From Eubacteriales bacterium (GTDB lineage: Bacteria; Bacillota; Clostridia; Oscillospirales; CAG-272), in contig JAZOML010000003.1 in the NCBI GenBank assembly GCA_045653945.1, positions 7,270-71,269 of the forward strand: a stretch of DNA of 64,000 nucleotides. Reading direction: 5' to 3'. The position numbers and the translations under genes were made by a program. This document shows positions 1 to 64,000 of the stretch, piece by piece. The notes under the pieces are model-generated. The model searched no databases. It saw nothing but the letters and a program-made list of their open reading frames with translations, and was not told the DNA's origin. Position 1 is the first letter of the stretch. Each line of letters starts with the position of its first letter.

Positions 1-1480
1 CTTTGGGAACGGACTCGGATACGGGCGGAGTATAAACGGGACGGAGCGGCTGAGCAGGTGCAGACTCCGTAACGCTTTCGTACTCATAGTCATCATCCTC
101 GGCTACGTCATCGACGTCCTCTTCCTCGACGTCCTCAACGTTATCATCATATACAGAGGTGTAGACTTGAGCCGCCTCGTCATTTGCCTCACCTTCGTCC
201 ACGTTATCCTCGGGAATTTCGTAATCCTCCGCGCTTTCAACGTGTACTGGGGGAACGGGTGCATAATTTTGCATCGTCGGAGCGCCTTCGGGCGCACGCT
301 CTCTTGTGCGCTCGGACTCATCATCTATACCCTGCGCCTGCTTTTGCATACGCTCCCAAACCTGCTCCGTTGCAGCATCGCCGACAGGCAAAGCCGCGCC
401 AACGTTATCACGTTTTGGCTCCTTCATACTGCGAACAGGATTTGTAAACGGAGAATACGCCTCAGCTTCTCCCGCATCATCGCCGTAAACGATAGGCTCG
501 GCGTTTTGCGCCGCCTTTGGCAGGGTAAAGGGCGAATATGCGTGGTCAAGATTAATCTTCGTGGGAGTCGGAGCAGGCTTTTCCTCGCTACTCTCTGAAT
601 ATATGTCGGTTTTTACCTGAGTCGGCTGATTTAAACCGAGCTTTTCCATAAGATTTTCGGGAACAAACGGCTTTGCCGTTTGCTCTTCCCTATCAAAATT
701 CACCGTTTCTATCGTGTGTCTGCCGTCGCTGACCGAAAACTCACCTGCTCCAATCTCGGTGGTGCTCACGCCGGCGGTAAGCTCCGGATAGGGTGTGGGC
801 TCGGAAGCTCCCAGCATGGTTTCAACTCTTGTCGGTGAAACGTCGGGTTGAGGCAGCGCAGGAGCGCGCCTTTCATTATCCTTTTTAACTTTAGTTTCTT
901 TTTTAGCATTTTTCTTAGGCGCAACAGGCTTTTCTGCAATATGAAAAACAGTTCTCCATATACCAAGCTTTGTTTTTCCAAGCGTCAGGGTGGCTACCAA
1001 AAGCATTGCTATAACACACACCACTGCCGCAAGCGTGGAAGATAGCATAACGGATAGCAAAATACCTATTGAGCCAAAAAGTCCACCGCTCTGTCCAAGC
1101 GTACCGTCTGTCCAGATTTTTGCAAACGTGGTGTCCGTCCCCGACTCGCCAAGCAGGGTAAGAAGCGATGAGCCGAGAACTGTAAGAGATGCGAGCATTA
1201 TGCATTTGTACCGGAGCGTACCCCTCTTTTCAAGGTCGGCAAAGAATATCGCAAGTACAGTAGCTCCAATAAAAAGAACGTGTGCGGAGTATCCAAAAAG
1301 TCCCAAAAATAGCGTCCGCATAGCTCCCGACGCCCCTGCATCGCCGCCAAGCACAAGACAGCTCTCAAGCACCAGAGAAACGGCGAAAATTATGAAGGGC
1401 GCGAGCGCTTTAAGTATAACCTTTACTGTGCTGTTTCCCTTATTTGTATTGCTGCTTCCCATTGCTTTTTTAGTTGCCAT
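1..1480 (-). CDS. ftsK: DNA translocase FtsK/SpoIIIE, N-terminal membrane domain plus acidic/Pro-rich linker (5' part only; gene runs off the left edge)
   Basis: Absent from the ORF track because there is no stop in the window. Manual reverse-strand translation from ATG at 1480 (MATKKAMGSSNTNKGNSTVKVILKALAPFIIFAVSLVLE...) stays open to position 1; codons 1-180 were checked one by one. Several hydrophobic helices are followed by a long low-complexity linker, as in FtsK N-termini. The motor domain is not visible. Confidence 0.65.
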   Translation of the reverse strand, partial: MATKKAMGSSNTNKGNSTVKVILKALAPFIIFAVSLVLESCLVLGGDAGASGAMRTLFLGLFGYSAHVLFIGATVLAIFFADLEKRGTLRYKCIMLASLTVLGSSLLTLLGESGTDTTFAKIWTDGTLGQSGGLFGSIGILLSVMLSSTLAAVVCVIAMLLVATLTLGKTKLGIWRTVFHIAEKPVAPKKNAKKETKVKKDNERRAPALPQPDVSPTRVETMLGASEPTPYPELTAGVSTTEIGAGEFSVSDGRHTIETVNFDREEQTAKPFVPENLMEKLGLNQPTQVKTDIYSESSEEKPAPTPTKINLDHAYSPFTLPKAAQNAEPIVYGDDAGEAEAYSPFTNPVRSMKEPKRDNVGAALPVGDAATEQVWERMQKQAQGIDDESERTRERAPEGAPTMQNYAPVPPVHVESAEDYEIPEDNVDEGEANDEAAQVYTSVYDDNVEDVEEEDVDDVAEDDDYEYESVTESAPAQPLRPVYTPPVSESVPK

Positions 1481-1644
1481 TTGTTTTCCCTGCCTTGTCC
1501 TTTCGTACTTCTTTAACATTTATAAAATTTAGTGGATAGTTATACAATTATACTATAACACATTTTTTATATAATTACAAGAGTTAATATTGTAAACATT
1601 TATTTGCATATTAAGAAAAATCGGGCGTTTTCGCCCGATTTTTG

Positions 1645-1782
1645 TCATTTTGAAGAATTACTTTTCGCTGTGCCGTTCTTAGCAGTGTTCATTTCGGATT
1701 TTTTATTTTCGGTCTGATTTACTACCTTGACGTTTGTTTTTTTGTTTTTTGCCTCGTTTTTTTGTTTGTTTTCGTTTGCCAT
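1645..1782 (-). CDS. small Lys/Asn-rich hypothetical protein (45 aa)
   Basis: Manual ORF MANENKQKNEAKNKKTNVKVVNQTENKKSEMNTAKNGTAKSNSSK. Strong RBS GGAAAGGAG lies upstream and a hairpin terminator at 1618-1645 follows. Too short for the ORF track. Confidence 0.3.
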   Translation of the reverse strand: MANENKQKNEAKNKKTNVKVVNQTENKKSEMNTAKNGTAKSNSSK

Positions 1783-1947
1783 CGCTTATCTCACTCCTTT
1801 CCGATAATATTTTCGTCTTTTTTGTAATTTTTTATACTTAATATCGGGAGATAGGTAAATTTTTTTTAAATTCAAGGGATACGTTATTGCAATTTTGATA
1901 GCTTAGATGTATAATCTAAATGTAAAACCAGCGAAAGGAGTAGCGCT

Positions 1948-2586
1948 TTGGACACCGAAAACAAGGATTTAAAAATCATTTTCGCCGAAAACCTCACGAA
2001 TTTGCGCACTGAGGCGAAAATGACACAGCTGGAGCTCGGCAATGCAATAAGTTATTCCGATAAGGCAATTTCAAAATGGGAACGCGCCGAAGCAATTCCA
2101 GATGCCTACGTGCTTATGGACCTTGCTAAAATATTCGGAGTTACGGTAGACTACCTGCTCCACGACCATAAGGGCAGAGCAAGAGCAAAGAAAATTAATT
2201 ACGCAAGCGTTATTATGCTTGCAATAATCGCCATTTACACAGTTTTTTCAATACCGTATATCACCATTTTTCTCACTGCGGGTATTAGTTATTGGATGTT
2301 TTTTATCTACGCCACCGTCGTTTCACTCGTCGTTTTAACTGTATTTAGCTTTGTGTGGGGAAAAACTCATCTCAGTATGATTATTATGTCGGCTATGGTG
2401 TCAAGTATTATCTTTATGATTTACTGTATTTTCCTGCCTTGGGGTAATTTCTGGCAAATACTTTGCCTCATTCCACCCGCAATTTTAATCGTAATCTGCT
2501 GCTTCAAAATAAAAATCGTTAAATTTTCATTTATTAAGCGATTATCAAAAAAAGATACCTCAAGCACCAAAAAAGAGGTAAACTAA
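1948..2586 (+). CDS. XRE-family HTH transcriptional regulator with C-terminal multi-pass membrane domain
   Basis: The N-terminus LRTEAKMTQLELGNAISYSDKAISKWERAEAIPDAYVLMDLAKIFGVTVDYLL is a classic HTH_3. Four or five hydrophobic helices follow. TTG start. Confidence 0.8.
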   Translation: MDTENKDLKIIFAENLTNLRTEAKMTQLELGNAISYSDKAISKWERAEAIPDAYVLMDLAKIFGVTVDYLLHDHKGRARAKKINYASVIMLAIIAIYTVFSIPYITIFLTAGISYWMFFIYATVVSLVVLTVFSFVWGKTHLSMIIMSAMVSSIIFMIYCIFLPWGNFWQILCLIPPAILIVICCFKIKIVKFSFIKRLSKKDTSSTKKEVN

Positions 2587-2605
2587 CCCCAAAAAACTAT
2601 AAAAC

Positions 2606-2640
2606 AAGGCAACTCTACGGCTTGTAGAGTTGCCTTTTCT
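2606..2640 (+). terminator. rho-independent terminator
   Basis: Hairpin aaggcaactctac-ggct-tgtagagttgcctt followed by a T-rich tract. Confidence 0.55.
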
Positions 2641-2801
2641 ATTTAGTAGAGTTGATACACCAACCAAGTAGAGCACCTTATCAAAACAGTAGGTTGTCTT
2701 TTTCCCCTCTGCCGTATATAATTAAAACGTAAAGCCGAGGGCGGTGAATAAAAGCCGCCAAAAAAGGCAAAAATAACCAAAAACCGAAAGGATTATTTAC
2801 T

Positions 2802-3689
2802 ATGAGTTACATTCTGAGCTGCTGCTCCACCGCCGATTTGACCAAGGAACACCTTGATTCAAGAAATATAAAGTACGCATACTTCCATTATTATCTTGAC
2901 GACGTTGAATACCCCGACGATATGGGACATACGATTGCCTTTGATAAATTCTATCAAATGATGGACGAGGGAGCAGACACACGCACCTCTCAAATAAACG
3001 CCGACGAATTCGTTACACTCTTTACTCCTTATTTAAAAGAAGGTAAGGATATCGTCCACGTAACCACCTCATCGGGAATTTCGGGCGTGTATAACTCCGC
3101 TATCATAGCAAGAGATATTTTAAAGGAAGAATTTCCCGAAAGAAACGTATATATCGTTGATAGCCTTGCGGCGTCCTCGGGCTACGGACTGCTTATGGAT
3201 AAGCTTGCAGACCTAAGGGATAGTGGTATGAGCGCCGCCGAGCTTGTCGCTTGGGCTGAGGAAAACAAAAAGAGAGTACAACACTGGTTCTTCTCCACCG
3301 ACCTGAAATTCTTCGTTAAAGGAGGACGTGTGTCAAGGGTTGCAGGCTTTGTAGGCTCTATACTTAAAATTTGTCCTCTTCTTAACGTATCTGACGAGGG
3401 TAAGCTCGTGCCCAAGGAAAAAATACGCTTAAAGAAAAACGCCATCCTTGCCGCCTTTGAAAAAATGAAGGAAAACGCAGAAAACGGCGCGGATTATGAC
3501 GGCAAATGCTACATCTCCAACTCCGCCTGCGAGGAGGACGCACGCGAGCTTGCCGCCCTTATCGAGGGCTACTTCCCCAAAATGAACGGCAAGGTCGAAA
3601 TTATGAGCATCGGCACTACTATCGGCAGTCATACAGGCCCCGGCACAGTTGCACTGTTCTTCTGGGCAGGCAACACCGACAGAGGCTAA
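2802..3689 (+). CDS. DegV-family fatty-acid-binding protein
   Basis: 295 aa. DegV-like pattern: TRTSQINADEF...VHVTTSSGISGVYNSA...VDSLAASSGYGLL...IGSHTGPG. Confidence 0.85.
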   Translation: MSYILSCCSTADLTKEHLDSRNIKYAYFHYYLDDVEYPDDMGHTIAFDKFYQMMDEGADTRTSQINADEFVTLFTPYLKEGKDIVHVTTSSGISGVYNSAIIARDILKEEFPERNVYIVDSLAASSGYGLLMDKLADLRDSGMSAAELVAWAEENKKRVQHWFFSTDLKFFVKGGRVSRVAGFVGSILKICPLLNVSDEGKLVPKEKIRLKKNAILAAFEKMKENAENGADYDGKCYISNSACEEDARELAALIEGYFPKMNGKVEIMSIGTTIGSHTGPGTVALFFWAGNTDRG

Positions 3690-3756
3690 GCTTTAATATT
3701 CATTGGCATAAGCAACAACCAATTTCCCCCTTTTATATTTATATAGGTAACACAAA

Positions 3757-4338
3757 ATGAGCAAAGAAAACAAAAATAAACTCGCAAAATTCATTCGCGC
3801 GATTGCTATACCGCCTACGTTTGTGGTAATTCTCGCAATTTCACTCTACCTTTTAAATCCATCGGCATTCAGACACGCAGGCGACCTACTCTTAACGGTA
3901 ACCTTTCTTGCACTTTTACCCGCACTTGCGTATCCGTTTGCTAAAATTATTCCTTCTTTTAAAATAAAAGGTAGAGCAGGCTCGCGCACACTCGCATTTT
4001 TAACGAGCACCGTAGGATATATCGGCGGCACACTCTACGCATTTTTAACTAACGCAACCGATGACCTTAAATTTATTTTCATCGGCTACCTCGTAGCTCT
4101 TGCCGCACTGACGGCTTTCAATAAAATCTTCAAGCTCAAAGCAAGCGGCCACGCCTGCGGCATTCTCGGACCACTGCTCTACGCCGTATATTTCTTTGGC
4201 CTTGGTTGGCTTATTCCCTGCGCCATAGTCGGCTGCGCCGTCGTATGGGCGTCTATCTACCGAGGCAGCCACACACCAAAGGAGCTGCTGCTCGGCGGTA
4301 TGTGCGCAATAGCAGGCTTTTGCATAGGACTCATATAA
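3757..4338 (+). CDS. integral membrane protein, possibly PAP2-like phosphatase
   Basis: Five or six TM helices. Weak PAP2-like motifs KIKGRAGSRT ... SGH ... YRGSHTPKE. Confidence 0.55.
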   Translation: MSKENKNKLAKFIRAIAIPPTFVVILAISLYLLNPSAFRHAGDLLLTVTFLALLPALAYPFAKIIPSFKIKGRAGSRTLAFLTSTVGYIGGTLYAFLTNATDDLKFIFIGYLVALAALTAFNKIFKLKASGHACGILGPLLYAVYFFGLGWLIPCAIVGCAVVWASIYRGSHTPKELLLGGMCAIAGFCIGLI

Positions 4339-4382
4339 CACCAAACTAAAAAGTAAAAAAATTGTGAATATTCAAAAACAAC

Positions 4383-4411
4383 TTGCATTTTATAAAATAA
4401 TATGATATAAT
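4383..4411 (+). promoter_or_regulatory. sigmaA-type promoter for rpsO
   Basis: TTGCAT - 17 nt - TATAAT, with TG at the extended -10 position. Confidence 0.5.
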
Positions 4412-4529
4412 TCAGTTCAAGCGACGAAAAGTAAAACTTCGCAGCTTATACCCTTGCTCAGTGTACGGACGGATTCACCTACCTGCACTTAGCTTTGGGA
4501 AGAAAATCTAAAGAAAGGTGATAAAAACA

Positions 4530-4793
4530 ATGATGAAAGACGTAAAGCAGTCAATTATCGAGGCTAACAAGACTCACGAGAACGACACAGGCTCGCCTGA
4601 GGTTCAAATCGCTCTCCTTACCTCGAGAATTCAAAACCTTACCGAGCATCTCAAGAAGAACGACAAGGACCACCACAGCCGTCGCGGACTTCTTAAAATG
4701 GTCGGCCAGCGTCGTAAGCTCCTTGCTTACCTTCAGAAGAAGGACATCGAGCGTTACCGCGCAATCATCGAAAAGCTCGGCATCAGAAAGTAA
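4530..4793 (+). CDS. rpsO: 30S ribosomal protein S15
   Basis: [71 protein letters not shown] at 4530 is preferred over the track GTG at 4518 because of RBS AAAGGTGA spacing. Conserved rpsO-pnp pairing. Confidence 0.92.
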
Positions 4794-4824
4794 TTTGGAC
4801 GCCCGCTCACAGATGTACCCAAAC

Positions 4825-4862
4825 GGGCAATTTCCGGTAACGGAAATTGCCCTATTCTTTTA
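4825..4862 (+). terminator. rho-independent terminator after rpsO
   Basis: gggcaatttccg-gtaa-cggaaattgccc followed by a T tract. Confidence 0.6.
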
Positions 4863-4924
4863 ATTAAAACGGAAAATAGGGAATATCTACTTTTATTCTG
4901 CCACTTCCAAGAGGTTGCACGAAG

Positions 4925-5032
4925 TATTCTTTTACACCGATAGACCGCAAGCGCAAAGCTTAAAGCTTAGAAAAAACAACGGGCCTATCGGTGTAAAAGA
5001 GTTCTTTGCGCCACTTTCTTGCAAGAAAGTGG
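4925..5032. repeat. intergenic mosaic repeat (hairpin-core family)
   Basis: Long inverted repeat cttttacaccgatag (4929-4943) / ctatcggtgtaaaag (4985-4999), then tail agagttctttgcg, then core hairpin ccactttcttgcaagaaagtgg (5011-5032). Confidence 0.8.
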
Positions 5033-5095
5033 TAAAAATAAAAGCTCGATTTTCCCCATTTACCGCTTAAATATAAAAAATGGAGGAATTTTAAA

Positions 5096-7282
5096 ATGTT
5101 TGAGAAATTCAGAAGCTTCGAGTATGAGCTCGCAGGCAAAAAGCTCGTTATCGAAACGGGCAAAATGGCAGGACTTGCAAACGGTGCTTGTCTTGTAAAG
5201 CTCGGCGAAACCAGCGTTCTTGCAACCGCAACCGCAAGTGCAAAGCCCCGCGACGGCATCGATTTTCTTCCCCTTTCGGTAGACTTCGACGCACGTCTTT
5301 ATGCAGCAGGTAAGATCCCCGGCTCTTTCAACAAGAGAGAGGGCAGACCGACTGAAAAGTCTATTCTTTCTTCAAGAGTTATTGATAGACCTATCCGTCC
5401 CCTTTTCCCCAAGGATCTCCGCAATGACGTTGCAATCAACCTTCTTATCCTTTCGGTAGAGCCCGACTGTGAGCCTGAGGTTGCAGCAATGATCGGTGCA
5501 TCTATTGCACTTTCTATTTCCGATATTCCGTGGAACGGACCTATCGCAGGTCTTCACGTAGGACTTGTTGACGGCGAAATCGTTCTCAACCCGAACTACG
5601 AGCAGAGAAAGGTAAGCGACCTTGAGCTTACCGTAGCAGGCTCTCTTGAAAAGGTCGTTATGATAGAGGCAGGCGCAAAGGAAGTTCCCGATGACGTTAT
5701 GTTCGACGCCATTATGAAGGCTCACGAGGAAATCAAGAAGCTTTGCGCATTTATCAACGGCATCGTTGCTGAAATCGGCAAGCCCAAATTCGATTACCCC
5801 TCTTGCGAGCTTGACCACGATATGTTCGATAAGGTTTTCGCATTTTGCGAGAAGGACCTTATGTTCGCTCTTGACACCGATGACAAAACCGTCCGTGATG
5901 CTCGTGTAGAGCCTATCAAGGACGCTATCGTTGAAAAGTTCAGCGAGGAATACCCCGAAATCGGTGCTATAATGGAAGAGCTTATCTACAAGCTCCAGAA
6001 GAAGATTGTTCGCCGTTGGCTGCTCGTTGACAAGAAGCGTGTTGACGGAAGAAGAATGGACCAAATCCGTCCCCTCGATGCTCAGGTTGAGCTTATCCCG
6101 AGAGTTCACGGAAGCGGTATGTTCACCAGAGGTCAGACTCAGGTTCTTACCATCTGTACGCTCGGCAGTCTTTCCGAGGCTCAGCTCCTTGACGATATAG
6201 ACGACCAAACCGAAAAGAGATATATCCACCACTACAATATGCCCGGCTTCTCCACAGGCGAGGCTAAGGCTGCTCGTACCCCCGGTAGACGTGAAATCGG
6301 TCACGGTGCTCTTGCTGAAAGATCACTTCTCCCCGTACTTCCCAGCCCCGAGGAGTTCCCCTACACCATCCGCTGTGTATCCGAGGTTATCTCCTCTAAC
6401 GGCTCTACCTCTCAGGCATCCGTTTGCGGCTCCACCCTTGCTCTTATGGACGCAGGCGTTCCGATAACTGCTCCCGTTGCAGGTATTTCCTGCGGACTTA
6501 TCACCGAGGAGGACGGCTCTTGGTCTACTATGATAGACATTCAGGGACTTGAGGACTTCTACGGCGATATGGACTTCAAGGTAGCAGGTACTCACAAGGG
6601 TATCACCTCTATTCAGATGGACCTCAAGATTGACGGTCTTACCCCCGAAATCATCAAAGAGGCTTTCGCAGTAACCCATAAGGGAAGAGATTACATCATC
6701 GACGAATATATCCTCAAGGCTATCCCCGGTCCTCGTTGCGAGGTTTCCAAGTACGCTCCCAAGATGACCACCTTCCAGATTGACCCCGACAAGATTCGTG
6801 AGGTTATCGGTAAGGGCGGTAGCGTAATTCAGAAGATTTGTGCAGACAGCGGCGCAAAGGTTGACATCAACGACGACGGTATCATTACTATCGCGGCAGT
6901 TAACGGCGAGAGCGCAGCTATTGCTAAGGCTATGATCGATGCTATCGTATTCGAGCCTGTTGTTGGCGAAATCTACGACGGTAAGGTTGTTAAAATCCTT
7001 GCAAGCAAGGATAAACCCACCGAGGACGTAGGCTGCTTCGTTGAATACGCCCCCGGCAAAGAGGGTATGGTTCACATCTCCAAGATTTGCGCAAAGAGAA
7101 TCAACAAGGTAACCGATGCAGGTATCGACGTTGGCTCCGAGGTTAAGGTTAAGTATCTTGGTCTTGACAAGAAGGGCCGTATGGATTTCTCTATCAAGGA
7201 CGCAACCGCTCCCGACACCTTAGTTCAGGAAGCCGAGGTTGAGGAAAAGCATTATAGCAGACCTCTCCGTAAGCCCGAGTAA
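5096..7282 (+). CDS. pnp: polyribonucleotide nucleotidyltransferase (PNPase)
   Basis: 728 aa. Two RNase PH domains, KH and S1 (GKGGSVIQKI..., GEIYDGKVVKI...). RBS GGAGG. Confidence 0.97.
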   Translation: MFEKFRSFEYELAGKKLVIETGKMAGLANGACLVKLGETSVLATATASAKPRDGIDFLPLSVDFDARLYAAGKIPGSFNKREGRPTEKSILSSRVIDRPIRPLFPKDLRNDVAINLLILSVEPDCEPEVAAMIGASIALSISDIPWNGPIAGLHVGLVDGEIVLNPNYEQRKVSDLELTVAGSLEKVVMIEAGAKEVPDDVMFDAIMKAHEEIKKLCAFINGIVAEIGKPKFDYPSCELDHDMFDKVFAFCEKDLMFALDTDDKTVRDARVEPIKDAIVEKFSEEYPEIGAIMEELIYKLQKKIVRRWLLVDKKRVDGRRMDQIRPLDAQVELIPRVHGSGMFTRGQTQVLTICTLGSLSEAQLLDDIDDQTEKRYIHHYNMPGFSTGEAKAARTPGRREIGHGALAERSLLPVLPSPEEFPYTIRCVSEVISSNGSTSQASVCGSTLALMDAGVPITAPVAGISCGLITEEDGSWSTMIDIQGLEDFYGDMDFKVAGTHKGITSIQMDLKIDGLTPEIIKEAFAVTHKGRDYIIDEYILKAIPGPRCEVSKYAPKMTTFQIDPDKIREVIGKGGSVIQKICADSGAKVDINDDGIITIAAVNGESAAIAKAMIDAIVFEPVVGEIYDGKVVKILASKDKPTEDVGCFVEYAPGKEGMVHISKICAKRINKVTDAGIDVGSEVKVKYLGLDKKGRMDFSIKDATAPDTLVQEAEVEEKHYSRPLRKPE

Positions 7283-7375
7283 GCAAGCGCCTACGGGCAA
7301 AAGGCGATGCGAGCTTTAGTGCGAACATATCAAACATCGCTAAGCCGGGTTCAGATTAAATATTAAACAAAAATT

Positions 7376-7404
7376 GACCGACCTTGATAGGTCGGTCTTT
7401 TTTT
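7376..7404 (+). terminator. rho-independent terminator after pnp
   Basis: gaccgacc-ttgata-ggtcggtc followed by ttttttt. Confidence 0.7.
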
Positions 7405-7520
7405 GGAAAACACCAAATTAAAATAAGTTTGTTTTTTCGTATATTATGTTCTTTTTTTATTATGGGTATAATAGTATAATAAATATAGAAATACCCATTT
7501 AATAAGGAGCATAGCACAAA

Positions 7521-8168
7521 ATGAAAATTTTTATTGATACTGCAAACGTAGATGAAATAAAGTCGGCGGCACGCCTTGGAATACTTTCGGGCGTAACCAC
7601 CAACCCCTCTCTTATCGCAAAGGAAGGCAAGAAATTCGAGGACGTTATAAAGGAAATCACCGAGATAGTTGACGGGCCTATCAGCGCCGAGGTCCTCTCG
7701 CCCATAGCCGAGGGTATGATTAGCGAGGCAAAGGAGCTTGCCAAAATTCACCCAAATATAGTTATAAAAATCCCCGTTTGCGCTGAGGGACTTGTGGCAG
7801 TCAAGGAGCTTTCGGCTCTTGGTATCAAGACCAACGTAACCCTTATTTTCAGTGCGGCGCAGGCGCTTCTCGCCGCAAAGGCAGGAGCAACCTACGTAAG
7901 CCCCTTTATCGGCAGACTTGACGATATTGCGGACAACGGCAGCGAGCTTATTGAGGATATTGCGGACATCTTCGCTATCCACGGCATTGAAACCGAGATA
8001 ATCGCGGCTTCAATAAGAGGACCGCAGGACGCTATCCGCGCAGCAAAGGCAGGCTCCCATATCTCCACTATTCCTTATAAAGTAATTTTGCAGATGATAA
8101 GCCACCCCTTGACCGATAAGGGCATCGAAAAATTCAACGCCGACTGGGCGCGTGGCACACGAGCTTAA
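7521..8168 (+). CDS. tal: transaldolase / fructose-6-phosphate aldolase family (short TalC/Fsa type)
   Basis: 215 aa. [14 protein letters not shown]...GVTTNPSL...IKIP...TNVTLIFS...[13 protein letters not shown]. Confidence 0.9.
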
Positions 8169-8181
8169 ATGAACACAGCGA

Positions 8182-8248
8182 GTGCCACTCCGAATATTTC
8201 TCTTGGTTAAAACCAAGCTTTTGCTCAAGCAAAAGACGAAATACTCCT
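8182..8248 (+). repeat. family-B intergenic repeat
   Basis: gtgccactccgaatatttctcttggttaaaaccaagcttttgctcaagcaaaagacgaaatactcct. Two further copies lie at 20785-20934. Confidence 0.8.
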
Positions 8249-8428
8249 ATGGTTTATCGGATATTCGTAGTGCCTGCAGGGATAAGGCGGCACGAGCTTT
8301 GGGCGTTCAAATCGAATGCCGCTAATCAAGCTTTGTATAAGACTTGTTGCATAAAATCAAGAAAGGACGGCGAAAAGAAGGTAAGGAACAGCTTAAAACT
8401 TACTGCTCGGTTTTGGGTACGGTTGTTA

Positions 8429-8467
8429 AGAAGTTCTTTTGCTTTCTTTTCTTTCAAGAAAAGAAAG
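8429..8467 (+). repeat. hairpin-core repeat abutting the start codon
   Basis: Tail aagaagttcttttg plus hairpin ctttcttttctt-tc-aagaaaagaaag (8442-8467). Confidence 0.75.
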
Positions 8468-9699
8468 TGGTAAAAATACTAAATTTTGGTTCGTGTAATA
8501 TAGACTTGGTATATACACTTGATCATATCGCGGTTTCGGGTGAAACGGAAAGCACACTCTCTCTTCGTACCTACCCGGGCGGAAAGGGACTGAACCAATC
8601 CGTTGCGGCGGCAAAGGCTGGCGCAAAAATATACCACGCAGGTCTTGTCGGTCAAGACGGACAGGAGCTGCTTGATATTATGCAAAAAAACGGTGTTGAC
8701 ACAACCTTTGTCAAAACCGTAAACGAAAAAAGCGGACACGCAATAATTCAGGTAACCCCCGAGGGTGAAAACAGTATCATCACCTACTCGGGCGCAAACA
8801 GAAATTTCACTCAAAATTACATAGACGGGGTGCTTGAAAGCTTCGGAAAAAACGATATTTTGCTCCTGCAAAACGAAATCAACCTCGTTCCTTATATTGT
8901 AGATAAAGCACACGCAAAGGGTATGAGAATAGTCCTCAATCCCTCACCCGCAGACGATGATTTGAAAAAAATTGACTTCGGTAAGCTTACCTACCTTATT
9001 TTAAACGAGTTTGAGGCAAAGGGGCTTACAGGCACCTCGGACGCCGATGCAAGCATTATGTACCTTAGCAGACTCTACCCGAATTTAAAAATTATGCTCA
9101 CGCTCGGTTCAAAGGGCTGTGTTTACGCCGACGGAAGCGAGCGAATCTTCCACCCCGCATTTAAGGTTGACGTCATTGACAAAACGGCGGCAGGCACAAC
9201 CTTTGCAGGATATTTTATAGCCGCCATTTCCAAGGGCGAGACGGTTTACGATGCAATTCGCTTTGCTTCGGGAGCGGCAGCGCTGTCCGTTTCAAGAAAG
9301 GGCGCAGCCCCATCTATTCCAAGCGAAAGCGAGGTGCTTGACGCACTTAAATTTCTCCGCCCTACCAAAACGGATAGCGAGTCGGAAAACCAAGTTAAAC
9401 AAATTATCGGATATCTCGAAACTCATATCACCGATGCAAGACTTGACGAACTTGCATCACTTCTCGGATACTCCTCGGTCTACACAAGCGGACTCATCAA
9501 AAAGCTTATTGGCAAAACCTTCTCCGCGCTTTTGCAGGAAAAACGCTGTCATATCGCCATCAAGCTGCTTCGTGAAACCGATATGCCTATCGAGGAAATA
9601 ATCTTTGCGGTAGGCTACGAAAACGAAAGCTTTTTCCGCCGTATTTTCAGAGAAACCTACGGCATAAGCCCACTAAAATACCGTAAGAAAAACAGATAA
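8467..9699 (+). CDS. PfkB-family sugar kinase (ribokinase-like) fused to a C-terminal AraC-type HTH domain
   Basis: Kinase part VKILNFGSCNIDLVY...GGKGLNQSVAAAKAG...DKTAAGTTFAG. C-terminal part LLGYSSVYTSGLIKKLIGKTFSALLQEKR...IIFAVGYENESFFRRIFRETYGISPLKYR. The track start at 8344 reads through a repeat, so GTG at 8467 is chosen. Confidence 0.7.
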   Translation: MVKILNFGSCNIDLVYTLDHIAVSGETESTLSLRTYPGGKGLNQSVAAAKAGAKIYHAGLVGQDGQELLDIMQKNGVDTTFVKTVNEKSGHAIIQVTPEGENSIITYSGANRNFTQNYIDGVLESFGKNDILLLQNEINLVPYIVDKAHAKGMRIVLNPSPADDDLKKIDFGKLTYLILNEFEAKGLTGTSDADASIMYLSRLYPNLKIMLTLGSKGCVYADGSERIFHPAFKVDVIDKTAAGTTFAGYFIAAISKGETVYDAIRFASGAAALSVSRKGAAPSIPSESEVLDALKFLRPTKTDSESENQVKQIIGYLETHITDARLDELASLLGYSSVYTSGLIKKLIGKTFSALLQEKRCHIAIKLLRETDMPIEEIIFAVGYENESFFRRIFRETYGISPLKYRKKNR

Positions 9700-9702
9700 T
9701 TT

Positions 9703-9733
9703 AAAAACCGAGGCTTTAAAGCCTCGGTTTTTT
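9703..9733 (+). terminator. rho-independent terminator
   Basis: aaaaaccgaggc-ttta-aagcctcggtttttt, identical to the hairpin at 10155-10186. Confidence 0.7.
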
Positions 9734-9906
9734 ATTCTTTTTCATAAAGACCTGCCACAGCAAACTGCATCCCCTTGCGAAATCCGTCAATTTTACACAC
9801 CTCTATCTCAAACACACACTTGACATCTAGTAAATGTCATTATTCATATTATAACATAATATAATTAAAAATGTCAAGCACTAAATGTCAAAGAGAGGCT
9901 ACGTGT

Positions 9907-10149
9907 ATGTTTAAAAATAAGGCGAACGGCAAAAATAATATTTGCGGTGAAAATATAAAAGAAATAAGACTTAATCAAGCTCCCAAAATGTCGCAAAGAG
10001 CTCTTGCGGATAAGCTCCAACTACTCGGCGTTGACGTTGATAAAAACGCAATTCAACGTATCGAAAGCGGTCAGAGATTTGTAACCGATATTGAAATTAA
10101 AGCGATAGCAAAAATTTTCGGCACAACCGTTGACCAGCTGTTAATCTAA
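9907..10149 (+). CDS. small XRE-family HTH protein
   Basis: IKEIRLNQAPKMSQRALADKLQLLGVDVDKNAIQRIESGQRFVTDIEIKAIAKIFGTTVDQLL. ATG at 9907 follows AGAGAGG; the track start is 9871. Confidence 0.75.
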   Translation: MFKNKANGKNNICGENIKEIRLNQAPKMSQRALADKLQLLGVDVDKNAIQRIESGQRFVTDIEIKAIAKIFGTTVDQLLI

Positions 10150-10154
10150 TATAT

Positions 10155-10186
10155 AAAAACCGAGGCTTTAAAGCCTCGGTTTTTTT
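10155..10186 (+). terminator. rho-independent terminator (duplicate of 9703-9733)
   Basis: Same 31-nt sequence, aaaaaccgaggctttaaagcctcggtttttt. Confidence 0.7.
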
Positions 10187-10250
10187 GTTATACCAGCTCT
10201 TTAAAAATCATTTGAGCCAACACGACAAATTTCTTTTGTATATAATAGTC

Positions 10251-10282
10251 AAAAAAAGCCAATCCAAAGGGATTGGCTTTTT
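10251..10282. terminator. bidirectional hairpin terminator
   Basis: aaaaaaagccaatcc-aaa-gggattggcttttt, directly 3' of the minus-strand gene ending at 10287. Confidence 0.6.
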
Positions 10283-10286
10283 ATCA

Positions 10287-11453
10287 TTATTTTACGTATT
10301 CAACGTAGTGGTAATCTCCCGGCCTGTAAAGACTCCAATACTCCGACCACCTCTCGGTGTCCTTTTCCGTACCCCTTACCGTTATACGTGCGTCGGTGCT
10401 CAAAAACGCCGAACCGTCAACGAATTTTATCGCCTTTGCATTGAGCACTACCCCATCAAGCGAGGTACAACCCGAAATAGCGCAAATACCAAGACCATCA
10501 AGCGAAACACAGGGAAGCTCTATCCTTGTCAGCTTTCTGCACGAATCAAATGCGCTACGCTCTATCACACCAACCGTATGAGGTAGGTATACCTCCTCAA
10601 GCAGCATACTCATCTTAAACGCTCCCTCGCCTATCTGCTCAACGGGACCGGTAAATACAACAACGTGATTTTTCCCCACCCTTGCGGCATCGCTTCTGAT
10701 AACTTTAACCGTCGGGGGGACTATAACGTTTGCAAGGTCAGGCATCTTTACAACGGTAGTAACTCCATACGGAATTATAACGTCCTGACTCATTTTTCCG
10801 CCCTGCGGATTTATACCCATAAGCTTATCGTAATCAAGCTTAAAGTAATTTTCCCATATATATTTTCGTGCAAACTCACTGTATCCCGAAATATTTTCCC
10901 AAATCCTTGCAACTCTTTCGCTTTTGGGCACTCCGTAGCCTTTTTTGTAATACTCCGCAACGTTTTTCATAGCCTCATCGTCATAGCAACAAGCCGCCTC
11001 CTGCATATACTGTGCAGAATGAACGGCATCATTTTTGTTTTCGCCGTAAAGCTCCGCAAGTGCCTTTGCTATTTTGATAACAACCGTTCTTTTTTCGCCC
11101 TCGTAAGCTATCGGATATATATTTGCCTTTATAAAGTCAAGCGCACCGACAAAGCACTGTTCAGCCTCGTCATATCTACCCATTTTGTAAAGGCAAAGTC
11201 CTGCGTTAAAGCTCGCTTTTGAATAAAAGCAGCCCGTTTCCGCAAACATTGAAAGAGGAGCAACCTTGTTCTTAATGATGTGCGTTATATCCTTAACCAG
11301 CGCCATAAAGCCGCCAAGCGCCTCAGTAAATTGTCCGCAATCAGAAAATTTAATAAACGTATCAACGGCATTGTCAAGCTTTTCGTCGCCCGTTATATCG
11401 GTATAGTAAGTAAAATCCGCCATACTATTCACCCTACTTTCGTATTTTGTCAA
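10287..11453 (-). CDS. cytoplasmic Sel1/TPR-like repeat protein with C-terminal BspA-type LRR module
   Basis: N-terminal half has Sel1/TPR-like helices (AGLCLYKMGRYDEAEQCF, AMKNVAEYYKKGYGVPKS). C-terminal half reads IPYGVTTV...IGEGAFKMSMLLEEVYLPHTVGVIERSAFDSCRKLTRIELP. It ends in the same cap type (RGTEKDTERWSEYW...YVEYVK) as the LRR genes at 29.5 and 39.6-48.2 kb. No signal peptide. Confidence 0.7.
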   Translation of the reverse strand: MTKYESRVNSMADFTYYTDITGDEKLDNAVDTFIKFSDCGQFTEALGGFMALVKDITHIIKNKVAPLSMFAETGCFYSKASFNAGLCLYKMGRYDEAEQCFVGALDFIKANIYPIAYEGEKRTVVIKIAKALAELYGENKNDAVHSAQYMQEAACCYDDEAMKNVAEYYKKGYGVPKSERVARIWENISGYSEFARKYIWENYFKLDYDKLMGINPQGGKMSQDVIIPYGVTTVVKMPDLANVIVPPTVKVIRSDAARVGKNHVVVFTGPVEQIGEGAFKMSMLLEEVYLPHTVGVIERSAFDSCRKLTRIELPCVSLDGLGICAISGCTSLDGVVLNAKAIKFVDGSAFLSTDARITVRGTEKDTERWSEYWSLYRPGDYHYVEYVK

Positions 11454-11512
11454 TTTGATTGCTTATTAAAATGCGCGCCTGTTCGGGCGCACATTTTATA
11501 TAAAGTTCAATA

Positions 11513-12883
11513 TCACTCAACAACCGGCAGCTTTGCAAGTGCCTGATTGATTTCGTCATCGGTGGGAACGTAGTCGGTCATCTTGCCGTCGTGGAACTTT
11601 TCATAAGAAAACATATCAAAATATCCCGTTCCGGTAAGACCGAATACGATAGTTTTGCTTTCGCCCGTTTCGATGCACTTCTTTGCCTCGTCTATTGCGA
11701 CCTTGATTGCGTGAGAGCTTTCGGGAGCAGGGAGTATTCCCTCAATTCTTGCAAAGTATTCCGCCGCCGCAAATACCTCGGTCTGGCTTACCGAAACTGC
11801 TTCCATAAGTCCGTCATCGTAAAGCTGGGAAAGGGTACTGCTCATACCGTGATAACGGAGTCCGCCCGCGTGAGAAGCGGCAGGAATAAAGCCGCTACCG
11901 AGCGTATACATCTTCTGAAGCGGACAAATCATACCCGTATCGCAGTAGTCGTATGCGTATTTTCCTCTTGTGAAGCTGGGGCAGGACTTTGGCTCAACCG
12001 CGATAAATCTGTAATCACGCTCGCCTCTTATCTTCTCACCCATAAAAGGAGCGATAAGTCCGCCGAGGTTAGAGCCGCCACCCGCACAGCCGATGATTAT
12101 ATCAGCCTTTTCGCCGTATTTATCAAGTGCAGTTTTGGTTTCAAGACCGATAACCGACTGGTGGAGCATAACCTGATTCATAACGCTACCAAGCACGTAG
12201 CGATACCCTGCGGTTGTGGTTGCCTTTTCAACCGCCTCGGAAATTGCACAGCCAAGACTTCCCGTTGTGCCGGGGTGCTCGGCGAGTATCTTCTGACCGA
12301 CCTTGGTTTCCATTGATGGCGAGGGTGTTACACTTGCACCGTAGGTACGCATAACCTCACGTCTGAACGGCTTTTGCTCATAAGAGCATTTAACCATATA
12401 TACCTTACAGTCTAGGTCAAAGTAGGAACAAGCCATAGAAAGAGCCGTACCCCACTGACCTGCTCCTGTTTCGGTGGTAACTCCCTTGAGTCCCTGCTGC
12501 TTTGCGTAGTAAGCCTGAGCAATAGCGGAATTGAGCTTATGCGAGCCGCTCGTGTTATTGCCCTCGAACTTATAGTAAATCTTTGCAGGTGTGCCGAGCT
12601 TCTTTTCAAGGCAGTACGCTCTTATAAGGGGAGCAGGGCGGTACATTTTATAAAAGTCGCGTATCTCCTCGGGGATTTCAAAGTATGCAGTGGTATCGTC
12701 AAGCTCCTGCTTTATAAGCTCCTCGCAAAAAACACCGTCAAGGTCCTTTGCCGTCATAGGCTTATGCGTTTCGGGGTCAAGGAGCGGTGCGGGCTTATTT
12801 TTCATATCTGCACGCAGGTTATACCAAGCCTTTGGCATCTCGCTTTCTTCAAGGTAAATTTTGTAAGGTATCTTCTTTTCCAT
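11513..12883 (-). CDS. trpB: tryptophan synthase beta-chain-like PLP enzyme (TrpB2 type), stand-alone
   Basis: 456 aa. Long TrpB2-type N-terminus, FEGNNTSGSHKLNSA (PLP lysine), GGGSNLGG. No trpA nearby. Preceded by a Trp T-box. Confidence 0.85.
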   Translation of the reverse strand: MEKKIPYKIYLEESEMPKAWYNLRADMKNKPAPLLDPETHKPMTAKDLDGVFCEELIKQELDDTTAYFEIPEEIRDFYKMYRPAPLIRAYCLEKKLGTPAKIYYKFEGNNTSGSHKLNSAIAQAYYAKQQGLKGVTTETGAGQWGTALSMACSYFDLDCKVYMVKCSYEQKPFRREVMRTYGASVTPSPSMETKVGQKILAEHPGTTGSLGCAISEAVEKATTTAGYRYVLGSVMNQVMLHQSVIGLETKTALDKYGEKADIIIGCAGGGSNLGGLIAPFMGEKIRGERDYRFIAVEPKSCPSFTRGKYAYDYCDTGMICPLQKMYTLGSGFIPAASHAGGLRYHGMSSTLSQLYDDGLMEAVSVSQTEVFAAAEYFARIEGILPAPESSHAIKVAIDEAKKCIETGESKTIVFGLTGTGYFDMFSYEKFHDGKMTDYVPTDDEINQALAKLPVVE

Positions 12884-12995
12884 TTTTTCACGCTTTCTGA
12901 AGAAAGCTTAGCAAAGACTTCTCTTGCCACGCTTCCTTCTTATTTTGGTTTAAATTTTTACTTTTATTATTTGTGTATGATTTCGTCGACGAAAT
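12884..12995 (+). repeat. hairpin-core mosaic repeat between the T-box terminator and the trpB start
   Basis: gctttctgaagaaagc (12892-12907), then ttagcaaagacttctcttgccacgc, then tttaaattttta. Also a solo palindrome atttcgtcgacgaaat (12980-12995), which equals the closing stem of the structured repeat domain. Confidence 0.8.
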
Positions 12996-13046
12996 ATTAA
13001 CTTTCGCCGGTTTCCCCGGTTGCGTAAAGCTTCTTTGATGCTTTGA

Positions 13047-13320
13047 GAAAATATAAGTCCCGAGCACCGTAAACGGTACTCGGGACGAAATTACTATTTC
13101 CGTGTTGCCACCCGATTTTAACAGCCGAAGCCGTCCTCTTTGCGTACCTTCATACGCCGCGCTACGATAACGGTGCGCTCTCCGTCAGGGAATACTGCAA
13201 TTTTCTGCCCCACCCTCGAAAGTCCATTTACGCCCTCTCCCCTTGCCGCGCTTCCACCAAGCGCGCGTGCTCTCTGTAAGGTTTTAGAGTACGCTACTAC
13301 TCTTTCTCATCGGTTTACAT
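13047..13320 (-). promoter_or_regulatory. T-box riboswitch leader, tryptophan specifier (UGG)
   Basis: On the minus strand the elements are:
- GA/AGUA motifs CCGATGAGAAAGAGTAGTA.
- AG bulge AGAGAG and distal loop GGTGGAA.
- Specifier TGG-A (13223-13226) directly 5' of CTTTC, which pairs with GAAAG.
- T-box GGGTGGCAACACG (13101-13117).
- Terminator hairpin 13057-13086 plus a U tract. Confidence 0.85.
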
Positions 13321-13325
13321 TACGA

Positions 13326-13354
13326 ATTATACACCCTTTAAAGCGTTTTGTCAA
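13326..13354 (-). promoter_or_regulatory. consensus sigmaA promoter driving the Trp T-box leader
   Basis: Minus strand TTGACA (13349-13354) - 17 nt - TATAAT (13326-13331). Confidence 0.7.
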
Positions 13355-13374
13355 GGGATTTTTAAAATTTTGCT

Positions 13375-14022
13375 TTATTTTTGGCGTTTGGCTGCCTCGT
13401 TTGCGGAATATACGCAGCCGCAAAAGTCCTGACGGTACAGTCCGTATTTTTCCGAAAGCTCGCAGGAGCGTTTATATCCGTTCTTTTTCTTAAAATCGGA
13501 ATAAAGGTAAGGGACTCCGTATTTTTCCGAAAGCTCCGCTCCGATTTCATTTAGCACCTGTGCGTTTTTGTGAGGACTTATGCTAAGCGTTGTGCAAAAG
13601 TAGTCATAGTCGCCCTCCTTTGCCAAAACCGCCGTTCTTTCAAGACGCAGGCGGTAGCACTCAAAGCATCTTGCTCCGCCCTCAGGGATATCCTCTTTTC
13701 CCTTTGCAATTTCGTAAAAATCGCTTGGCGTGTACGGTAAAACGACTACCTTTATATTCTCCGCGCCCTCTATTCTTTCCTCTTTCATAGCGTAAGCAAG
13801 ACGAACAAGCTCTTTGTCGCGTTTATTATATTCGTCCTCAGGAAAAATGTTCGGGTTATAGTAAAGAAGAGTAATATCAAAGTATGGACAAAGGTATTCA
13901 AGCACGTAGGTCGAGCAAGGAGCACAGCAGGCGTGCAAAAGCAGGCGGGGGCGAATACCGCACCCGTCTATCTCTTTCAGCTTATTTTCAAGCAATCTGT
14001 TGTAATTTATTTTTTCGTTCAT
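13375..14022 (-). CDS. queH: epoxyqueuosine reductase QueH (DUF208)
   Basis: LLLHACCAPCSTYVLEYL...YYNPNI...CFECYRLRL...DFCGC cysteine pattern. 215 aa. Confidence 0.85.
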   Translation of the reverse strand: MNEKINYNRLLENKLKEIDGCGIRPRLLLHACCAPCSTYVLEYLCPYFDITLLYYNPNIFPEDEYNKRDKELVRLAYAMKEERIEGAENIKVVVLPYTPSDFYEIAKGKEDIPEGGARCFECYRLRLERTAVLAKEGDYDYFCTTLSISPHKNAQVLNEIGAELSEKYGVPYLYSDFKKKNGYKRSCELSEKYGLYRQDFCGCVYSANEAAKRQK

Positions 14023-14723
14023 ACTATGCTCTCGTAGAAGCTCTCTACCGCCTTAATATACTCAAGCGGATTGCTTTTAACTATATTGTGTCCGCCCTCA
14101 ACTGTAACAAGGCGCGCTCCCTTGATGCTATCCGCTATAAGCTGACTGTGTTCGGGCTTTATCGCATCTCGGCTACCGACAAGAACGAGCGTAGGTATAT
14201 CAAGCTCCGCCAAATCATCGGGAGAAATGCTCGGCTCGTGTACCATAAGCGCAACCATTTCATAGGTATCCCTTGCCTTTACGCTATCAGGATTTTTGCG
14301 ATAGGCTCTTTTTGCCCTTTTGTAGCTTTTCATTATCCACTTTTGGTCCTTACGCTCAAGCCCGTCGGGGAACATATTTGCGCCGTTAAGCACCATAGAG
14401 TTAACCCTCTCGGGATACTTCATAGCAAAAAGCATTGCAATATTACCGCCGTCGCTGTATCCTATGATATCCGCCTTTTCAATACCGAGCGTATCTATAA
14501 ATTCCTTTAAATCATCGGCAAACTGAACGAGCGTAAAAGGCTTATCTCCCTTAGGGGTACAGCCGTGCCCTCTCGTATCGACGTTTATTACCCTGCGAGT
14601 CTTTCCAAAATGATAGGTTACATAGAAAAAGCTGGAACTGTTCCCGCCGTTTCCGTGAAGCAAAATCATCGGCACTCCGCCGTTTTCCGCACCCACGTCT
14701 GTATAAAAAAGCTTGGTATCCAT
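14019..14723 (-). CDS. alpha/beta-fold hydrolase
   Basis: MDTKLFYTDVGAENGGVPMILLHGNGGNS...IGYSDGGNIAM (nucleophile elbow GxSxG). ATG at 14723 has RBS GAGGAA. The track extension to 14792 reads through a repeat hairpin. Stop overlaps the queH start (ATGA). Confidence 0.8.
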   Translation of the reverse strand: MDTKLFYTDVGAENGGVPMILLHGNGGNSSSFFYVTYHFGKTRRVINVDTRGHGCTPKGDKPFTLVQFADDLKEFIDTLGIEKADIIGYSDGGNIAMLFAMKYPERVNSMVLNGANMFPDGLERKDQKWIMKSYKRAKRAYRKNPDSVKARDTYEMVALMVHEPSISPDDLAELDIPTLVLVGSRDAIKPEHSQLIADSIKGARLVTVEGGHNIVKSNPLEYIKAVESFYESIV

Positions 14724-14744
14724 AAATTCCTCACAAAAGATTTT

Positions 14745-14790
14745 GTAGCTTTCTTGAAAGAAAGCTACGCAAAGAACTTCTTTTCCACCC
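14745..14790 (+). repeat. hairpin-core repeat
   Basis: gtagctttcttgaaagaaagctac (14745-14768) plus gcaaagaacttcttttccaccc. Confidence 0.8.
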
Positions 14791-14929
14791 ATACCATAAA
14801 GATATAGGTGGAAAAGAAATGTTTTTTATAATTTATTTCGAGAAAACACATACCCTTTTGCAAGGAATATATGTATATCACTCTATTTTAACAAATAACC
14901 GTTAACCACATACCGCAAGATAGTTGCTC

Positions 14930-15038
14930 TGATTTTTCAATCTTCCTGCAAGAAAATCAGAATACTTCTCTCGCAAACGGGGGAAGTAATACCTCGTTTG
15001 TGAGAGAAGTTCTTTGGTTCTTTCTTTCAAGAAAGAAC
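14930..15038 (+). repeat. hairpin-core mosaic repeat
   Basis: Inverted repeat cttctctcgcaaacg / cgtttgtgagagaag, tail gttctttg, core hairpin gttctttctttcaagaaagaac (15017-15038). Confidence 0.8.
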
Positions 15039-15053
15039 GAAAAAAACACAGTA

Positions 15054-16691
15054 CTACCTTGTTGTTTGTGCTTCAACAAGACGTCCGCCGCAGTAGATTT
15101 CGCGGAGCTTTGGCTTTTCGATTTTACCGGTAGGATTGCGAGGAACCTTTGCGAAAATTATCTTCTTTGGACGCTTGTAGCGAGGCATACCAAGACAGTA
15201 TTCGTTGATTTCCGCCTCAGTGCACTCAACTCCGTCTTTAAGCTCGATAATAGCGGCGGCAATCTCGCCAAGACGCTCATCGGGGAGTCCAATAACCGCA
15301 ACGTCTTTGATTTTATCGTGAGCTCGGAGAAAGTCCTCTATCTGAACGGGGTAAAGGTTCTCGCCGCCCGAAATAATAACGTCCTTTTTGCGGTCAACAA
15401 GATAGATAAATCCGTCCGCATCACGCTTAGCCATATCGCCTGTGTAGAGCCACTCGCCCTTTAAAATTTCATCAGTTGCGGCGGGGTTTTTGTAGTAGCA
15501 CTTCATAACGCCGGGGCCTTTAACCGCAAGCTCACCGACCTCCTCAGGCTCGGTAACCTCTTTACCGTTATCGCCTACAATTTTAACCTCCCAAAGGTGT
15601 CCTGCAACACCGATAGCACCAACCTTGTGTACGTTTTCAACGCCAAGGTGTACGCAACCGGGGCCAATGGACTCGCTTAGACCGTAATTCGTATCGTAAT
15701 CGTGGTGAGGGAATACCGAAAGCCAACGCTTGATAAGGCTCGGTGGAACGGGCTGAGCGCCAACGTGCATTAAGCGCCACTGGTCAAGGGCGTAGTCCTC
15801 TTTTTTGAGTGCGCCGCTATCAAGTGCATCGAGAATATCCTGTACCCACGGAACAAGAAGCCAAACTATCGTTGCCTTTTCCTCGGAAACGGTGCGGAGC
15901 ACCCACTCAGGGCTTACGCCACGCAAAAGAACCGTTTTTGAGCCTGCAAGGAGCGAACCAAACCAGTGCATTTTTGCGCCCGTATGGTAAAGGGGCGGTA
16001 TGCAAAGGAAAACGTCGTCCTTTGTTTGGCTATGGTGAGCCTGCTCGGTGCGGCAGGAGTTGATAAGCGCCTTGTGGGCGTGTAAAATAGCCTTCGGAAA
16101 GCCCGTTGTACCCGACGAAAAGTAGATAGCCGCATCGTCGTCCTCGGAAAGCTCAACGGGGGGAATTTCGGGAGAGCAGTAAGAGGACATTTTTTCAAGG
16201 CTCTCGGCAAACTCAGGCACGTCTTTGCCTACAAAGAAGAATGTACGTACCCTTGAAAGCTGAGGCAAAACTGCCGCTACACGCTCGGTAAAGTCAGGAC
16301 CGAAAACGAGGTAATCAACGTCAGCAAGGTCAACGCAGTATGCAATTTCGTCTGCGGCGTAGCGGTAGTTCATCGGAACGGCAAGTGCGCCCGCCTTTAA
16401 AATTCCAAAGTATACAGGAAGCCACTCAAGGCAGTTCATAAGAAGTATAGCGACCTTGTCGCCTTTCTTAATGCCTCTTGAAAGGAGCAAATTCGCAATG
16501 CGGTTTGCCCTGCGGTCAAATTCCTTCCAAGTCATTTCACGGCGATACTTTTCGCTCTTTGCCGTTTCAATAAGTGAAAACTCCTTATAAGTCATACGGT
16601 CATCGGGGCGCTGTGCAGGGTTAATCTCCACAAGCGCAACCTCGCTGCCGTGAAATCTCGCATTTCTTTCAAGTAATTCTGTAATTATCAT
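15054..16691 (-). CDS. AMP-dependent synthetase/ligase (acyl-CoA synthetase superfamily)
   Basis: YFSSGTTGFPKAILHAH, YHTGA, TGDMAKRDADGFIYLVDRKKDVIISGGENLYP, PRNPTGKIEK. ATG at 16691 has RBS GGAGGAG. The track start at 16748 reads through a repeat. Confidence 0.85.
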   Translation of the reverse strand: MIITELLERNARFHGSEVALVEINPAQRPDDRMTYKEFSLIETAKSEKYRREMTWKEFDRRANRIANLLLSRGIKKGDKVAILLMNCLEWLPVYFGILKAGALAVPMNYRYAADEIAYCVDLADVDYLVFGPDFTERVAAVLPQLSRVRTFFFVGKDVPEFAESLEKMSSYCSPEIPPVELSEDDDAAIYFSSGTTGFPKAILHAHKALINSCRTEQAHHSQTKDDVFLCIPPLYHTGAKMHWFGSLLAGSKTVLLRGVSPEWVLRTVSEEKATIVWLLVPWVQDILDALDSGALKKEDYALDQWRLMHVGAQPVPPSLIKRWLSVFPHHDYDTNYGLSESIGPGCVHLGVENVHKVGAIGVAGHLWEVKIVGDNGKEVTEPEEVGELAVKGPGVMKCYYKNPAATDEILKGEWLYTGDMAKRDADGFIYLVDRKKDVIISGGENLYPVQIEDFLRAHDKIKDVAVIGLPDERLGEIAAAIIELKDGVECTEAEINEYCLGMPRYKRPKKIIFAKVPRNPTGKIEKPKLREIYCGGRLVEAQTTR

Positions 16692-16702
16692 ATTCTCCTC
16701 CG

Positions 16703-16796
16703 CTTTCCCCACTTTTTGAAAAAAGTGGACAAAAACTTCTCTTACCACGCCACCGTGATATTAAGCTTTAAATTTTACACTAAATCAATTATTTGC
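16703..16796 (+). repeat. full-length hairpin-core mosaic repeat between the T-box terminator and the ligase start
   Basis: ccactttttgaaaaaagtgg (16709-16728), then acaaaaacttctcttaccacgccaccgtgatat, then tttaaattttacac, then atcaattatttgc. Confidence 0.85.
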
Positions 16797-16805
16797 TTTA
16801 CCTTT

Positions 16806-17076
16806 ATAAAACAAGCCCTCTGCAATTTCTTGCAGAGGGCGTAGTATACGCGGTTCCACCTCTTTTTCACTCTACTCTTACAAGTAAAGCCTCACCAAGC
16901 GCTCCCAAAAAATCGGGGTTACGCTTTGACCTCATAACGGTAGTCAGCCGTCGCCACTTTTCATAGCGCCGCTCAGCAAATGTATTCACCAAATTTCCCC
17001 GCACTGTCTTGCACCCACCGACAGCTCTCTGCAACGGCAAAAAACGGCTACTTTTTTTGCGTCCCTGCGTTTTTAC
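16806..17076 (-). promoter_or_regulatory. T-box riboswitch leader (amino-acid identity unresolved)
   Basis: On the minus strand the elements are:
- AGTA box, AGAGAG bulge and distal loop GGTGCAA.
- Candidate specifier TAC-A directly 5' of TTTGC, which pairs with GCAAA.
- T-box AGGTGGAACCGCG.
- Terminator gccctctgcaa-gaaa-ttgcagagggc (16815-16840) plus a U tract. Confidence 0.8.
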
Positions 17077-17082
17077 TACATT

Positions 17083-17111
17083 AGTATAACATTTATAAAG
17101 GCATTTGTCAA
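17083..17111 (-). promoter_or_regulatory. sigmaA promoter driving the second T-box leader
   Basis: Minus strand TTGACA (17106-17111) - 17 nt - TATACT (17083-17088). Confidence 0.65.
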
Positions 17112-17114
17112 GTG

Positions 17115-17291
17115 TTAGTTAGAATTTTTGCTTTTTCTTTCGTTTTCTTCCTCGTATTTTCTTATCAAAAGCCCGTCGTCGGTCATAATAAGCTCCACCT
17201 TACCCGTCAATTCCAGCCGTTCTCTTATATTCTTCGGTATTCCTAACCTGCCGACTCCGTCTATCACTTTAATAAATCCTATTGGTTTCAT
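17115..17291 (-). CDS. AbrB/MazE/SpoVT-family DNA-binding protein (58 aa)
   Basis: Manual ORF MKPIGFIKVIDGVGRLGIPKNIRERLELTGKVELIMTDDGLLIRKYEEENERKSKNSN, with the looped-hinge-helix signature D..GR..IPK.IR..L. Below the ORF-track size cutoff. Confidence 0.7.
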   Translation of the reverse strand: MKPIGFIKVIDGVGRLGIPKNIRERLELTGKVELIMTDDGLLIRKYEEENERKSKNSN

Positions 17292-17407
17292 AATATCACT
17301 CCTTTTTTACTGTATAGGTATATTATAGCGACTTATCGGTTACTTTTCAATAGTAACCTATAAATTACATGTTATAATTTTTTAAACAATTTATAAGGAG
17401 ATTTTTT

Positions 17408-17623
17408 ATGTTTCGTTATAAACGCCTTCGTGATTTACGTGAAGATAAGGATATGACCCAGGCAGAGGTTGCCTCAATTCTGGGGACTGTACGTGAGCAG
17501 TACAATAAATACGAGCTTGGCAAACAAGAAATTCCGTTCCACCATGTTATAACTCTTGCGAAATTTTATAACGTTTCAATAGATTATATTGCGGACATAA
17601 TTGATAAACCGAGGAAGCTGTAA
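17408..17623 (+). CDS. XRE-family HTH protein (71 aa)
   Basis: LRDLREDKDMTQAEVASILGTVREQYNKYELGKQEIPFHHVITLAKFYNVSIDYI. Confidence 0.8.
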   Translation: MFRYKRLRDLREDKDMTQAEVASILGTVREQYNKYELGKQEIPFHHVITLAKFYNVSIDYIADIIDKPRKL

Positions 17624-17845
17624 TGCACTATTATCAAAGGCTTTGCGATATGCGAGAGGATAGCGACAAAAAGCAATCGGAAATTACCGCAGGCTTGGGA
17701 TAACCACGCAACAATATCAGCTTTTCGAAAGCGGAAAACGAGAAAACAAGGCTCACCACCTTGTTTTCTTGCAAGATTTTACAACGTTTCGGTTGACTAC
17801 CTACTTGGACTGATAAACACACCCGAAAGGCTTGATGGAAATTAA
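17623..17845 (+). pseudogene. frameshifted paralogue of the preceding XRE HTH gene
   Basis: ATG overlaps the upstream stop (TAATG). MHYYQRLCDMREDSDKKQSEITAGLG* is followed, in another frame, by TTQQYQLFESGKRENKAHHLVFLARFYNVSVDYLLGLINTPERLDGN*. Together they form one HTH_3 domain broken near 17700. Confidence 0.65.
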
Positions 17846-17849
17846 TATC

Positions 17850-17882
17850 AAAAGAGGTCAGCTTTTTAGCCGACCTCTTTTA
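17850..17882. terminator. bidirectional hairpin terminator
   Basis: aaaagaggtcagc-ttttt-agccgacctctttt, between convergent genes. Confidence 0.55.
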
Positions 17883-17896
17883 TATTCCACACCGAA

Positions 17897-18661
17897 TTAA
17901 ATTTTAACTACTTTACGCTTTTTGATACGAACTATGATAATGACCGCCACAATGCCACCGATTACCGCTACGCCTCCAAAGATTATAAGCATAATTATAA
18001 CTGTATCAATACCGCATTCGCTTATTTCAACCGAAACGGTGGAGTAGTCAACGTCCGAATCGTATCCCGAAAGCAGAAGATCTATCTGCATTATCTGTGA
18101 GTTAACCGAGGAAATTTGCTCTATCAGGCTCATCTTTTCCGAAACGGTTATATTCTCACCAAGAAGTGCTTCATACTGCGCCTTTCGTTCAACTAGAGCT
18201 TGTTTTTTTGCTTGTGCGCTGACGTACTGCGTGGTTATATCATCTGTATTTACATATTTATCGGTTAATTTTCCACCGCTTTCAGCCACTGCAAGAAATT
18301 CGTTCAGCTTTTCGGTAGGTATGCGGTACGTAACGTTACAATTCGAGGTTTTTCCGTCTTTATAATACTGTCTGTCAGTTTCAATGTATCCTCCAAGAGC
18401 AACCGCCTTTTCCGAGAGAGATTTATAAATTCCCCCAACGTCTTCCGACTCAATTTCAAGCTCAACGGTATAAACAATTTTACGGTTAACACTACCGGTA
18501 ATTACGGTCTGTCCCCCATTGCCCATATCGGCGTTGGTAAGCTTTCCCACGTATTCGTTTTCCGCATTAGCAGCGCTGTCATCAGTACCGCAGGAAAAAA
18601 ATGAAAAGCAGAGCGTAAGCGTAAGCATAAGAGAAAAAATTGCAAAAATTCGTTTTTTCAT
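17897..18661 (-). CDS. lipoprotein with coiled-coil region and C-terminal TM anchor (DUF4349-like)
   Basis: Signal peptide plus lipobox FSFFSCG, central coiled-coil (AQAKKQALVERKAQYEALL), C-terminal TM helix and KKRK tail. Confidence 0.7.
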   Translation of the reverse strand: MKKRIFAIFSLMLTLTLCFSFFSCGTDDSAANAENEYVGKLTNADMGNGGQTVITGSVNRKIVYTVELEIESEDVGGIYKSLSEKAVALGGYIETDRQYYKDGKTSNCNVTYRIPTEKLNEFLAVAESGGKLTDKYVNTDDITTQYVSAQAKKQALVERKAQYEALLGENITVSEKMSLIEQISSVNSQIMQIDLLLSGYDSDVDYSTVSVEISECGIDTVIIMLIIFGGVAVIGGIVAVIIIVRIKKRKVVKI

Positions 18662-18794
18662 AACTTCTACCCTTCCCTTCTTTAAGATGTTATTATTATA
18701 CCATAAAATTTTCCAGCCGTCAATACGAAGTATATAAAAGAAAAAAGCGCTTTTAAAAGCGCTTTATATCTGCACATAAACGCCTATGCAGATA

Positions 18795-18824
18795 AAAAAA
18801 GCAACCCTTATCGGGTTGCTTTTT
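18795..18824 (-). terminator. terminator of the tRNA operon
   Basis: gcaaccc-ttat-cgggttgc flanked by A/T tracts, immediately 3' of tRNA-Tyr. Confidence 0.65.
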
Positions 18825-18909
18825 TGGTGGGAGCGGGTGGATTCGGACCACCGAAGTCAGTGACAACAGATTTACAGTCTGCCCCCTTTGGCCGCTCGGG
18901 AACGCTCCC
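18825..18909 (-). tRNA. tRNA-Tyr (GTA), long variable arm, encoded CCA
   Basis: Reverse complement GGGAGCGTTCCCGAGCGGCCAAAGGGGGCAGACTGTAAATCTGTTGTCACTGACTTCGGTGGTCCGAATCCACCCGCTCCCACCA. Seven-bp acceptor stem, anticodon loop CTGTAAA, discriminator A. Confidence 0.9.
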
Positions 18910-18931
18910 TTGTCTCCAAAATCATTTGGAA

Positions 18932-19006
18932 TGGAGCTGGTGATCGGAGTCGAACCAACAACCTGCTGATTACAAATCAGCTGCTCTGCCATTGAGCCAC
19001 ACCAGC
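18932..19006 (-). tRNA. tRNA-Thr (TGT), encoded CCA
   Basis: Reverse complement GCTGGTGTGGCTCAATGGCAGAGCAGCTGATTTGTAATCAGCAGGTTGTTGGTTCGACTCCGATCACCAGCTCCA. Anticodon loop TTTGTAA, discriminator T. Confidence 0.9.
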
Positions 19007-19030
19007 GTATCCGTTTGACTTGCGGATATC

Positions 19031-19059
19031 ATTATATCACAATGATTTTCGTTTGTCAA
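19031..19059 (-). promoter_or_regulatory. consensus sigmaA promoter of the tRNA-Thr/Tyr operon
   Basis: Minus strand TTGACA (19054-19059) - 17 nt - TATAAT (19031-19036). Confidence 0.7.
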
Positions 19060-19194
19060 GTAGTTTTTCAAAAAATTTTTTTACGCTCTTTAATTTCCAA
19101 TATTTTCCCGTTCTTATTATTTGCAAGACTTGACAATAAATAGTTTTTTTGATAATATTAAATTACAACTAAAAACAAGGGAGAAAAATATATT

Positions 19195-19710
19195 ATGTCT
19201 GTACGTTTTATAACACCCGTCAGCGCCAAAAGCGACGTTTCATTTAACCTTTCCGGAAAAGAGTTTGAGTATTTTACTCCTACCTCCGAGCAGGAAGCAG
19301 CGCTTCTTGAGGAAATCAAGGGCTGGCAGCTTAAAATCAAAGAGGAAAAGAATATGGACCACGACGAATACGGCGAGTATTTCGTTTCAGAGGAAACCGT
19401 TTGCATACCGATTAGCGATATGTTTGCTTTGACACAGACCATACACGGAAGCTTAACCGCAGGCGAAATTATAGTTATCGACGGAAAATTTGTCGGCGTA
19501 GTAGTTTTCACGGGCTACACCACCAACCGCGACGGTTCAAGTAAAATCACACCCGTTGTGCTCGGCAAGGAAAACACCGACCACAACGTTAAGTTTTCCT
19601 TTTATTACACCGACGGCACCGTTGAAAATAAGGATAAGCGTATGTTTGCCGACTGGTGTGAGAGAGGAATTTATTACTACGAAAATCAATACACCCTTGA
19701 AAAAGTGTAA
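19195..19710 (+). CDS. hypothetical cytoplasmic protein (171 aa)
   Basis: ORF with RBS AGGGAG and upstream TTGACA-17-TAATAT. No recognisable motifs. Confidence 0.6.
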   Translation: MSVRFITPVSAKSDVSFNLSGKEFEYFTPTSEQEAALLEEIKGWQLKIKEEKNMDHDEYGEYFVSEETVCIPISDMFALTQTIHGSLTAGEIIVIDGKFVGVVVFTGYTTNRDGSSKITPVVLGKENTDHNVKFSFYYTDGTVENKDKRMFADWCERGIYYYENQYTLEKV

Positions 19711-19716
19711 AAATAT

Positions 19717-19744
19717 AAAAAAGCACCGTATTGGTGCTTTTTTT
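19717..19744. terminator. bidirectional terminator
   Basis: aaaaagcacc-gtat-tggtgcttttttt, between convergent genes. Confidence 0.65.
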
Positions 19745-20207
19745 ATTTCTTTCCTCTTTTTTTAGGCAGGAGTGAGCGAAGCTCGTCAAGAAACGTTTCA
19801 ACGTCCTTGAATTCACGGTAAACCGATGCAAAACGAACGTAGGAAACCTCGTCAATTTTACGGAGCTTTTCCATAACCATTTCACCGATTTCCGAGGTAG
19901 TTATATCGTCGCGAAGTGAGTTAACTATCTCGTTTTCTATTTCCAAAACAAGCTCTGCAATCTGTTCCTCGGTTACAGGGCGCTTGTAACACGCACGGCG
20001 CACGCCTGCGGCTATCTTATTTTGGTCAAAGATTTCTTTACTTCCGTCCTTTTTAACGACGAAAATAGGAGTAGCCTCGATAATTTCATAGGTAGTAAAG
20101 CGCTTTCCGCAGCCAAGGCACTCACGGCGGCGGCGGATACTTGACTTATCCGAGGGACGGGAGTCGATAACCTTACTTTCGGTATTAGAGCATACGGGAC
20201 ATTTCAT
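19743..20207 (-). CDS. nrdR: transcriptional repressor NrdR
   Basis: MKCPVCSNTESKVIDSRP...RRRRECLGCGKRFTTYE zinc ribbon plus ATP-cone. Confidence 0.95.
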   Translation of the reverse strand: MKCPVCSNTESKVIDSRPSDKSSIRRRRECLGCGKRFTTYEIIEATPIFVVKKDGSKEIFDQNKIAAGVRRACYKRPVTEEQIAELVLEIENEIVNSLRDDITTSEIGEMVMEKLRKIDEVSYVRFASVYREFKDVETFLDELRSLLPKKRGKK

Positions 20208-20340
20208 AATTTTCTTTATCCTTTCTTTGCTTTATAGCATATCATAAAAGTAACCTTGTCGAAAGGTTTATGTTTAAGCTCGTCTAAAGGTGAGCAAAAT
20301 ATAATCGGCACGTCAAAAACATTTAAAGGGGTTACTTAAA

Positions 20341-20784
20341 ATGCAAGTTAAACGAGGAGATATTTTTTACGCCGACCTAAGTCCTGTAATCGGCAGTGAG
20401 CAGGGCGGACTTCGTCCTGTGCTTATAGTACAAAATGACGTCGGTAACAAATACAGTCCAACGGTCATCGCCGCCGCAATTACAAGCAGAACTTCGAAAA
20501 CCAAGCTTCCCACTCACATAGACGTTTATCACACCGCCGAAAGCTCACTAAGCGGTGGTCTTGCAAGAGATTCCGTCATTTTGCTTGAACAAATACGTAC
20601 CATTGACAAGCGCCGTCTGCGTGAGCACATCGGTCATCTTGACGATATAACTATGCGGCGTGTAAACACTGCGCTTTCGGTCAGCTTCGGGTTATTTTCA
20701 GAGGGGATTCCCACCACCACTATTGCTACTGAAACAACGGTTTTTACAGCTACGGATACCGTAAATGGCGGGGGCGTGGGTTAA
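20341..20784 (+). CDS. mazF: MazF/PemK-family endoribonuclease toxin with about 30-aa C-terminal extension
   Basis: [48 protein letters not shown]...[17 protein letters not shown]. Thr/Gly-rich tail. The stop codon lies inside a family-B repeat. Confidence 0.85.
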
Positions 20785-20934
20785 AAACCAAGCTTTGCTC
20801 ACGCAAAGACGAAATATTCCTAAGCTCTATCTGTATAGTTAGTGGCACGTCAGCTCTTACAACATAAGCGGTGCCACACCGAATATTTCTCTTGGTTAAA
20901 AACCAAGCTTTGCTGACGCAAAGACGAAATATTC
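20785..20934 (+). repeat. family-B intergenic repeat, two tandem-spaced copies
   Basis: ggttaaaaaccaagctttgctcacgcaaagacgaaatattcct (20780s) and gtgccacaccgaatatttctcttggttaaaaaccaagctttgctgacgcaaagacgaaatattcct (20866-20932). Confidence 0.8.
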
Positions 20935-21252
20935 CTACGCATTATCCGTATAATGACAAATTACACTTCTTTCGTTGCCCGAAAGAATATCAACGCCCGA
21001 AATTATGACACCGCCAAGGCTCATAAGCTCGGAAAAATCCGTTTCGTCAATTTTTGAGCGAAAAACGTCCTTTTGCGAGGCGAAAACAATAAACTCGTCG
21101 CCTCTGACTATCAGTGCGCCCTCTCGCCCGACTATAACGTCATCCTCGTCTTCAAGACGCTCCATAACGTATTTGAGGTGCTTGCCGTGAAGACGGTCCG
21201 CCATTTTTCGGCGGAAACGCACCTCTTTGCTTATCTTACCAAATCCAAACAT
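20935..21252 (-). CDS. hypothetical protein (105 aa)
   Basis: MFGFGKISKEVRFRRKMADRLHGKHLKYVMERLEDEDDVIVGREGALIVRGDEFIVF... ATG at 21252 has a GGAG RBS. The track start is 21339. Confidence 0.55.
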   Translation of the reverse strand: MFGFGKISKEVRFRRKMADRLHGKHLKYVMERLEDEDDVIVGREGALIVRGDEFIVFASQKDVFRSKIDETDFSELMSLGGVIISGVDILSGNERSVICHYTDNA

Positions 21253-21345
21253 TTTTTGCTCCGTTTTTAACTGAATATCGTTTAGCGGCGTTCTATGTGT
21301 TAGCACTTTGCTTACGCCGCCACTTGCCTGCAGGCGCACGCCTGC

Positions 21346-22275
21346 TTAATCGCCGGTTGCCATTTGCATAAGGCGTTTATTAAATTCCTCGGCGGTGTTG
21401 TGTCCCATATACTTCTGGCGCTGATTCATCGCCGCAATCTCAATAATAACCGCAAGGTTACGTCCGGGGCGGACGGGTATGCAAACGCTGGGAATTTGTA
21501 TTCCCATAATCTCCATCATTTCGTTTGAAAGTCCCATACGGTCATACATTTTGCCCTCAACCCAAGGCTCGAGCTTGATTACAAGCTCGATTTTTTCTGT
21601 TTCCTTAACCGAGCCAATACCAAAAAGACGGCGGACGTCAACTATGCCGATACCTCGGAGCTCAATGTAGTGCTTGATAAGGTCAGGAGCTCGGGCAACG
21701 AGAGTTTTGGAGCTTACTCTACGAATTTCAACCGCATCGTCGGCTATAAGTCGGTGTCCTCTTTTTATAAGCTCAATAGCCGTTTCACTCTTACCGATTC
21801 CCGAGTCGCCGAGGATAAGAATACCGATACCGTATACCTCGACCATAACGCCGTGTCTTGTAAACATCGGGGCAACCTTGACACGAAGAGAGTTGATAAG
21901 AGTTGCCATAAATTCCGAGGTTCGCTCCGCTGTACGCAAAAGCGGAACGTCGTACTTTTTTGCATATTCCTTAAACTCATTATGAGGCTCTATTGAGCTT
22001 GAAACGATAACGCAAATCGGCTTCGCCGCCATAAACTTCTCAACGTTGGTCTTACGCGTTTGCTCGTCAAGTCCGTCAAGATAGGCGTGCTCCTCTCTAC
22101 CGATTATCTGGAGTCGGTGAGGCTGATAAAGCTCGGTAAAGCCTGTCAGCGGCAGTCCCGGTCTATTAACGTCGGGCGTATTAACGATAACGTCGTTTTC
22201 ACCCATATAGAGTATTTCAAGCTGAAATTCCTCAATTATATCCTTAAGATTTACACCTTTTCCCTGTTCTTCCAT
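21346..22275 (-). CDS. hprK: HPr kinase/phosphorylase
   Basis: GVMVEVYGIGILILGDSGIGKSETAIELIKRGHRLIADD...IELRGIGIVDV. Confidence 0.95.
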   Translation of the reverse strand: MEEQGKGVNLKDIIEEFQLEILYMGENDVIVNTPDVNRPGLPLTGFTELYQPHRLQIIGREEHAYLDGLDEQTRKTNVEKFMAAKPICVIVSSSIEPHNEFKEYAKKYDVPLLRTAERTSEFMATLINSLRVKVAPMFTRHGVMVEVYGIGILILGDSGIGKSETAIELIKRGHRLIADDAVEIRRVSSKTLVARAPDLIKHYIELRGIGIVDVRRLFGIGSVKETEKIELVIKLEPWVEGKMYDRMGLSNEMMEIMGIQIPSVCIPVRPGRNLAVIIEIAAMNQRQKYMGHNTAEEFNKRLMQMATGD

Positions 22276-22356
22276 ATTAAGCTCCTTTTTTTGTTTTTTC
22301 GCTTTCTTGAAAGAAAGCTTGCAAAGAACTTTTGTACTGTTTTATTATGTGTAGAT

Positions 22357-22480
22357 ATTCCGTCGCCGTTTTACTGTGTAAAACGCTCTCGTTCTACTTC
22401 GTTTAAAAGGCTCACGCGAACAAGTTCCCATCGCCTTTTTTAGCTCGTATCACTGCCACGCACACGTGGTCGACGAAATT
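22357..22480 (-). repeat. structured repeat domain, subtype alpha (copy S1, 5' of hprK)
   Basis: Sense strand reads aatttcgtcgacc-[ccacg tgtg cgtgg]-cagtgat-[aaaaggc..gaac tt gttc..gcctttt]-aaacgaagtag-[cgtttta cacag taaaacg]-gcgacggaat. Confidence 0.8.
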
Positions 22481-22560
22481 GTTTAAACTTTGTACATTAG
22501 TTCAAATTGTGCGGAAGTTCCGACTTTAGCGGAGTGTAGTGCGATGCTCTATGCTCGAGC

Positions 22561-22672
22561 ATTTCGGCAGTAACGAAGTTACGCTATGTTGAGGGAAAAA
22601 GCGGAGAAAGCTTGCTTTTGAGAGCCTTTTCCCGAAACATAATCGACCTACTTTAAAAAGTAGGGACGAAAT
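22561..22672 (+). repeat. structured repeat domain, subtype beta (copy S2)
   Basis: atttcggc-[gtaac gaa gttac]-..-[aaagc tt gcttt]-..-[cctactt taaa aagtagg]-gacgaaat. Confidence 0.8.
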
Positions 22673-22771
22673 GCCCACACAAATAAAATGCCATAAAAGC
22701 TTTTGCGAGCTTTTCTCGAAAAGCGAAAAGAAAAAATAAACAACAAAATTTACTCAAAAAGTTTGGTTAGC

Positions 22772-23953
22772 TCACTCATACATAGACATAAACTGAACGT
22801 CCATTTTTGCAAACGCCTCGTCTTCCAGTGCAGAAAGGTCTGCCTTTTCCTCCTCGGCTATGACCTTGCTAAGCTCGGGGCGGGTTTTCGGGTGTCTTGG
22901 AGTGAACACCGTACAGCAGTCCTCGTAGGGCAAAATTGAGGTATCAAAGGTATTGATTTTTCTTGCAACCTCAATAATTTCCTCTTTATCAAGTCCGATA
23001 CAAGGTCTGAAAACAAGCATATCCGCCGCAGGGTCGGTTACTCCCATTGCAAGCATCGTTTGGGACGCCACCTGACCAAGGCTCTCGCCCGTAATCAGTG
23101 CGCCGCACCCTCTTGACTTCGCCACTCTTGCCGCAAGTCGCATCATAACTCGGCGCAGCAAAAGTGTGAAATATTCCTCTTGTACGGTATCTCGCAGGCG
23201 CTCCTGAATTTCGGTTACCGAGATGCAGTTTACCCTTACAGTACCGCAGTATGCGCTCATAAGTCTTGCAAGCTCAAGCACCTTTTCCTTTGCGGCGTCC
23301 GATGTGTACGGGAAGCTTTCAAAATGCACCGCCTCGATTTTTGCGCCTCGCTTTGCCATCATATAACCCGCAACGGGGCTATCAATTCCACCCGAAAGAA
23401 GAAGCATTGCTCTGCCTGCCGTTCCAATAGGCATACCGCCTGCGCCCTTAACCGCATCGGCGTGTACGTATGCGTGATTTTCACGCACCTCAACCGTTAC
23501 GGTAGCCTCAGGGTTATCCATTGATACACGAATTCTACCACTCGTAGCCTCAAGCACTGCGCCACCTACCTGAGCCGCAATTTCGGGAGATTTAAGCGGA
23601 AAGCGCTTGTCCGCCCTCTTTGCGTTAGCTCTGAACGTTTTCTTGCCTGCAAGCAGCGGCGGAACGTATTCCTTTACCGTTTTAAGTATAGCGTCCATAT
23701 TCTTTTCCGTTTCAGCTGCCCTGCAAACGGTTGAAAGTCCGAAAATTTTGAGCAGTGCCTCAAAAACTGAGTCGCTATCCTCGATTTCCTCAACAGGCTC
23801 AACGTAAATAGTTGACTGCGCACGCTTTACCTCAAATTTGCCAAACGGCGCTATGCGGTATTTTATTTCCTTGATGAGAGCGCTCTCAAACTGACCTTTA
23901 TTAAGTCCCTTGAGCGCAAGCTCACCGTATTTACACAAAAATATTTCTTTCAT
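22772..23953 (-). CDS. thiI: tRNA 4-thiouridine synthase ThiI
   Basis: 393 aa. THUMP region plus PP-loop LLLSGGIDSPVAGYMMAKRG. Confidence 0.92.
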   Translation of the reverse strand: MKEIFLCKYGELALKGLNKGQFESALIKEIKYRIAPFGKFEVKRAQSTIYVEPVEEIEDSDSVFEALLKIFGLSTVCRAAETEKNMDAILKTVKEYVPPLLAGKKTFRANAKRADKRFPLKSPEIAAQVGGAVLEATSGRIRVSMDNPEATVTVEVRENHAYVHADAVKGAGGMPIGTAGRAMLLLSGGIDSPVAGYMMAKRGAKIEAVHFESFPYTSDAAKEKVLELARLMSAYCGTVRVNCISVTEIQERLRDTVQEEYFTLLLRRVMMRLAARVAKSRGCGALITGESLGQVASQTMLAMGVTDPAADMLVFRPCIGLDKEEIIEVARKINTFDTSILPYEDCCTVFTPRHPKTRPELSKVIAEEEKADLSALEDEAFAKMDVQFMSMYE

Positions 23954-23989
23954 TTGCGATTTTCCCTTGATTTATATTAATTTAAAATT

Positions 23990-24018
23990 ATTTTATCATA
24001 TAAAAAATGAGTTGTCAA
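23990..24018 (-). promoter_or_regulatory. sigmaA promoter for thiI
   Basis: Minus strand TTGACA (24013-24018) - 17 nt - TAAAAT (23990-23995). Confidence 0.55.
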
Positions 24019-24059
24019 GCACCACAGGGGTATGCGGAAGTTTTGGGTGTTGGTTTTTA

Positions 24060-24265
24060 TTTCCACATTTCTTGAAAGAAACCGTACTTTTCTTGAAAGA
24101 AAAGTAGGCAAAAGAACTTCTATTACCACGCCACCATGTTGTGTGGTGGAAATTTTACACCAAATCAATTATATGCCCGTCGGTGCTTACCGACTCTTGA
24201 AAGAAAAGTAGGCAAAAGAACTTCTCTTACTACGCCGCAGTGTTTTGTAGTGGAAATTTTAGGCG
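24060..24265 (+). repeat. two tandem hairpin-core mosaic repeats
   Basis: tacttttcttgaaagaaaagta (24085-24106), then ggcaaaagaacttctattaccacgccacc...aaattttacaccaaatcaattatatgc. A second truncated copy follows: ctcttgaaagaaaagtaggcaaaagaacttctcttactacgcc... Confidence 0.85.
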
Positions 24266-24320
24266 TTAACTTTCTCGGCTTTTCGCCCGTTTTTTGAAAA
24301 AATGTAGCAAACTGACAACC

Positions 24321-26198
24321 TTATCTATTGTTAAGTTTAAGCCAAATAAGGAGTACTGAAATATCAGCAGGCGATACGCCACTGATACGACTTGCCTGAC
24401 CTATATTTAAGGGGCGGACCTTGTTTAATTTTTGTCTTGCCTCGATGCGAAGTCCGATTATTTTATCGTAGTCGATATCGGCGGGCAGGAGTCGTGTTTC
24501 CAGCTTTTCAAGGCGGTGTGCGTCCTCGATTTGTCTTGCGATATAGCCGTCGTATTTGAGCTGAATTTCAGCCTCGGCTTTGACTGTTGGGTGTAAAAAG
24601 AGGTAGGTATCGTCTATCTCTCTCAGCGCCTCGTAGCTCAGCTGTGGGCGGCGTAAAAGCTCGGACAGGCGTATTCCCGTTGTTACGGGGGTGGTGCCAT
24701 TAGCGACCAAAATTTCGTTCAGTTTCTCACTTGGCGGAACGCTTTTTGCTTTTACTCGCGCGATTTCATTATCTATTTGTGTTTTCAGGCTTACAAGCTC
24801 TGCGTACCGTTCCTCGGACAGGAGTCCCGAGCGTTTGCCCTCGTCCATAAGTCGAAAGGCGGCGTTACTTTGTCGGAGCAGGAGTCGGTATTCGGAGCGT
24901 GAGGTCATAATTCTATACGGCTCGTTTGTGCCTTTTGTAACGATATCGTCGATAAGTGTGCCGATATACGAAGAATTACGGGTAAGCACGAGAGGGCTTT
25001 CACCCTTGATTTTATATGCGGCGTTAATTCCTGCGACAAGTCCCTGTGCCGCCGCCTCCTCGTAGCCTGACGTACCGTTGAACTGACCTGCACCGTAAAG
25101 TCCCGATACGCTTTTGAATTCAAGTGTGGGGAGCAGCTGAGAGGGGTCTATGCAATCGTATTCAATAGCATAAGCAAAACGCATTACCTCGGCGTGTTCA
25201 AAGCCCTCAATTGAGTGCAGCATTTCAAGCTGAACCTCAGCGGGCAAAGAAGAAGAAAAGCCTTGTAGGTAAATTTCGTCGGTATCGTAACCCATCGGCT
25301 CGGCAAATAGCTGGTGTCTTGGCTTATCAGAAAAGCGCACGACCTTATCTTCGATGCTTGGGCAGTATCGGGGGCCCGTACCTTCAATTTTGCCACTGTA
25401 AAGTGGTGAGCGGTGAAGATTTGAACGTATAATTTCGTGAGTTTTTTCGTTAGTATATGCAATATAGCAGGGGATATGGTTTTCTGCGCTCATATCCTTT
25501 GTTGCGTGAGAAAACGGAACAGGCTCGTTTTCGCCGTCCTGTCTTTCGAGCTTTGAAAAGTCGATGGAGCGGCGGTGAATTCTCGGCGGTGTGCCGGTTT
25601 TGAAGCGAAGCAGCTTGACGCCAAGCTCTGCAAGGCACTCATTAAGTCCAACTGCGGGCAGGGAGTTATCGGGGCCTGCCTCGTAGGCGGTGTCGCCGAT
25701 GATAATTTTACCGCGCAGGTATGTACCCGAGCAAATAATAGCGGCCTTGACCTCGTATCTGATACCAAGTCGGTTGGTAACGGCGCAAACGGCTCCGTCT
25801 TTGACCTCAAGCGAGGTGATTTCGCCTTGAATTACACGAAGGTTTTCGGTAGCCTCAAGCGTTTGCTTCATTATGGAGTGGTATGCCATACGGTCTGCCT
25901 GCACTCTTTTGGAGTGGACGGCAGGGCCTTTACCGAGGTTAAGGGTGCGGCTTTGCATTGTAACCTTATCAGCGGCTTTGCCCATTTCTCCGCCGAGGGC
26001 GTCTATCTCGTAAACGAGGTGTCCTTTACCTGTGCCGCCTATTGACGGGTTACACGGCATATTTGCAATTTGGTCGAGGCTTAGGGTGAACAGTATGGTG
26101 TCAAGTCCCATTCTTGCGCCCGCAAGCGCCGCTTCGACGCCGGCGTGTCCTGCTCCTATTACCGCTATATCCGCTTTTGTTTCATTAAATGTGTTCAT
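24321..26198 (-). CDS. mnmG: tRNA uridine-5-carboxymethylaminomethyl modification enzyme MnmG (GidA)
   Basis: 625 aa. [22 protein letters not shown] motif and full-length GidA pattern. Confidence 0.97.
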
Positions 26199-26229
26199 TT
26201 ATTTGTCCTTTAACAGTTACTTTGTGCCG

Positions 26230-26297
26230 AGGGGTTTTATCTTCTTTCTTGAAAGAAAGAAGCAAAGAACTTTTGTATAATTTTATGCGGTGTAAGG
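26230..26297 (-). repeat. tail plus core hairpin of the mosaic repeat, 5' of mnmG
   Basis: cttctttcttgaaagaaagaag (26241-26262) plus caaagaacttttgtataattttatgcggtgtaaggg. Confidence 0.8.
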
Positions 26298-26413
26298 GTT
26301 TCGTCGCGTTTGGCTTGCCAAACAAAACGTTCTGTGTTGATAAAAGACTCGTGTGAGCAAGCTCTCGCCGTCTTTTTATCTACACATCACTGCAACTGCG
26401 TTGCCGACGAAAC
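26298..26413 (-). repeat. structured repeat domain, subtype alpha (copy S3, 5' of mnmG)
   Basis: Sense strand reads gtttcgtcg-[gcaac gca gttgc]-agtgat-[aaaagac..gagc tt gctc..gtctttt]-[gtttggc aa gccaaac]-gcgacgaaac. Confidence 0.8.
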
Positions 26414-26446
26414 TGTTCAAGTGAAGTGCAATTAATTAGAGATTAT

Positions 26447-26872
26447 TCAATGGTGGTAGTGTCCTCCGCCGAGGATATTGAGTGCACGATAGGTTTGTTC
26501 AAGCAAAATTACACGCATCAGTTGGTGTGGAAAGGTCATTTTTGAAAACGAGAGTCGGTAATCGCACATAGCTTTTACGCTTTCGGGGAGTCCGTCCGCA
26601 CCGCCTATAACGAGGGTTATATTTCCTTGTCCATGCACCGTCGCCTTATCAAAAAGTGCCGCAAGTTCCTCGCTTGAAATTTGCTTTCCCTCGACGCACA
26701 GTGCGATTTTATAGCTTTTGCCCTCAACGGCTGATTGGAGCTGTGCGTCGTTTTTTAGCTCTACGGTGGTGAGCTTACAGTATGCCTGCAAACGCTTTTC
26801 GTATTCCTTTACGGCATCGCGTAAAAATTGCTCACGCAAAGTACCTACACAAACTATTTTTATGTTAAGCAT
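26447..26872 (-). CDS. rlmH: 23S rRNA (pseudouridine1915-N3)-methyltransferase RlmH
   Basis: MLNIKIVCVGTLREQFLRDAVKEYEKRL...LVIGGADGL...LSFSKMTFPHQLMRVILLEQTYRA. 141 aa from ATG at 26872. The track extension to 27043 reads into repeats. Confidence 0.9.
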   Translation of the reverse strand: MLNIKIVCVGTLREQFLRDAVKEYEKRLQAYCKLTTVELKNDAQLQSAVEGKSYKIALCVEGKQISSEELAALFDKATVHGQGNITLVIGGADGLPESVKAMCDYRLSFSKMTFPHQLMRVILLEQTYRALNILGGGHYHH

Positions 26873-26907
26873 ATACGTAATCCTTTTCAAAAGTTGTTGT
26901 CCAATGT

Positions 26908-27022
26908 GTTTCGTCAGTAACGAAGTTACACTGCGAAGTAGCGAAAAGGCGGAGAAAGCTTGCTTTTGAGAGCCTTTTTGCTGACTCGCAGAATATCCGC
27001 TTGTAAAAAGCGGGGACGAAAC
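26908..27022 (+). repeat. structured repeat domain, subtype beta (copy S4)
   Basis: gtttcgtc-[gtaac gaa gttac]-[ctgcga..[aaaaggc..aaagc tt gcttt..gcctttt]..tcgcag]-[ccgctt gtaaa aagcgg]-gacgaaac. Confidence 0.8.
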
Positions 27023-27039
27023 ATCTGCACCGTGCGGGA

Positions 27040-27170
27040 GCACTATACAGAAGTCTTTGCTAAGCTTTCTTCAGAAAGCGAAAAAAACAACAAAGGCTCA
27101 AAACTTACATAAAACACCACGGTGGCGTGGCTACAAAAGTTTTTGCCGAGGCTTTTTTCAAAAAGCCGGA
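27040..27170 (+). repeat. repeat tails with two core hairpins
   Basis: cagaagtctttgc-ta-a-gctttcttcagaaagc (hairpin 27064-27079), then caccacggtggcgtggctacaaaagtttttgc-cgaggcttttttcaaaaagccgg (27146-27168). Confidence 0.8.
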
Positions 27171-27179
27171 AAAACCAAC

Positions 27180-27959
27180 CTAAGAAAGCAGCGAAATGCA
27201 GTCCTCTCTTGGTGCGGCGGCGAGGAAATCAAGATGCGCATCGGTGCGACGCATTTCCATTGAAACCTCGTGAACGGCAAGGTCGGGGGTGTTGTTTTCG
27301 GGGCTGATGTGAGCAAGAAGAACTCGTTTCACCCCTGTTTTAGCGAGGCGTGAAACGAATTTTGCGCAATCGACGTTTGAGGTATGTCCGCTATCGCCCA
27401 TTATGCGATATTTGAGCACCTGACTGTACGGCCCACAGATGAGCATAGCCTCGTCGTAGTTTGCCTCGGTTATGACGTTTTCGCAGTCCTTGAAGAATTC
27501 AAAAAGCTCATCGGTTGGCTTTCCTGCATCGGTGCAGATACCAAGCGAAACTCCACCTGAAATTCGGTAAGCAACACAAGCGGCGCTGTCGTGTCGGACA
27601 GGCATAGCCTCAACCGTTAAGTCGCCCACGTCTATACAAAAATCGGTATCCGTTACCGTAAAATCGTTTTTGTTATCAAAGCCCTTCCCTCTTATGTAGC
27701 TGATATATGAGGGCTGAGTTATGTAGACGGGTATATTATAGCTTTTCATAAAGGTCGGCAGCCCCGCAACGTGGTCGCTGTGCTCGTGAGTAAGGAAAAC
27801 AGCGGACACGTCGGCAAGATTTACACCAAAATCCGCAAGAGCGTTCTTGACTCTTTTGCAGGACAAACCGAAGTCTATAAGAATGTGAGTTGCGCCCGAG
27901 CTTACAAGCGTACAGTTAGCCTTTGAGCCTGAGGCGAGTGATATAATTTGCTTTTGCAT
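27180..27959 (-). CDS. MBL-fold metallo-hydrolase (YycJ/WalJ-like)
   Basis: LIDFG...FLTHEHSDHVAG metallo-beta-lactamase motif. Sits next to rlmH as yycJ does in Bacillus. Confidence 0.85.
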   Translation of the reverse strand: MQKQIISLASGSKANCTLVSSGATHILIDFGLSCKRVKNALADFGVNLADVSAVFLTHEHSDHVAGLPTFMKSYNIPVYITQPSYISYIRGKGFDNKNDFTVTDTDFCIDVGDLTVEAMPVRHDSAACVAYRISGGVSLGICTDAGKPTDELFEFFKDCENVITEANYDEAMLICGPYSQVLKYRIMGDSGHTSNVDCAKFVSRLAKTGVKRVLLAHISPENNTPDLAVHEVSMEMRRTDAHLDFLAAAPREDCISLLS

Positions 27960-27979
27960 TTTGTTACCTTTTGGTTTTA

Positions 27980-28021
27980 AATAAAGATAAGCCCGAAACG
28001 CCTTTGTTCAGCGTTTCGGGC
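27980..28021 (-). terminator. rho-independent terminator after galK
   Basis: gcccgaaacgc-ctttgttca-gcgtttcgggc, with a T tract on the minus strand. Confidence 0.6.
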
Positions 28022-28034
28022 GTTGTGTGTTAAA

Positions 28035-29318
28035 TTACTTAACCTTTATCGCACCCTCGGCACGAATATTGAGGGTAGCACAAGCGCCTTGACCAAATGC
28101 GGCATCAAGAGTCGCTCTGAACTCGTCCTTAAGCGCTACGGGAACAAATGCCTGAACAGTTCCTGCAAATCCGCCGCCGTGAACACGCCAAGCTCCGCCC
28201 TTGCCGCCGAGCACGTGCTTGCAAAGTGCAAGAGCAACGGAAAGCCCCTGCTCGCCTACGTTCTTTACGGTGTATACGTTTTGAAGCTGCTTGAAGCTTG
28301 AATCGCCCGATGCGAGAACGCCCTCAAGGAAGCCGTTAAGGTCGCCTGCCATAAGACAAGCCTTTTGAAGAGCAACACGCTCGTTTTCCTCAATGAAGTG
28401 GAGCGCACGCATAAGGTGGCGATCTCCGAGCTTTTCACGGATTTCGGGGAGCTTCCCGAGTATATCGTCATAGGTAAGTCCACGCAAAACCTCACGTCCG
28501 AACATAGCCGCAACAGCCTTCATTTCGGCAGGAACAGATGCGTAGTCATCGTTTAAGTCAGCGTGGTTACCGCCGGTGTTTACAATGCACAGGCAGTAGC
28601 CCTGAGCTGCGAGGTCAAACTCAAGCTTTTCAATAATGGGCTTGGTGGGGTCAGCAAAATCTATTGCGACAAATCCACCGACTGCACAGGCGGTCTGGTC
28701 CATAAGTCCGCAGGGCTTACCGAAGAATACGTTTTCGGCGTACTGCGAAATCTTTGCAAGTTCAGGTGAGTCGATTTTACCTTCGTTATAGAAGTGGTTG
28801 ATTACGTTACAAATTTGTACTTCAAATGCGGCAGACGAGGAAATTCCCGAGCCCTTGAGAACGTCGCTTGTGGTGTAAGCCTTAAAGCCGCCGTAAGCAA
28901 AGCCACGCTTTGCAAAGCCGTCGCAAATACCCGCTATAATAGCGGCTGAGCCGTAGTTTTCGTAGTTATCGGGGTTAAGGTCGGATATATCGACCTCGTC
29001 CTTATCAAAGCCCTTGCTTTTGACCTCAATCCTCATTTCAGCAGTCTTTGCTGCAACCGCGATAATGTCAAGGTCGAGTGCCGCCGCAAGAACGCAGCCG
29101 CGATTGTGGTCGGTGTGGTTGCCCGAAACCTCGGTTCTGCCGGGAACGGAGAAAAGAGTTACGTCATCATCACCGTAGATGCCGATAAACTCGTTTATGG
29201 CGTCGGTGTATCTTGTTTTTTGAGCGCAAACACGCTCCGCACCGTAAAGATGCGCAAGAGTAGAATCAAGAGCGCCGTTTTCTATGTCTTTAATCAAAAG
29301 TGATGCTTTCATTTGCAA
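28035..29318 (-). CDS. galK: galactokinase-family GHMP sugar kinase
   Basis: 427 aa. PGRTEVSGNHTDHNRGCVLAAA, GSGISSSAAFEV (GHMP motif), GGGFAGTVQAFV. Confidence 0.75.
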   Translation of the reverse strand: MQMKASLLIKDIENGALDSTLAHLYGAERVCAQKTRYTDAINEFIGIYGDDDVTLFSVPGRTEVSGNHTDHNRGCVLAAALDLDIIAVAAKTAEMRIEVKSKGFDKDEVDISDLNPDNYENYGSAAIIAGICDGFAKRGFAYGGFKAYTTSDVLKGSGISSSAAFEVQICNVINHFYNEGKIDSPELAKISQYAENVFFGKPCGLMDQTACAVGGFVAIDFADPTKPIIEKLEFDLAAQGYCLCIVNTGGNHADLNDDYASVPAEMKAVAAMFGREVLRGLTYDDILGKLPEIREKLGDRHLMRALHFIEENERVALQKACLMAGDLNGFLEGVLASGDSSFKQLQNVYTVKNVGEQGLSVALALCKHVLGGKGGAWRVHGGGFAGTVQAFVPVALKDEFRATLDAAFGQGACATLNIRAEGAIKVK

Positions 29319-29466
29319 AGTATCCTCTCTTTTAAATATATTTTTTTATAGTATATCATAAAAATATTATAATTTCAAGGGGAATAGTAAAATTTCGCTT
29401 TACAAAAGAACATTTTAATGTTATAATTAAGATGCAAAAATTTAAAAAGACAAACGGAGAACAAAA

Positions 29467-29832
29467 ATGTCAGATTTTTATATAATTTATGATAAACTTT
29501 TCAAATATGAGGGTAAGGGCGGCGACGTTTTTATTCCCAGCGGTCTGAAGACGGTAGGCATATACGCCTTTGTAAATAACGATAAGCTTGAAAGCGTGGT
29601 CATACCCGACACAGTAACCGAAATCGAGCTTTGCGCCTTTGAAGCGTGTGAAAATTTGTGGGACGTCGAGATGTGGTCTAGCGTAAAGGTTATAGGCTCA
29701 GGGGCATTTCGAGGCTGCCGCCGCCTTGAACAAATAAGGTTTCACGGAACTCCCGAAGAGTGGGATGCAATAAAAAAAGACTGGGGCTGGAATACCGATA
29801 TCTGTCCCGATTGCAAAATAAGATTTTTCTAA
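29467..29832 (+). CDS. single-module BspA-type LRR protein (121 aa), no signal peptide
   Basis: YEGKGGDVFIPSGLKTVGIYAFVNNDKLESVVIPDTVTEIELCAFEACENL...IGSGAFRGCRRLEQIRFHGTPEEWDAIKKDWGW. Same cap as the 39.6-48.2 kb LRR genes. Confidence 0.75.
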   Translation: MSDFYIIYDKLFKYEGKGGDVFIPSGLKTVGIYAFVNNDKLESVVIPDTVTEIELCAFEACENLWDVEMWSSVKVIGSGAFRGCRRLEQIRFHGTPEEWDAIKKDWGWNTDICPDCKIRFF

Positions 29833-29878
29833 GAGTTTATTCAACCGTACATATCCTTCAAAAAGGCGAAAAACGAAA

Positions 29879-30211
29879 ATGAACATAATTGGACGAAAAA
29901 TTCATATTATAATCGAGCGCCCGCTCGGTAGCACCCACCCAAAACACAAAAATATCAAATATGAGGTAAATTACGGCTACACGCCCGACTTTATGGGCGG
30001 CGACGGCGAGGAGCAGGACGTTTACCTGCTCGGATATGATGCACCGATAAACGAAACCTACGCAACCGTAATTGCGGTGATCCACCGCCTTGACGATAAC
30101 GAGGATAAATGGGTAGCGGCGCCAAGCGGCACAACCTTCACCGCCGATGAAATTATGCAGACGGTCAATTTTCAGGAAAAATTCTTTAAATCAGAACTAA
30201 TAATGAGTTAA
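29879..30211 (+). CDS. truncated family-I inorganic-pyrophosphatase-like protein (110 aa)
   Basis: IIERPLGSTHPKHKNIKYEVNYGYTPDFMGGDGEEQDVYLLG...VIHRLDDNEDKWVAAP matches the PPase core pattern E.P.GS..KYE...NYG.IP....DG...DV.....R..D....D.K.V..P. Confidence 0.65.
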   Translation: MNIIGRKIHIIIERPLGSTHPKHKNIKYEVNYGYTPDFMGGDGEEQDVYLLGYDAPINETYATVIAVIHRLDDNEDKWVAAPSGTTFTADEIMQTVNFQEKFFKSELIMS

Positions 30212-30222
30212 CGAGGCAAACT

Positions 30223-30999
30223 ATGGGTATTTTGGATAAACTTCAAGGCGATGGCGGATACGTCTTTGTTTCGCATAGCCACCTTGATATAAAAAAGGTT
30301 CGCACGATAAGAAATTTACTTGAAGAAAAAGGCTTTGAGCCTATACTTTTCTACCTCAAAAGCCTAGACGACAGCGAACAGGATAAAACGGAATTTTTGC
30401 GTTCCCTCATTTACGACGAGATTGATGCAAGGGAATTCTTTTTGTACCTTGACAGCGAAAACGCAAGGAAATCCGATTGGGTACGGCAGGAGCTTGAATA
30501 TATAGAAAAATATGCTCCGCACAAGCTTACAACCGTTGATTTAGAGGAAAACGACGATAGTATAAAAAAGAAAATCGAGGCACTTGCCTCGCGAATGCGC
30601 ATCTTTATTTCCTACTCGATGCAAGACAAGGAAATCGCTCAAAAAATCAAGAAAGCGCTTGTAAATTCCGACTTCAGAGTCTACGACACCCTCGATATTC
30701 CGCCCGGCATCGAGTGGGAATTAAACACGGCAAATATGATAAACGAAGCCTCAAAGGAGGGAATTATTATGTTTATCGTGTCGGAAAAGTCTACAAAATC
30801 CCAAATAATACTCAACGAGTTGGAATACGCACTCAAAATACACGCAAGAATTCTTCCTATTTTCATCGACAAGTGCTACCTCGATGCTAAACAAAATCCA
30901 ATTCTCTTTGCGCTAAGAAACTATCAAGGCTTTTTCTTTGAAAACACACAATGCGATGAAGAAATCAAAAAACTTGTAAAAATACTCCGCAATATATAA
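30223..30999 (+). CDS. tandem TIR-domain protein (two TIR-like domains)
   Basis: Domain 1: GYVFVSHSHLD...SDWVRQELEYI. Domain 2: RIFISYSMQDKEIAQKI...IIMFIVSEKSTKSQIILNELEYA. Both keep the Glu of the TIR catalytic motif. Starts 11 nt after the PPase-like gene. Confidence 0.75.
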   Translation: MGILDKLQGDGGYVFVSHSHLDIKKVRTIRNLLEEKGFEPILFYLKSLDDSEQDKTEFLRSLIYDEIDAREFFLYLDSENARKSDWVRQELEYIEKYAPHKLTTVDLEENDDSIKKKIEALASRMRIFISYSMQDKEIAQKIKKALVNSDFRVYDTLDIPPGIEWELNTANMINEASKEGIIMFIVSEKSTKSQIILNELEYALKIHARILPIFIDKCYLDAKQNPILFALRNYQGFFFENTQCDEEIKKLVKILRNI

Positions 31000-31023
31000 C
31001 CACAAACAAAAGGATAGCAATAT

Positions 31024-31800
31024 ATGTCTACTTTTAACAACATATTTACTCAAGCATTAAAACTGAACGCTATATCTCTTACCGAAAAGCAGATGCAACT
31101 GTTCGAGAACCTCTATACTGCGCTCGTTGAGACCAATAAGCTCCACAACCTGACCGCCGTAACCGATGAACAGGGCGTTGCAGGACTACACTTTTGCGAT
31201 AGCTTGATGGCTCTTCCCTACCTCGATGAAATTTTAAATAAAAAAGCCGATTTGGAAACAAATTTCACATCAAATACCTCAAAAAACGCTAAAAAACTGC
31301 TTGATATCGGCTGCGGAGCAGGTTTTCCCTGCCTTCCAATAGCCATAGCTCGTCCAGATTTAAGTGTTTTAGGAGTTGATAGTACCGCAAAAAAAGTAGC
31401 GTTTTCTACCGAATTTGCGGCAAAAAACGGACTAAATAACTTCAAATCGCTGTCCGCACGAGCCGAAGAACTCGCTAAAACCGAGCAAAGAGAAGACTTT
31501 GAAATTGTAACCGCAAGAGCCGTCGCAAGACTAAATATCCTTGCCGAGCTTTGCTTACCATTTGTAAAAATCGGCGGATATTTTCTCGCAATGAAGGGTG
31601 CAAAAGGTGTAGAAGAGCTTAAAGAAGCGGAAAACGGCATCAAAAAGCTTGGCGGCGAGGTTGTAAAAGTCGAAGAAAAAGAGTTGATTTTGCCAAGCGA
31701 AAGACAAGTAAGAACCTTTATTTTGATTAAAAAAGTATCAAAAACTCCCGAAGTCTACCCAAGAGCGTACGGAAAAATCAAAAAAACACCGTTAAAATAA
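31024..31800 (+). CDS. rsmG: 16S rRNA (guanine527-N7)-methyltransferase RsmG (GidB)
   Basis: LHNLTAVTDEQGVAGLHFCDSL...LLDIGCGAGFPCLPIAIARPDL...VTARAVARL. Confidence 0.92.
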   Translation: MSTFNNIFTQALKLNAISLTEKQMQLFENLYTALVETNKLHNLTAVTDEQGVAGLHFCDSLMALPYLDEILNKKADLETNFTSNTSKNAKKLLDIGCGAGFPCLPIAIARPDLSVLGVDSTAKKVAFSTEFAAKNGLNNFKSLSARAEELAKTEQREDFEIVTARAVARLNILAELCLPFVKIGGYFLAMKGAKGVEELKEAENGIKKLGGEVVKVEEKELILPSERQVRTFILIKKVSKTPEVYPRAYGKIKKTPLK

Positions 31801-32045
31801 CCAAAATAAGAGAAAAATACAAGGGAAAAATACCGTGAGCTTTAAAAACCTATATTAAATTGTGTCTAAATATGAAATTTTGCAAAATAAGTGTCGTTTA
31901 AGTGTTTAAGCGTCGATAAAGAAAAACACAAAATAAAAGTATATGCCGATAAAACCAAAAATATTATAAAAATTGCTCGCAAAATCCCCCAAAAACCTTA
32001 CTACAATATACATATAACGTTAGCATTTTCCAAATTAACACACAA

Positions 32046-32075
32046 ACCGCCGTAATTCTACGGCGGTTTTTTCTT
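32046..32075 (+). terminator. rho-independent terminator
   Basis: accgccgta-attc-tacggcggt followed by tttttt. Confidence 0.65.
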
Positions 32076-32125
32076 TGTTTTACTTAAATTTGCTGATATA
32101 ATACGCATAGATACGAATTCAACAT

Positions 32126-32141
32126 TGTTTCACGTTAAACA
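32126..32141. other. parS-like site (1 mismatch)
   Basis: tgtttcacgttaaaca compared with consensus TGTTNCACGTGAAACA. Confidence 0.7.
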
Positions 32142-32165
32142 ATTCAAGTTATTAGATAAAACTAA

Positions 32166-32181
32166 TGTTTCACGTGAAACA
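32166..32181. other. parS site (perfect palindrome)
   Basis: tgtttcacgtgaaaca. Confidence 0.9.
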
Positions 32182-32203
32182 ACACAAAAAAAGGAGTTAA
32201 ATT

Positions 32204-33019
32204 ATGATATTAACCGAAAAAAACGTAGAAAAAACCGATGAAAAAGAAATAATTTACATAGATATTGATACAATAATGCCTAACAGAGCACAACCAAGAA
32301 CGTTTTTTGAGTCCGAAGCGCTCAACGAACTAGCCGAAAGCATAAAACGATACGGTATTTTGCAACCGCTAACGGTGAGAAGACTGCCGGAAAGCTCTAT
32401 TTATTCGCACTATAAATACGAGCTTATAGCCGGCGAAAGACGACTCAGAGCCTCAAAGCTACTCAAAATGGAGAAAATACCCTGCATTTTGATAGAAAGC
32501 GATACAAAAACATCTGCCGAGCTAGCAATTATTGAAAATCTACACCGACGTAACTTAAACGTATTTGAGGAAGCCTGCGCAATAGCATCACTAATCGAAA
32601 TACACAAGTTAACACAAGAACAAATTGCAACAAAGCTCGGAATAACTCAAGCGGCAGTAGCAAATAAGCTACGACTCCTTAAACTAACCGACGAAGAACG
32701 TTCGTTGATTTTACTTAATAACCTCACCGAAAGACACGCCAGAGCATTGCTTCGTATAAAAGACAAGAAGGAACGACTCAAACTGCTGCAAAAAATCGTA
32801 GAAAAATCACTAAACGTAAAGCAAACTGAGGAATTAATAGAAGAGAAGCTGGTATTTACACCCGAAGCACCCGAAAAAACAAAAGTGCGTGATACAAAAA
32901 ATCTTATTAAATATATCGAAAAAGCAATATCCGAAACAAGAAAAAGCGGTGCAAAAATAAAAACTCAGCAAACCGAAACCTCAAGCGAATTTATATTCAC
33001 CATATCAATAACAAAGTAA
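32204..33019 (+). CDS. noc: ParB-family protein in the Noc position (nucleoid-occlusion-like)
   Basis: PNRAQPRTFF...GILQPLTVR...ELIAGERRLRASK...IIENLHRRNLNVFEE. The QPRT.F variant and the rsmG-noc-parA-parB order match Firmicutes Noc. Confidence 0.7.
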   Translation: MILTEKNVEKTDEKEIIYIDIDTIMPNRAQPRTFFESEALNELAESIKRYGILQPLTVRRLPESSIYSHYKYELIAGERRLRASKLLKMEKIPCILIESDTKTSAELAIIENLHRRNLNVFEEACAIASLIEIHKLTQEQIATKLGITQAAVANKLRLLKLTDEERSLILLNNLTERHARALLRIKDKKERLKLLQKIVEKSLNVKQTEELIEEKLVFTPEAPEKTKVRDTKNLIKYIEKAISETRKSGAKIKTQQTETSSEFIFTISITK

Positions 33020-33092
33020 ATAAATAAAACGAGCGAAAAGTATGCAAAACACTTAATCTTTGTTTGACATGCAAAACGCTCGTTTTTCATTC

Positions 33093-33108
33093 TGTTTCAC
33101 GTGAAACA
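33093..33108. other. parS site (perfect)
   Basis: tgtttcacgtgaaaca. Confidence 0.9.
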
Positions 33109-33259
33109 AAATGAAACAATTTATTCCACATATAGCACCCACAAAATTGCCCACAGAATAAAGAAGATACCAAATAGCAATTTTACGTCATTTTTTAGCC
33201 ATTTTGTAAATTTGAAAACAAAAAATTTCGTTTCTTCCTCATTTTTTATAATAAAATCA

Positions 33260-33288
33260 TTGACAAATAAAAATAATATTGATATAAT
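33260..33288 (+). promoter_or_regulatory. consensus sigmaA promoter for parA-parB
   Basis: TTGACA - 17 nt - TATAAT. Confidence 0.7.
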
Positions 33289-33336
33289 TGTATTAGCCCT
33301 ACAAGGAAGTGCGAAAGCACAGAAAGGAAGAGCACA

Positions 33337-34104
33337 ATGATAATATCATTCACAAACCAAAAAGGCGGCGTCGGAAAAACAACAACGGCAGTAAACATCG
33401 CCGCTACCGTTGCCGCATTAGATAAAAAGGTTCTGCTCGTAGACCTCGATCCGCAAGGAAACGCCTCAACAGGTGTGGGTTTTATGGACAGAAACCACTT
33501 AAATTCAACCTACAACGTAATCACCGAGGGTATGTCAGCCCCCGATGCTATATATCACACCGAATTCAAAAACCTTGACCTGATGCCTGCAACCATCAAT
33601 TTAGCAGCCGCCGAGCTTGAAATCAAGGATTTTGAAGCAAGAGAACGCATTTTAAAGGGCGCGCTTTCAGTTATTCGTGACAAATACGATTACATTTTCA
33701 TTGATTGCGCACCGACGCTCGGACTCCTGACAATCAACGCCCTCGTAGCAAGTGATGGAATAATTATCCCTTGCCCCTGCGAATTCTATGCACTCGAGGG
33801 ACTAGTCCAGCTCACAAACACCGTTGAAAGCATAAAAGAGTATCATAACCCCAACCTCAAGCTTATCGGTGTACTTATCACTATGTATAATAGTCGACTC
33901 AATCTCACACAATCCATAATGAACGATCTTCGAGGTTATTTTGGCAATCTGATATTCAAAACCCACGTTGTACGCAACGTTAGACTTGCCGAAGCACCCT
34001 CATACGGCACACCCGTTTTATACCTCGATAAATTCTCAAAAGGCGCACAAAACTACATAGAGGTATCAAAGGAACTAATTGAGCGCGTGGAATACGACGG
34101 TTAA
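33337..34104 (+). CDS. parA: chromosome partitioning ATPase ParA/Soj
   Basis: IISFTNQKGGVGKTTTAVN deviant Walker A. 255 aa. Confidence 0.95.
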   Translation: MIISFTNQKGGVGKTTTAVNIAATVAALDKKVLLVDLDPQGNASTGVGFMDRNHLNSTYNVITEGMSAPDAIYHTEFKNLDLMPATINLAAAELEIKDFEARERILKGALSVIRDKYDYIFIDCAPTLGLLTINALVASDGIIIPCPCEFYALEGLVQLTNTVESIKEYHNPNLKLIGVLITMYNSRLNLTQSIMNDLRGYFGNLIFKTHVVRNVRLAEAPSYGTPVLYLDKFSKGAQNYIEVSKELIERVEYDG

Positions 34105-34111
34105 AAGCCAT

Positions 34112-34127
34112 TGTTTCACGTGAAACT
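34112..34127. other. parS-like site (1 mismatch)
   Basis: tgtttcacgtgaaact. Confidence 0.7.
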
Positions 34128-34183
34128 TTTTCACACTGTGCCGCAACCACCATATATAATAAATAGGAAAGGAATTTTGATAG

Positions 34184-35065
34184 ATGCAAAAAAGAGCACA
34201 AGCTAAAGGACTCGACGCCCTTTTTAATACTCAAGGCGTCAAAAAATCAGATTCCGAGAGCCCCAAAACTCTTAGAATAACCGAAATCGAGCCTAGAAAA
34301 GACCAACCTCGCCGCCATTTTGACGAAGCAGCACTCCAACAGCTCGCCGAGTCAATAAAATCCAACGGCGTTATTCAGCCGATAATAGTAACCAAGCTAC
34401 CCAACGGTTTTTACAGTATAATTGCAGGCGAACGCCGTTACAGAGCATCAAAACTTGCAGGACTTACCGAGGTTCCGGTTGTCGTAATCGAGGCAGATGA
34501 AAAGAAAATTGCTGAAATTTCACTGATAGAGAACCTGCAAAGAGAGGATCTAAACCCAATTGAAGAAGCGATGGCATACCGTGCGCTTATGAGCGACCAC
34601 AAAATGACTCAAGAGGAGCTTTCAACACGCATCGGAAAAAGCAGAAGCGCAATAGCTAATAGCACAAGACTCTTAGACCTCCCCGAAGAGGTTACCGCAA
34701 TGGTAATTGAGGGCAAACTTTCAGCAGGACACGCAAGAGCCCTTCTCGGACTCACAAACAAGGACGACGTCGTAAAGACAGCTCAAGCAATCGTAAGCCG
34801 AGAGCTTTCAGTCAGAGCAACCGAAGCACTGGTAAAAACCCTCAATTCGTCAGCAGCAAAAGCAGAAAAAGAATCTAAAACCGAAAAAATCAAGGTAGAT
34901 TACTGCGCAGAGCTCGAAAAGAGAGTAGAGGACGTCATCGGCAGACACGTAAAAATCACCTCAAAAGGCAACAAAAAGCGCATCGAAATCTCATTTTCAT
35001 CAAACGAGGACCTTGAAGAGCTCCTCAAAATGCTTTGCGGCGATGAATTTTTTGAGGATTTTTAA
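34184..35065 (+). CDS. parB: chromosome partitioning protein ParB/Spo0J
   Basis: PRKDQPRRHFDE...GVIQPIIV...IIAGERRYRASKLAG...LIENLQREDLNPIEEA. Confidence 0.93.
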   Translation: MQKRAQAKGLDALFNTQGVKKSDSESPKTLRITEIEPRKDQPRRHFDEAALQQLAESIKSNGVIQPIIVTKLPNGFYSIIAGERRYRASKLAGLTEVPVVVIEADEKKIAEISLIENLQREDLNPIEEAMAYRALMSDHKMTQEELSTRIGKSRSAIANSTRLLDLPEEVTAMVIEGKLSAGHARALLGLTNKDDVVKTAQAIVSRELSVRATEALVKTLNSSAAKAEKESKTEKIKVDYCAELEKRVEDVIGRHVKITSKGNKKRIEISFSSNEDLEELLKMLCGDEFFEDF

Positions 35066-35144
35066 TCTTTTATAAATTTAAACCACCCACAACACAAAAC
35101 AAAAAACATTATTACGCAAAATCAAATCGAAAGAAGGCAAAAAA

Positions 35145-36416
35145 ATGTTAGACATTAAGGTTATAAGAGATAATCCCGACGAGGTTAAGGCTCGTCTTGC
35201 AACAAGAAACAAGGATTATAGCGCGGATATAGATAAAATCCTTGCGCTCGACGAGGAACGCAGAGCGCTCATCAACGCCACCGAAACAATAAAGGCTAAG
35301 AAAAACGAGGTTTCCAAGCAAATCCCCGCTTTAAAAAAGGCTGGTCAGGACGTCGCTCCCATTTTTGAAGAGATGAAGAAGCTCTCCGACGAGATGAAAG
35401 ACGACGAGGACAAGCTCGCGCAGGTTGACAAAGACCTTGAATTCCTGCTTTTATCCATTCCAAACCTCCCCAACGCAACAATTCCCGTAGGCAAGGACGA
35501 CAGCGACAACGTTGAAATCCGTAAATACGGCGAACCGAGAAAATTCGAATTTGAGCCCAAGGCTCACTGGGAGCTTGGTCAACGCCTCGGAATACTCGAC
35601 CCCGAAACCGCAGGCAAGGTAACCGGCACCCGTTTCCACTTCTACAAAGGACTTGGCGCACGTCTCGAAAGAGCAATCATTTCATTTTTCCTCGACACCC
35701 ATACAACCGTAGGATACACCGAGGTTTTCCCACCCTTTATGGTAAACAGAAACTCTATGCAGAGCACAGGACAGCTTCCTAAATTCGAAGAGGATGCTTT
35801 TAAGGTAGCAAATACTGACTACTTTTTAATTCCTACCGCCGAAGTTCCTGTAACTAATATGCACAAAAACGAGATTTTAAGCGCAAACGAGCTTCCAATT
35901 AAATATTGTGCATATTCCGCTTGTTTCAGAGCTGAGGCAGGAAGCGCAGGAAGAGATACCAGAGGTCTTATCCGTCAACACCAGTTCAACAAGGTAGAGC
36001 TTGTCAAATTTGCTCACCCCGACACCTCTTATGACGAGCTCGAAAGCCTTACTCTTGATGCACAAAACGTACTCAAGCTCCTCGGACTTCCTCATAGAGT
36101 TGTATGTCTTTCCAGCGGCGATATAGGATTTAGCTCCGCTAAAACCTATGATATTGAGGTTTGGATGCCTTCTTACGGCAGATACGTAGAGATAAGCTCC
36201 TGCTCCAACTTCGAGGATTATCAAGCAAGAAGAGCTAATATCCGTTTTAAGGATGATCCCAAGGGCAAAGCCCGTTACGTACACACTCTTAACGGCTCCG
36301 GTGTTGCAGTCGGCAGAACTGTTGCAGCAATTATGGAAAACTATCAGCGTGATGACGGTGGAATTGACATTCCTGAAGTTCTTCAAAAGTATATGGGAAC
36401 TGACGTAATTAAATAA
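35145..36416 (+). CDS. serS: seryl-tRNA synthetase
   Basis: 423 aa. N-terminal coiled-coil and class II motifs ([30 protein letters not shown]). Confidence 0.96.
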
Positions 36417-36448
36417 AAACCGAAGGTTACACCCCAAAAAAGACAGTT

Positions 36449-36485
36449 ATAGCGGCATTTTGACTAACAAAATGCCGCTATTTAC
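36449..36485 (+). terminator. rho-independent terminator after serS
   Basis: atagcggcatttt-gactaac-aaaatgccgctat followed by ttt. Confidence 0.6.
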
Positions 36486-36499
36486 AAAAACAAACACAT

Positions 36500-36515
36500 T
36501 GTTTCACGTGAAACA
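36500..36515. other. parS site (perfect)
   Basis: tgtttcacgtgaaaca. Confidence 0.9.
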
Positions 36516-36534
36516 AATCGCGAAAGGATAACAA

Positions 36535-37275
36535 ATGAATTTAAGTGATATATTTTTAAGCGACGGCTCACTTTCACCCACCTTGATACTTTGGACCTTC
36601 TATTTAGCCGTCGTAATAGGCACCATTATCTACTATCTAACCAATGCGCAAATCTGCAAGCTCGTATCGAAGCTGATAGAAATAGGAGCCGACAGCCCCG
36701 AAACAGCGGTATATCTAAAGGACACTGAAATTAGCCTCGGATTTTTACTTCAACTTTCACTAAAATCCCCAATCAACTACAAAAATTTACTAGTGGCAAT
36801 CACTTCCGAAGGCAAATTTTATGCCAATTCATTTTACACCGATACGCCGCCCGCAATCAAAGAACTTAAAGCTATAACGCGCGTTAAAAGGTCAAAAGTC
36901 AAAGAAAAAGACAACACCCCCGATACTGAAAACACAGAAGCACACCTCAAGGCAACCGACACTATCACAGCAGAGGAAACCGCAAATAATATCACAGAGG
37001 CTTTAAACACAAAAGAAAGCATTTCTAAGGCGCAGGAAAATACACCGAAAAACCAAGCAGTATATACCCAAAATACCCCTCAACGGGTGAAATTTAACCC
37101 ACTTAACACAAAATACTACATTCCAAAGCAAGTGCACGACAGAGCAAAAAATCTATACAAAACACCAAAAATAAAATTAACATATCTTATTTTGGCTCTA
37201 TTAGGATTCGCCGTCGTAACCTTCTTGGCAACACTTGCGCTCGATACGTTTATAGAGATGTTTTCCTCTATCTGA
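36535..37275 (+). CDS. hypothetical membrane protein with Thr/Asn-rich central linker
   Basis: N-terminal TM (LILWTFYLAVVIGTIIYYL) and C-terminal TM (YLILALLGFAVVTFLATLAL). 246 aa. Confidence 0.6.
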   Translation: MNLSDIFLSDGSLSPTLILWTFYLAVVIGTIIYYLTNAQICKLVSKLIEIGADSPETAVYLKDTEISLGFLLQLSLKSPINYKNLLVAITSEGKFYANSFYTDTPPAIKELKAITRVKRSKVKEKDNTPDTENTEAHLKATDTITAEETANNITEALNTKESISKAQENTPKNQAVYTQNTPQRVKFNPLNTKYYIPKQVHDRAKNLYKTPKIKLTYLILALLGFAVVTFLATLALDTFIEMFSSI

Positions 37276-37284
37276 AACTAAACA

Positions 37285-37317
37285 TAAAAAATCCACCGAG
37301 TTTTCGGTGGATTTTTT
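37285..37317. terminator. bidirectional terminator
   Basis: aaaaaatccaccga-gttt-tcggtggatttttt, between convergent genes. Confidence 0.7.
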
Positions 37318-37347
37318 ATGTAGCAATTTTTGTCTAGTTTTAAGCTA

Positions 37348-37917
37348 TCACTTTACAAGCTCGCCGTAGCACTTGCCAAATCCGCAAACCGCATTGGATT
37401 CATCGGTATCAATATGCATTGCAAGAGCGAACTTAGGGCTTACTCTGACAACAACGTCGCCAAGAAGCGCAGTTCTGCCACTTTCAACCTTAACACTGAC
37501 AACCTGACCGTTTTCAACGCCATAATTTGCCGCATCCTCAGGAGTCATATGAATATGACGCTTAGCAATGATAACACCGTTTACGGTTTCAACCTCGCCA
37601 CAAGGACCAACGAGCTTAATTCCGGGTGTACCCTCAAGGTCGCCGCTCTCGCGAAGAGGAGCATCAACACCAAGAGTTCTGGCGTCAGTATAGGATACCT
37701 CAACCTGTGTTGCAGGACGAACAGGTCCGAGAATAATAACGTTTGCTATTTCTTTCTTAGGTCCAACAATCTTAACTCTCTCCTCACAGGCGAACTGACC
37801 GGGCTGGCTGAGGTCCTTTTTATGTGTAAGAGTTGCGCCTGCTCCAAAGAGAGTTTCAAGGTCTGCCTGGCTTAAATGTACGTGTCTTGCTGAAGTTTCA
37901 ACTAAAATCTTTTCCAT
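37348..37917 (-). CDS. pduL: phosphate propanoyltransferase PduL-family protein (stand-alone)
   Basis: VETSARHVHLSQADLETLFG...IAKRHIHMTPEDA...HIDTDESNA, the duplicated PduL motif. Confidence 0.85.
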   Translation of the reverse strand: MEKILVETSARHVHLSQADLETLFGAGATLTHKKDLSQPGQFACEERVKIVGPKKEIANVIILGPVRPATQVEVSYTDARTLGVDAPLRESGDLEGTPGIKLVGPCGEVETVNGVIIAKRHIHMTPEDAANYGVENGQVVSVKVESGRTALLGDVVVRVSPKFALAMHIDTDESNAVCGFGKCYGELVK

Positions 37918-38048
37918 ATTTTTTGTTTCCTTTCGGTATAATTCATTACTAAATCATTATACTATATTTGACTAAAAAAGTAAAGAGGTTTTGGCATTTT
38001 TTTGCCGAAATTTTTGAAAAATCAAAGAATACGTCAAAGGAGATTAGT

Positions 38049-39302
38049 ATGAAAAACGACAAAAAAAGCTCCACAAAGGAGAGCAAATCAACACTTATTC
38101 CCAAAAGCAGGATAAAAAGCGAGGACCTTCCTTTTAATAGAGAACTGGCAATAGAGCATCAAGTTCACGGAAATAAAATGACGCACGACGAAGTGGTCGG
38201 TGGCGGTCATACAATCGACGTTTTACAGGGGCAGGGAAGTCAGTTTTCGGATTTTGTATTCGGAAAAAGCGGCTCGCAACCACCCTGCAGTAACAAAGAG
38301 AAGCCCGAAAACGGACATGCAACGCCCAATTATGAGGGTACTGTCGGCGGCGCGGACAAGGTTGGCACAACGCCCAATTACGAGGGCACTGTCGGCGGTG
38401 CGGACAAGGTTGGCGCAACGCCAAATTACGAGGGTACCGTTGGCAAAAAGAGCAGCGACGCAGATAAAAAAAGCAATTCATACGCAATCAAAAGGGAACA
38501 CGCAGAGCCTCTACGCGACAATTTCGGACAAGTACCGCCGGCTGTTAACAGTGTTTACGGAAACACGGATATAAGCAGGCGCACCTACGGAGATTTTAGC
38601 GAAAGCAATTTAAAAAACAGCACCGCTACCGACAACAAAGGCGGCAACAAGGATGAAAAAAACAGCGAAAGCACAGAAAAAAACAAGAAAAAAGACCGCG
38701 CAGTAACGGTAAAAAGCAACAAAAAGCTTATAAAAACCATTGTGATAGCAGGGCAAATCGAGGGACACACTCAGTTACCGCAGGAGCAAAAGGCAACGAA
38801 GTATGAGGAGCTTATCCCACAGCTGATTGAGATAGAGGAAACCGACGAAATCGGCGGACTTTTACTGATTTTGAACACCGTCGGCGGCGACGTCGAAGCA
38901 GGTCTTGCCCTATCCGAGCTTATCGCAGGAATGAAAAAGCCAACCGCTTCCCTTGTGCTCGGCGGTGGGCATTCGATAGGAGTGCCACTCGCAGTTTCGA
39001 CAAAGCGTTCATTTATTGTACCAAGCGCAACTATGACGTTACACCCCGTCCGTGTTACGGGTATGGTTCTCAGCGCTCCGCAAACCTACGTTTATCTTAA
39101 CAATATGCAGGAGCGCATAATAAATTTCGTTTGTTCGCACAGCAGCATAAAGCGGGAGCGTTTCAGTGCCCTTATGCTCGCAAGAGAGGAAATGTCAACA
39201 GATCTCGGTTCGGTTCTCGACGGCAAAAAGGCGGTAGATGAGGGGCTTATAGATACGTTGGGAACACTCAGCGATGCAATGGAGTATCTATCCTCTTTCT
39301 AA
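38049..39302 (+). CDS. ClpP/TepA-like serine protease domain with long disordered N-terminal extension
   Basis: C-terminal part LLILNTVGGDVEAGLALSELIAGMKKPTASLVLGGGHSIGVPLAV...ATMTLHPVR. N-terminal roughly 230 aa is low complexity, with three tandem TPNYEGTVGGADKVG repeats. ATG at 38049 has RBS AAGGAG. Confidence 0.75.
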   Translation: MKNDKKSSTKESKSTLIPKSRIKSEDLPFNRELAIEHQVHGNKMTHDEVVGGGHTIDVLQGQGSQFSDFVFGKSGSQPPCSNKEKPENGHATPNYEGTVGGADKVGTTPNYEGTVGGADKVGATPNYEGTVGKKSSDADKKSNSYAIKREHAEPLRDNFGQVPPAVNSVYGNTDISRRTYGDFSESNLKNSTATDNKGGNKDEKNSESTEKNKKKDRAVTVKSNKKLIKTIVIAGQIEGHTQLPQEQKATKYEELIPQLIEIEETDEIGGLLLILNTVGGDVEAGLALSELIAGMKKPTASLVLGGGHSIGVPLAVSTKRSFIVPSATMTLHPVRVTGMVLSAPQTYVYLNNMQERIINFVCSHSSIKRERFSALMLAREEMSTDLGSVLDGKKAVDEGLIDTLGTLSDAMEYLSSF

Positions 39303-39438
39303 CCGTACTTTTCTTGTAAGAAAAGTACGGTTAGCACCAGCAAGCGAATAATTGATATAGTGTAAATTTAAACTGTATATCACGGCGGCGTAGTAAGAGA
39401 AGTTCTTTTGCCTACTTTTCTTACAAGAAAAGTACGGT
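39303..39438 (+). repeat. full-length mosaic repeat flanked by two core hairpins
   Basis: ccgtacttttcttgtaagaaaagtacgg, then gcgaataattgatatagtgtaaatttaaactgtatatcacggcggcgtagtaagagaagttcttttgc, then ctacttttcttacaagaaaagtacgg. Confidence 0.85.
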
Positions 39439-39453
39439 GGAATATAAAACCGA

Positions 39454-39482
39454 AAAAGCAAGGTTTAAAACCTTGCTTTTTT
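39454..39482 (+). terminator. rho-independent terminator
   Basis: aaaagcaagg-tttaaaa-ccttgctttttt. Confidence 0.65.
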
Positions 39483-39485
39483 ACC

Positions 39486-39514
39486 TTTACAAATGCAAAT
39501 ATTTATGATATAAT
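39486..39514 (+). promoter_or_regulatory. sigmaA promoter of the TIR/LRR operon
   Basis: TTTACA - 17 nt - TATAAT. A leader of about 100 nt follows, containing the inverted repeat gtgtaata...tattacac. Confidence 0.6.
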
Positions 39515-39614
39515 AATAAATAATAAATATCAAAATGTGTAATATATGTTTAAATTCACCGAGTTTAAGATAGAATTCGGATTTAGGTATTACACTTAAA
39601 AAGGAGTAAGCTTT

Positions 39615-40667
39615 ATGTCAACGCCCACACCGTATAGCGGTAGCGAGCCTTTTATATTTCTGAGCTTTTCGGAAAAGGACAGCACTGCCGTATTGCGATT
39701 AATCTCAAAAATGCAAGTCGACGGCTACCGCATCTGGTACGATGACGGCACAAGCCTCGAAGAGAATTATTCTAAAACCGTTGCAGACAAAATAAGCAGC
39801 TGCGAGTTTTTCATCGCAATCTTTACTTCAAGCTTTATTTCCACAGATGCCTGCATTTCTCAGCTTGATATGGCACAGAAGGAAAGAAAAAGCGGCACCG
39901 CAATATTCTTAGAGGAGCTCACCCTCTCGCTGGGTATGAGATTTCGTCTTTTGCAGTTCGACGGCTTTCATAAGTACGCATATACAAACGAAAACGACTT
40001 TTGGGACGAGCTATACGAAAGCGATAATTTCGGATTGTTTAATTTATCCGATGCGCCCAAAAGACCTACCCCCGAAACCTCAAGTCCCAACAAAGATTTT
40101 TTAATAGAGAACGGAGTGCTTTCGGCTTATTCGGGCGATGACGAATACGTCGTCATACCGGAGGGCGTACATAAAATAGACCGTATGGCTTTTGCGTTCA
40201 ACAATAGCATAAAGACCGTCTTTGTACCAAGCTCAATAACGTTTATTGACGAAATGGCGTTTTATCAATGCACAAGCCTTGTTGAGGTTTTCCTGCCCGA
40301 CACTATAAACCATATCGGCGAAAAAGCCTTTGCGGGCTGCACGTCCTTTGCTCGTTTTTTCGCTCCCGAGAAAGTTAAAAAAATACTGCCCGGCACTTTT
40401 TGGGGCTGCACCGCGCTTGTAAGGGTAATTATTAGCAACAGTGTTACAGAGATAGGCGCCCAAGCATTCAAGCTTTGCGAAAATCTTAACGAGGTAGTTA
40501 TCGGTAGCGGACTCACAAGTCTTGCCGCCGACGCCTTTGACGACTGCAAACGTCCGCTTACCATACGTTACAAGGGTACGCGGGAAGCGTGGTATAAAAT
40601 CATAGAAGCTCTCGGCTGGAAAAAGGGCGAGGGAAAATATATAGTTCACTATAACCAAAAGGGCTAA
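39615..40667 (+). CDS. TIR-domain / BspA-type LRR protein (TIR catalytic Glu replaced by Gln)
   Basis: N-terminus PYSGSEPFIFLSFSEKD...GYRIWYDDG...FFIAIFTSSFISTDACISQLDMA (Q83, codon 39861-39863). About six LRRs of the form IPxxVxxIxxxAFxxCxxL follow. Cap YKGTREAWYKIIEALGWKKGEGKYIVHY. RBS AAGGAG. No signal peptide. Confidence 0.8.
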   Translation: MSTPTPYSGSEPFIFLSFSEKDSTAVLRLISKMQVDGYRIWYDDGTSLEENYSKTVADKISSCEFFIAIFTSSFISTDACISQLDMAQKERKSGTAIFLEELTLSLGMRFRLLQFDGFHKYAYTNENDFWDELYESDNFGLFNLSDAPKRPTPETSSPNKDFLIENGVLSAYSGDDEYVVIPEGVHKIDRMAFAFNNSIKTVFVPSSITFIDEMAFYQCTSLVEVFLPDTINHIGEKAFAGCTSFARFFAPEKVKKILPGTFWGCTALVRVIISNSVTEIGAQAFKLCENLNEVVIGSGLTSLAADAFDDCKRPLTIRYKGTREAWYKIIEALGWKKGEGKYIVHYNQKG

Positions 40668-40672
40668 AAATT

Positions 40673-41581
40673 ATGGACAAGATGAATGATTTTGTAATAG
40701 AAGACGGAATGCTGACCGAATACATAGGAGATGGCGGGCGTGTCATTATACCCGACGGTGTCAGAAGTATAGGCGACGAGGCGTTTGCCGCTTGCGAGCC
40801 TATTACGGAAATTTTAATACCAAACACCGTTGTTTCAATAGGAAATAAGGCGTTTGAGGGCTGCGAGGGTATTACCAAAATAACTCTGCCCGACAATCTT
40901 AAATTTATCGGCAAATTTGCATTTGTCGGATGCACCTCTCTTGAAGAAATTAACATTTCGGAAAGCAACTCCGCCTATAAATCGCTTTTCGGAGTGCTCT
41001 ATTCAAAGGACGGAAGAACACTTATTTGCCACCCCGCAGCAAAAAAGGGCGGAACGTTCTTTGTGCCCCATAACGTACAGCGCATAGACCTCGGCGCATT
41101 TTGGAAATGCAAAAGCCTTGAATGTATTATGCTACCGTTCGGCTTAAAGGAAATTTGCTATGGCGCATTTAACGAGTGCGTATCGCTTTCCGTTATTTCA
41201 ATACCAAGCACCGTAACGACGCTTGGCGGACTTGCCTTCGGCTCCTGCAAGGCGCTGACCTCGATAACCCTGCCAAAGAGCATAGTTGAAATATCAAACT
41301 TCACCTTTTCGTACTGTACCGGACTTAAAAGCTTCAAGGTACATAACGGAATAAAGAAAATCGGCAACTATGCGTTTTTTAACTGCAAAAATCTTACCGA
41401 GATATATATTGGCAGCTCCGTCAATTCACTAGGCGAAAGCGCACTTTCCTATTGCAACAGTCCGCTTACCGTAAAATACGCAGGCTCAAAGCCGACCTTT
41501 TATAAGCTCATTGAAAAGCAGGGCTGGAAAAAGGGCGAGGGTAAATACATAGTATATTACAACCAGGAAGAGCCTACATAA
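40673..41581 (+). CDS. BspA-type LRR protein, no signal peptide
   Basis: MDKMNDFVIEDGMLTEYIGDGGRVIIPDGVRSIGDEAFAAC... About nine repeats. Cap YAGSKPTFYKLIEKQGWKKGEGKYIVYY. Starts 5 nt after the upstream stop. Confidence 0.8.
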   Translation: MDKMNDFVIEDGMLTEYIGDGGRVIIPDGVRSIGDEAFAACEPITEILIPNTVVSIGNKAFEGCEGITKITLPDNLKFIGKFAFVGCTSLEEINISESNSAYKSLFGVLYSKDGRTLICHPAAKKGGTFFVPHNVQRIDLGAFWKCKSLECIMLPFGLKEICYGAFNECVSLSVISIPSTVTTLGGLAFGSCKALTSITLPKSIVEISNFTFSYCTGLKSFKVHNGIKKIGNYAFFNCKNLTEIYIGSSVNSLGESALSYCNSPLTVKYAGSKPTFYKLIEKQGWKKGEGKYIVYYNQEEPT

Positions 41582-41601
41582 AAGAAAGCGAAATACCGAA
41601 A

Positions 41602-42396
41602 ATGAACGAGCTACACGATTTTAATTTCGAGGACGAGGCGATTTGCGGATACACCGGCAAGTCAAACGACGTCGTTATCCCCGACGGAATAGAGCATATA
41701 AGACACACGGCGTTCAGCCATTACGAAAGACTGACCTCTCTTACTGTTCCAAGCAGCGTCAAAAAAATAGGCGATCTTGCATTTTCGGGCTGTCGAGGAC
41801 TTAAAAAAATAACCTTAAGCGAGGGACTTGAGGAAATCGGCTACGGCGCCTTCCGTGAGTGTACAGAGATAACGGAAATCGTTATACCGAGCACAGTAAA
41901 GAAAATAGGGCGCGAAGCGTTTGCCGCTTGTTATAGCCTGACCTCTATCACACTTCCCCCCGACCTTACCGAGCTTAAAGAGGGTGCGTTTTCGGGCTGC
42001 CATAGCCTGCCCGCCATTGACCTGCCGAAGGGAAGTACCAAAATAGGCGCAAGTACATTTGCCTCTTGCAAGGCACTGAGCGAGCTGAAAATACCCGACG
42101 GTGTTACCGAAATAGAGGAACGAGCCTTTTGCAACTGTCCGGGACTTACTGTATTTGAAATTCCCGATGGCGTTGTAAAGCTCGGCAAAAGAGCATTTTG
42201 GAAATGCGAAAATCTACATACGCTAATCATCGGACGGGGACTTAAGAGCATCGGGCAGGGCGCATTTGAGGATTGCCCCTCACTCAAGGTAATAAAATAC
42301 GCATCCTCAAAGCGAGATTTTGAAAAAATCAAAAAGCCAACCACGTGGAAAGATGACCTCAAAGGCTACCAAGTAGATTTTAACTGTAAGAACTGA
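41602..42396 (+). CDS. BspA-type LRR protein, no signal peptide
   Basis: HDFNFEDEAICGYTGKSNDVVIPDGIEHIRHTAFSHYERLTSLTVPSSVKKIGDLAFSGC... Cap YASSKRDFEKIKKPTTWKDDLKGYQVDF. Confidence 0.8.
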   Translation: MNELHDFNFEDEAICGYTGKSNDVVIPDGIEHIRHTAFSHYERLTSLTVPSSVKKIGDLAFSGCRGLKKITLSEGLEEIGYGAFRECTEITEIVIPSTVKKIGREAFAACYSLTSITLPPDLTELKEGAFSGCHSLPAIDLPKGSTKIGASTFASCKALSELKIPDGVTEIEERAFCNCPGLTVFEIPDGVVKLGKRAFWKCENLHTLIIGRGLKSIGQGAFEDCPSLKVIKYASSKRDFEKIKKPTTWKDDLKGYQVDFNCKN

Positions 42397-42479
42397 ATAA
42401 AAGGAGCGTTTCGTGTATTTTACACACCTTATACGGATAAGAGTCATCCGCACAACCGCAACTAAAAAGTGAGATAAAA

Positions 42480-44102
42480 ATGATAAATTTAAAAGACTTC
42501 GTAATCGAAGGGGACACCCTCGTATCATACAAAGGCAGAGAAAAAAACCTTAAAATCCCTTTTCTTGTAACTAAAATAGCGGAAAAGGCGTTTTTCGGCA
42601 ACGACTTTATCAAAACCCTTGCCCTGCCAATAAGCGTTACAAGTATTGCGCCTCGTGCGTTTTTCGGCTGCACGTCGCTTGAGAGCATATACCTACCACC
42701 CTCACTTGAGAAAATAGGCGACGAGGCGTTTAAAAAATGCTCCTCGCTTAAATACGTGCTTTTCGGCGGCAACGAGAATGAGTGGGAAAGGGTGGAAAAG
42801 GGTAACCTTTGGTGCACCCCAACGGGCGAATTTTGTATGAAATTCAACTGTCCTTCGAGTATACAAAACAACCCAAAGGACTTTATAATTGAGGACACCA
42901 CGCTCAACACCTACACAGGCACCGACGCACACGTAATAGTCCCCGACGGCATAACGGTTATCGGAGATTGGGCGTTTGATGAATCGCATAACCTACAAAC
43001 AGTTTACCTTCCTGCAAGCATTACGGAAATAGGAATATACGCCTTTGCACACTGCCCCGACTTTGCCGTAATTTATTTTGGCGGCAGCAACGAGCAGTGG
43101 GAGAATATAATTACGGGGATATTTTGGGATTTCGGCGTAGAGGATTACACCGTAGTTTGCGACTGTAAGCCGAATACTGCCGAGGACTTCGTCATCGAGA
43201 ACGGAGAGCTGCTCAAATACGTAGGCGACAGTCGGGCAGTCAGCATCCCCTACGGCGTAAATAAGGTCGCCGACGGTGCGTTTGCGGAATCAGACTTTGT
43301 TACGTCGCTTATCTTCCCCGACACCGTCGATACAATAACGGCAGGCTCACTTGAAGGACTCCGTAACCTCAGAGTCGTTCAAACGGGCGACGGCGTTACC
43401 GAAATACTTCCGAATACCTTTTCTATGTACCCCGAAATTGAGGCGGCTATCCTCGGTAAAAGCGTACACACCGTTGAAAGCTTTGCGTTTTGGTGCTGCA
43501 CAAAGCTAAAAAAGGTCATCTTTTCCGAGGGTGTTTACCACCTTCACAACGGAGCATTTTCAGGTTGCACAGCGCTTAAATGGGTAACGCTTCCGAGCAC
43601 CCTTGAGGAAATAGGCGACCAAGCATTTTTCGGTTGTACTGCGCTTGAACGGGTAGACTTTGACTGCGGAGTCAGACGTATCGGCTGGAGCGCCTTTGAC
43701 GGCTGCACCTCGCTTAAATGGATAGACCTGCCCGAAACGCTCAACCAAATCGGTTGGCACGCATTCAGCGGATGCACCTCTCTTGAAAAGGTAATACTTC
43801 ACGACAGACTTTACATAATCGGACGAGGCGCATTTGAAGAGTGCGCACTGACGGAAATAGATATTCCCGAAAAAACGCATACGATAGGAGATAAAGCGTT
43901 TTTCGGATGCCGAAAGCTTAAAACCGTAAATATCGGCAGTGATTTGCACACCCTCGGCAAGCACGCATTTGAGGGCTGCGACCACCCCGTTAACATAACC
44001 TTTAACGGCACCCGCTTCAGATGGAGCTGTATAATCCGCGAGCTTGACTGGAAAAAGGGCGAGGGAAAATACATCCTGCGCTACCTGAAAAAAGAAGACT
44101 AA
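42480..44102 (+). CDS. BspA-type LRR protein with three LRR-plus-cap modules
   Basis: Three units each begin (K/E)DF(V/I)IE...L..Y.G. They end in the caps GGNENEWERVEKGNLW, GGSNEQWENIITGIFW and NGTRFRWSCIIRELDWKKGEGKYILRY. Confidence 0.8.
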   Translation: MINLKDFVIEGDTLVSYKGREKNLKIPFLVTKIAEKAFFGNDFIKTLALPISVTSIAPRAFFGCTSLESIYLPPSLEKIGDEAFKKCSSLKYVLFGGNENEWERVEKGNLWCTPTGEFCMKFNCPSSIQNNPKDFIIEDTTLNTYTGTDAHVIVPDGITVIGDWAFDESHNLQTVYLPASITEIGIYAFAHCPDFAVIYFGGSNEQWENIITGIFWDFGVEDYTVVCDCKPNTAEDFVIENGELLKYVGDSRAVSIPYGVNKVADGAFAESDFVTSLIFPDTVDTITAGSLEGLRNLRVVQTGDGVTEILPNTFSMYPEIEAAILGKSVHTVESFAFWCCTKLKKVIFSEGVYHLHNGAFSGCTALKWVTLPSTLEEIGDQAFFGCTALERVDFDCGVRRIGWSAFDGCTSLKWIDLPETLNQIGWHAFSGCTSLEKVILHDRLYIIGRGAFEECALTEIDIPEKTHTIGDKAFFGCRKLKTVNIGSDLHTLGKHAFEGCDHPVNITFNGTRFRWSCIIRELDWKKGEGKYILRYLKKED

Positions 44103-44115
44103 AGGAGATTTGAAT

Positions 44116-45963
44116 ATGGAAATTCCAACCCCATATAAAGGAAACGAGCCATTTATCTTCGTCAGCTACGCGCATAAGGACGCGCCCACCGTTTACCCAA
44201 TCCTTGAAAAGCTACTGGGGGACGGCTACCGCATCTGGTACGACGAGGGCATTCCGCTTTCAAGCATTTGGGAGGACGTAATCCTTGAAAAGCTCCACAC
44301 CTGCGAATACTTTATTTTTTTCGTATCGGAAGCATCCGTCAAATCGGAGTGGTGTCAAAGGGAGCTACAAATCGCTCACGAAAAATCAAAGAAAATAGCC
44401 CCTATATACTTGGAGGACGCAGCTCTTACGGATATTATGCACAGCATTTTGCATAAGCTCCAAGCCCTTTTGAAATACAAATACGATGACGAAAGTAACT
44501 TCTTTACCAACCTCTACGACCAGGAGGACATAAAGCAATTCAGACCTCAGGATTTCGATATCGTCGGAGGCGTGCTTACGAAATACAACGGCAGGGAGGA
44601 AAACATCGTAATCCCCGAGCTTGTAAAACAAATAGGGCAAAAGGCTTTTTACAGTAACAGGCAGATAAAAAGCGTACACGTACCCTTTGGCGTAAAAAAA
44701 ATAGAGAGCCTTGCCTTTTTTGATTGCAAAAGCTTAAACGTTATATCCTTTACCGACGGCATAACCGAAATCGGCGCTCAGGCATTTTCGTATTGTGAGA
44801 AGCTGGAAAGCCTTGACTTTCCGGACAGTATCGAGAGCATAGGCTACGGGGCATTCAGTAATTGCACCTCGCTTTGCTCGGTATCCTTGCCAAGCAAAAT
44901 AAATGTGATACCGCAATGGGCTTTTGCCGACTGCCGCTCTCTTACCAATATAGCTATACCAAGCTCGGTTACACAAATAGACAGCTTCGCCTTCAATAAT
45001 TGCTACTCACTTGAAAGCGTTGATATTCCCGTAAGCATAACGGAAATAGGCGGCTCTGCCTTCAAAAGCTGCTCGTCGCTTTCCTTAATCAATTTCGGCG
45101 GCACAAAAAAACAGTGGGATGCCATTGAAAAGTATGAAACGTGGGATGCGGACACCCCAAGCTACACCGTAAAAATCAATAAAAACGGAGCATTTAAAAT
45201 CTTTGACGGTACGTTAAAGGGATATGACGGAAACGAAAAAAACGTAACCGTACCGAGCAAGGTCAAAAAAATAGGCAACGGAGCATTTTCGGATAACGAG
45301 CATATAGAAGCTATAACCCTGCCGCGCTCCATTACCGAAATAGGCGACGGCGCATTTTCGACGTGCAGAGAACTTAAAAGCATATGCTTACCGAACAGGC
45401 TCTCAAAAATCGGAGAAAACGCATTTTGCTCCTGTACAAGCCTTGAAAGCATAACTATTCCCAAAAAAATCAAAAAAATACCGTGGGCGGCCTTCAGAAG
45501 CTGTCATAACCTACGGCTTGTCGAACTTCCGCCAAATCTCACCGAAATAGGAAAATACGCATTTTGCTACTGCGAGAAGCTTGAAAGCATCGTATTACCA
45601 AACAAAATAAAGAAAATAGAGATGAGCGCATTTGCAAGCTGTGGACTTTCAAGTATAAGCCTGCCAACAGGCTTAACCGAAATAAGCACTATGACCTTTG
45701 CGAGCAACCCATTTGAAGCAATTAAAATACCGAGCGGCGTTACCGAAATAGGTAGCTTTGCGTTTTTGTGCTGCACAAAGCTTTCAAGCATCACACTCCC
45801 CCTCTCGCTCAAAAAAATAGGCGACGGCGCATTTAAACTTTGCTCTGCCCTTTCGGATATTTACTTTTGCGGCACGAAAGAGCAGTGGGAGGCAATAGAA
45901 AAGGAGGAAGGCTGGGACAGTGAAGCAGGCAGCTACACCGTCCACTTTGAATGCAAGGAGTAA
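44116..45963 (+). CDS. TIR-domain / BspA-type LRR protein (two LRR modules)
   Basis: PYKGNEPFIFVSYAHKD...GYRIWYDEG...YFIFFVSEASVKSEWCQRELQIA (Glu kept). Caps GGTKKQWDAIEKYETW and CGTKEQWEAIEKEEGW. ATG at 44116 has RBS AAGGAG; the track TTG is at 44110. Confidence 0.8.
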   Translation: MEIPTPYKGNEPFIFVSYAHKDAPTVYPILEKLLGDGYRIWYDEGIPLSSIWEDVILEKLHTCEYFIFFVSEASVKSEWCQRELQIAHEKSKKIAPIYLEDAALTDIMHSILHKLQALLKYKYDDESNFFTNLYDQEDIKQFRPQDFDIVGGVLTKYNGREENIVIPELVKQIGQKAFYSNRQIKSVHVPFGVKKIESLAFFDCKSLNVISFTDGITEIGAQAFSYCEKLESLDFPDSIESIGYGAFSNCTSLCSVSLPSKINVIPQWAFADCRSLTNIAIPSSVTQIDSFAFNNCYSLESVDIPVSITEIGGSAFKSCSSLSLINFGGTKKQWDAIEKYETWDADTPSYTVKINKNGAFKIFDGTLKGYDGNEKNVTVPSKVKKIGNGAFSDNEHIEAITLPRSITEIGDGAFSTCRELKSICLPNRLSKIGENAFCSCTSLESITIPKKIKKIPWAAFRSCHNLRLVELPPNLTEIGKYAFCYCEKLESIVLPNKIKKIEMSAFASCGLSSISLPTGLTEISTMTFASNPFEAIKIPSGVTEIGSFAFLCCTKLSSITLPLSLKKIGDGAFKLCSALSDIYFCGTKEQWEAIEKEEGWDSEAGSYTVHFECKE

Positions 45964-45966
45964 AAA

Positions 45967-46476
45967 ATGGACTTTAAAATCAGCTACGGAGTTCTTAATA
46001 TGTATACGGGCGAGGGCGGTAATGTTACCGTCCCCGACGGCGTAACGAAAATAGAGGCAGGAGCGTTTATCGGACACAAGACCTTGACGGGAGTTTACCT
46101 GCCCGATAGCGTTACGGAAATTGGCGGAAAAGCATTTGCGAGCTGCTCCGCGCTTGAGTTTGCCGAGCTTGGACAAGGAATAGAGTTTGTTGGCAAATGG
46201 GCATTTGCATACTGCTCATCACTCAAAAAGCTCTCCCTGCCCGAGGGCGTAAAACGAATCGGCTGGGGCGCGTTTTCAAGCTGCACGTCGCTTAAAAGCC
46301 TAACCCTGCCCTCTACACTCACCCAGATAGACTGGTGCATAATTGAATTTTGCAAGTCGCTAAAGGAAATCAATTACCGTGGTACTCGCGAGCAGTGGGA
46401 AGCCATCGAAAAGGACGAGGACTGGGATACAGATGCAAGCGAGTACACCATAAACTTTAACTTCAAGGGAAAATAA
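45967..46476 (+). CDS. single-module BspA-type LRR protein
   Basis: MDFKISYGVLNMYTGEGGNVTVPDGVTKIEAGAFIGHKTL... Cap YRGTREQWEAIEKDEDWDTDASEYTINFNFKGK. Starts 3 nt after the upstream stop. Confidence 0.8.
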   Translation: MDFKISYGVLNMYTGEGGNVTVPDGVTKIEAGAFIGHKTLTGVYLPDSVTEIGGKAFASCSALEFAELGQGIEFVGKWAFAYCSSLKKLSLPEGVKRIGWGAFSSCTSLKSLTLPSTLTQIDWCIIEFCKSLKEINYRGTREQWEAIEKDEDWDTDASEYTINFNFKGK

Positions 46477-46495
46477 CTTCAAAGGAGAATATACG

Positions 46496-48199
46496 ATGAC
46501 AAAGCCTGTTCCATACGAGGGAAACGAGCCGTTTATTTTCATAAGCTACTCACACAAGGATAGAGAAGAGGTATTCAAGGTTCTCTTTAACCTGCAAGAA
46601 AACGGATATCGTTTTTGGTACGACGAGGGCATTGACTCCGGCACTGAGTCGAACGAGGTTATAGCCACCACTATCGAAAAGTGCGACTATTTCATTGCGT
46701 TTATTTCCGCGAACTCACTTGTATCCAACACCTGCAGGCTCGAGCTTAACTTTGCACACAATTTGGATAAAAATATACTGATTATTTACCTTGATAACGC
46801 AACGCTGCCAATCGTTATGAGGATGCGATTCGGACGACTGCGGGCAATACATAAATATAAATATGAAAACGAGGATGACTTTTACAAAAGGCTTTATAAA
46901 TCCGATGGTATAAAAATTTTTAAAAACGTAACTCAACCCGACTGCAATCCCGATGATTTTGAAATAGTTGACGGCGAGCTTGTTAAATATGAAGGAAATA
47001 GTGCAAATATTTTTATCCCGGACAGTGTAACGAGCATAGGCGAGTGTGCTTTCCTTGATTGCGACTCACTTACAAGCATAACTATCCCGAGTAGTGTAAC
47101 TAGTATTGGCTATCGTGCGTTTGAGGATTGCACATCGCTTACAAACGTAACTATCCCCGATAGTGTAACGAGCATAGACTCTTATGCGTTTGAGGATTGC
47201 ACATCACTTACAAGCATAACTATCCCGGTTAGTGTAACGAGCATAGGCAATTATGCGTTCTCAGGTTGCACCTCACTTACAAGCATAACTATCCCGGGTA
47301 GTGTAACGAGCATAGGATTTTCTGCGTTCTCGCGTTGCTCCTCGCTTACAAGCATAACTATTCCCGATAGTGTAACTAGGATTTGCTATCATGTGTTCAA
47401 GGATTGCACATCACTTACAAGCATAAAAGTTGATGAAAACAACACTGTCTATAAATCCGAAAACGGAGTTTTGTATACCAAAGACGGCAAAGCTTTAATT
47501 TATTATCCTGTCGGTAAAACCGACACAAGCTTTGTTATTCCCGATAATGTAGAGAGCATTGGCTATTCTGCGTTCTTTGGTTGCGACTCACTTACAAGAG
47601 TAACTATTCCCGATAGTGTAGAGAGCATAGGCTCTTTTGCGTTTGAGGATTGCACATCGCTTACAAGCATAAACGTTGATGCAAACAACACTGTCTATAA
47701 ATCCGAAAACGGCGTTTTGTATACCAAAGACGGCAAAGCTTTAATTTATTATCCTGTCGGTAAAACCGACACAAGCTTTATTATTCCCGACAGTGTAGAG
47801 AGCATTGGCTATTCTACGTTCAAGGATTGTGAATCACTTACAAGCATAAACGTTGATGTAAATAACACCGTCTATAAATCCGAAAACGGAGTTTTGTACA
47901 CCAAAGACGGTAAAACTTTAATCCAATTTCCCGCCGGTAAAACCGACACAAGCTTTGTTATTCCAAACGGCATAACCGGTATTGAGGATTTTGCCTTCAG
48001 TGATAGTGCACTTGAAAGCATAACTATTCCAAGCAGCGTAAACAGTATTGGCGAAACGGCGTTCGATACTTGCTTTTTCCTTAATACTATTAATTTTTGC
48101 GGCACACGTAAACAGTGGAACGCCATTGAAAAGGGCGAGGAATGGGACTACACCATCTCCGCTAACTACAAAATAAACTTCAACTACAAGGGAAAATAA
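46496..48199 (+). CDS. TIR-domain / BspA-type LRR protein with highly repetitive LRR region
   Basis: PYEGNEPFIFISYSHKD...GYRFWYDEG...YFIAFISANSLVSNTCRLELNFA. Then 23-aa repeats SLTSITIPxSVTSIGxxAFxxCT, three YKSENGVLYTKDGK units, and cap CGTRKQWNAIEKGEEW...NFNYKGK. Confidence 0.8.
   Translation: MTKPVPYEGNEPFIFISYSHKDREEVFKVLFNLQENGYRFWYDEGIDSGTESNEVIATTIEKCDYFIAFISANSLVSNTCRLELNFAHNLDKNILIIYLDNATLPIVMRMRFGRLRAIHKYKYENEDDFYKRLYKSDGIKIFKNVTQPDCNPDDFEIVDGELVKYEGNSANIFIPDSVTSIGECAFLDCDSLTSITIPSSVTSIGYRAFEDCTSLTNVTIPDSVTSIDSYAFEDCTSLTSITIPVSVTSIGNYAFSGCTSLTSITIPGSVTSIGFSAFSRCSSLTSITIPDSVTRICYHVFKDCTSLTSIKVDENNTVYKSENGVLYTKDGKALIYYPVGKTDTSFVIPDNVESIGYSAFFGCDSLTRVTIPDSVESIGSFAFEDCTSLTSINVDANNTVYKSENGVLYTKDGKALIYYPVGKTDTSFIIPDSVESIGYSTFKDCESLTSINVDVNNTVYKSENGVLYTKDGKTLIQFPAGKTDTSFVIPNGITGIEDFAFSDSALESITIPSSVNSIGETAFDTCFFLNTINFCGTRKQWNAIEKGEEWDYTISANYKINFNYKGK
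47066..47410 (+). repeat. five tandem 69-bp (23-codon) repeats inside the TIR-LRR gene
   Basis: Units start at 47066, 47135, 47204, 47273 and 47342. Each reads tc(a/g)cttacaa(g/a)c(a/g)taactat(c/t)cc....gtgtaac.ag.at.... Confidence 0.85.
47429..47975 (+). repeat. three near-identical ~120-130-bp repeats inside the TIR-LRR gene
   Basis: gttgatg.aaa.aacac.gtctataaatccgaaaacgg.gttttgta.accaaagacgg.aaa.ctttaat... begins at 47429, 47675 and 47852. Confidence 0.85.
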
Positions 48200-48218
48200 C
48201 TTCAAAGGAGAAAAGGCT

Positions 48219-50312
48219 ATGGCAATTTTACGTCCGTACAAGGGCGATAAGCCGTTCATTTTCATAAGCTATGCACATAAGGACAAGGGCAGTGTGCATA
48301 AAATTATCAAAAATATGCTTGATTGCGGTTACCGAGTTTGGTACGACGAGGGCATTGACCCCGGCACCGAGTGGGACGACACCATTGCCGAGCACGTCGA
48401 AAACTGTGGCTATTTTATTGCGTTCATTTCAAAAAATTATCTTGCCTCGGACAACTGTATGGACGAGCTTGACTACGCACGCGACTCAAACAGAAAGCGA
48501 CTGCTCGTTTATCTTGAAAACGTATCCCTGCCGGGCGGTATGAAAATGCGACTCAACCGCCTTCAGGCTATACATAAGTACAAATATGAAAGCGAGGACG
48601 ACTTTTTCGAGAAGCTTTATACGGCTGACCAAATCGGGAATTTCAAGGAAGAAGTAGATTTGCCGCCTATAAAAGAAAAGCCCACCGCAAAAGTCAAATC
48701 AGCGACAAAGAAAACGCCTTCGCCCAAAAAAGCCGAGCAAAAGGAAATAGTTATCACCTATCCCAAGGTTAACATAGCACCGCCTGTCATAACACCCACA
48801 GAGGATTTTGACTGGGAGCTTCTTTTCCCGACAAGCAAGGAAAAGACCACTTTCGCTTTCTCGGACTACAAAAAACCACCCACCAGCCTTCTTAAGCAGG
48901 ACGATTTTATGCCCGACGCACCGCTTGACGAAATACATAAAATAATAAGTGTCCTGCAAGAGTCCTTTGAAGCATTTAAAATTAAAATAAAGGACGTAAG
49001 CTGCACCGTTGCCCCTTCCTTTTTACGCTTCGAGGTAACCCCCGAGGCGGGTGTTTCGCTCAAGAAAATACTAGATTTACAGTTTGATTTAAGCGCTGCG
49101 CTAGGCTTACACGGACTTGCCACAGGAAACGTTCGCATTGCCATAATACCCGGCAAACGTGCAGTAGGAATAGAGGTTCCGTTAAAATCCGCCGCTAACG
49201 TTCCGCTTCGCGGTCTTTTGGAAGACCCAAAATTTAAATCGGCAAATAGCCCCGTAACCGTTTGTCTTGGCAGAGATTCCGCGTGCGAGCCGGTATTTGC
49301 CGACATAAACGAAATGCCTCATCTTCTTATCGGCGGTCAAACAAGGTCGGGTAAATCTACTCTTATCAACTGTATGATAACCAGCCTTATTTATAAGTCC
49401 TCCCCCGACGACGTTCGCCTGCTGCTTATCGACCCGAAAATGGTAGAATACCGTATGTATAATCTTCTGCCGCACCTTATTATGCCTGTTGTTGACAACG
49501 CTCAAAGGGCGGTGTCGGCGCTTAAATGGGTAGTTGACGAAATGGACCGCCGCTATAAGCTGCTTGAAAAGGCTCAGGCAAGAAACCGCAAGGAATACTA
49601 CGAAATCGGAGATAACAACCCCGATTTTGAGCCAATGCCCCATTTGGTGGTAATAATAGACGAGCTTGCCGACCTTATGCTTCAAGCAAAGAATCCCATC
49701 GAGGAATATATTAACCGCATAGCCACCTTGGCAAGAGCGTGCGGGATTCACCTCATAATCTGCACTCAAAGACCGACGGTTGACGTTATTACGGGCGTTA
49801 TCAAAGCGAATATCCCCTCAAAAATCGCTTTCAAGGTAGCTTCGCACGTCGACTCAAGAACCGTTCTCGGCGTACCCGGAGCTGAAAATCTTATAGGGCA
49901 CGGCGATATGCTTTATATCGGCCCGACAGGAAACGAGATGAGAATTCAGGGCGCAAACGTTGACGTAAACGAAATTAAGAGCATCGTTAAATACGTTATA
50001 GAAAATAACGGCAGCGCAAAGTTCGATCCCGACGTATTTAAAGCCGTACAAAAATCGGAAACCGTTTCCCGCCTTGGCGGAGATGCCGACTTTGAGATGC
50101 TTTGCAGCGCAACAGAGCTTTTCCTTGAAATGGGTATAGCCAGTTTAAGCCTTATGCAAAGACACCTGCGCATCGGATTCAACAAAGCCGCAAACCTATT
50201 TGATAAGCTCGTAGAAATAGGCTTTATATCACAAAGAAACGGCTCAAAGCCTGCCACAGTGCTCATAACAAAAGAAAAGTATCTTGAATGGAAAAAAAGA
50301 TATACGGAATAA
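48219..50312 (+). CDS. TIR-domain fused to a complete soluble FtsK/SpoIIIE DNA-translocase motor (alpha, beta, gamma domains), no membrane anchor
   Basis: - aa 1-135 form a TIR domain: PYKGDKPFIFISYAHKD...GYRVWYDEG...YFIAFISKNYLASDNCMDELDYA, with E83 at 48465-48467.
- A Lys/Pro linker follows.
- Motor motifs: Walker A HLLIGGQTRSGKST (about 49335-49358), Walker B HLVVIIDELADL, ICTQRPTVDVITGVIKANIPSKIAFKVAS..DSRTVLG..GAENLIGHGDMLY.
- Gamma winged helix: SLMQRHLRIGFNKAANLFDKLVEIGFIS. Confidence 0.85.
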   Translation: MAILRPYKGDKPFIFISYAHKDKGSVHKIIKNMLDCGYRVWYDEGIDPGTEWDDTIAEHVENCGYFIAFISKNYLASDNCMDELDYARDSNRKRLLVYLENVSLPGGMKMRLNRLQAIHKYKYESEDDFFEKLYTADQIGNFKEEVDLPPIKEKPTAKVKSATKKTPSPKKAEQKEIVITYPKVNIAPPVITPTEDFDWELLFPTSKEKTTFAFSDYKKPPTSLLKQDDFMPDAPLDEIHKIISVLQESFEAFKIKIKDVSCTVAPSFLRFEVTPEAGVSLKKILDLQFDLSAALGLHGLATGNVRIAIIPGKRAVGIEVPLKSAANVPLRGLLEDPKFKSANSPVTVCLGRDSACEPVFADINEMPHLLIGGQTRSGKSTLINCMITSLIYKSSPDDVRLLLIDPKMVEYRMYNLLPHLIMPVVDNAQRAVSALKWVVDEMDRRYKLLEKAQARNRKEYYEIGDNNPDFEPMPHLVVIIDELADLMLQAKNPIEEYINRIATLARACGIHLIICTQRPTVDVITGVIKANIPSKIAFKVASHVDSRTVLGVPGAENLIGHGDMLYIGPTGNEMRIQGANVDVNEIKSIVKYVIENNGSAKFDPDVFKAVQKSETVSRLGGDADFEMLCSATELFLEMGIASLSLMQRHLRIGFNKAANLFDKLVEIGFISQRNGSKPATVLITKEKYLEWKKRYTE

Positions 50313-50314
50313 GT

Positions 50315-50346
50315 AAAAAAGACGGGCTAAAAACCCGTCTTTTTTA
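50315..50346. terminator. strong bidirectional terminator ending the TIR/LRR operon
   Basis: aaaaaagacgggc-taaaaa-cccgtctttttt. Confidence 0.75.
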
Positions 50347-50664
50347 TAGCAAATCCTTGCAAACCGTCAATTTAATAAGCAACCCCGTATCATCGTCCTG
50401 CGCTGACTTGTTGCGACGGATAGCTCCACATTTCTTACACCTCGACACAATAATATAACCCTTCTTGGGATCAGGTAGGCTCTGAACGGGAACAAGCAAC
50501 CCACCGCAATCAGAGGCTCTGTCGCCAGGATTTACGTCAACGTGAAGCGAGTGAAGACAAAAGGGACAGTGATTGCGAGAGGTGTAACCAAGCGGCGACA
50601 CATCGCTACCACAATTTGCACATATAAAGCCACTATCGTTTTTTTGAAATCGCTTATCTTCCAT
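50344..50664 (-). CDS. RNHCP-domain zinc-ribbon protein
   Basis: FICANCGSDVSPLGYTSRNHCPFCLHSLHVD...CGG...CKKCG. Confidence 0.75.
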   Translation of the reverse strand: MEDKRFQKNDSGFICANCGSDVSPLGYTSRNHCPFCLHSLHVDVNPGDRASDCGGLLVPVQSLPDPKKGYIIVSRCKKCGAIRRNKSAQDDDTGLLIKLTVCKDLL

Positions 50665-50796
50665 AAAGCTCTCCTTTTAATAGGTAAATTAACACTTTGG
50701 TAAAAAACCCATAATCTTGTATTTATATTTTTTTGGTATCCTTACTAGGAATTAGTATTTTGATATACGGAATATACATTTGAAAGGATAAATAAT

Positions 50797-51117
50797 ATGT
50801 TTACCAATAAGAAAAGAATTTTTTCTATCCTTATTTTCGCGCTTGTTCTTGCACTTCTCACTTGCGCTATGATTGGATGCGGCACAGGAGTTGAGCACGA
50901 CCACGACGGAGACGGCGTTGCCGACCACACCGATTCAGAGCACAAAACCCTTTGGGATAAATGGGTAGCTTGGTGCGCAACTACTACGGGACAAATCTGG
51001 GGCTTCAGCCTCTCGGGCGCCTTCCTTGTTGCAGCTATCGTTTTCATAGTCCTTTGGATTCCCAAAAAGACCGACAAAAAGGAAAAGAAGGCTGTTGCAA
51101 AAAGGAAAGACCAATAA
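50797..51117 (+). CDS. small lipoprotein/membrane protein with His/Asp-rich segment
   Basis: Signal peptide plus LLTCAMIGCG lipobox-like region, HDHDGDGVADHTDSEH, C-terminal TM helix and Lys-rich tail. Confidence 0.6.
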   Translation: MFTNKKRIFSILIFALVLALLTCAMIGCGTGVEHDHDGDGVADHTDSEHKTLWDKWVAWCATTTGQIWGFSLSGAFLVAAIVFIVLWIPKKTDKKEKKAVAKRKDQ

Positions 51118-51132
51118 TTAAATCTTCAACCC

Positions 51133-51165
51133 AAGCACACTGCATTTTTGCGGTGTGCTTTTTCT
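51133..51165 (+). terminator. rho-independent terminator
   Basis: aagcacac-tgcatttttgcg-gtgtgctt followed by ttt. Confidence 0.55.
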
Positions 51166-51175
51166 TTTTCCCCCC

Positions 51176-51416
51176 GCTTTCTGAAGAAAGCTTGGCAAAG
51201 ACTTCTCTTACCACGCATCCGTGATATATAGTTTAAATTTTGCACTGTATCAATTATTTGCCAGCGGGTGCTACCCGCCGCTACCTTGATATGTAGTTTA
51301 AATTTTGCACTTTATCAATTATTTGCCAGCGGGTGCTACCCGCCGCCACCGTGATATGTAGTTTAAATTTTACACCAAATGGATTGTATGCCATCGGGTG
51401 CTACCCGCTCGGTGCT
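51176..51416 (+). repeat. core hairpin plus three tandem 65-bp units of the mosaic repeat
   Basis: gctttctgaagaaagc (51176-51191), then ttggcaaagacttctcttaccacgc. The unit tgatat.tagtttaaatttt.cac...atcaattatttgccagcgggtgctacccgccgc.acc starts at 51222, 51287 and 51352. Each unit carries the mini-hairpin gcgggt-gct-acccgc. Confidence 0.85.
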
Positions 51417-51423
51417 ACCGACC

Positions 51424-52824
51424 TTACTTTCCCACACAAAAATTGTGGAAAATTGCATCGGTAATGTCGCCCGATACGGCTCTGCCGTCTACCTCGCCAA
51501 GATAGGCGAGCGCACTTTCAAGGTCAAGACCGCACACGTCGGCGCAAAAATGCGCTTCAAACGCTTCTATTGCTCGCGCAACGGCATTTTTTGCCATCGT
51601 AACCGCCGAAAACTGCCTTGCATTTGCAAGGACTGCCTCTCCGCTGTAATCTATCTCACGTTCGCAAAAAAACGCCTCAGCGATGTTTTTTATATCCTGC
51701 ACACCATCGCCACTCTTTGCGCTAACGTTAAGCGCCTTTGCCCTCTTATATTTCGCACAAAGTCCATAAATCAACTCATTAAGAGCGCCGCTATACACCT
51801 GCGTATCCGACTTGTTGAGCGCAAAAATGACGCATTTGCCGTTTTCAAGAAGCTCCCTTGCAAGTGAAATTACGGCATCGTCCTGCTCACTTATGGCGGA
51901 CGCAGTATCAAAAACCGCAATCACAAGCTCCGCCTCGCGCGCCTTTTGAAGCGCAAGTGAAATACCGATTTTCTCGACCTCGTCGGAGCTTTCGCGAATA
52001 CCCGCAGTGTCAAATAGCCGCAAAATTATGCGCCCTGCCGTGATTTTTTCTTCAATAACGTCGCGCGTAGTACCTGCAATATCGGTAACGATAGCTCGCT
52101 TTTCACCGAGAAGCGCATTGAGAAGCGAAGACTTTCCCGCATTGGGCTTACCTACAAGCGTAGCCTTTACGCCCTCACTTACTGCCTTTCCGTGTCTATA
52201 TGTGGACGCAAGAGCGTCAAGCTCGGAAAGAATTTCTCTCATTTTCGCACCAAACTGCTCGTCGCTGACCTCGGCAAGGTCCTCCTCTGGATAGTCGATT
52301 TTAACGTAAACCGAGGAAAGAAGATTAAGAATTTTTGCATAAATTTCATCGCAACACCTCTTTAAAACTCCGTCGGTATGCGATGCCGAAAGCTTTAATT
52401 TTTCCTCGTTTTCCGCATCAATGAGTCCAATTATTGCTTCAGCCTCGGAAAGCGAAATCTTGCCGTTCAAAAACGCTCTCTGCGAGAACTCGCCCGGTCC
52501 CGCCTGAACAGCGCCGTTATCAAACGCCGCTTTCAGCACTCTCTCACTGAGCAGTATTCCGCCGTGGCAGGAAATCTCAACAACGTCCTCGCCTGTAAAC
52601 GATTTGGGCGCACGAAAAACTGTGGCAATACCGTCATCTATACGTTTTCCCTCGCTTATAATTTCTCCGTATATCGCAGTACCGCCCGACACCTCTTTAA
52701 GGTTGCGTCCGCCCGCCGTTTTGAACATTTTTGTCGCTACGTCAAGTGCGTTTTCGCCCGATATTCTTATTACAGCTATCCCTCCCCGTCCAAATGGGGT
52801 GCTTATCGCCGCAATTGTACTCAT
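51424..52824 (-). CDS. mnmE: tRNA modification GTPase MnmE (TrmE)
   Basis: MSTIAAISTPFGRGGIAVIRISG...GKPNAGKSSLLNAL...DTAGIR...FCVGK C-terminus. ATG at 52824 lies 8 nt after AGGAGA. The track start at 52950 reads through repeats. Confidence 0.93.
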   Translation of the reverse strand: MSTIAAISTPFGRGGIAVIRISGENALDVATKMFKTAGGRNLKEVSGGTAIYGEIISEGKRIDDGIATVFRAPKSFTGEDVVEISCHGGILLSERVLKAAFDNGAVQAGPGEFSQRAFLNGKISLSEAEAIIGLIDAENEEKLKLSASHTDGVLKRCCDEIYAKILNLLSSVYVKIDYPEEDLAEVSDEQFGAKMREILSELDALASTYRHGKAVSEGVKATLVGKPNAGKSSLLNALLGEKRAIVTDIAGTTRDVIEEKITAGRIILRLFDTAGIRESSDEVEKIGISLALQKAREAELVIAVFDTASAISEQDDAVISLARELLENGKCVIFALNKSDTQVYSGALNELIYGLCAKYKRAKALNVSAKSGDGVQDIKNIAEAFFCEREIDYSGEAVLANARQFSAVTMAKNAVARAIEAFEAHFCADVCGLDLESALAYLGEVDGRAVSGDITDAIFHNFCVGK

Positions 52825-52872
52825 AGGTTTCATCTCCTGGTGTATTTTGAAAGTTTTAAGTTTTTTGTTTTT

Positions 52873-53051
52873 CCGGCTTTTCGAGAAAAGCCTCGGCACC
52901 GTTCTTTTCTTGAAAGAAAAGAAGGCAAAAGAACTTCTCTTACAACGCATCAGTGGTGTGTTGTGGAAGTTTTGAGCTTTGTTGTATACAGTTCTATTGA
53001 AAGGAGTTGAGAGTCTTTCAGAAGTTTTTGTCCACTTTTTTTAAAAAGTGG
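52873..53051 (+). repeat. mosaic repeat block with three core hairpins
   Basis: ccggcttttcgagaaaagcctcgg (52873-52896), ttcttttcttgaaagaaaagaa (52902-52923), then ggcaaaagaacttctcttacaacgc...gtggaagttttgagctttgttgtatacagttctattgaaaggagttgagagtctttcagaagtttttg, then ccactttttttaaaaagtgg (53032-53051). A copy of the roughly 130-nt internal segment lies at 56200-56345. Confidence 0.85.
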
Positions 53052-53069
53052 GGAAAGCGGGGGGAAACA

Positions 53070-53098
53070 TAAAACGGGCTGTTAAAATCAGCCCGTTT
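53070..53098 (-). terminator. hairpin terminator/attenuator after jag
   Basis: aaacgggctg-ttaaaat-cagcccgttt. Confidence 0.5.
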
Positions 53099-53103
53099 GT
53101 TTA

Positions 53104-53814
53104 TTATTCTTCGTCGTCAGGAATATCCTGTTCAGCTTCGGGCTTATCCTGCTTACGAGGCTTATTTGCGCCTCCGACGTAATGGATAACTACCTTGCGA
53201 TGCTCGTCGCTTCCAACCGACGCGGTCATAACCAGCGGGTCGTTTTGGAGTGCGGAGTGAATTATTCTTCTTTCGTATGGAGTCATAGGGTCAAGAGCGA
53301 TGTTTCTCTTGTATCTCTTAACCTTTTCAGCGGTTCTCTTAGCGAGATTGCGTAGCGTTTCCTCACGTCTTGCTCTGTATCCTTCAATATCAACCGATAT
53401 TTTAGCGCACTCCATACCGCTCTTTTCGAGCGCCTCATTGAGGGCAAGATTTGCAAGATACTGAAGTGCATCCATTGTTTCGCCGTGTCTTCCGATAAGA
53501 ATACCCGTATCTGCGCCTTCGATTTTGATTATTTTGCCGCCCTCGGAGTTAAGCTCACGAGAGAGTGTTGCACGGGTGTTTTTCATACCCATAGCGTCAA
53601 GCACACCGTTTAAGTAATCAATAGCGGTTTGCTCAGGACCAATTTCAACGAAAACTCTTACCTTTGCTGCCGTTTCGCCAAAGCCGAGGAAGCCTTTTTT
53701 AGGTGCTTCGATAACCTCGTATTGAATTCTCGCAACGTCAACGCCGAGCTTTGCTGCGCCGTCAGCTATTGCCGCTTCAACTGTGCGGCCACATCCGATT
53801 TCTTCTTTTAACAT
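53104..53814 (-). CDS. jag: RNA-binding protein Jag/KhpB (Jag_N, KH, R3H)
   Basis: GRTVEAAIADGAAKLG..., IGRHGETMDALQYL (KH), MTPYERRIIHSAL (R3H). Confidence 0.9.
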   Translation of the reverse strand: MLKEEIGCGRTVEAAIADGAAKLGVDVARIQYEVIEAPKKGFLGFGETAAKVRVFVEIGPEQTAIDYLNGVLDAMGMKNTRATLSRELNSEGGKIIKIEGADTGILIGRHGETMDALQYLANLALNEALEKSGMECAKISVDIEGYRARREETLRNLAKRTAEKVKRYKRNIALDPMTPYERRIIHSALQNDPLVMTASVGSDEHRKVVIHYVGGANKPRKQDKPEAEQDIPDDEE

Positions 53815-53849
53815 AGCTATATCCTTTCGTATATATGGCAGGAAAGCGA

Positions 53850-54950
53850 TTATTTCTTACCGCCGCCCTTTTTATCGTCGTAATTTTTCATTTTTGCACC
53901 GCCGAGCGCACCCTTAGAAGCGGGCGTGTTTTCGGTATTCTGTACCTTTTGGCTAGCCTCAACCTTAGCGTTGTACTCATCGTCGTCGATGTGGTGAAGC
54001 GAGGGAACGTAGGGTTTATTGGGGTCGCGCAGGGATTTCATTCCGCGCTTATTCTTTTTCTTTTTGCCGAAAATTTCGCGTTCAGCCTCCTTGTAATCGT
54101 CCTCGGTGAACTTTGGGAAGGGCTTAAGCTTAACTAAAATGAACTGCTGAACAAGACCGAGAAGGCTCTGGAATATCCAGTAAACACCAATAGCCGCAGG
54201 AACGCTGAATGCAATCCAGGTAGACATAAGCGGCATTACGAGGTCCATTATAATAGATGAGGTTTTTGCATCTGCACCGCCCGTCTGCATAACGGGAGAT
54301 TGATACGAGAGCTTTCTCATAAGCTTTGAGGTAAGAAGCGTTGCGAGGAAGTTGAGTACGGGAATGAGCATAAGCCAAGTCCACCACTCAGGCGTCAGAG
54401 CAAGGTCAATCGCACCGAAAAGGTTGAAGTTAGGTAGCTTTTCGGCAAGCGCCCCTGCATCCATACCCGTTACCGACGTATACGCACCGAGGTTTCCTCT
54501 CATTGCGGAGAGCATTGCAATTTCATCGGTTGTGCCGCCTGCAAGAGTTGATATTCCTGCAAGAATTTCCTCGGAAAATCCGCAAATGTAGGTAAGAGGC
54601 TTTCTGATAACGTTATAAATGAAGATAACGATAGGCAACTGAATAAGCATCGGCAGGCATCCTGCAAATTGGCTATATCCCGCCTTTTGCTGAATTTCCT
54701 GAATTTCCATTTGGCGCTTTTGCTGACTTGTTCTATCGTTTCTGCCCGCATACTTCTTTACGATAGCAGCCTCCTTTGGGCGAAGGGACGCCTGCTTTAA
54801 TGAGTTGTTGTGCTGCTTTATACCAAGCGGCAGCATTAAAACCTTTACGATTACCGCAAAGAGCAAAAGCGCTAGGGCATAGTTGCTGAACATCGCCTTG
54901 TAGCAAACGTTCAGTATCCACGCAATTGTTTCATACAAAAAATCAAACAT
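53850..54950 (-). CDS. yidC: membrane protein insertase YidC/Oxa1 family
   Basis: Multi-TM. GCLPMLIQLPIVIFIY and a Lys-rich C-terminal tail. Lies between jag and yidD/rnpA. Confidence 0.9.
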   Translation of the reverse strand: MFDFLYETIAWILNVCYKAMFSNYALALLLFAVIVKVLMLPLGIKQHNNSLKQASLRPKEAAIVKKYAGRNDRTSQQKRQMEIQEIQQKAGYSQFAGCLPMLIQLPIVIFIYNVIRKPLTYICGFSEEILAGISTLAGGTTDEIAMLSAMRGNLGAYTSVTGMDAGALAEKLPNFNLFGAIDLALTPEWWTWLMLIPVLNFLATLLTSKLMRKLSYQSPVMQTGGADAKTSSIIMDLVMPLMSTWIAFSVPAAIGVYWIFQSLLGLVQQFILVKLKPFPKFTEDDYKEAEREIFGKKKKNKRGMKSLRDPNKPYVPSLHHIDDDEYNAKVEASQKVQNTENTPASKGALGGAKMKNYDDKKGGGKK

Positions 54951-54979
54951 TTTATATTTCCTTTCAACTAAAAGGGGTT

Positions 54980-55303
54980 TTATATATAGTTTCCGTAGGT
55001 AGTGAGATACGGATAGCTTACAGGGGTGTTATCTACTCGAGCAGCCTTACCGAAAACCGCTGTTTTGGGTACTAGCTTTCTCTTTTTGCGAGGTACAGGA
55101 TTGTAACCGCCCCGAAAAAGCGGATTGCAGCGCAAAATCCGAAAAACACCCATTGGCAGACCGATAAGCGCCCCCCACTCGTTTATAGCTGTATATGCAT
55201 ATTTTGAGCAGCTCGGTTCAAATCTACAACACGGCGCACTCTTTCTTTGGGATAGGTGCTTACGGTAAAGCTTAATCGGAGCTAAAAACAAGCGTCTTAG
55301 CAT
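54980..55303 (-). CDS. yidD: membrane protein insertion efficiency factor YidD
   Basis: LAPIKLYRKHLSQRKSAPCCRFEPSCSKYAYTAINEWG...RILRCNPL. Confidence 0.88.
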   Translation of the reverse strand: MLRRLFLAPIKLYRKHLSQRKSAPCCRFEPSCSKYAYTAINEWGALIGLPMGVFRILRCNPLFRGGYNPVPRKKRKLVPKTAVFGKAARVDNTPVSYPYLTTYGNYI

Positions 55304-55695
55304 TGTCCGTCCTCTTTTTTATCGGCGTACATTTCAAGTCTTTCAAGCTGATTTCTCATCTCGGCAAGTATGTCTGTGGACTTGGCAGTAGTAGCGTCCT
55401 CGCGTGCGCAAATTACTACAAGGAAGCCTTTTTTTATTTCCCTCTCGCCACAAGCCGCTGAAAAAGCCGCGCGTATAACTCGTTTTGCTCGGTTTCGCTG
55501 CACAGCTCCGCCTATTTTCTTAGACACCGTAATTCCTATGCGGTTGACTAGCTTCTTCTCAGGGTGAGCCTTTTTTAACAAATACGCCTTCTTATCCTTT
55601 AAAACGTATATGACCGTGTAGCGTCCACCCATCTTTTTGCCGCCTGCGTACACCTTCTTGTAAAGATGATTTTCTTTAATGGCTATCGGTTTCAT
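55297..55695 (-). CDS. rnpA: ribonuclease P protein component
   Basis: KENHLYKKVYAGGKK...RIGITVSKKIGGAVQRNRAKRVIR. Directly downstream of rpmH. Confidence 0.92.
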   Translation of the reverse strand: MKPIAIKENHLYKKVYAGGKKMGGRYTVIYVLKDKKAYLLKKAHPEKKLVNRIGITVSKKIGGAVQRNRAKRVIRAAFSAACGEREIKKGFLVVICAREDATTAKSTDILAEMRNQLERLEMYADKKEDGQC

Positions 55696-55888
55696 ATCCT
55701 AATCACCAATTTTTATCACTTTAAATAAGCGTTTATAAACAAAAAAATGAACCTCGGCCTATTGCCTGCGTTCATTTCTAAAATCTCTGCATTATTTTTT
55801 GTGCTTGAAGTACACGCAAGTAAAGAACGCAGATTGTCTTTACTCGCGTGATATTTCTGCATCAAGTGGTTTCAAAAGCAACCTAAAA

Positions 55889-56023
55889 TTAATAGGTAAG
55901 TCTTTCTCTTCCTTTTGCGCGTCTTCTCTTCAAGACCTTTCTTCCGTTAGCAGTCTTCATACGCTTGCGGAAGCCGTGCTCCTTTTTTCTCTGACGCTTT
56001 TTGGGCTGGTATGTTCTTAACAT
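55889..56023 (-). CDS. rpmH: 50S ribosomal protein L34
   Basis: Manual ORF, below the track cutoff: [55 protein letters not shown] upstream. Confidence 0.95.
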
Positions 56024-56183
56024 AGTCGTACTCCCTCCGTTTCTAATTTCGTCCGTTAACGCAACCATAATCGGCTACATCAACGCATAAGTTTGCATCG
56101 TAATCAACATTATATACTATTTTATAACTATTTGTCAACCCATTTCAAAATTTTTACAAATTCTTAACAAGTATCCCCCCCCC

Positions 56184-56392
56184 GCTTTTCGAGAAAAGCT
56201 TGGCAAAAGCTTCTCTTACCACGCCACCGTGATGTAGTGTGGAAGTTTTGAGCTTTGTTCTATTTAAATACAGTGTAATTATTTAAAGATTACTCGTTGT
56301 TGTATACAGTTCTTTTGAAAGGAGTTGAGAGTCTTTCAGAAGTCTTTGCCAAGCTTTCTTCAGAAAGCGGGAAAGCGGGAAAGCGGGGGAAA
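56184..56392 (+). repeat. mosaic repeat block upstream of dnaA
   Basis: gcttttcgagaaaagc (56184-56199), then ttggcaaaagcttctcttaccacgccaccgtgat...gtggaagttttgagctttgtt[40-nt insert]ttgtatacagttcttttgaaaggagttgagagtctttcagaagtctttgcc, then a-gctttcttcagaaagc (hairpin 56353-56368), then gaaagcgg three times. Confidence 0.85.
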
Positions 56393-56400
56393 AAGTAAAC

Positions 56401-56500
56401 ATTGTGTAAATTATAATATTAATTATTGCATAAATTATATAATTATGTTATTATAAATATAATTAAATTAAATTTTAAAATATAATAGTGATAAAAGTAG
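56401..56500. other. extremely AT-rich tract upstream of dnaA (candidate DNA-unwinding element and dnaA promoter region)
   Basis: About 100 nt of almost pure A/T (attataatattaattattgcataaattatataattatgttattataaatataattaaattaaattttaaaatataat). No DnaA boxes within it. Confidence 0.35.
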
Positions 56501-56521
56501 TAAAAAAGAAAGGAAAAGTGT

Positions 56522-57982
56522 ATGCAGGAATTTGACGAAATATGGGATGCCGCACTTGAGGAGCTTAAAAAGAGCACCTCTGACGTTGTTTTCAACCTTT
56601 GGTTTAAGGTGCTGAAGCTTGTTGACTTAACGGACACTCACGCGGTTTTTTACACTGAAAGTCCATTCAAACGCGAGAGAATTGAAAAGAATTTTTCTAT
56701 ATCAATAGCTCAAACTCTTGAAGCGGTGCTAGGATATAAGGTTGAGCTTGTTTTCACAAGTGGAAACGGAGAAATAAATCAGAGCCAGACTCAAACTCCG
56801 GAACAAACACAGGCGCAGACGGACAAGCCTGCCGAAAGTATATCAAGTGAGCCCGTTACAAGCGAGGAGCAGGACGAGGTTGCCGAAAACGAGCCAAAAT
56901 TTATAGTAACCGACGGAGATATGCCGGTAGACGTTCCAAGCGACTATACATTTGATAATTTTATTGTAGGAACGTCAAATAACTTTGCTCACGCGGTATG
57001 CTTATCAGTTGCAAAGCTGCCTGCACCTGCAGCGGCAAATAAAGACTCAAGTATGAGTATAAGAGAGAGTAATCCGCTGTTTATTTACGGCCCGAGCGGT
57101 CTTGGAAAAACTCACCTTATGTTTGCGATGATAAACGAAATCAAGAAAAATTATCCTCATTATAAGGTTGTTTACGACAAGGGTGATGAATTTACCAACC
57201 AAATGGTAGATAGCATTAACGCCAAAAACCCCGCGCAGTTCCGCGAAAAATTCCGTAAGGCGGACGTTCTCTTTATTGATGATATTCACTTCATAGCGGG
57301 ACGCGACGGAACTCAAGAGGAGTTTTTTAACACCTTTAACGACCTTCACCAGCATAACAAACAGATAATTTTGACGTCGGATAAGCCGCCAAAGGATATA
57401 TCAAGACTTGAGGAGCGACTCCGCACAAGATTTGAGTGGGGAATGATTGCCGATATTCAGCCGCCCGACTTTGAGCTACGAGTTGCTATTATGGCAAAAA
57501 AGGCGGAAAACCTAGGTATGCCACTACCTACCGAAGTCCTTAACTACCTTGCGGAAAAGCTTACCAATAACGTAAGACAAATGGAAGGCGCACTAAAACG
57601 TATCATAATGTACAGTAAGCTTAACAGTGAGCCGGTTACAATACCTATGGTTAATACCTGCATAGCAGACCTTCTTCAAAATAACGGCCCTATGCATATA
57701 ACACCTGAAAAAATTGTTGCGAAGGTTTGCGACAAATACAAGGTTTCCGAAAAAGACGTTTGCGGAAACAGCAGAGTTTCACATATTGCAAAGGCAAGAC
57801 ACCTGTGCGTTTACCTTATGGTAAAGCTCCTTTCAATGTCCTATTCCGAAATCGGAAGATTTTTCAAGAAAAAGGACCACACCTCAGCGCTTAATTCCTT
57901 TAAATGGATTGATAACGAAATAAAAAATAACGCCGTTTTTGAAATTGAAATCAACGACTTAATAAAAGAAATTCAATCATAA
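56522..57982 (+). CDS. dnaA: chromosomal replication initiator protein DnaA
   Basis: NPLFIYGPSGLGKTHLM, LFIDDIHF, and C-terminal DNA-binding helix (ARHLCVYLM...SYSEIGRFF..KDHTSAL). 486 aa. Confidence 0.97.
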   Translation: MQEFDEIWDAALEELKKSTSDVVFNLWFKVLKLVDLTDTHAVFYTESPFKRERIEKNFSISIAQTLEAVLGYKVELVFTSGNGEINQSQTQTPEQTQAQTDKPAESISSEPVTSEEQDEVAENEPKFIVTDGDMPVDVPSDYTFDNFIVGTSNNFAHAVCLSVAKLPAPAAANKDSSMSIRESNPLFIYGPSGLGKTHLMFAMINEIKKNYPHYKVVYDKGDEFTNQMVDSINAKNPAQFREKFRKADVLFIDDIHFIAGRDGTQEEFFNTFNDLHQHNKQIILTSDKPPKDISRLEERLRTRFEWGMIADIQPPDFELRVAIMAKKAENLGMPLPTEVLNYLAEKLTNNVRQMEGALKRIIMYSKLNSEPVTIPMVNTCIADLLQNNGPMHITPEKIVAKVCDKYKVSEKDVCGNSRVSHIAKARHLCVYLMVKLLSMSYSEIGRFFKKKDHTSALNSFKWIDNEIKNNAVFEIEINDLIKEIQS

Positions 57983-58003
57983 ATCAAAGCGCAAAAAATT
58001 GCC

Positions 58004-58116
58004 TGTGGATTACTTAATTTTACCACACACCTTATCCACAAGTTACCCACTAAAATAGGCAAACATTTCCACATACTTTTTTGTAGGTTTTAAGGCAAAA
58101 AACCTACTTATCCACA
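58004..58116. promoter_or_regulatory. DnaA-box cluster in the dnaA-dnaN spacer
   Basis: Perfect TTATCCACA at 58032-58040 and 58108-58116. One-mismatch box tgtggatta at 58004-58012. Weaker ttacccact and atttccaca. Confidence 0.8.
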
Positions 58117-58210
58117 AGTTCCACACCCTCTAGTGCTACTACAACGACTACCTTAATTTGTATTTGTATTTGTAGTTTTCACTTCAAAAAGCAGGTAAAT
58201 CACCTGCAAA

Positions 58211-58341
58211 CAAATAATTGATTTATTTTAAAAATTAAACTTAACACGAAGTAAGCGTAGTAAGAGAAGTCTTTGCTACGACGTTTGCAAAGCAAACTCG
58301 CAAGTTCGACGAAGACGAACACTAGCTTATCTTCAGAAAGC
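58211..58341 (+). repeat. mosaic repeat immediately 5' of dnaN
   Basis: caaataattgatttattttaaaaattaaactt...gcgtagtaagagaagtctttgc...gcttatcttcagaaagc, followed by gtgaaaaaATG. Confidence 0.8.
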
Positions 58342-58349
58342 GTGAAAAA

Positions 58350-59495
58350 ATGAAGATAAAAGTAGATAAAAGTGAATTTGAAAAGGCGATAGCGCCTATT
58401 ATGGGAGCTGTTTCGGGAAGAAACAACACCATACCAGCAGTTGAAGGAATACTCCTTACAACTCACGGGGATACCGAGGTAACGCTAACCTCATTTGATA
58501 TAGAAAAGGGATACAGAATAACTATATCTGCAAAGGTAGTTGAGCCCGGTAGCTATATAATAAACGGAAACAGACTTAAAAATATTGTAAACGCAATGCC
58601 AAACGGTGAGTTAACCGTTCATATAGATACTAAGATGACTGTAAAAATTTCGGGCGGCAAGTCAGAGTTTGAGTTAAGCGCAATGGACGGTGCGGATTTT
58701 CCGACACTACCTGAATTTAAGAGCGACCTGAAATTTACCGTAAATCAGGGAACACTTCTTGATATGATAAACCGAACAAAGTTTGCTATTGCAAAAAGCG
58801 ACGAAAGAAAGGCACTTTCAGGAGCATTCTTTGAATTTAAAGAAAATGAACTGAAGATAGTTGCTTGTGATGGAAACAGACTTGCTGTAAGAGAGCAAAA
58901 ATGTGAGGTAACATCAGTAACGGACAGAAAACCTGAAATAAGCTTTATTCTGCCCGGAAAAACCATTGAAGAAGTAACAAAAATTCTTAAAAAAGACGAA
59001 GAAAACGTTACTATTACAATAACAAGAAGAAACTGTGTATTTGAATGCTGCGGACTTCTGTTCTTCTCAAGACTTATTGAGGGTAACTATCTTGAATATA
59101 ACAAATTCATTCCTCAAAACAGTAAATATGTTGTAGAGGTTGATACAAACGAATTCCTTGAAAGCCTGTATAGAGCATTCCTTGTAACCGAGGATAGAGC
59201 TCTTGGTCAAACAAAAAGTTTTGTAAAATGTAATTTCAGCGAGGGAATGCTTAACATATCGTCTGTATCGGTAAACGGCAGAGTTTTTGATGAAATAACC
59301 ATTGAGGGAATGAACGGAGAGCTTGAAATAGGATTTTCCTGTAAATATCTTATAGACGCTCTTTCTGTTTGCGGAACTGAAAAGGTTATCTGTGAGCTTA
59401 ATACACCGTATACCTGTATGGTAATAAAGCCTGCCGAAAAAAGTGATAACGAGGACTTCCTTTACCTTGTTCTGCCCGTCAGAATGAAGGGTTAA
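58350..59495 (+). CDS. dnaN: DNA polymerase III beta sliding clamp
   Basis: 381 aa. Three-domain clamp pattern and conserved position after dnaA. Confidence 0.95.
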   Translation: MKIKVDKSEFEKAIAPIMGAVSGRNNTIPAVEGILLTTHGDTEVTLTSFDIEKGYRITISAKVVEPGSYIINGNRLKNIVNAMPNGELTVHIDTKMTVKISGGKSEFELSAMDGADFPTLPEFKSDLKFTVNQGTLLDMINRTKFAIAKSDERKALSGAFFEFKENELKIVACDGNRLAVREQKCEVTSVTDRKPEISFILPGKTIEEVTKILKKDEENVTITITRRNCVFECCGLLFFSRLIEGNYLEYNKFIPQNSKYVVEVDTNEFLESLYRAFLVTEDRALGQTKSFVKCNFSEGMLNISSVSVNGRVFDEITIEGMNGELEIGFSCKYLIDALSVCGTEKVICELNTPYTCMVIKPAEKSDNEDFLYLVLPVRMKG

Positions 59496-59502
59496 AAAAT
59501 AA

Positions 59503-60558
59503 ATGTACTGTAACAAAATAATCTACAATAATTTTAGAAACGTAGAAAGCGCAGTCTTAGAGCTTGATAAAGAGGTAAACGTTCTAAACGGATTCAATGC
59601 GCAGGGAAAAACAAACCTGCTTGAGGGAATTTACCTTTTTGCCTGCGGAAAAAGCTTTAGGGGAGCAAGTGATAAAGAGCTTGTTAAAATAGGAAGCGGC
59701 TTTGGGTCGGTTGCTTTGAATTTTACCGATAAACAAAGACAGCGAAGCTTTGAAATGCGATTTTTTGAAAACGAACGAAAAATTTGCTTAAAAGAGGGTA
59801 TCAAGGTATCCAAAATGAGCGAATTTATAGGCGCATTCAGAGCAGTTTTATTCTCGCCTGACCACCTATCAATAGTAAAAGACGGCCCCGCCGAAAGAAG
59901 AACGTTCCTTGATGTAGCACTAAGTCAGCTTTATCCAGCTTACGTTGATGCTCTTTCAAAATATAAAAAGCTGCTTAGCGAAAGAAATTCACTGCTAAAA
60001 GACCCCGACGTTATAGGATTTAACGATATAATAAGTGTAATAAGTGAGCAAATGGCAAGGCAGGCGGCTTTTATAAGCGCAAAAAGATACGATTACGTAA
60101 AAAGACTTGGTGTTCACGTTAAGGATATAATCTCTGATATGACGCTCGGCGCCGAAAAATGCGATTTAAGCTACGAAACACCAAGAGATGAGTTGGAATA
60201 TAAAAAACTTCTTTTTGTTAATTTAGAAAAAGAAAAAGCGGCGAAAACGACACTTTATGGAGCACACAAGGACGACATAGCGGTTAAGCTGAACGGACTT
60301 GATAGCAGAGTGTACGCATCACAAGGTCAACAAAGAAGCATTGCTCTTGCAATGAAAATAGCCGAAGGCGAAATTTCAAAGGAAATTTCAGGCGAATACC
60401 CTGTATTTTTATTTGACGATATACTTTCGGAGCTTGACAGTAAAAGAAAAGATTTCATTTTGTCAGGACTTGACGGCAGGCAGGTTATAATAACCGGCTG
60501 CGAGGAAATAAACAAAGGTAAAATATTTAAGGTTTCGATGGGAAGGGTAATTATATGA
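59503..60558 (+). CDS. recF: DNA replication and repair protein RecF
   Basis: VNVLNGFNAQGKTNLLEGIY Walker A, SQGQQRSIALAMK signature, LFDDILSELD Walker B. Confidence 0.93.
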   Translation: MYCNKIIYNNFRNVESAVLELDKEVNVLNGFNAQGKTNLLEGIYLFACGKSFRGASDKELVKIGSGFGSVALNFTDKQRQRSFEMRFFENERKICLKEGIKVSKMSEFIGAFRAVLFSPDHLSIVKDGPAERRTFLDVALSQLYPAYVDALSKYKKLLSERNSLLKDPDVIGFNDIISVISEQMARQAAFISAKRYDYVKRLGVHVKDIISDMTLGAEKCDLSYETPRDELEYKKLLFVNLEKEKAAKTTLYGAHKDDIAVKLNGLDSRVYASQGQQRSIALAMKIAEGEISKEISGEYPVFLFDDILSELDSKRKDFILSGLDGRQVIITGCEEINKGKIFKVSMGRVII

Positions 60559-60564
60559 TTTTTA

Positions 60565-60668
60565 TTCTTTCTTGAAAGAAAGAACCAAAGAACTTTTCTT
60601 ACAAAACGGAGCAAGAACTTTACTGCAAATTTTAAAATATGATTTTTTTGCCCCGTTTTGTAAGAAAA
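60565..60668 (+). repeat. hairpin-core repeat with long inverted repeat
   Basis: ttctttcttgaaagaaagaa (60565-60584), then ccaaagaacttttcttacaaaacgg ... ccgttttgtaagaaaa. Confidence 0.8.
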
Positions 60669-60757
60669 TAAAGGTTTTTTATTCAAAATAGAGTAAAATT
60701 ATATATTTACCGTTTACTCAAAAACTTAAAAATTTACTTCATTTAAAAGGAAAAAAG

Positions 60758-61006
60758 ATGTTTATAACAATTTCGCCTGAAAAGGTTATAAAAACCGATG
60801 AAATTGTCGGAATATTTGACCTTGACACTGCATCGCAAACCAAAACTGCAAGGGATTACTTTAAAAATGCCGAAAAAAACGGCAGAGTAAAAATGACAGG
60901 CACAGAGCTTCCTAAATCATTTGTAGTAATGATAGACGGCACAGTGTATCTGAGCCAATATTCAGCAAAAATTTTAACTGCACGAACAAAATACGTGATT
61001 AGGTAG
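60758..61006 (+). CDS. remB: DUF370 protein (RemB/YaaB-like)
   Basis: 82 aa. IVGIFDLD motif. Lies between recF and gyrB, as yaaB/remB does in Bacillus. Confidence 0.7.
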   Translation: MFITISPEKVIKTDEIVGIFDLDTASQTKTARDYFKNAEKNGRVKMTGTELPKSFVVMIDGTVYLSQYSAKILTARTKYVIR

Positions 61007-61013
61007 GGTTTCC

Positions 61014-61431
61014 GGCTTTCTTGTAAGAAAGCCTCGCCAAAAGTCGGGGCCGCCCGACAGCGGTAACGGCTACGCCCAAGAAGTTCTAATCGTATTAACA
61101 CTCATACTGCTGTGTGTTCACACAGTAAGTTAGAGTTTGCATAAAGTTTAAACAATTTCGTCGACCGCGTGTGCGCGGCGGTGATACAAGTGAAAAAAGG
61201 CGTTGGGAGCCAAGGCTCACAAAAGCCATTTAAACGAAGTAGCACAAGGCGTTTTGTAAAGCAAAACGGCGACGAAATCCCTACACCAAACCAAATGCCA
61301 CAAAAGTTTTTGCCGAGGCTTTTTTCAAAAAGCCGGAAAAAAAGCCGAAAAAAAATAAAAAGTAAAAAATTTAAATTAAATACGAAGTAAGCGGGGCAAG
61401 AGAAGTCTTTGCTAAGCTTTCTTCAGAAAGC
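61014..61431 (+). repeat. 420-bp non-coding block of mosaic repeats 5' of gyrB
   Basis: Core hairpins ggctttcttgtaagaaagcc (61014-61033), ccgaggcttttttcaaaaagccgg (61313-61336) and gctttcttcagaaagc (61416-61431). Structured domain S5 lies in between. The block ends gtggaaaaATG. Confidence 0.85.
61155..61278 (+). repeat. structured repeat domain, subtype alpha (copy S5, 5' of gyrB)
   Basis: atttcgtcgacc-[ccgcg tgtg cgcgg]-cggtgat-[..gagcc aa ggctc..]-aaacgaagtagc-[cgttttg taaag caaaacg]-gcgacgaaat. Confidence 0.8.
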
Positions 61432-61439
61432 GTGGAAAA

Positions 61440-63353
61440 ATGGAAGAAAACAAAACACCACAGTATGACGAAAACCAAATACAAGTCCTTGAAGGACTTG
61501 AAGCGGTAAGAAAAAGACCGGGTATGTATATCGGTACAACCTCGGAAAGAGGACTCCACCACCTCGTATATGAGATAGTGGATAACTCAATCGACGAGGC
61601 TATTGCAGGCTACTGCACCGAGATAACGGTTACACTTCATAAGGACGGCAGCTGCTCCGTTCAGGATAACGGACGCGGAATACCGACAAGTACACATAAA
61701 ACAGGCAGACCGACACCTGAGGTTGTATTTACGGTTCTCCACGCGGGCGGTAAGTTCGGCGGCGGCGGATACGTAATATCGGGCGGACTTCACGGAGTTG
61801 GAGCATCGGTAGTTAACGCACTTTCCGAGTGGCTTTACTACGAGGACTGCCGCGACGGTCAGGTATACGGACAAAAATTTGCCCGCGGTAAGATAGTTGA
61901 AGACTACCACTATATAGGAACAAGAGAAAAAAGCGGACTTTATGTACGCTTTATGCCCGACGGACAAATTTTTGAAAGTCTTGACTTCAAATATAACGAG
62001 CTTATGGTAAGAATGCGTGAGCAGGCGTTCCTTAACGCAGGTATCCGCATCATATTCCGTGATGAGCGCCCCGAGGAGCCCGTTGAAAATAACCTCTACT
62101 ACGAGGGCGGTATCGTTTCCTTTGTTTCGCAGATAACAGCGGCCAAAAAAGACGATAAGCCTATGAGCGAGGACGTCGTATATATGAAGGCGCAAAACGG
62201 CGTTAACACCGCCGAGGTCGCACTCCAATACAACGACGGATATTCTACCGATATATATAGCTTTGCTAATAACATAAGAACAACCGAGGGCGGTATGCAC
62301 GAAATGGGCTTTAAAGAGGCTCTGCACAGCGCAATAAACACCTACGGCAAAAAGTACGGACTTATCAAAGAGGGTGAGGAGCTTAAGGCAGAGGACACCC
62401 GTGAGGGACTTGTTGCTATCATTTCGGTTAAGCTTCAGGACGCACAATTTGAGGGACAGACCAAAACCAAGCTCGGAAACTCCGAGATGAGAGGTATGGT
62501 AAGAGAGCTTGTAAAAGAGAAGCTCGGCGAATACCTTGAAGAAAATAAAGCGGTTGCAAGAGCAATATTTGATAAAACTCTTGAAGCGGCAAGAGCAAGA
62601 GAGGCGGCAAGAAAGGCGCGCGATGCGGCAAGAAGAAAGAGTCCGTTTGGCGGCACCTCGCTCCCCGGAAAGCTTTGGGACTGCCAAGAAAAGAGAGTCG
62701 AGGTTACAGAGCTTTACCTTGTTGAGGGTAACTCGGCAGGAGGCTCTGCAAAGGGCGGACGTGATAGCCGTTACCAAGCAATCCTTCCTCTTAGAGGTAA
62801 GGTTCTTAACGTTGAAAAGAGCCGCTCCTCAAAGGTTTACGACAACGAATCCCTGCTCCCGATAATCCAGTCGGTAGGATGCGGAGTAGGACCTGAATTT
62901 GATATTGAAAAGCTGCGCTACGGCAAGATAATCATAATGGCGGACGCGGACGTTGACGGCTCACATATCCAGATACTTCTGCTGACCTTCTTCTACCGCC
63001 ATATGAAGCCCCTTATTGAACAGGGACATATCTATCTTGCAATGCCACCGCTGTTTAAGATAAGCAAGGGCAAGACGGTACGCTACGCATACTCCGACGA
63101 GGAAAGAGATGCTATAATTGCTGAGCTTGGCGACAGATGTGAGGCTGAGCGATACAAAGGTCTTGGTGAAATGGACCCCGAGCAGCTCTGGGAAACCACT
63201 ATGGACCCGATGCGCCGTACCTTAAAGCAGGTAACAATCGAGGACGCAATCATTTGTGATGAGGCGTTTACGCTTCTTATGGGTGATGAGGTTGAGCCTC
63301 GCCGAGATTTCATAGAGAAAAACGCAAAGTACGTTTCTAATCTTGATATTTAA
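61440..63353 (+). CDS. gyrB: DNA gyrase subunit B
   Basis: 637 aa. GLEAVRKRPGMYIG, GGLHGVGASVVNALS, EGNSAGGSAK, PLRGKVLNVE, IMADADVDGSHI. Confidence 0.97.
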   Translation: MEENKTPQYDENQIQVLEGLEAVRKRPGMYIGTTSERGLHHLVYEIVDNSIDEAIAGYCTEITVTLHKDGSCSVQDNGRGIPTSTHKTGRPTPEVVFTVLHAGGKFGGGGYVISGGLHGVGASVVNALSEWLYYEDCRDGQVYGQKFARGKIVEDYHYIGTREKSGLYVRFMPDGQIFESLDFKYNELMVRMREQAFLNAGIRIIFRDERPEEPVENNLYYEGGIVSFVSQITAAKKDDKPMSEDVVYMKAQNGVNTAEVALQYNDGYSTDIYSFANNIRTTEGGMHEMGFKEALHSAINTYGKKYGLIKEGEELKAEDTREGLVAIISVKLQDAQFEGQTKTKLGNSEMRGMVRELVKEKLGEYLEENKAVARAIFDKTLEAARAREAARKARDAARRKSPFGGTSLPGKLWDCQEKRVEVTELYLVEGNSAGGSAKGGRDSRYQAILPLRGKVLNVEKSRSSKVYDNESLLPIIQSVGCGVGPEFDIEKLRYGKIIIMADADVDGSHIQILLLTFFYRHMKPLIEQGHIYLAMPPLFKISKGKTVRYAYSDEERDAIIAELGDRCEAERYKGLGEMDPEQLWETTMDPMRRTLKQVTIEDAIICDEAFTLLMGDEVEPRRDFIEKNAKYVSNLDI

Positions 63354-63378
63354 GTTAGCCTTGTGCTTGCTGTTTTTC

Positions 63379-63484
63379 GCTACTTTCTTGAAAGAAAGTA
63401 GCCAAAGAACTTTTCTTACAACCGCAGCCGTGAAAAGTGTGCAGGTTTTAAAATAAGTTTTTTGGGGCCACGGTTGTAAGAAAA
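63379..63484 (+). repeat. hairpin-core repeat with long inverted repeat, 3' of gyrB
   Basis: gctactttcttgaaagaaagtagc (63379-63402), then caaagaacttttcttacaaccg ... cggttgtaagaaaa. Confidence 0.8.
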
Positions 63485-63565
63485 TTACTCCGTAATCTCT
63501 TAAAAGAAAAAAACGAAAAAAGGCAAACGAAAAGCAAACCAAAAAATCAAAGTAAATAAATGTTT

Positions 63566-63767
63566 TGTGGATAGTGTGTATAGAGTTATCCACAGGGTGT
63601 GGATATAGGTGTGGAAAACTTCTTAAAAATTGCGATATAGAGTGGCAAAGTTGCTCTTTTTCGCAGTCGAAAAAAGTCGCAAAAAACACCGAAAACACTG
63701 ATAAATACTGGAAAATACAAAGTTATCCACAGTTTTCCACCGAATTTTGCCCACAGGCAGTGGATAA
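63566..63767. promoter_or_regulatory. dense DnaA-box cluster downstream of gyrB
   Basis: Perfect TTATCCACA at 63586-63594 and 63723-63731. One-mismatch boxes at 63566-63574 (tgtggatag), 63598-63606 (tgtggatat), 63610-63618 (tgtggaaaa) and 63759-63767 (agtggataa). Several two-mismatch boxes as well. Confidence 0.8.
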
Positions 63768-63849
63768 CTCAAAATTTGCAGTGGACAACCTGTTGATTTA
63801 GTGTGTATATTAAAAATTACACAAAGCGAAAGACACCTCATCAGCCACA

Positions 63850-64000
63850 TAGTGGCAGCAATACGTCAATGGAAAAACGGGAAGAACTTGTTCTTCAGAG
63901 TTTTTTCCTGACGGAGAGCGTGTCCGCTTTTAAAAAGCGGTGATGAGATGTCGGATAAAATGCGCCGGGCGGGAGCCTTATACAAAAGCTTTTGCCGATG
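63850..64000 (+). repeat. degenerate copy of the structured repeat plus tail (truncated by window end)
   Basis: tccgcttttaaaaagcgg hairpin, then ...ccttatacaaaagcttttgc tail, as in copies S2 and S4. Confidence 0.55.

Follow-up and report, generated by a model that had tools for sequence, protein, structure and literature searches.

A short repeat fills the intergenic regions of the window

The stretch of DNA analyzed here (the window, 64,000 nt) is filled with a short, noncoding dispersed repeat of uncultured gut Clostridia, copies of which lie around hprK, mnmG, dnaA, dnaN, recF, gyrB, and many other genes (Table 1). Sixteen window sequences match TTTCTTGAAAGAAA with at most one mismatch vs. 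0.19 expected, a number that none of 100 shuffles reached. A rule-based scan found 29 perfect hairpins consisting of a pyrimidine run, 2 nt, and a purine run, 22 of which have a conserved tail; two further copies are imperfect, one interrupted (before dnaN) and one truncated (24185-24260). This bears out an earlier note on this DNA, which had described a very dense core-hairpin family of at least 25 copies. Of 95 copies that an nhmmer profile detected in the 1.7-Mb genome (~89% coding), 18 lie in the window. Intergenic copies make up 93 of these 95 (binomial p ~2e-87), and the two "coding" overlaps are N-terminal extensions made by the ORF caller. The genome-wide census proposed earlier thus reveals an intergenic bias, together with a sense bias of full-length copies in tandem gene pairs (31 sense vs. 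8). Copies form tandem, nested, and head-to-head arrays, and contig ends fall at copies. These findings show that the repeat is a real mosaic intergenic family.

Table 1. Copies of the repeat and associated features in the window
Feature	Class	Position	Strand	Context
Tail + hairpin	tail TTCTTT/arm AAGAAA, loop GC	4990..5030	+	65 nt before start of 5096..7282
Tail + hairpin	TTCTTTT/AAGAAAA	8425..8466	+	ends 0-2 nt before GTG (8467) of PfkB-AraC gene
Full-length	TCTTT/AGAAA	12889..12995	-	between T-box leader (13078-13319, -) and trpB-like CDS; hairpin end 8 nt before ATG at 12883
Tail + hairpin	TTCTTT/AAGAAA	14748..14798	-	read through by ORF 14019..14792 (false N-terminal extension)
Tail + hairpin	TTCTTT/AAGAAA	15000..15038	+	faces stop codon of AMP-binding gene, 17 nt off
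Full-length	TTTTT/AAAAA	16708..16796	-	between T-box leader (16832-17074, -) and AMP-binding CDS; then GGGGAAAGCGGAGGAGAATATG
Short	TTCTTT/AAGAAA	22299..22335	-	25 nt before hprK start; preceded by ~120-nt structured domain X copy (22340-22480)
Short	CTTTT/GAAAA	22690..22726	+	
Cluster	TTCTTTT/AAGAAAA (full-length copy)	24066..24264	-	tail-less hairpin 24068-24081; full-length copy 24088-24176; second copy with truncated hairpin 24185-24264
Short	TTCTTT/AAGAAA	26241..26277	-	44 nt before mnmG start; preceded by domain X (26280-26430)
Tandem pair	TCTTT/AGAAA (27064-27079); TTTTT/AAAAA (27151-27166)	27035..27169	+	faces stop codon of 27180..27959
Tail-less hairpin, then full-length	TTCTTTT/AAGAAAA (full-length copy)	39305..39434	+	hairpin 39307-39326, 3 nt past stop codon of 38049..39302; copy 39350-39434 with TTGATA..TATATC box
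Full-length	TCTTT/AGAAA	51170..51408	-	65-nt upstream module (GC hairpin + GGCAAATAATTGAT..TTTAAA..ATATCACGG) three times in tandem; adjoins real terminator 51133-51160
Full-length + tail-less hairpin	TTCTTTT/AAGAAAA (52903-52922)	52874..52977	-	neighboring tail-less hairpin 52876-52891
Short	TTTTT/AAAAA	53020..53052	+	
Full-length	CTTTT/GAAAA	56181..56253	-	left flank of AT-rich origin region upstream of dnaA
Short	TCTTT/AGAAA	56338..56371	+	right side of same origin region; then (GGGAAAGC)n
Full-length		58220..58341	+	before dnaN; ~46-nt extra hairpin segment (58279-58324) within tail-hairpin linker; hairpin end 8 nt before ATG at 58350
Type II	TTCTTT/AAGAAA	60564..60660	-	long upstream hairpin GTAAGAAAA../..TTTTCTTAC; faces recF stop codon, 7 nt off
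Tail-less or degenerate hairpin		61013..61034	.	7 nt past stop codon of RemA-like gene
Composite array	TTTTT/AAAAA (short); TCTTT/AGAAA (long)	61155..61434	+	domain X 61155-61278; short copy 61299-61336; long copy 61363-61434, end 8 nt before gyrB ATG (61440)
Type II	TTCTTT/AAGAAA	63381..63490	-	28 nt past gyrB stop codon, antisense to gyrB

As claimed earlier, the hairpin abuts gene starts, and the 3' end of the repeat lies in the ribosome-binding region of several genes. When remeasured, the distances to the start codon were as previously given for the trpB-like (PALP), dnaN, and gyrB genes (8 nt each) and for hprK (25 nt). For PfkB+AraC, 0-2 nt agrees with the 0 nt given before; with the GTG at 8467 as start, the Pfam model is matched from residue 3 onward. 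The upstream positions at the AMP-binding gene (close to the start) and mnmG stand, with distances corrected from 17 to 19 nt and from 42 to 44 nt, respectively. Rfam T-box leaders were found at both places where a copy had been described as wedged between a T-box and a CDS. False N-terminal extensions pointed out at 8344, 16748, 27043, and 52950 were trimmed by the gene caller, while at 14792 translation more likely begins at an ATG farther downstream that has a GAGGA Shine-Dalgarno.

The family occurs in many gut Clostridia

The family extends beyond the source genome: numerous other MAGs of gut Clostridia contain its exact 30-mer core, in at least 116 stretches altogether. Comparison with sister genomes, suggested earlier, showed 0-98 copies per genome within the genus at sites that are mostly nonorthologous among congeners, while 28 other genera sampled have almost no copies. 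Matches in other genomes are intergenic in 93/94 cases, with 48 oriented toward stop codons and 37 toward start codons, and the proteins flanking them are unrelated. Copy positions around gyrB vary between species; two relatives (G009 and G011) also carry a copy at the place of 63381..63490 after gyrB, the G011 copy being of another class. Empty-site/filled-site pairs and target duplications could not be delimited, as sequence divergence from relatives is too great and Logan contigs end at repeats. Identical 30-mers in distant MAGs could mean function rather than recent spread. A search for a mobilizing enzyme, limited to Y1 transposases, found none in 13 genus genomes.

The tail mirrors the hairpin

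The invariant core of the repeat folds back within a single strand. Read 5' to 3', it starts with the purine box RARAAG, continues with 4-8 pyrimidines (the tail) and a G, and goes on to a linker of 3-8 nt, a pyrimidine arm, a loop of 2-4 nt, and a purine arm. The linker sometimes holds an extra hairpin, at the same insertion point in several species. Two features recorded before were found again: stem extensions that vary yet remain complementary (GC/GC, TAC/GTA, CCAC/GTGG, GGC/GCC, and TTC/GAA) and a conserved tail beside the hairpin, (A)AGAGAAGT(T/C)CTTT(T)GC. The new finding, missed by the earlier note, is that this tail (AAG-Yn-G) complements the purine arm of the hairpin in parallel orientation, mirrors the pyrimidine arm, and changes in step with both.

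This rule is followed by 77/77 anchored copies of six classes in the source genome. Relatives add T6/A6, T7/A7, TTTCTTT, CTTTTTTT, and CTTTTT, with 11 length and sequence classes following the rule (including T4-T7, TCTTT/AGAAA, CTTTT/GAAAA, and TTCTTT/AAGAAA). Across eight genomes, the rule is kept at 271 of 294 family-like loci, with ~8% violating it, vs. 65.6 ± 6.1 (maximum 89) in 2,000 shuffles, which represents about eleven independent events and not hundreds, the classes being old subfamilies common to several species. At loci bearing a C or G, it is kept at 105/116 vs. 26.6 ± 4.3 in shuffles. An unbiased pattern scan of other genomes, which admitted all eight combinations of tail Y, arm Y, and arm R, returned 94/94 concordant matches, with only TTA (74) and CCG (20) occurring.

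We reasoned through Watson-Crick and direct-repeat readings of the tail, and neither explains TCTTT/AGAAA, TTCTTT/AAGAAA, or TTCTTTT/AAGAAAA. To our knowledge, a mirror repeat can be read only by Hoogsteen (triple-helix) pairing.

Because the tail mirrors the pyrimidine arm, it could occupy the major groove, running parallel to the purine arm, which makes the core a potential intrastrand triplex whose putative triads are T.A-T plus one isolated C+.G-C. In the ITxF classification, the predicted structure is of class IV for the tail strand and of class II for its complement. We infer from this layout that the triplex may actually form. The tail tracts are T-rich with at most one isolated C. That pyrimidine-motif triplexes tolerate such tracts at neutral pH is established triplex chemistry. 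This composition is also described as tolerated in published work (PMC4666352). Against a triplex, the tract is short (5-8 triads), and C+ requires protonation. By eye, pairing of the linker (GCC or GCGG) with the 3' flank (GGG or CCGT) is also conceivable in many copies, and would give a longer hairpin with no linker left for the tail to reach the groove.

The tail strand is the folded strand

Of the two strands, the one with the tail folds better in 60/87 (G000), 25/27 (G009), and 7/7 (G011) cases. In the upstream hairpin (hairpin 1), 11 of 18 pairs have changed on both sides with pairing kept, and G.U/U.G is conserved at two neighboring positions, which identifies the tail-bearing strand as the one that folds. 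The sense bias and the conserved G.U pairs agree no less well with a role in RNA than with one in DNA.

Relation to known repeats

The earlier likening to REP/BIME or Correia elements is apt for genomic behavior, which is dense, dispersed, mosaic, and intergenic, and resembles BOX as well. Membership is another matter. REP has a Y1/RAYT transposase and a GTAG-type unit, whereas the window family has neither, Y1/RAYT being absent from the 13 genus genomes. A Correia or MITE assignment is not shown since neither terminal inverted repeats nor target duplications were definable. Rfam has no family matching the repeat. A mirror tail plus arm is the layout required by a three-stranded helix, which points to an A/T-rich BoxC/intrastrand-triplex type and not to REP, Correia, or MITE. 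The nearest known kind is Escherichia coli BoxC/PIT, a little-understood type of which this is a new A/T-rich variant. BoxC/PIT/TMECO repeats are intergenic, without strand bias, arranged in inverted pairs, and strain variable in copy number (PMC4666352). The family in the window is a mosaic DNA repeat that is dispersed and nonautonomous, occurs in gut Clostridia, and has a core that could form an intrastrand triplex.

Possible role of the repeat

The best explanation, to which we give a probability of about 0.5, is that the single-stranded DNA form of this mosaic repeat, with its one-strand fold-back core laid out as a triplex, is what is recognized and kept. The inherited-palindrome alternative, by which an ordinary REP/MITE-type element without triple helix took its tail along with the hairpin from a few master copies, the mirror being inherited or a coincidental low-complexity similarity, is unlikely. 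It would account for classes that are subfamilies common to several species, for the short tract, for the ~8% of exceptional loci, and for the 7/11 classes that are easily slipping T/A runs, alone or with a single terminal C/G (T4-T7, CTTTT, CTTTTT, and CTTTTTTT). However, all 11 classes keep the rule, four of them with an internal C at differing positions (TCTTT, TTCTTT, TTCTTTT, and TTTCTTT), four homopolymer lengths are altered jointly in all three tracts, and none of the 94 matches is a mixed combination although the pattern allowed them. Moreover, neither replication nor repair is known to turn a sequence into its own mirror image. Very improbable is a portable promoter, operator, or terminator cassette, in which TTGATA-N17-TATAT would start transcription or the palindrome would serve as a protein operator or terminator. 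Many copies do adjoin gene starts or ends, and the promoter-like motif noticed earlier is present as TTGAT(A/T)-N17-TATAT(A/C), but in a subset of long copies only; many others hold CCACNACACA instead, and the second (-10-like) hexamer lacks the final T. The suggested promoter supply did not survive a standard sigma-70 scan, with 22 promoters vs. 21 expected and none within repeats. An intrinsic terminator was rejected since neither hairpin is followed by a U-tract in either orientation and true terminators adjoin copies, while compensated stem variation argues for a folded strand and not a duplex operator.

A role in RNA is possible, and we entertain it tentatively. The tail strand would be transcribed, in a 5' UTR, by read-through, or from a weak promoter of its own, and would form hairpin 1 and a U.A-U/C+.G-C triple-helix hairpin that shields mRNA from exonucleases and/or gates a purine arm doubling as Shine-Dalgarno, with dispersal being secondary. 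In H-type pseudoknots, loop 1/stem 2 triples have the Hoogsteen strand 5' of the Watson-Crick pyrimidine strand, a topology shared by the core. Sense transcription of the top strand is certain in the two T-box leaders and before dnaN, gyrB, and the trpB-like gene, and the purine arm AGAAAG occupies the Shine-Dalgarno place of congeners. The better folding of the top strand, the compensatory and G.U pairs of hairpin 1, the optional linker hairpin, typical of structured RNAs, and the sense bias of full-length copies point the same way. RNA can form pyrimidine-motif triplexes, although not purine-motif ones (PMC4666352). However, in about half of the cases in other genomes, and in most of those in G009, the copy faces a stop codon and its tail strand runs antisense to the neighboring gene, where tail-strand transcription is unexpected; the repeat has no conserved promoter, its distance to start codons is variable, and no Rfam family matches.

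Under the single-stranded DNA reading, the folded single strand would be the form recognized and preserved, most likely as tail-strand DNA during replication or mobilization by a putative enzyme, and selection on it would keep the three tracts in register across repeated changes. We infer both DNA, rather than RNA, as the selected form and this mode of spread, in which the element would move among genes in both orientations and give rise to tandem, nested, and head-to-head arrays. A sense landing just 5' of a gene would lead to transcription of the element, and its purine arm and G-rich flank may then become the ribosome-binding region, as before dnaN, gyrB, the trpB-like gene, and PfkB-AraC. 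The ATG-proximal copy of gyrB is missing in congeners, where an ordinary AGAAAGGA Shine-Dalgarno occupies the site.

An intergenic mosaic repeat around the replication origin

The genome under study (G000) is a 1.70-Mb metagenome-assembled genome (MAG) of 66 contigs, from an uncultured gut lineage of Clostridia/Eubacteriales whose GyrB is 75 to 84% identical to that of the closest species representatives. The window (C3:7270-71269, on contig C3) includes the origin region, with dnaA, dnaN, recF, a RemA-like gene, and gyrB confirmed by Pfam, and its GC skew turns near 56 kb. An earlier note, made from the sequence alone, had described a dense family of hairpin-bearing repeats here and had proposed that it is REP/BIME-, Correia-, or MITE-like; the observation is confirmed, and the interpretation is partly supported. 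With at most one mismatch, the motif TTTCTTGAAAGAAA occurs 16 times in the window versus 0.19 expected, and direct-repeat families connect about 20 intergenic sites. The direct-repeat output of the window is dominated by a run of genes for leucine-rich-repeat proteins, whose 69-nt periodic internal repeats are unrelated to the family. Using an nhmmer profile built from an alignment of nine clear copies and iterated over the whole genome, we found 95 copies. As had been claimed, they are noncoding almost without exception, since 93 of the 95 are intergenic in this genome-wide census (binomial p ~2e-87; genes called with a simple codon-usage caller, 1567 genes, 89% coding). In the window, rule-based scanning detected 29 perfect hairpins made of a pyrimidine run, a loop, and a purine run, 22 of which carry the conserved tail. 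Classes and rules were counted with anchored parsers, the generic hairpin scan having been dropped as too noisy.

A full-length copy consists of 1) an optional small GC hairpin and GGCAAATAAYTGAT, 2) an A/T-rich stretch AAAATTTAAAC, 3) hairpin 1, a long 18-bp stem in type II copies and in the congeners G009 and G011 but short (CCACGGTGGCGTGG or GGGCGGGAGCCC) in the majority of copies here, 4) the purine box GTAAGAGAAG, 5) the pyrimidine tail with a G after it, 6) a linker of 3 to 8 nt, 7) hairpin 2, with a pyrimidine arm, a loop of 2 to 4 nt, and a purine arm, and 8) a G-rich or A-rich flank that in many copies is continuous with a start codon. Short copies comprise parts 4 to 8 only; GAGAAGTCTTTGCCAAGCTTTCTTCAGAAAGCGG is an example of the core, i.e., tail plus hairpin. 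The 65-nt upstream module is tandemly triplicated at one site, and modules therefore amplify independently. At one constant point, the linker before hairpin 2 can hold an extra hairpin, as seen before dnaN, in three copies of G009, and in the G011 copy at the 3' end of gyrB, which fits a loop that needs only to span the helix.

Copies are also combined into larger assemblies. A recurrent array, in which a structured block that we call domain X is followed by a short copy, a long copy, and ATG, is found ahead of gyrB and no fewer than three other genes. Domain X spans ~120 nt, is closed by TTTCGTCG...CGACGAAA, contains three inner stems, and has no Rfam match. The stretch covering domain X and both repeat copies folds with a z-score of -2.1. 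Two congeners, G010 (stretches L091-L097) and G002 (L108-L110), have a minimal unit, GGGAAG-T5-GCCAAGC-T6-C-A5-GC, in tandem arrays of three to four units, and head-to-head pairs in some congeners share one common hairpin with a tail on either side, forming a long palindrome.

Coordinates of the features discussed (window positions unless a contig is named)
Feature	Position	Description
Start codon of PfkB-AraC gene	8467	GTG; fits the Pfam model from residue 3
Domain X	22340-22480 (-)	directly 5' of a short copy
Domain X	26280-26430 (-)	directly 5' of a short copy
Domain X	61155-61278 (+)	directly 5' of a short copy; further examples exist
Domain X with both repeat copies	61140-61445	306 nt
Leucine-rich-repeat genes	39615-50312	gene run with internal repeats
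Upstream module, triplicated	51214-51408	GC hairpin GCGGGTAGCACCCGC and TGGCAAATAATTGAT..TTTAAA..ATATCACGG; three tandem units, 65-nt period
Divergent pair of copies	56181-56371	immediately left of the putative unwinding region, very rich in AT, that lies upstream of dnaA; short (GGGAAAGC)n run next to the second copy
Linker with extra hairpin	58279-58324	nested 46-nt insert before dnaN
Two-dsRBD protein gene	G000:C4:96557-97752	adjoins rnc

The tail is a mirror image of the hairpin

When all the copies of the genome are aligned, the tail is altered wherever the hairpin is altered. Six classes, named by tail and purine arm, are present: TCTTT/AGAAA, TTTTT/AAAAA, CTTTT/GAAAA, TTCTTT/AAGAAA, TTCTTTT/AAGAAAA, and TTTT/AAAA. 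Tail and purine arm are complementary in parallel, not in the antiparallel sense of a reverse complement, which makes the tail a mirror image of the pyrimidine arm. This mirror rule is kept in 77/77 anchored copies. Sampling ~330 kb from seven relatives added T6/A6, T7/A7, TTTCTTT/AAAGAAA, and CTTTTTTT/GAAAAAAA, and other gut MAGs yielded a further class, CTTTTT/GAAAAA.

We quantified the rule with a parser that is blind to it, requiring only an AAG anchor, a pyrimidine run, a G, and a hairpin downstream. The rule holds in 271 of 294 family-like loci; 2000 shuffles gave 65.6 ± 6.1 and at most 89. When only loci whose tracts contain C or G are counted, 105/116 keep it versus 26.6 ± 4.3 in shuffles. 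An independent sample was drawn with a degenerate 30-mer permitting all eight combinations at a variable tail position and the two variable arm positions, which had matches in at least 116 stretches from a large number of other gut MAGs. The 94 distinct matches were T/T/A (74) or C/C/G (20), with no mixed combination. Because the classes are old subfamilies, the independent events number about eleven rather than hundreds. All 11 classes match the rule, four of them with an internal C at different positions, and the tracts are 4 to 8 nt long, A/T-rich, and carry at most one C/G each.

Several simpler accounts of the tail fail. Watson-Crick pairing of CTTT(T) with (A)AAAG of the purine arm accounts only for the part 3' of the C, and such a reading breaks down for TCTTT, TTCTTT, and TTCTTTT. 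Origin as a direct repeat is suggested by AAGCTTTT, which occurs twice in the CTTTT class, but the GC clamp brings this about by coincidence, and the reading fails in the other classes. A switch in which the purine box AAGAGAAG pairs with the pyrimidine arm would involve only GAAG/CUUC (4 bp), and covariation is absent. We know of no copying process that yields mirror images. The rule is reproduced by Hoogsteen pairing, in which a pyrimidine third strand runs parallel to the purine strand (T.A-T and C+.G-C triples). At neutral pH, a pyrimidine-motif triplex tolerates a T-rich tract with at most one isolated C. These findings show that the family is constrained to hold three tracts in triplex register on one strand.

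The strand carrying the tail is the conserved fold

Taking as the tail strand the one on which the tail lies 5' of hairpin 2, we compared its predicted folding with that of its complement. The tail strand folds better in 60/87 copies of the genome under study, 25/27 of G009, and 7/7 of G011; it is not the better folder in G010 and G002, where head-to-head arrays confound the comparison. For hairpin 1, RNAalifold predicted 18 pairs from 25 type II copies, with compensatory double changes in 11. Two adjacent positions are kept as U.G and G.U in most copies. Since these would be C.A mismatches on the other strand, the single-stranded tail strand is the conserved form.

Copies abut start codons; promoter and terminator roles are not supported

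The distances from hairpin to start codon agree within 2 nt with those first reported: 8 nt each for the trpB-like gene, dnaN, and gyrB, 0 to 2 nt for PfkB-AraC, 19 nt for the AMP-binding gene, 25 nt for hprK, and 44 nt for mnmG. Rfam likewise bore out both cases in which a copy was said to be wedged between a T-box terminator and the regulated gene. Copies occur in both orientations relative to genes, 57 to 35 in the genome under study and 37 to 48 in other genomes, and the full-length copies of the former show a sense bias of 31 to 8. On contig C3, counting both sides of the origin, the tail strand is in the leading-strand sense in 19/25 copies; replication and transcription are inseparable there because gene orientation has the same bias. 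Sense copies in T-box leaders and 5' untranslated regions (UTRs) are certainly transcribed, and in such 5' UTRs the Shine-Dalgarno position is taken by the purine arm AGAAAG and its G-rich flank. We infer that, however it arose, the element now influences the start of translation at dnaN, gyrB, and other genes.

The promoter-like box noticed at the outset is present in a subset of copies, but it is not conserved among copies, and the hexamer resembling a -10 has no T at its last position. A conventional sigma-70 scan (-35 and -10 hexamers, A2 and T6 of the -10, 16 to 18 nt spacing) revealed no promoter excess and no site inside the repeats, which argues against the suggestion that they supply promoters. 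Neither hairpin is followed by a T-run in either orientation, as an intrinsic terminator would be; a terminator scan found separate true terminators adjoining copies. Rfam returned only T-box and tRNA at gathering score, with nothing meaningful on the repeats at E up to 5-10, and the core sequences were not found in the literature searched. In a single metatranscriptome run (n = 1), 5% of gyrB words were recovered, only conserved pieces from other organisms, and none over the repeats.

The repeat is a BoxC/PIT-like element

The closest known elements are BoxC/PIT (potential intrastrand triplex)/TMECO, intergenic repeats of E. coli and other Proteobacteria that show no strand bias, occur in inverted pairs, differ in copy number between strains, have no associated transposase, and form a triplex in vitro, their function being unknown (Holder et al. 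2015, PMC4666352; Hoyne et al. 2000, cited there). The Clostridia family is likewise a short intergenic repeat in which three successive tracts of one strand lie in the register of an intramolecular triple helix, found in either orientation and in inverted pairs, with strongly different copy numbers between close relatives and no associated transposase. The tail/arm register of those 271 loci and 11 classes comes with loops of 2-4 nt and 3-8 nt, and the repeat is multi-copy, intergenic, and without strand bias relative to genes. BoxC clusters near the origin in E. coli K-12, and the Clostridia repeat is on the origin contig. However, it has no homology to the TMECO consensus CCCTCNCCC..GGGNGAGGG..GGGNGAGGG, its tracts being T/A-rich. 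BoxC is G/C-rich and nearly invariant, with 9-nt tracts analyzed as a class II purine-motif DNA triplex, whereas the Clostridia repeat is A/T-rich, with tracts of 4 to 8 nt, at least 11 covarying classes, and a pyrimidine third strand 5' of the hairpin, which corresponds to class IV (class II on the complement). It is also a mosaic with further hairpins, often lies in the 5' UTR up to the start codon, and resides in Clostridia rather than Proteobacteria. Judged by sequence, it is the same kind of element as BoxC/PIT but not the same family.

Other families are less similar. Like REP/BIME/REPIN elements, the repeat forms dense intergenic palindromes, mosaics, and arrays in alternating orientation, with compensatory stem changes and strand-specific mismatches. 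The REP/Correia/MITE reading stands as far as a dispersed intergenic palindromic mosaic goes, but membership of REP fails on the defining partner of REPs, the RAYT transposase of Enterobacteria and Pseudomonas. In a search for a mobilizing partner that covered Y1 transposases genome-wide and protein neighbors in 80 loci of other genomes, no Y1/RAYT transposase (PF01797) was matched in any of 13 genus genomes, although controls responded, and the proteins flanking those loci belong to no recurrent family. The alignments show no conserved 5' tetranucleotide of the GTAG type, and REPs have no mirror tail. BOX and RUP of Streptococcus pneumoniae and Correia/NEMIS of Neisseria are cotranscribed with their neighbors and can change expression and mRNA stability. 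BOX (boxA-boxB-boxC, in a Gram-positive host), RUP, and Correia (in a pathogen) are similarly modular, non-autonomous, and intergenic, but the Clostridia repeat has no sequence similarity to them and no IHF-type site, and triplex register is missing from those families as described. Neither terminal inverted repeats nor TA duplication could be defined for it: no recurrent TIR or TSD is visible in the flanks of copies, whose ends could not be fixed, and a possible TA duplication is seen only around the nested 46-nt insert before dnaN.

Single-stranded DNA or RNA as the selected form

We propose that the entity recognized would be the folded tail strand, i.e., the hairpin with its Hoogsteen third strand, and that selection would act primarily on single-stranded DNA during replication or mobilization. 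We give this reading a probability of about one-half, because half of the copies sit where no transcript of the tail strand is expected, and because the closest known elements, BoxC/PIT, are DNA repeats. That the selected form is RNA is a less probable alternative. In its favor, G.U pairs are conserved, the full-length copies of the genome under study are biased toward the sense orientation, and sense copies in T-box leaders and 5' UTRs are certainly transcribed; that same half of the copies speaks against it. Major-groove triple helices occur in RNA, as in the PAN/MALAT1 ENE, telomerase, and the SAM-II/preQ1-II pseudoknots, where U.A-U triples are broken by a single C+.G-C and, in H-type pseudoknots, the Watson-Crick pyrimidine strand has the Hoogsteen strand on its 5' side. 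The Clostridia repeat shares this composition and topology; however, those are single-copy functional RNAs with experimentally solved structures, whereas its RNA fold is a prediction, and its hairpin is closed by a 2-4 nt loop, being neither a pseudoknot nor an A-tail clamp. Only tentatively do we suggest that the transcribed tail strand might form a genuine RNA triple-helix hairpin (five to eight U.A-U triples and one C+.G-C, stacked on hairpin 1), and that this structure might be the selected function of the family, as a portable nuclease-resistant cap, possibly sensitive to pH or Mg, stabilizing mRNAs and gating the Shine-Dalgarno-like purine arm. If true, bacteria would have a widespread class of RNA triple helices, backed by natural three-way covariation and spread by a mobile repeat.

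Intrastrand-triplex repeats such as BoxC/PIT have been known for 25 years, with little evidence so far that the triplex matters. The Clostridia family supplies what BoxC lacks, many variant classes whose three tracts change together, which is comparative evidence of selection for Hoogsteen pairing in living bacteria. Its main value is that this covariation makes the in vivo relevance of intrastrand triplexes directly testable in a tractable system: a short A/T-rich repeat that gut Clostridia carry in abundance and that is directly joined to the ribosome-binding sites of the essential dnaN and gyrB. The action of such folds could be tested in DNA (replication, mobilization, and genome instability) or RNA (stability and translation).

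Spread and distribution of the family

A covariance model of the core detected the family in 11/12 congeners, with 0 to 98 copies each, and almost no copies turned up in the 28 other genera that were sampled from this taxonomic family and order. An identical core is nevertheless found in many other gut Clostridia MAGs. In other genomes, 93/94 copies are intergenic, 48 facing a stop codon and 37 a start codon. The copy next to the gyrB ATG is missing in congeners, which have an ordinary AGAAAGGA Shine-Dalgarno instead, while a copy just 3' of the gyrB stop codon is common to the genome under study, G009, and G011, the last being of a different class. These comparisons describe what appears to be a non-autonomous, dispersed repeat subject to gain and loss. 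Carriage by phages has little to recommend it, with only six exact matches among 2.9 million viral contigs. Contigs assigned to Bacteroides and Planctomycetota MAGs (L176 and L191-L192) also contain exact matches to the core; they may be mis-binned or may reflect real spread outside Clostridia.

Contigs of several assemblies terminate in copies, and k-mer contigs of public runs (Logan) break at them, leaving no informative joints for empty sites. Since the repeats break assemblies and produce false N-terminal extensions in these MAGs, they should be masked or annotated.

A gene adjoining rnc encodes a protein with two dsRBDs, present in 13/13 genus genomes and 0/28 other genera. It is not a requirement for the repeat, as ~26/30 other repeat-bearing genomes have only an ordinary single dsRBD.

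Copies are clumped in the genome under study: C3 has 26, C50 has 12, and C16 has 10, and there are none at all on C33 or the 125-kb C4. Comparing C3, C50, C16, and C9 against C4, C33, and C25, we found that repeat density tracks coding GC3 and tetranucleotide PC1, with a GC3 of 0.47-0.50 on repeat-rich contigs versus 0.36-0.43 on repeat-free ones. We think that the bin is not chimeric because InfB, from repeat-free C33, and GyrB, from C3, give an identical ranking of relatives, with G011 nearest and G008 farthest. The density pattern resembles a gradient inside one genome, possibly from origin-proximal toward distal regions.

Follow-up and report, generated by a model that had tools for sequence, protein, structure and literature searches.

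In an uncultured lineage of gut Clostridia, the spacers that separate housekeeping genes carry a repeat of 115-125 nt, here called S, which is probably a lineage-specific, non-coding and non-autonomous structured intergenic repeat that depends on its fold. Pairing in every arm of this fold, including the terminal stem, is kept during sequence drift, and within short evolutionary times copies have disappeared, changed subtype or lost their interior. Each copy consists of a closing stem (P1) that encloses a 5' hairpin (P2), a long central arm (P3) and a 3' hairpin (P4), forming a four-way junction; the first-pass annotation of this DNA had described the architecture common to all copies as a closing stem around 3-4 hairpins. 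Alpha and beta copies are subtypes of one family with one common polarity. Behind every copy, without exception, come a conserved tail ((C/T)(T/C)ACAC.. (T)ACAAAAGYTYTTTGC), a T/A-rich hairpin (H) and, last, an A-rich stretch. The tail-core/hairpin module is present in about 22 copies within the window, by which we mean the whole 64,000-nt stretch of DNA analysed.

All five copies that had been listed previously were found on the strands and at the positions proposed, and a sixth had been overlooked. S1 (22357..22480, minus strand, alpha subtype) is a full four-way-junction copy that lies in the thiI-hprK spacer in the orientation of hprK and scores 66.8 bits (R1, S1 outside the seed) and 92.6 bits (R2) in covariance model searches. 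Its tail (ATCTACAC..TACAAAAGTTCTTTGC) and H hairpin GCTTTCTT-TC-AAGAAAGC occupy 22301..22356 (minus), and downstream of the hairpin an A-rich stretch leads to a ribosome-binding site and the hprK ATG at 22275. A unique linker (22481..22560) separates S1 from the divergently oriented S2 (22561..22672, plus, beta subtype, 97.7 bits), which is a full copy antisense to both thiI and hprK and whose tail and H hairpin GCTTTTC-TC-GAAAAGC (22673..22724, plus) are directed into the thiI 3' end. S3 (26298..26413, minus, full copy, 108 bits) is located in the rlmH-mnmG spacer in the orientation of mnmG, with its tail and H hairpin TTCTTTCTT-TC-AAGAAAGAA at 26242..26297 (minus). S4 (26908..27022, plus, full copy, beta subtype, 108 bits) lies between a metallo-beta-lactamase-fold (MBL) gene and rlmH and is antisense to both, so that S2 and S4 are the two antisense copies noted before; its tail and H hairpin GCTTTCT-TC-AGAAAGC are at 27023..27079 (plus). 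S5 (61155..61278, plus, full copy, alpha subtype; 50.6 bits in R1 and 78.3 bits in R2) is upstream of gyrB in sense orientation, with its tail and H hairpin GGCTTTTT-TC-AAAAAGCC at 61279..61334 (plus). The gene neighbours hprK, thiI, mnmG, rlmH and gyrB were identified by Pfam, in agreement with the earlier calls for hprK, mnmG and gyrB.

The sixth full copy, S6 (63835..63949, plus, 110.7 bits), was detected by nhmmer and has the closing stem CTCATCA/TGATGAG. It starts 24 nt downstream of a promoter predicted by a promoter scan at 63782-63811, is flanked by a DnaA-box cluster on one side and by the next gene (gyrA in relatives) on the other, and is followed by a tail (..TTATACAAAAGCTTTTGCC; 63950..64000, plus) that is incomplete at the window end. 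The bare closing stem reported at 12980-12995 is also real. Because its minus-strand continuation, CATACACAAATAATAAAAG, is the start of the usual post-copy sequence, we now read it as an interior-deleted copy: the relic (12961..12995, minus) consists of the closing stem ATTTCGTCGACGAAAT followed by this tail start, corresponds to a collapse of ATTTCGT[CGAC]...[CGAC]GAAAT between its CGAC repeats, and sits upstream of a T-box-controlled trpB-like gene. Six of eight S loci are sense and promoter-proximal, upstream of a gene.

Family membership was assessed with covariance models. A model built from a seed of eight exclusively beta-like copies recovered the four unseeded alpha copies at 51-75 bits, and a later unseen copy (L219:356-472) scored 58-65 bits. 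With speed filters off, the search returned exactly six full copies in the window, and the family is clearly polar (78-108 bits forward versus 12-28 bits in reverse). No match was obtained in 761 kb of unrelated genomes, each containing the loose stem pattern, and no Rfam family matched S even at E <= 10. The closing-stem pattern itself occurs 14 times versus 1.9 expected.

The fold is supported by energy, by alignment and by the distribution of substitutions. Minimum free energies range from -37 to -52 kcal/mol per copy (z -3.1 to -7.6 against dinucleotide shuffles, S4 reaching -7.6). Only 14 copies, from four genomes of two species and with several near-identical orthologs among them, were available. 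In the alignment, 91.4% of cells pair, versus 77.5% when shuffled and about 44% when slid; both sides have changed in 24 of 36 pairs, and the covariation score (0.474 versus 0.208) was matched by none of 500 shuffles. All paired substitutions listed in the first-pass annotation are present, and the closing stem exists in four sequence versions, RTTTCGTC, ATCACGTC, CTCATCA and ATCTTGCGG, all of which pair. Divergence in the stems, at 19%, is half that of the unpaired positions (38%; Fisher p = 1.3e-5), which together with the compensatory changes supports the proposal that the structure is maintained. The unpaired junction positions differ by 30-52% between copies and hold no conserved core, and the loops are poorly conserved too.

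Comparison with related genomes revealed rapid turnover. S does not occur at the same gene junctions in L119, L120 and L121, and L123 is likewise without S there; the three junctions measure 12, 16 and 14 nt in L119 versus 496, 248 and 307 nt in the window, the thiI-hprK spacer accounting for the 12 versus 496 nt. S is accordingly not a leader inherited from a common ancestor of these genomes. Where S is present in this spacer, its S1 half is conserved in all four genomes examined. The S1 orthologs (L122:3324-3445 and L219:619-740) are 96% identical, the S2 ortholog (L122:3527-3640) is 95.5% identical, and the linker is 94% identical to species B and partially duplicated in L219. Between species the spacer retains 94-96% identity with evenly spread differences, compared with a background of 61-67% at third codon positions and 46-74% in ordinary spacers, a pattern that fits recent shared ancestry of the element. 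At the S2 site, the sister-species strains L122 and L219, whose genes are 97-99% identical, carry different S copies. The S3 ortholog (L122:8573-8690) is only 71% identical and retains every helix via compensatory changes, and between S3 and the mnmG ATG the tail, hairpin and leader share 88% identity with species B. S4 has no counterpart at this junction in L122, S6 is missing from the corresponding spacer in species B, and the relic, also found in a conspecific strain (L221:746-759), is not at this site in species B and L220. At the gyrB site the window has an alpha copy and species B an S6-like copy, each followed immediately by TACACCAAACCAAA.

At galK, L122 differs by a clean indel of about 200 nt comprising 5' flank, S, tail and H as one unit. 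The indel adjoins, on the upstream side, a galK promoter conserved in five genomes, so that the copy (L122c) lies outside that transcription unit. Its flanks share only a 4-nt AAAG microhomology, and loss by deletion is therefore possible there. The galK-mnmG block is inverted, and the borders of this inversion are rich in repeats. Absence from the junctions of three relatives, the galK indel, strain-level replacement and the gyrB subtype difference together favour the mobile structured element, one of the two options raised in the first-pass annotation. Target-site duplications, for which the annotation had proposed a check, were not found, as flank repeats exceeded shuffles in one diverged L123 copy only. 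Genes for a transposase or another mobilising function were not found either, and none of the S copies was caught excising or inserting precisely, between defined ends.

The other option, a shared leader RNA, fares worse. Upstream of hprK, mnmG, gyrB, gyrA and galK, S might act in cis as a 5' UTR domain that binds protein, stabilises or attenuates and that is under selection as RNA. The sense orientation of six of eight loci, the strong covariation, the helices retained in the S3 ortholog pair at neutral divergence and the conserved S1 half of the thiI-hprK spacer are in line with this, as are S6 and the gyrB-site copy of species B, which begin 10-24 nt past predicted -10 boxes; attenuation is conceivable, as the central arm looks like a weak terminator of the A-tract/stem/T-tract type. 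However, L119, L120 and L121 do without S ahead of these genes, the downstream genes have no common function, S2 and S4 are antisense, L122c is outside the galK mRNA, a subtype swap is tolerated at the gyrB site, the junction lacks a conserved core and Rfam offers no match. Nor do G-U pairs exceed A-C mismatches (10 versus 7 among 430 cells). We consider a leader RNA unlikely. A new functional RNA class was rejected on account of the poorly conserved junction and loop bases, the relatives without S and the unrelated genes.

Two DNA-level alternatives are less probable still. Selectively neutral palindromic DNA, devoid of a role in mobility or RNA, with perfect pairing kept purely by hairpin-templated mutation or repair and spread via recombination among tail/hairpin modules, would agree with stems that are almost wholly Watson-Crick, with one seemingly inverted loop (CAAG in S5, CTTG in the other copies), with the approximately 22 modules as possible recombination anchors and with the repeats bordering the inverted block. 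Templated correction alone, however, predicts equal per-site divergence of stems and loops, whereas stems were observed at half, and it explains neither the polarity nor a four-arm architecture common to subtypes that share little arm sequence; we regard this reading as improbable. Least probable is that a structure-specific site-specific recombinase uses S as a cassette-like substrate and exchanges it between the conserved flanks AAAGTTTAAACA (left) and TACACC (right). Integron attC sites are about 57-141 nt long and are recognised as a folded single strand of conserved shape, variable sequence and sometimes branched interior. S resembles them in shape conservation, sequence variability and length; its closing stem covaries rather than being conserved, the relic retains both flank motifs, the L120 thiI-hprK junction holds AAAGTTTAAACA without S, and TACACCAAACCAAA persists through the gyrB subtype replacement. 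Yet S lacks R''/R' core sites (RYYYAAC/GTTRRRY) and extrahelical bases in the closing stem, integrase and cassette arrays are absent from the window and the related-genome loci examined, and the genes around S are housekeeping genes whose order is conserved. Moreover, the left motif is missing from beta and S6-like copies, and at gyrB a motif like it abuts S in the window only, being about 70 nt away in species B.

Compared by described features, S would on our best reading be closest to bcr1 of the Bacillus cereus group (group A bcr repeats), a transcribed repeat of about 155 bp whose branched fold is kept via compensatory changes (PMC3184786). Both are ORF-less Firmicutes intergenic repeats on a 100-150 nt scale with a branched ("cruciform-like") predicted fold, compensatory base changes, a patchy distribution between related genomes and carriage into transcripts (PMC3184786). 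In contrast to bcr1, with its two independent stem-loops and flanking 5-bp direct repeats, S has a closed four-way junction, a covarying terminal stem, no detectable target duplication and an obligatory link to a separate tail and hairpin module. The enterobacterial BIME/REP mosaics and the BOX elements of Streptococcus pneumoniae, which are known to affect expression and the stability of mRNA (PMC3184786), likewise combine few palindromic modules in varied order and orientation at gene 5' and 3' ends, but a four-way junction of 115 nt occurs in neither: REPs are single G+C-rich hairpins of about 35 bp, and BOX forms a linear A-B(n)-C array. Classical TIR-type MITEs (Correia/nemis, RUP, ERIC) resemble S in being small and non-coding, in occurring as multiple intergenic copies with inverted termini, in their presence/absence polymorphism among relatives and in co-transcription with neighbouring genes. 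In MITEs the transposase binds the terminal repeats, which are the conserved part, and target duplications flank the element, whereas the terminal inverted repeat of S is not conserved in sequence, varying with compensation in four versions.

For the non-autonomous structured repeat that we favour, the fold rather than the terminal sequence would matter for propagation or persistence. We lean towards a fold that acts in DNA rather than RNA, given that G-U pairs about equal A-C mismatches, that some copies are antisense and that one is outside the downstream transcription unit; in DNA folding, too, both strands took the same shape in two of three copies tested (z -5 to -6), the S1 plus strand being the exception (z -1.2). 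S would thus most likely act as folded single-stranded or cruciform DNA bound by a putative structure-specific enzyme, or alternatively be maintained by hairpin-templated repair. The pair formed by S3 and its ortholog, at neutral divergence with all helices intact, suggests that constraint operates at the site itself, perhaps through a function for the host, rather than by selection solely among transposing copies. Since most copies read in sense and sit a short way ahead of genes, in two cases right after a predicted promoter, S is probably carried into 5' UTRs, where the junction and the hairpin could have incidental effects on how stable the mRNA is or how it is processed. On the best explanation, several palindromic repeat modules have invaded the spacers of this lineage, and S is the most elaborate among them; it conserves shape instead of sequence, and elements of this kind have been described before from other bacteria.

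Five copies of the repeated element S had been proposed by the first-pass annotation, and each of them (S1, 22357-22480, minus strand; S2, 22561-22672, plus; S3, 26298-26413, minus; S4, 26908-27022, plus; S5, 61155-61278, plus) lies where it was placed and, taken alone, folds into one common shape. This is a four-way junction of 112-124 nt and 40-55% G+C with four helices. The closing stem (P1, 8-9 bp) encloses three arms: a short hairpin on the 5' side (P2), a long central arm (P3) that has A and T tracts at its base and a loop of the CUUG type, and a hairpin on the 3' side (P4). Folded separately, the copies reach minimum free energies of -37 to -52 kcal/mol (z -3.1 to -7.6). Within the window the closing-stem pattern is found 14 times, where 1.9 occurrences would be expected. 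Collecting copies with an nhmmer profile of the five, as the annotation had suggested, added a sixth, S6 (~63836-63950, plus), with the closing stem CTCATCA/TGATGAG. The alpha (S1, S5) and beta (S2, S4) subtypes are collinear when aligned in the given strands and thus form one family with one polarity. In total, the 64-kb window contains six copies and one relic, all intergenic, and the full set comprises 14 copies from four genomes. Pfam supports hprK, thiI, mnmG, rlmH, an MBL-fold gene, galK, recF and gyrB as neighbouring genes, among them the three named before (hprK, mnmG and gyrB), and the antisense placement of S2 and S4 was equally borne out. The genes 3' of the copies are functionally unrelated to each other.

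A covariance model of the Infernal type, another of the suggested checks, recovers copies on which it was not built. The first model (R1), seeded with eight beta-like copies and a structure drawn by hand, found the four alpha copies outside the seed at 51-75 bits, and for the copy L219:356-472, obtained afterwards, it gave 58 bits, compared with 65 bits from a second model (R2). With filters switched off, R2 retrieves exactly six full copies in the window, with 78-108 bits on the forward and 12-28 bits on the reverse strand, which shows that the family has a polarity. E-values of the models are rough owing to a short calibration; the gaps in bit score are large. R1 had no matches in 761 kb of unrelated genomes, all carrying the loose stem pattern, nor in 11 viral loci. 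The 118 loci retrieved by a contig scan with this loose pattern were all chance occurrences (none found by nhmmer, and none of the 100 tried by the covariance model), a metagenome scan with the strict pattern returned no locus, and 93 metagenome loci matching a looser central-arm pattern turned out to be ordinary terminator-like hairpins scoring at most 36 bits. A true copy was likewise absent from the viral contigs, phage records and plasmid records searched. The proposed Rfam search also matched no family to S, neither at the gathering threshold over the whole window nor at E <= 10 over 22280-27200; outside this main region, matches at E <= 10 were at chance level.

The paired substitutions read from the sequence as a sign of maintained structure hold up in an alignment of 12 copies, made with the model: 24 of the 36 pairs have changed on both sides, and the covariation score is 0.474 against 0.208, equalled in none of 500 shuffles. 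Standard pairs fill 91.4% of the cells compared with 77.5% after column shuffling and ~44% with partners slid; this alignment is fitted to the structure and several of its rows are near-identical orthologs, which have a small effect on the pair-level count. The closing stem exists in four versions, RTTTCGTC(G), ATCACGTC, CTCATCA and ATCTTGCGG, all of them paired. In four pairwise comparisons paired columns differ by 19% and unpaired columns by 38% (Fisher p = 1.3e-5), the range over pairwise copy comparisons being 15-28% for stems and 30-52% for unpaired positions. Among 430 cells there are 10 G-U and 7 A-C combinations, and this near equality points to neither strand, and to neither DNA nor RNA, as the folded form. 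As DNA, S4 and S6 take one shape on either strand (z -5 to -6); S1 lacks that fold on its plus strand (z -1.2).

Searches with MnmG, GyrB and the TrpB-like protein place the window's lineage among uncultured Clostridia known from gut MAGs; exact look-ups of the window's own proteins gave no record. Species A (ERZ27297630) comprises the window and contig L221, whose trpB genes are 97% identical in nucleotides, and species B (GCA_054272415.1, ERZ27236856) the two strains L122/L125 and L219/L124, with 97-99% coding nucleotide identity between them. Coding identity between the species is 83-88% (62-68% at third codon positions), and the contigs L119, L120, L121 and L123 are more distant. Comparing orthologous spacers, as had been advised, uncovered a presence/absence polymorphism. 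L119, L120 and L121 have no copy in ~20 kb around mnmG, and L123, with none at the gene junctions that hold S, has a single S-like copy, weak and diverged, ~9 kb downstream from mnmG. The spacers measure 12 nt in L119 versus 496 nt in the window between thiI and hprK (S1, S2), 16 versus 248 nt between rlmH and mnmG (S3), and 14 versus 307 nt between the MBL-fold gene and rlmH (S4). The diverged L123 copy (20880-21260) is a four-way junction with the closing stem ACCTCA/TGAGGT (25.6 bits with R1, 26.4 with R2), lies within a ~270-nt tandem duplication and is bracketed by a 37-nt direct repeat (32 nt aligned, 30/32 identical).

Species B carries S between thiI and hprK (two copies), between rlmH and mnmG, at gyrB and additionally upstream of galK, and has none at the S4 and S6 sites. 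Upstream of galK, a short 5' flank, S, tail and hairpin together make up one clean indel of ~200 nt; the site is empty in the window, L119, L120 and L123. This copy sits directly 5' of a canonical promoter (TTGCAA-17-TGATATAAT) kept in five genomes, and hence is not part of the transcription unit of galK. For gyrB, the window carries an alpha copy; in species B the copy there is S6-like and follows a promoter-like TATAAT of its own. TACACCAAACCAAA lies directly 3' of S in both alike. The two species-B strains, almost identical over the S1 half, hold different copies at the S2 position, where one strain has ~65 extra nt relative to the other.

Sequence conservation between species A and B differs strongly from site to site. 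Ordinary spacers are 46-74% identical, and S3 and its ortholog, at 71%, have diverged to a neutral level with every helix retained, through one compensated pair in each of P1, P2 and the inner P3 hairpin and three in P4. The thiI-hprK spacer is an outlier: S1 is 96%, S2 95.5% and the linker between them 94% identical, compared with 61-67% at third codon positions of the flanking hprK and thiI; the differences are evenly spread and identity falls off abruptly at the edges of the genes. The ~95% interspecies identity is not accounted for by concerted evolution, because the S1 orthologs resemble each other more closely than the paralogs S1 and S5 do. Either the spacer is under very strong constraint or its ancestor is much more recent than the surrounding genes, and the even spread of differences would favour recent shared ancestry. 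S1 is flanked on both sides by GTACAAAG / GTACAAAAG (22333-22341 and 22489-22496), which read GCACAAAG / GCACAAAAG on both sides in species B (L122), a parallel change in a direct repeat.

Each copy is followed, after 1-3 nt, by a tail of (C/T)(T/C)ACAC, an A/C-rich stretch, (T)ACAAAAGYTYTTTGC, a T/A-rich hairpin (H hairpin; for example GCTTTCTT-TC-AAGAAAGC) and an A-rich run. The module of tail core and hairpin is itself repeated, with ~22 copies in the window in either orientation relative to genes, including 8429-8475, 15005-15044, 39398-39440, 56338-56371 and 61401-61435 on the plus strand and 12886-12922, 14736-14781, 24081-24121, 24185-24225, 51173-51206, 52902-52938, 56178-56214, 60559-60597 and 63375-63414 on the minus strand. 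Its core, A(A/G)AAGTYCTTT(T)GS, highly similar across copies and species, precedes a hairpin CTTTCTT-N2-AAGAAAG or compensated variants and the A-rich run, and it lies directly 5' of ribosome-binding sites as well as just 3' of stop codons. The module is present in L120 and species B and was not found in the L119 spacers read. Among the palindromic modules that occupy the lineage's spacers, S is thus the most complex. A RAGATH-19 match over an H hairpin (24041-24154, plus; 20.6 bits against a gathering score of 85.6, E = 6.6) is probably due to chance. Beside the H hairpin a second hairpin module occurs (60597-60680 and 63414-63500; L120:9100-9210 and 9850-9925; L122:7890-7975), with a conserved base TTTTCTTAC.../...GTAAGAAAA(TTACTCCGTAA), a loop with TTTTAAAAT or AAATTTTACAC, and an upper stem that is wholly different among copies and still paired.

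The bare closing stem reported at 12980-12995 is real, is shared with the conspecific strain L221 and is followed by a normal tail start, which identifies it as an interior-deleted copy; its origin is explicable, from the sequence, by a deletion between CGAC repeats of the palindromic stem. Two T-box leaders (13078-13319 and 16832-17074, both minus) score above the Rfam gathering threshold. The former controls a TrpB-like PLP enzyme gene (11513-12883), and the relic and a hairpin module lie between its terminator and the start codon.

The window holds further repeats and a rearrangement. The LRR-galK-MBL-rlmH-mnmG block (~24320-29880), whose left border (23954-24320) is dense with repeat modules, is inverted relative to L119, L120 and L122; galK to mnmG share that relative orientation in L121 and L123, where thiI is not adjacent. 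Three tandem 65-nt units (51214-51408), 82-100% alike and each ending in a small hairpin GCCAGCGGGTGCTACCCGC, have one dispersed copy at 24129-24193. Genes with 69-nt periodic repeats (~39600-50300) have homologues annotated LRR_5 in the fetched loci and so look like BspA-like leucine-rich-repeat proteins. A near-perfect, bidirectional terminator-like palindrome, AAAAACCGAGGCTTTAAAGCCTCGGTTTTT, occurs at 9696-9732 and 10155-10191, 422 nt apart. DnaA-box-like motifs, TTATCCACA/TGTGGATAA, form a cluster between gyrB and the following gene (63560-63790) that is conserved in species B, which makes this stretch oriC-like; at the right edge of the cluster, 3' of a predicted promoter, lies S6.

S is most likely a non-autonomous structured intergenic repeat, since it is multi-copy, non-coding, intergenic, absent in relatives and found as a clean indel of junction, tail and hairpin, and since it shows subtype swaps, an internal deletion and near-identity across species at one locus. 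Like MITEs, it is small (<~500 bp), lacks an ORF, has multiple intergenic copies and is polymorphic in presence among related genomes. However, MITEs end in sequence-conserved TIRs, whereas the 8-9 bp terminal stem of S is always there in four mutually compensated sequences, and MITE copies are flanked by a target-site duplication, for which the annotation had proposed to look: flanking direct repeats did not rise above shuffles in nine of ten copies tested, the diverged L123 copy being the exception, and the galK indel shows only AAAG microhomology. The absence of target duplication and the conservation of terminal pairing instead of sequence set S apart from classical MITEs. Pfam annotation of the genes in the fetched loci, and of nine scanned window proteins, showed no transposase domain. 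Among described elements, the nearest in kind appears, from its description, to be bcr1 of the Bacillus cereus group, which lies in transcribed regions, keeps a branched fold by compensatory changes and has 5-bp direct repeats at its ends (PMC3184786); S shares the branched fold and the compensation, its position suggests transcription, and no such direct repeats were found at its ends. REP/BIME/REPIN elements are ~35-bp G+C-rich hairpins with a conserved 5' tetranucleotide and a link to RAYT, in contrast to the 115-125 nt and four helices of S at 40-55% G+C, and the available sequence showed no RAYT. Integron attC sites have RYYYAAC...GTTRRRY cores and extrahelical bases and lie 3' of cassettes by intI, whereas the closing stems of S (RTTTCGTC/GACGAAAY and variants) are fully paired and its neighbours are housekeeping genes.

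The annotation had left open whether S is a mobile element or a shared leader. Absence in relatives, the indel and the swaps speak for the former; a regulatory leader RNA is the weaker explanation, because relatives lack S at these genes, the genes that follow it are unrelated, the junction bases are unconserved, one copy lies 5' of a promoter and two are antisense. Variable junction and loop bases, the unrelated genes and the relatives that lack S also speak against a riboswitch or ribozyme, and the conserved cores and Rfam signal of hammerhead, twister-sister or hairpin ribozymes or a tRNA-like fold are absent. A sigma-70 promoter in the tail or 5' flank does not fit in spacing or hexamers, and a promoter scan found none there; a sigma-54 site in the tail core, read from the sequence, has the wrong GG-GC spacing. 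Intrinsic termination as the main role was rejected as P3 has only a 3-bp G-C base and a run of 4-6 T, and a single antisense inner hairpin is all that passes a terminator scan. A leader role, or domestication as structural 5'-UTR modules, may nevertheless apply to single copies, for example S1 and S3.

For the structured repeat, we favour a fold that would be recognised or maintained at the DNA level, with a mechanism of spread that we infer, because G-U and A-C combinations are about equally frequent, the two strands fold largely alike, the galK copy lies outside the transcription unit and some copies run antisense to their neighbours. It is conceivable, though we consider it unlikely, that a system for mobilisation or exchange acts on S by recognising its shape instead of its sequence; the folded junction would then be moved or exchanged like a cassette between short conserved motifs at its flanks, and be passed between species. 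Such a system would account for termini that covary, for the different subtypes at gyrB, for the replacement between strains at the S2 position and for the thiI-hprK spacer being 95% identical; AAAGTTTAAACA / TACACC may be candidate boundary motifs. If true, it would point to an unknown enzyme.

For annotation, these results are a warning that strong covariation in a multi-copy element is insufficient to call a regulatory RNA. S would add a well-defined family to the few bacterial intergenic repeats that preserve shape over sequence, unusually with the terminal stem included. Within one gut Clostridia lineage, spacers of tightly packed housekeeping genes can expand from ~12 to ~500 nt, with possible consequences for operon coupling (thiI-hprK, rlmH-mnmG) and 5' UTRs.

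Follow-up and report, generated by a model that had tools for sequence, protein, structure and literature searches.

The locus analyzed here raises the question of whether eight adjacent genes, g1 to g8, which combine TIR domains, BspA-type leucine-rich repeats (LRR), and an FtsK motor, act together in an immune-like system, as an initial annotation of the same DNA had proposed, or serve another purpose. It lies in a contiguous stretch of 64,000 nt, hereafter called the window. The operon host is an uncultured gut Clostridium. The observation behind that proposal was confirmed, and its interpretation overall is partly supported.

Operon Structure and Genomic Setting

All features considered in the window are listed in Table 1. 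The eight ORFs occupy positions 39615-50312 on the forward strand, with a promoter before them and a bidirectional terminator after them. The initial annotation was right about the eight same-strand genes, whose intergenic gaps proved identical (5, 20, 83, 13, 3, 19, and 19 nt from g1 to g8), and about the near-consensus promoter, which has 11 of 12 matches and is the top site of a 13-kb scan (38500-51500). The closing terminator that it described is visible in the sequence as a hairpin and is, in addition, bidirectional, being common to the operon and the convergent RNHCP gene; the automatic scan overlooked it because the T-run forms part of the stem. Upstream, the other terminator is predicted to shield the operon from a ClpP-like gene. 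Internal terminator-like sites are weak (15 observed versus 17.2 expected from shuffles). As read from the sequence, the ribosome-binding site of g1 is AAGGAG, and g5 has an alternative TTG start at 44110.

Table 1. Features of the operon, its borders, and the candidate satellite cluster (window coordinates)
Feature	Coordinates	Strand	Description
LRR_5 mini-protein, 121 aa	29467-29832	+	candidate satellite cluster (29467-30999)
Unknown-function protein, 110 aa	29879-30211	+	candidate satellite cluster
Double-TIR protein, 258 aa	30223-30999	+	candidate satellite cluster; just upstream of rsmG
Hairpin terminator	39453-39481		13-bp stem, then T-run; just 5' of the promoter
Sigma-70-type promoter	39486-39514	+	TTTACA, 17-nt spacer, TATAAT, extended -10 TG
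g1, 350 aa	39615-40667	+	degenerate TIR head, disordered linker, one LRR_5 module (103 bits), C-terminal cap
g2, 302 aa	40673-41581	+	LRR_5 only (181.9 bits), predicted cytoplasmic
g3, 264 aa	41602-42396	+	LRR_5 only (204 bits)
g4, 540 aa	42480-44102	+	three LRR_5 modules, three DFxIxxGxLxxYxG starts (283 bits)
g5, 615 aa	44116-45963	+	TIR head, two LRR_5 modules (374.6 bits)
g6, 169 aa	45967-46476	+	one LRR_5 module (92 bits), cap
g7, 567 aa	46496-48199	+	TIR head, LRR_5 body (260 bits)
g8, 697 aa	48219-50312	+	TIR head, Pro/Lys-rich linker, FtsK alpha, motor, gamma
Bidirectional intrinsic terminator	50315-50346		hairpin AAAAAAGACGGG-ctaaaaa-CCCGTCTTTTTT, read from sequence
RNHCP gene	50344-50664	-	Pfam match 1e-30; convergent with the operon

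The operon does lie between mnmE and rsmG, as the initial annotation had it, but the block is not the invariant one assumed there: it also contains noc, parA, parB, serS, a PTAC gene, the ClpP-like gene, and the RNHCP gene, and mnmG is displaced to 24321-26198. The locus sits among housekeeping genes beside oriC and is syntenic across species with variable content; it did not enter an invariant block recently. The flanks contain no recognizable defense island and no integrase, transposase, or known defense neighbor, which counts against immunity.

Domain Architecture of the Encoded Proteins

The four predicted TIR-like heads all score above the TIR_2 cut-off of Pfam (40.8, 70.3, 67.2, and 80.2 bits in g1, g5, g7, and g8, respectively), but the catalytic motif is lost in one of them, g1. 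The AF2 model of the head (pLDDT 88.8) superimposes on the TIR domains of SPARTA, SARM1, and RPP1 with a TM of about 0.7 and also matches the NADase TIR of SpbK, whose filament structure has Foldseek rank 39. Among solved structures, the CRISPR-associated NADase Cat1 is closest in sequence, aligning across the catalytic motif (SDNCMDELDYA in g8, SDWCWDELEQA in Cat1). The heads thus have a genuine TIR fold and belong to a subfamily in which the catalytic Glu is invariant, and motif and model together indicate the NAD-cleaving (catalytic) type. The motif is kept in three of the four operon TIRs (E83 with W52 in g5, E83 with W52 replaced by S in g7, and E83 in g8). In g1 the motifs read SFSEKD and C..QL, with His changed to Glu and the catalytic Glu to Gln (E20, Y52, and Q83), and an external TIR-family HMM gives this head the lowest score of the four (143 bits, compared with 282 bits for g8). 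Having lost the catalytic Glu, the g1 head is catalytically degenerate, and the protein is probably a pseudo-enzyme or adaptor.

The BspA-type LRR_5 modules amount to ten in the seven proteins g1 to g7, the number given originally, each with a DFxIxxGxLxxYxG start, and the Pfam LRR_5 scores range from 92 to 375 bits. The LRR part of the g1 AF2 model (pLDDT 83.6) resembles TpLRR and LRR_5 structures from gut bacteria. The LRR_5 body of g7 is built from recently amplified 69-nt and 246-nt repeats (families D1 to D3), and the cap-intergenic-head junction is duplicated at this gene (D8/D9, spacing 1723 nt); g7 was therefore born by local duplication. In none of the eight proteins does a 19-residue window exceed 1.5 on the Kyte-Doolittle scale, and neither a signal peptide, a TM helix, a hydrophobic N-terminus, nor an LPXTG motif was found in them. 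The LRR proteins are accordingly predicted to be cytoplasmic, as was first supposed.

The product of g8 indeed joins a TIR head to a complete FtsK motor, with Pfam matches to FtsK_alpha (54 bits), FtsK_SpoIIIE (186.3 bits), and FtsK_gamma (60.1 bits) and with intact Walker A (GQTRSGKS, K379) and Walker B (VVIIDELA, D481/E482) motifs. Over its C-terminal 470 residues it shares 44-48% identity with Clostridial FtsK. It has the alpha, beta, and gamma domains of canonical FtsK/SpoIIIE and the soluble SftA, but TIR takes the place of the N-terminal 4TM septal anchor (PF13491), no membrane anchor being detected in the hydropathy scan, and g8-type bodies, unlike canonical FtsK, are hypervariable within a species. 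The DUF87/HerA match of g8 (20.3 bits) stays below the Pfam cut-off of 23.2, and the nSTAND6 match to the operon (16.7 bits versus a cut-off of 27.7) covers the P-loop only, which agrees with the earlier statement that no STAND ATPase is present. The bodies attached to the TIR heads are thus of two kinds: BspA-type LRR solenoids, a class of module that binds proteins, and an entire FtsK DNA translocase in soluble form.

An FtsK/SpoIIIE-family ATPase next to LRR genes could also suggest export of BspA-like adhesins without classical signals, on the model of the type VII secretion proteins EssC/EccC. The closest LRR structures carry cell-surface annotations, and NCBIfam yielded weak matches to the HupY/LrrG adhesin as well as EssC/EccC. 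We nevertheless regard export as highly improbable: g8 has the DNA-binding FtsK alpha and gamma domains but just one ATPase domain, it lacks TM and FHA domains, and its EssC score of 122 bits falls short of the cut-off of 778; a profile search of flanking genes yielded no WXG100, EsaA, or EssB; and the LRR proteins, some with N-terminal TIR, contain 5-22 cysteines each and have no anchors or secretion motifs.

Distribution of the TIR-Head Family

Sequence comparison places the TIR head in a highly conserved Clostridial subfamily, with the catalytic Glu present in 120/120 metagenomic and 101/101 GTDB members and with heads from Oscillospiraceae, Lachnospiraceae, and Erysipelotrichales sharing 55-68% identity. 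Its fusion partners are MORN (16 cases), Sel1 (9), and LRR_5 (3), as well as TPR, FtsK, FtsK-gamma, FtsZ, FHA, and TM2, and one head is fused to a STAND-type NTPase domain (NPHP3_N). At least two TIR genes occur in 16 of 80 loci, adjacent and on the same strand in 14 of those. Such multiplied TIR genes are what one would expect if a sensor-effector family were expanding, and the fusions, too, give the family the look of sensor-effector proteins.

TIR-FtsK proteins are very rare: a set of 15 billion proteins yielded only about 8-10 clusters at 50% identity, and the fusion occurs in 5 of 185,579 GTDB species. Conserved co-occurrence with TIR-LRR, which the initial annotation had anticipated, failed to emerge from the survey, where the two are linked only in this lineage, that is, in the window and in loci L001 and L003 (two species in all, L003 belonging to that of the window). 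Elsewhere, TIR-FtsK is found beside a TIR-MORN gene in a distant second lineage (L005), beside FtsK paralogs and a lipase (L006, L008), directly 3' of mnmG (L110, L113), or with no related gene adjoining it (L007); TIR-LRR_5 arrays without FtsK occur in L106 and L108, and a TIR-gamma gene adjoins a MurJ/MatE gene. Given these differing neighbors and FtsK-less arrays, the eight-gene set is not a conserved unit, and the operon is a local assembly of modules drawn from the wider TIR-X family. In one TIR-FtsK subclade both Walker motifs are dead, so DNA pumping is not universally needed. A search of viral contigs turned up no relative and gave no phage link. Both the dead motifs and this search count against immunity.

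Variation among Strains and Species

The flanks of L003 are 96-99% identical to those of the window (serS 99.8%, jag 100%; dS 0.03-0.13), yet its TIR-FtsK and g8 share only 50% identity (dS 1.85). L003 has no g5, window positions 44108-45963 having no counterpart in the blastn map, and no g7 LRR body, but carries an extra 127-aa LRR gene; the g7 head and that of the L003 TIR-FtsK share 73% identity. Operon content is thus reshuffled among strains of one species. The other genes are 95% (g1), 97% (g2), 95% (g3), 97% (g4), and 96% (g6) identical in L003, and g3, g4, and g6 are 80%, 79%, and 78% identical in L001, where g2 has no ortholog. The TIR-FtsK head of the window is 93% identical to that of L001 and 64% to that of L003, whereas the FtsK bodies of L001 and L003 are 71-79% identical to each other and 28-59% to that of the window. 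From these differing identities it follows that the effector is conserved and the DNA-handling body is swapped, and heads and bodies recombine independently. Conflict genes typically vary between strains in this way. Purifying selection acts on all genes (dN/dS 0.16-0.49; for g3, 0.16 against L001; for g4, 0.17-0.2). The LRR-only genes (0.16-0.17) evolve about as slowly as the adjacent mnmE (0.145) and are therefore unlike receptors chasing phage proteins, which counts against immunity.

It is rather unlikely that these genes form no joint system, being a cytoplasmic LRR_5 paralog array upstream of an autonomous single-gene TIR-FtsK, with TIR heads spread onto LRR genes by local recombination and no functional coupling. 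This would explain TIR-FtsK occurring alone (L007, L110), LRR_5 and TIR-LRR_5 arrays without it (L106, L108), the local duplication at g7, and the decaying g1 head. However, the gene order g1-g3-g4-g6-TIR-FtsK and the tight spacing (3-20 nt) are preserved in two species with one promoter and one terminator, the dead-headed g1 is maintained (dN/dS 0.19 against L003), and L005 independently joins TIR-FtsK and TIR-MORN.

Proposed Function and Comparison with Known Systems

Our leading reading, whose chances we put at about even, is that the operon is a conflict (immune-like) locus of clustering-activated TIR NADases with LRR and DNA-motor sensors; immunity we infer by analogy and from the strain-level variation. 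The locus, chromosomal and cytoplasmic, would be built from Clostridial modular proteins consisting of a TIR head and a variable body. The heads would be NAD-consuming or signal-producing enzymes, silent as monomers and firing once clustered. In g5 and g7, clustering could follow binding of the LRR body to a multimeric ligand, for instance a phage structural protein, by the logic of SpbK and the YonE portal or of DSR2 and the tail tube; in g8, the FtsK body would hexamerize on DNA, as in SIR2-HerA. NAD depletion or a nucleotide signal would then lead to growth arrest. The least supported step is that the dead TIR-LRR protein g1 and the LRR-only g2, g3, g4, and g6 may be regulators, adaptors, or specificity partners. 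In favor of this reading, gene order is preserved in two species with all genes under purifying selection, L005 represents a second lineage pairing TIR-FtsK with a TIR-repeat protein, and clustering-activated NADases have experimental precedents in SpbK (PMC12847820) and SIR2-HerA (PMC11514289).

The same fusions could instead reflect cellular, non-immune TIR signaling coupled to the chromosome or division cycle, which we consider rather unlikely. The head would then serve as a shared module for assembly or signaling, joining divisome and nucleoid proteins (FtsK, lone FtsK-gamma, FtsZ) and linking scaffold repeats (MORN, LRR, Sel1, TM2, FHA), and g8 would be a soluble translocase resembling SftA, with NAD-derived products or TIR-TIR scaffolding signaling its state. 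The unusual conservation of the head between families could point to such a role, and TIR-FtsK after mnmG together with the head-FtsZ fusion hints at a chromosome or division link; both count against immunity. The origin-near position in two lineages (beside mnmE, parAB, and noc here, after mnmG in L110 and L113), the TIR-gamma gene beside MurJ/MatE, and the stable, syntenic locus with LRR genes under purifying selection fit as well. Yet TIR-FtsK is much too rare for a core function, the divergence of conspecific bodies and the differing gene content are atypical for housekeeping genes, and the invariant catalytic Glu favors an enzyme over a mere scaffold. To our knowledge, all characterized intracellular bacterial TIRs act in phage defense, which also speaks against a cellular role.

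That no named defense system matches the operon, as was first noted, still holds: PADLOC and NCBIfam models gave single-domain matches only, no family fitting the whole architecture, and literature searches turned up no account of either TIR-FtsK or bacterial TIR-LRR_5. The TIR heads show weak domain-level matches to models of ThsB (E = 1e-7 to 4e-9), the TIR sensor of Thoeris, but form a separate, tightly conserved subfamily, and neither ThsA (SIR2-SLOG or Macro/TM) nor another effector that could receive a signal is encoded in or near the operon. Animal TLRs and plant TNLs likewise combine a ligand-binding LRR and a signaling or NADase TIR within one protein, and the operon motif fits the C..EL consensus given in the initial annotation and resembles the plant-TIR SxWCLxEL. 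However, the operon proteins are cytoplasmic by prediction, with TIR N-terminal and LRR C-terminal, have neither the TM helix of TLRs nor the NB-ARC of TNLs, and carry LRRs of the BspA/LRR_5 class, so common descent of the fusion is not implied. In SIR2-HerA (Nezha), an NAD-degrading effector is likewise physically attached to an FtsK-HerA superfamily ATPase that forms rings and whose assembly governs NADase activity (PMC11514289), but the effector there is SIR2 rather than TIR, the ATPase is HerA rather than a true FtsK with alpha and gamma, and g8 fuses effector and ATPase in one polypeptide beside seven LRR genes. SpbK of B. subtilis ICEBs1, a single-protein abortive-infection sensor, is also a cytoplasmic TIR NADase without an NTPase and fires when the multimeric YonE portal of a phage clusters its TIR domains (PMC12847820); it lacks LRRs, whereas the presumed sensors of the operon are BspA-type LRR solenoids, co-encoded as several paralogs, some TIR-less or dead-TIR.

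Finally, the candidate satellite cluster at 29467-30999 may be functionally part of the operon. Its double-TIR protein is 31% identical (E = 3e-33) to a double TIR within the LRR_5/TIR-LRR_5 array of L108.

Operon structure and chromosomal setting

The features discussed here and the loci compared with them are collected in the table. The initial annotation had proposed a single transcription unit of eight tightly spaced ORFs, and this layout holds: g1-g8 follow each other on the plus strand with gaps of only 5, 20, 83, 13, 3, 19, and 19 nt, behind a near-consensus promoter that is the top match of the region and ahead of a terminator hairpin that is evident in the sequence and is also used by the convergent RNHCP gene. 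An AAGGAG ribosome-binding site precedes g1, and the upstream ClpP-like transcript ends at a hairpin of its own. Terminator-like sites inside the operon are weak and no more frequent than expected by chance, and the Rfam search found no RNA elements in or beside it.

Coordinates of the operon, of other features of the window, and of related loci
Sequence	Feature	Position (strand)	Content
Window	T-box leaders	13078-13319 (-), 16832-17074 (-)	upstream of minus-strand genes
Window	tRNA-Tyr, tRNA-Thr	18825-19006	
Window	second LRR/TIR cluster	29467-30999 (+)	directly upstream of rsmG
Window	double-TIR protein	30223-30999 (+)	258 aa; ThsB_TIR + TIR_2
Window	ClpP-fold protein	37968-39302 (+)	444 aa
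Window	palindromic element, two copies	39300-39335, 39405-39440	~30 nt; ACTTTTCTTGTAAGAAAAGTACGG and a variant
Window	hairpin	39453-39481	13 bp
Window	promoter	39486-39514	TTTACA-17-TATAAT, TG upstream; 11/12
Window	g1	39615-40667 (+)	TIR head, LRR_5 body
Window	g2	40673-41581 (+)	LRR_5
Window	g3	41602-42396 (+)	LRR_5
Window	g4	42480-44102 (+)	LRR_5
Window	g5	44116-45963 (+)	TIR head, LRR_5 body
Window	g6	45967-46476 (+)	LRR_5
Window	g7	46496-48199 (+)	TIR head, LRR_5 body
Window	g7 internal repeats	46945-48073	69-nt and 246-nt units
Window	g8	48219-50312 (+)	TIR head, FtsK body
Window	terminator	50315-50346	
Window	dnaA	56522	
L136	TIR-FtsZ	4905-6308	TIR head, Tubulin + FtsZ_C
L192	TIR-FtsK gamma locus	4054-6112	219-aa protein; adjoins MurJ/MatE-type gene
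L006	TIR-FtsK locus	4509-11995	ftsK (~1050 aa), Mbeg1-like lipase, short FtsK, TIR-FtsK, DUF436
L008	TIR-FtsK locus	4498-11992	as in L006
L110	TIR-FtsK locus	8200-11965	mnmG (same strand, 35 nt upstream), TIR-FtsK, MatE
L113	TIR-FtsK locus	8200-11668	as in L110

Some 6 kb separate the operon from dnaA, and the gene order is mnmG(-) ... [LRR121, unk110, double-TIR], rsmG, noc, parA, parB, serS, unk246, PTAC(-), ClpP-like, [g1-g8], RNHCP(-), small TM protein, mnmE(-), jag(-), yidC(-), dnaA; mnmG is thus separate from both mnmE and rsmG. LRR121, rsmG, noc, parAB, serS, and the operon up to g8 (29467-50312) are all on the plus strand to the left of the origin, opposite to mnmE, jag, and yidC, and the GC skew is near zero across 38-50 kb and negative in the flanks. 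The organization of this block suggests an inverted segment in head-on orientation. The host GyrB is at best 76-78% identical to that of a GTDB species representative, and it matches gut MAGs with the labels Clostridia, Eubacteriales, or Oscillospiraceae, which makes the host an uncultured gut Clostridium.

A phage or mobile origin of the operon was ruled against. Its GC content (0.43-0.47) is similar to that of the flanks, profile searches found no integrase or transposase among the flanking genes examined, and no relative was confirmed in viral contigs scanned with TIR-specific patterns. In PHROGs the operon proteins match only FtsK-like morons and LRR_5-like families whose function is unknown. 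Two of the latter, phrog_35892 and phrog_18805, give strong matches to the LRR_5 modules (up to 237 bits, C-terminal cap included), and therefore phages too encode such BspA-type LRR proteins.

Immediately upstream, the ClpP-fold protein has a long low-complexity N-terminal extension with three tandem TPNYEGTVGGADKVG-like repeats. It is syntenic in L001 and L003, the two loci with a related operon, at an identity of 72-92%, so it evolves faster than its neighbors. The two copies of the palindromic element bracket the spacer between this gene and the operon promoter; in L003 the interval holds a 127-aa LRR gene instead.

TIR heads and their family

Four products had been described as starting with the same TIR-like domain. 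All four score above the curated TIR_2 cut-off of 28 bits (g1, 40.8; g5, 70.3; g7, 67.2; g8, 80.2), and an external TIR-family HMM built without the window sequences ranks them g8 (282 bits), g7 (233), g5 (185), and g1 (143). For g8 residues 1-150, AF2 predicts a TIR fold (pLDDT 88.8) with Foldseek TM scores of 0.6-0.76 against the TIR domains of SPARTA, SARM1, RPP1, AbTir, and SpbK; the g1 head was likewise modelled as TIR. The closest solved sequence is the NADase Cat1, with an alignment that runs through the catalytic motif.

The catalytic equivalence of the four domains holds in part only. The catalytic E83 of the C..EL helix is kept in g5, g7, and g8, whereas in g1 the residues E20, Y52, and Q83 replace H, W, and the catalytic E, respectively, and judging by these substitutions the g1 TIR is very probably catalytically dead. 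The g7 head has S52. Despite its degenerate head, g1 is retained in the sister strain at 95% identity with dN/dS of 0.19.

A profile of the four heads retrieved 250 proteins. The consensus of the best 120 of these is PYxGxxPYIFISYxHKD...GYRVWYDEGIDPGTEWD...NCKDEL, and the catalytic Glu is invariant in all 120 as well as in 101/101 members of a GTDB set, that is, in 221 family members. By these alignments the head is a distinct and very conserved TIR subfamily. Head-specific patterns matched at least 184 confirmed stretches in the genomes of GTDB species. Nearly all belong to Clostridia of the gut and rumen (Oscillospiraceae, Lachnospiraceae, Acutalibacteraceae, Saccharofermentans, Ruminococcus, and Acetatifactor), with the addition of Solobacterium.

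The 80 best loci contain 101 ORFs with the head, and the partner domains of these ORFs were surveyed with Pfam. The most frequent partners are MORN (16 ORFs) and Sel1 (9), followed by FtsK (4), TPR (about 3), LRR_5 (3), TM2 (2), FtsZ (1), and the STAND-type NPHP3_N (1); most of the remaining ORFs are without a recognizable partner. Metagenomic head proteins also include fusions to FHA and to the FtsK gamma domain alone. Two to four head genes occur in 16 of the 80 loci, adjacent and on the same strand in 14, and therefore the window operon is one case of tandem arrays combining a TIR head with variable bodies. L106 and L108 contain TIR-LRR_5 genes with LRR_5-only neighbors and no FtsK.

Among the rarer fusions, the full-length FtsZ protein of L136 carries the GTP-binding signature GGFTGTG, not GGGTGTG, and a second, truncated example is the protein P0158. 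In L192 the head is followed only by the gamma domain, a DNA-binding winged helix. MatE genes also adjoin TIR-FtsK in L110 and L007.

LRR bodies and predicted localization

BspA-type LRRs had been noted in seven products. LRR_5 matches them with 92-375 bits in g1-g7 (Pfam), and all ten modules counted by the initial annotation were recovered. In the g1 model a disordered linker (residues 145-158) joins the TIR domain to an LRR solenoid, which is followed by a C-terminal cap; the LRR portion, modelled with pLDDT above 90, matches the TpLRR and gut-bacterial LRR_5 crystal structures 6mlx, 4gt6, 4h09, and 4fd0. A JGI metagenome search with g4 as query gave no match.

Classical BspA adhesins are surface-exposed, and export of the LRR proteins was also considered. 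Such adhesins carry a signal peptide, a lipobox, or a wall or S-layer anchor; g1-g7, in contrast, are predicted to be cytoplasmic. Scanning the operon proteins for TM segments, signal peptides, and LPXTG motifs gave none, in line with the initial annotation; the Kyte-Doolittle score of every 19-residue window is below 1.5, each protein starts with the domain itself at a hydrophilic N-terminus, and SLH, dockerin, and CW-binding domains are absent by Pfam. We regard export as very improbable.

The g7 LRR body consists of amplified repeats: eight to ten tandem 69-nt units (23-aa LRRs, about 80% identity) and three 246-nt units (identity up to 85%). This expansion is recent, and slippage or recombination of the repeats could alter the LRR length. 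Metagenomic proteins of about 983 aa (P0245 and P0258-P0267 among others) combine LRR_5 arrays with Ser/Thr protein kinase domains, another case of an intracellular-type signalling domain attached to BspA-type LRRs.

TIR-FtsK proteins and their neighbors

The fusion of the g8 head to a complete FtsK motor is borne out by matches to FtsK_alpha (54 bits), FtsK_SpoIIIE (186.3), and FtsK_gamma (60.1), with both Walker A (GQTRSGKS, with K379) and Walker B (VVIIDELA, with D481 and E482) intact. In the gamma domain the recognition helix has the sequence N-K-A-A-N..D, as against N-R-A-A-R..E in E. coli. Canonical FtsK/SpoIIIE proteins are targeted to the septum by an N-terminal membrane anchor, whereas g8 has no FtsK_4TM domain or TM segment and the TIR domain occupies that place. 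A search of genome contigs with the single g8 protein returned canonical FtsK genes only, mostly from Lactiplantibacillus, and was replaced by an alignment-driven search. TIR-FtsK is rare, forming about 13 clusters at 90% identity and about 8-10 at 50% identity among 15 billion proteins, and occurring in five GTDB species.

The expected co-occurrence of TIR-FtsK with TIR-LRR was found in L001 and L003, where LRR and TIR-LRR genes are its neighbors at the same site as in the window, but elsewhere the neighbors vary by lineage: a TIR-MORN gene in L005, no related genes in L007. The eight-gene unit is thus lineage-specific, and the recurring theme is the clustering of paralogs that join the head to various domains. 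The eight genes might accordingly form no joint system at all; with their shared promoter and tight spacing also in view, we consider this unlikely.

In the conserved cluster of L006 and L008 the TIR-FtsK gene lies close to a genuine ftsK and to a short FtsK of 352 aa that is made up of the alpha and motor domains alone. The motor of this TIR-FtsK is probably inactive, because the Walker A Lys is replaced by Met and the Walker B Asp by Ser; the TIR head is fully conserved. In a comparison aimed at a recent duplication of the host ftsK, as for a decoy, the TIR-FtsK is 46-49% identical to the adjacent ftsK, no closer than to other FtsK genes. The TIR-FtsK proteins of L110 and L113 form a distant lineage (37% identity), lacking the gamma domain in L113, and their proximity to mnmG is a second association of the family with the origin region. 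A cellular signalling role linked to division or to the chromosome would agree with this placement in two lineages, with the strong conservation of the head, and with its fusions to FtsZ, FtsK, and the gamma domain; we judge such a role possible, though improbable.

Comparison with described systems

As the initial annotation had stated, the locus matches no named defense system: PADLOC HMMs gave only single-domain matches for the eight proteins (ThsB-like TIR; SspH, mad8, and HerA motor) and no system partners, and nothing came near the NCBIfam cut-offs. Thoeris combines a ThsB-type TIR with ThsA (SIR2/SLOG or Macro/TM), whereas the operon has weak ThsB domain matches only, and no ThsA-like protein is present among the operon and flanking genes. 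SIR2-HerA and DUF4297-HerA pair a HerA-clade ATPase with a separate SIR2 or DUF4297 effector; in the operon the PADLOC HerA matches are marginal (1.1e-6) and confined to the P-loop region, Pfam DUF87 is below the cut-off, and neither Pfam nor PADLOC detects a SIR2 domain. In STAND/NLR-like defense (Avs, bNACHT, TIR-NLR) a STAND NTPase stands between effector and repeats. Its absence here had been noted from the sequence and is confirmed: in the TIR-LRR proteins a linker of about 15 residues is all that separates the TIR from the LRR, and g8 scores 16.7 bits with nSTAND6 against a cut-off of 27.7.

Ssp, Dnd, and MADS systems are recognized by a full-length match to SspH, DndH, or Mad8 together with SspFG, DndFG, or MADS partners. 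The operon has neither, its SspH and mad8 matches being limited to the common motor (g8 residues 258-591). Type VII EssC/EccC proteins have multiple FtsK-like ATPases, TM or FHA regions, and WXG100/Ess neighbors, whereas g8 has one ATPase and a DNA-binding gamma domain, scores 122 bits with EssC (cut-off 778), and has no Ess genes among the flanking genes examined. Since the defining component was sought and missing each time, the operon is not Thoeris, SIR2-HerA, STAND/NLR, Ssp/Dnd/MADS, or type VII secretion. No description of TIR-FtsK or of bacterial TIR-LRR_5 arrays was found in databases or in the literature outside subscription journals.

The operon proteins are true members of the TIR, LRR_5, and FtsK domain families with atypical features: one TIR head lacks the catalytic residue, the LRRs lack an export signal, and the FtsK lacks a membrane anchor. 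The joining of a TIR NADase to a sensor is a well-established logic; by analogy, g8 would work most like SIR2-HerA and g5 and g7 most like SpbK, with DSR2 as a further likeness for the latter two.

Variation between strains and species

L003 is from the same species as the window (flank nucleotide identity 96-99%, serS 99.8%, jag 100%, dS 0.03-0.13), L001 is from a second species, and an exact-protein search with jag found three contigs only. The L003 counterparts of g1-g4 and g6 share 95-97% identity with those of the window. L003 has neither g5 nor the g7 LRR body, carries the extra 127-aa LRR gene upstream of g1, and encodes a TIR-FtsK that is only 50% identical to g8 (dS 1.85). In alignment, the TIR-FtsK proteins are mosaic. 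The TIR head (residues 1-140) is 92.9% identical between the window and L001, 63.6% between the window and L003, and 64.3% between L001 and L003; for the FtsK body (alpha, motor, 561-625, and gamma) the respective values are 28-59%, 29-56%, and 71-79%. The closest relative of the L003 FtsK head is the head of g7 (73%). The junction of cap, intergenic region, and head is duplicated (85% identity, 1723-nt spacing), which shows the route of the g7 insertion.

Positive selection for hypervariable LRR receptors was ruled out, as the dN/dS values span 0.16-0.49 and nowhere exceed 1; purifying selection acts on the LRR-only genes (0.16-0.17 versus L001, near the mnmE value). The variation arises by module gain, loss, and swapping or allele replacement, mainly in the TIR-bearing genes and the FtsK body. 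Such variation is typical of conflict loci, though no proof of one.

Possible functions

The reading that we favor, at about even odds, is that the operon is an immune-like locus, in which clustering-activated TIR NADases are combined with LRR and DNA-motor sensors. By analogy with SpbK, whose TIR domains are clustered by the dodecameric phage portal (PMC12847820), the heads would be NAD-consuming enzymes activated by clustering. The LRR bodies would bind a multimeric ligand, and the FtsK body would hexamerize on DNA, similar to the control of SIR2 by HerA (PMC11514289). The dead-head g1 and the LRR-only proteins could modulate or broaden the specificity, which is the weakest step of the scheme.

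A more elaborate and decidedly doubtful variant involves mixed TIR assemblies, in which LRR receptors, with the dead g1 as adaptor, gate the TIR-FtsK executor on DNA. This would be a receptor-adaptor-executor TIR cascade in a bacterium, without a STAND NTPase. The TIR-FtsK, TIR-FtsK-gamma, and TIR-FtsZ proteins of the wider family would then act as integrated decoys of the divisome that trip NAD signalling once cell division or DNA segregation comes under phage attack. Consistent with this variant, without demonstrating it, are the exchange of heads between LRR and FtsK bodies, the purifying selection on the dead-head gene, and the adjacency of ATPase-dead TIR-FtsK copies to genuine ftsK.

The architecture is genuine and rare and hints at a mechanism, with a function that we wholly infer, and many comparable candidate loci exist. 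If the immune-like reading is true, two sensor types would be added to TIR-based bacterial immunity: an NTPase-free LRR receptor, which would be the closest bacterial counterpart yet to the LRR and TIR logic of TLRs and plant TNLs, and a DNA translocase that forms one protein with the effector. Gut and rumen Clostridia, which to our knowledge are almost absent from experimental work on defense systems, would then hold a large unstudied reservoir of modular genes joining the TIR head to other domains. A role in the cell cycle would be the first known non-immune role of an intracellular bacterial TIR enzyme. The head/body mosaics between conspecific strains are natural chimeras, useful for dissecting specificity.

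Second LRR/TIR cluster

A second small LRR/TIR cluster precedes rsmG in the window. Its first gene, LRR121, encodes 121 aa with a single LRR_5 module and is 38% identical to the 127-aa LRR gene found upstream of g1 in both L003 and L001; the 110-aa protein that follows has no family match. The double-TIR protein is 31% identical (E = 3e-33) to a double TIR inside the unrelated LRR_5/TIR-LRR_5 array of L108.
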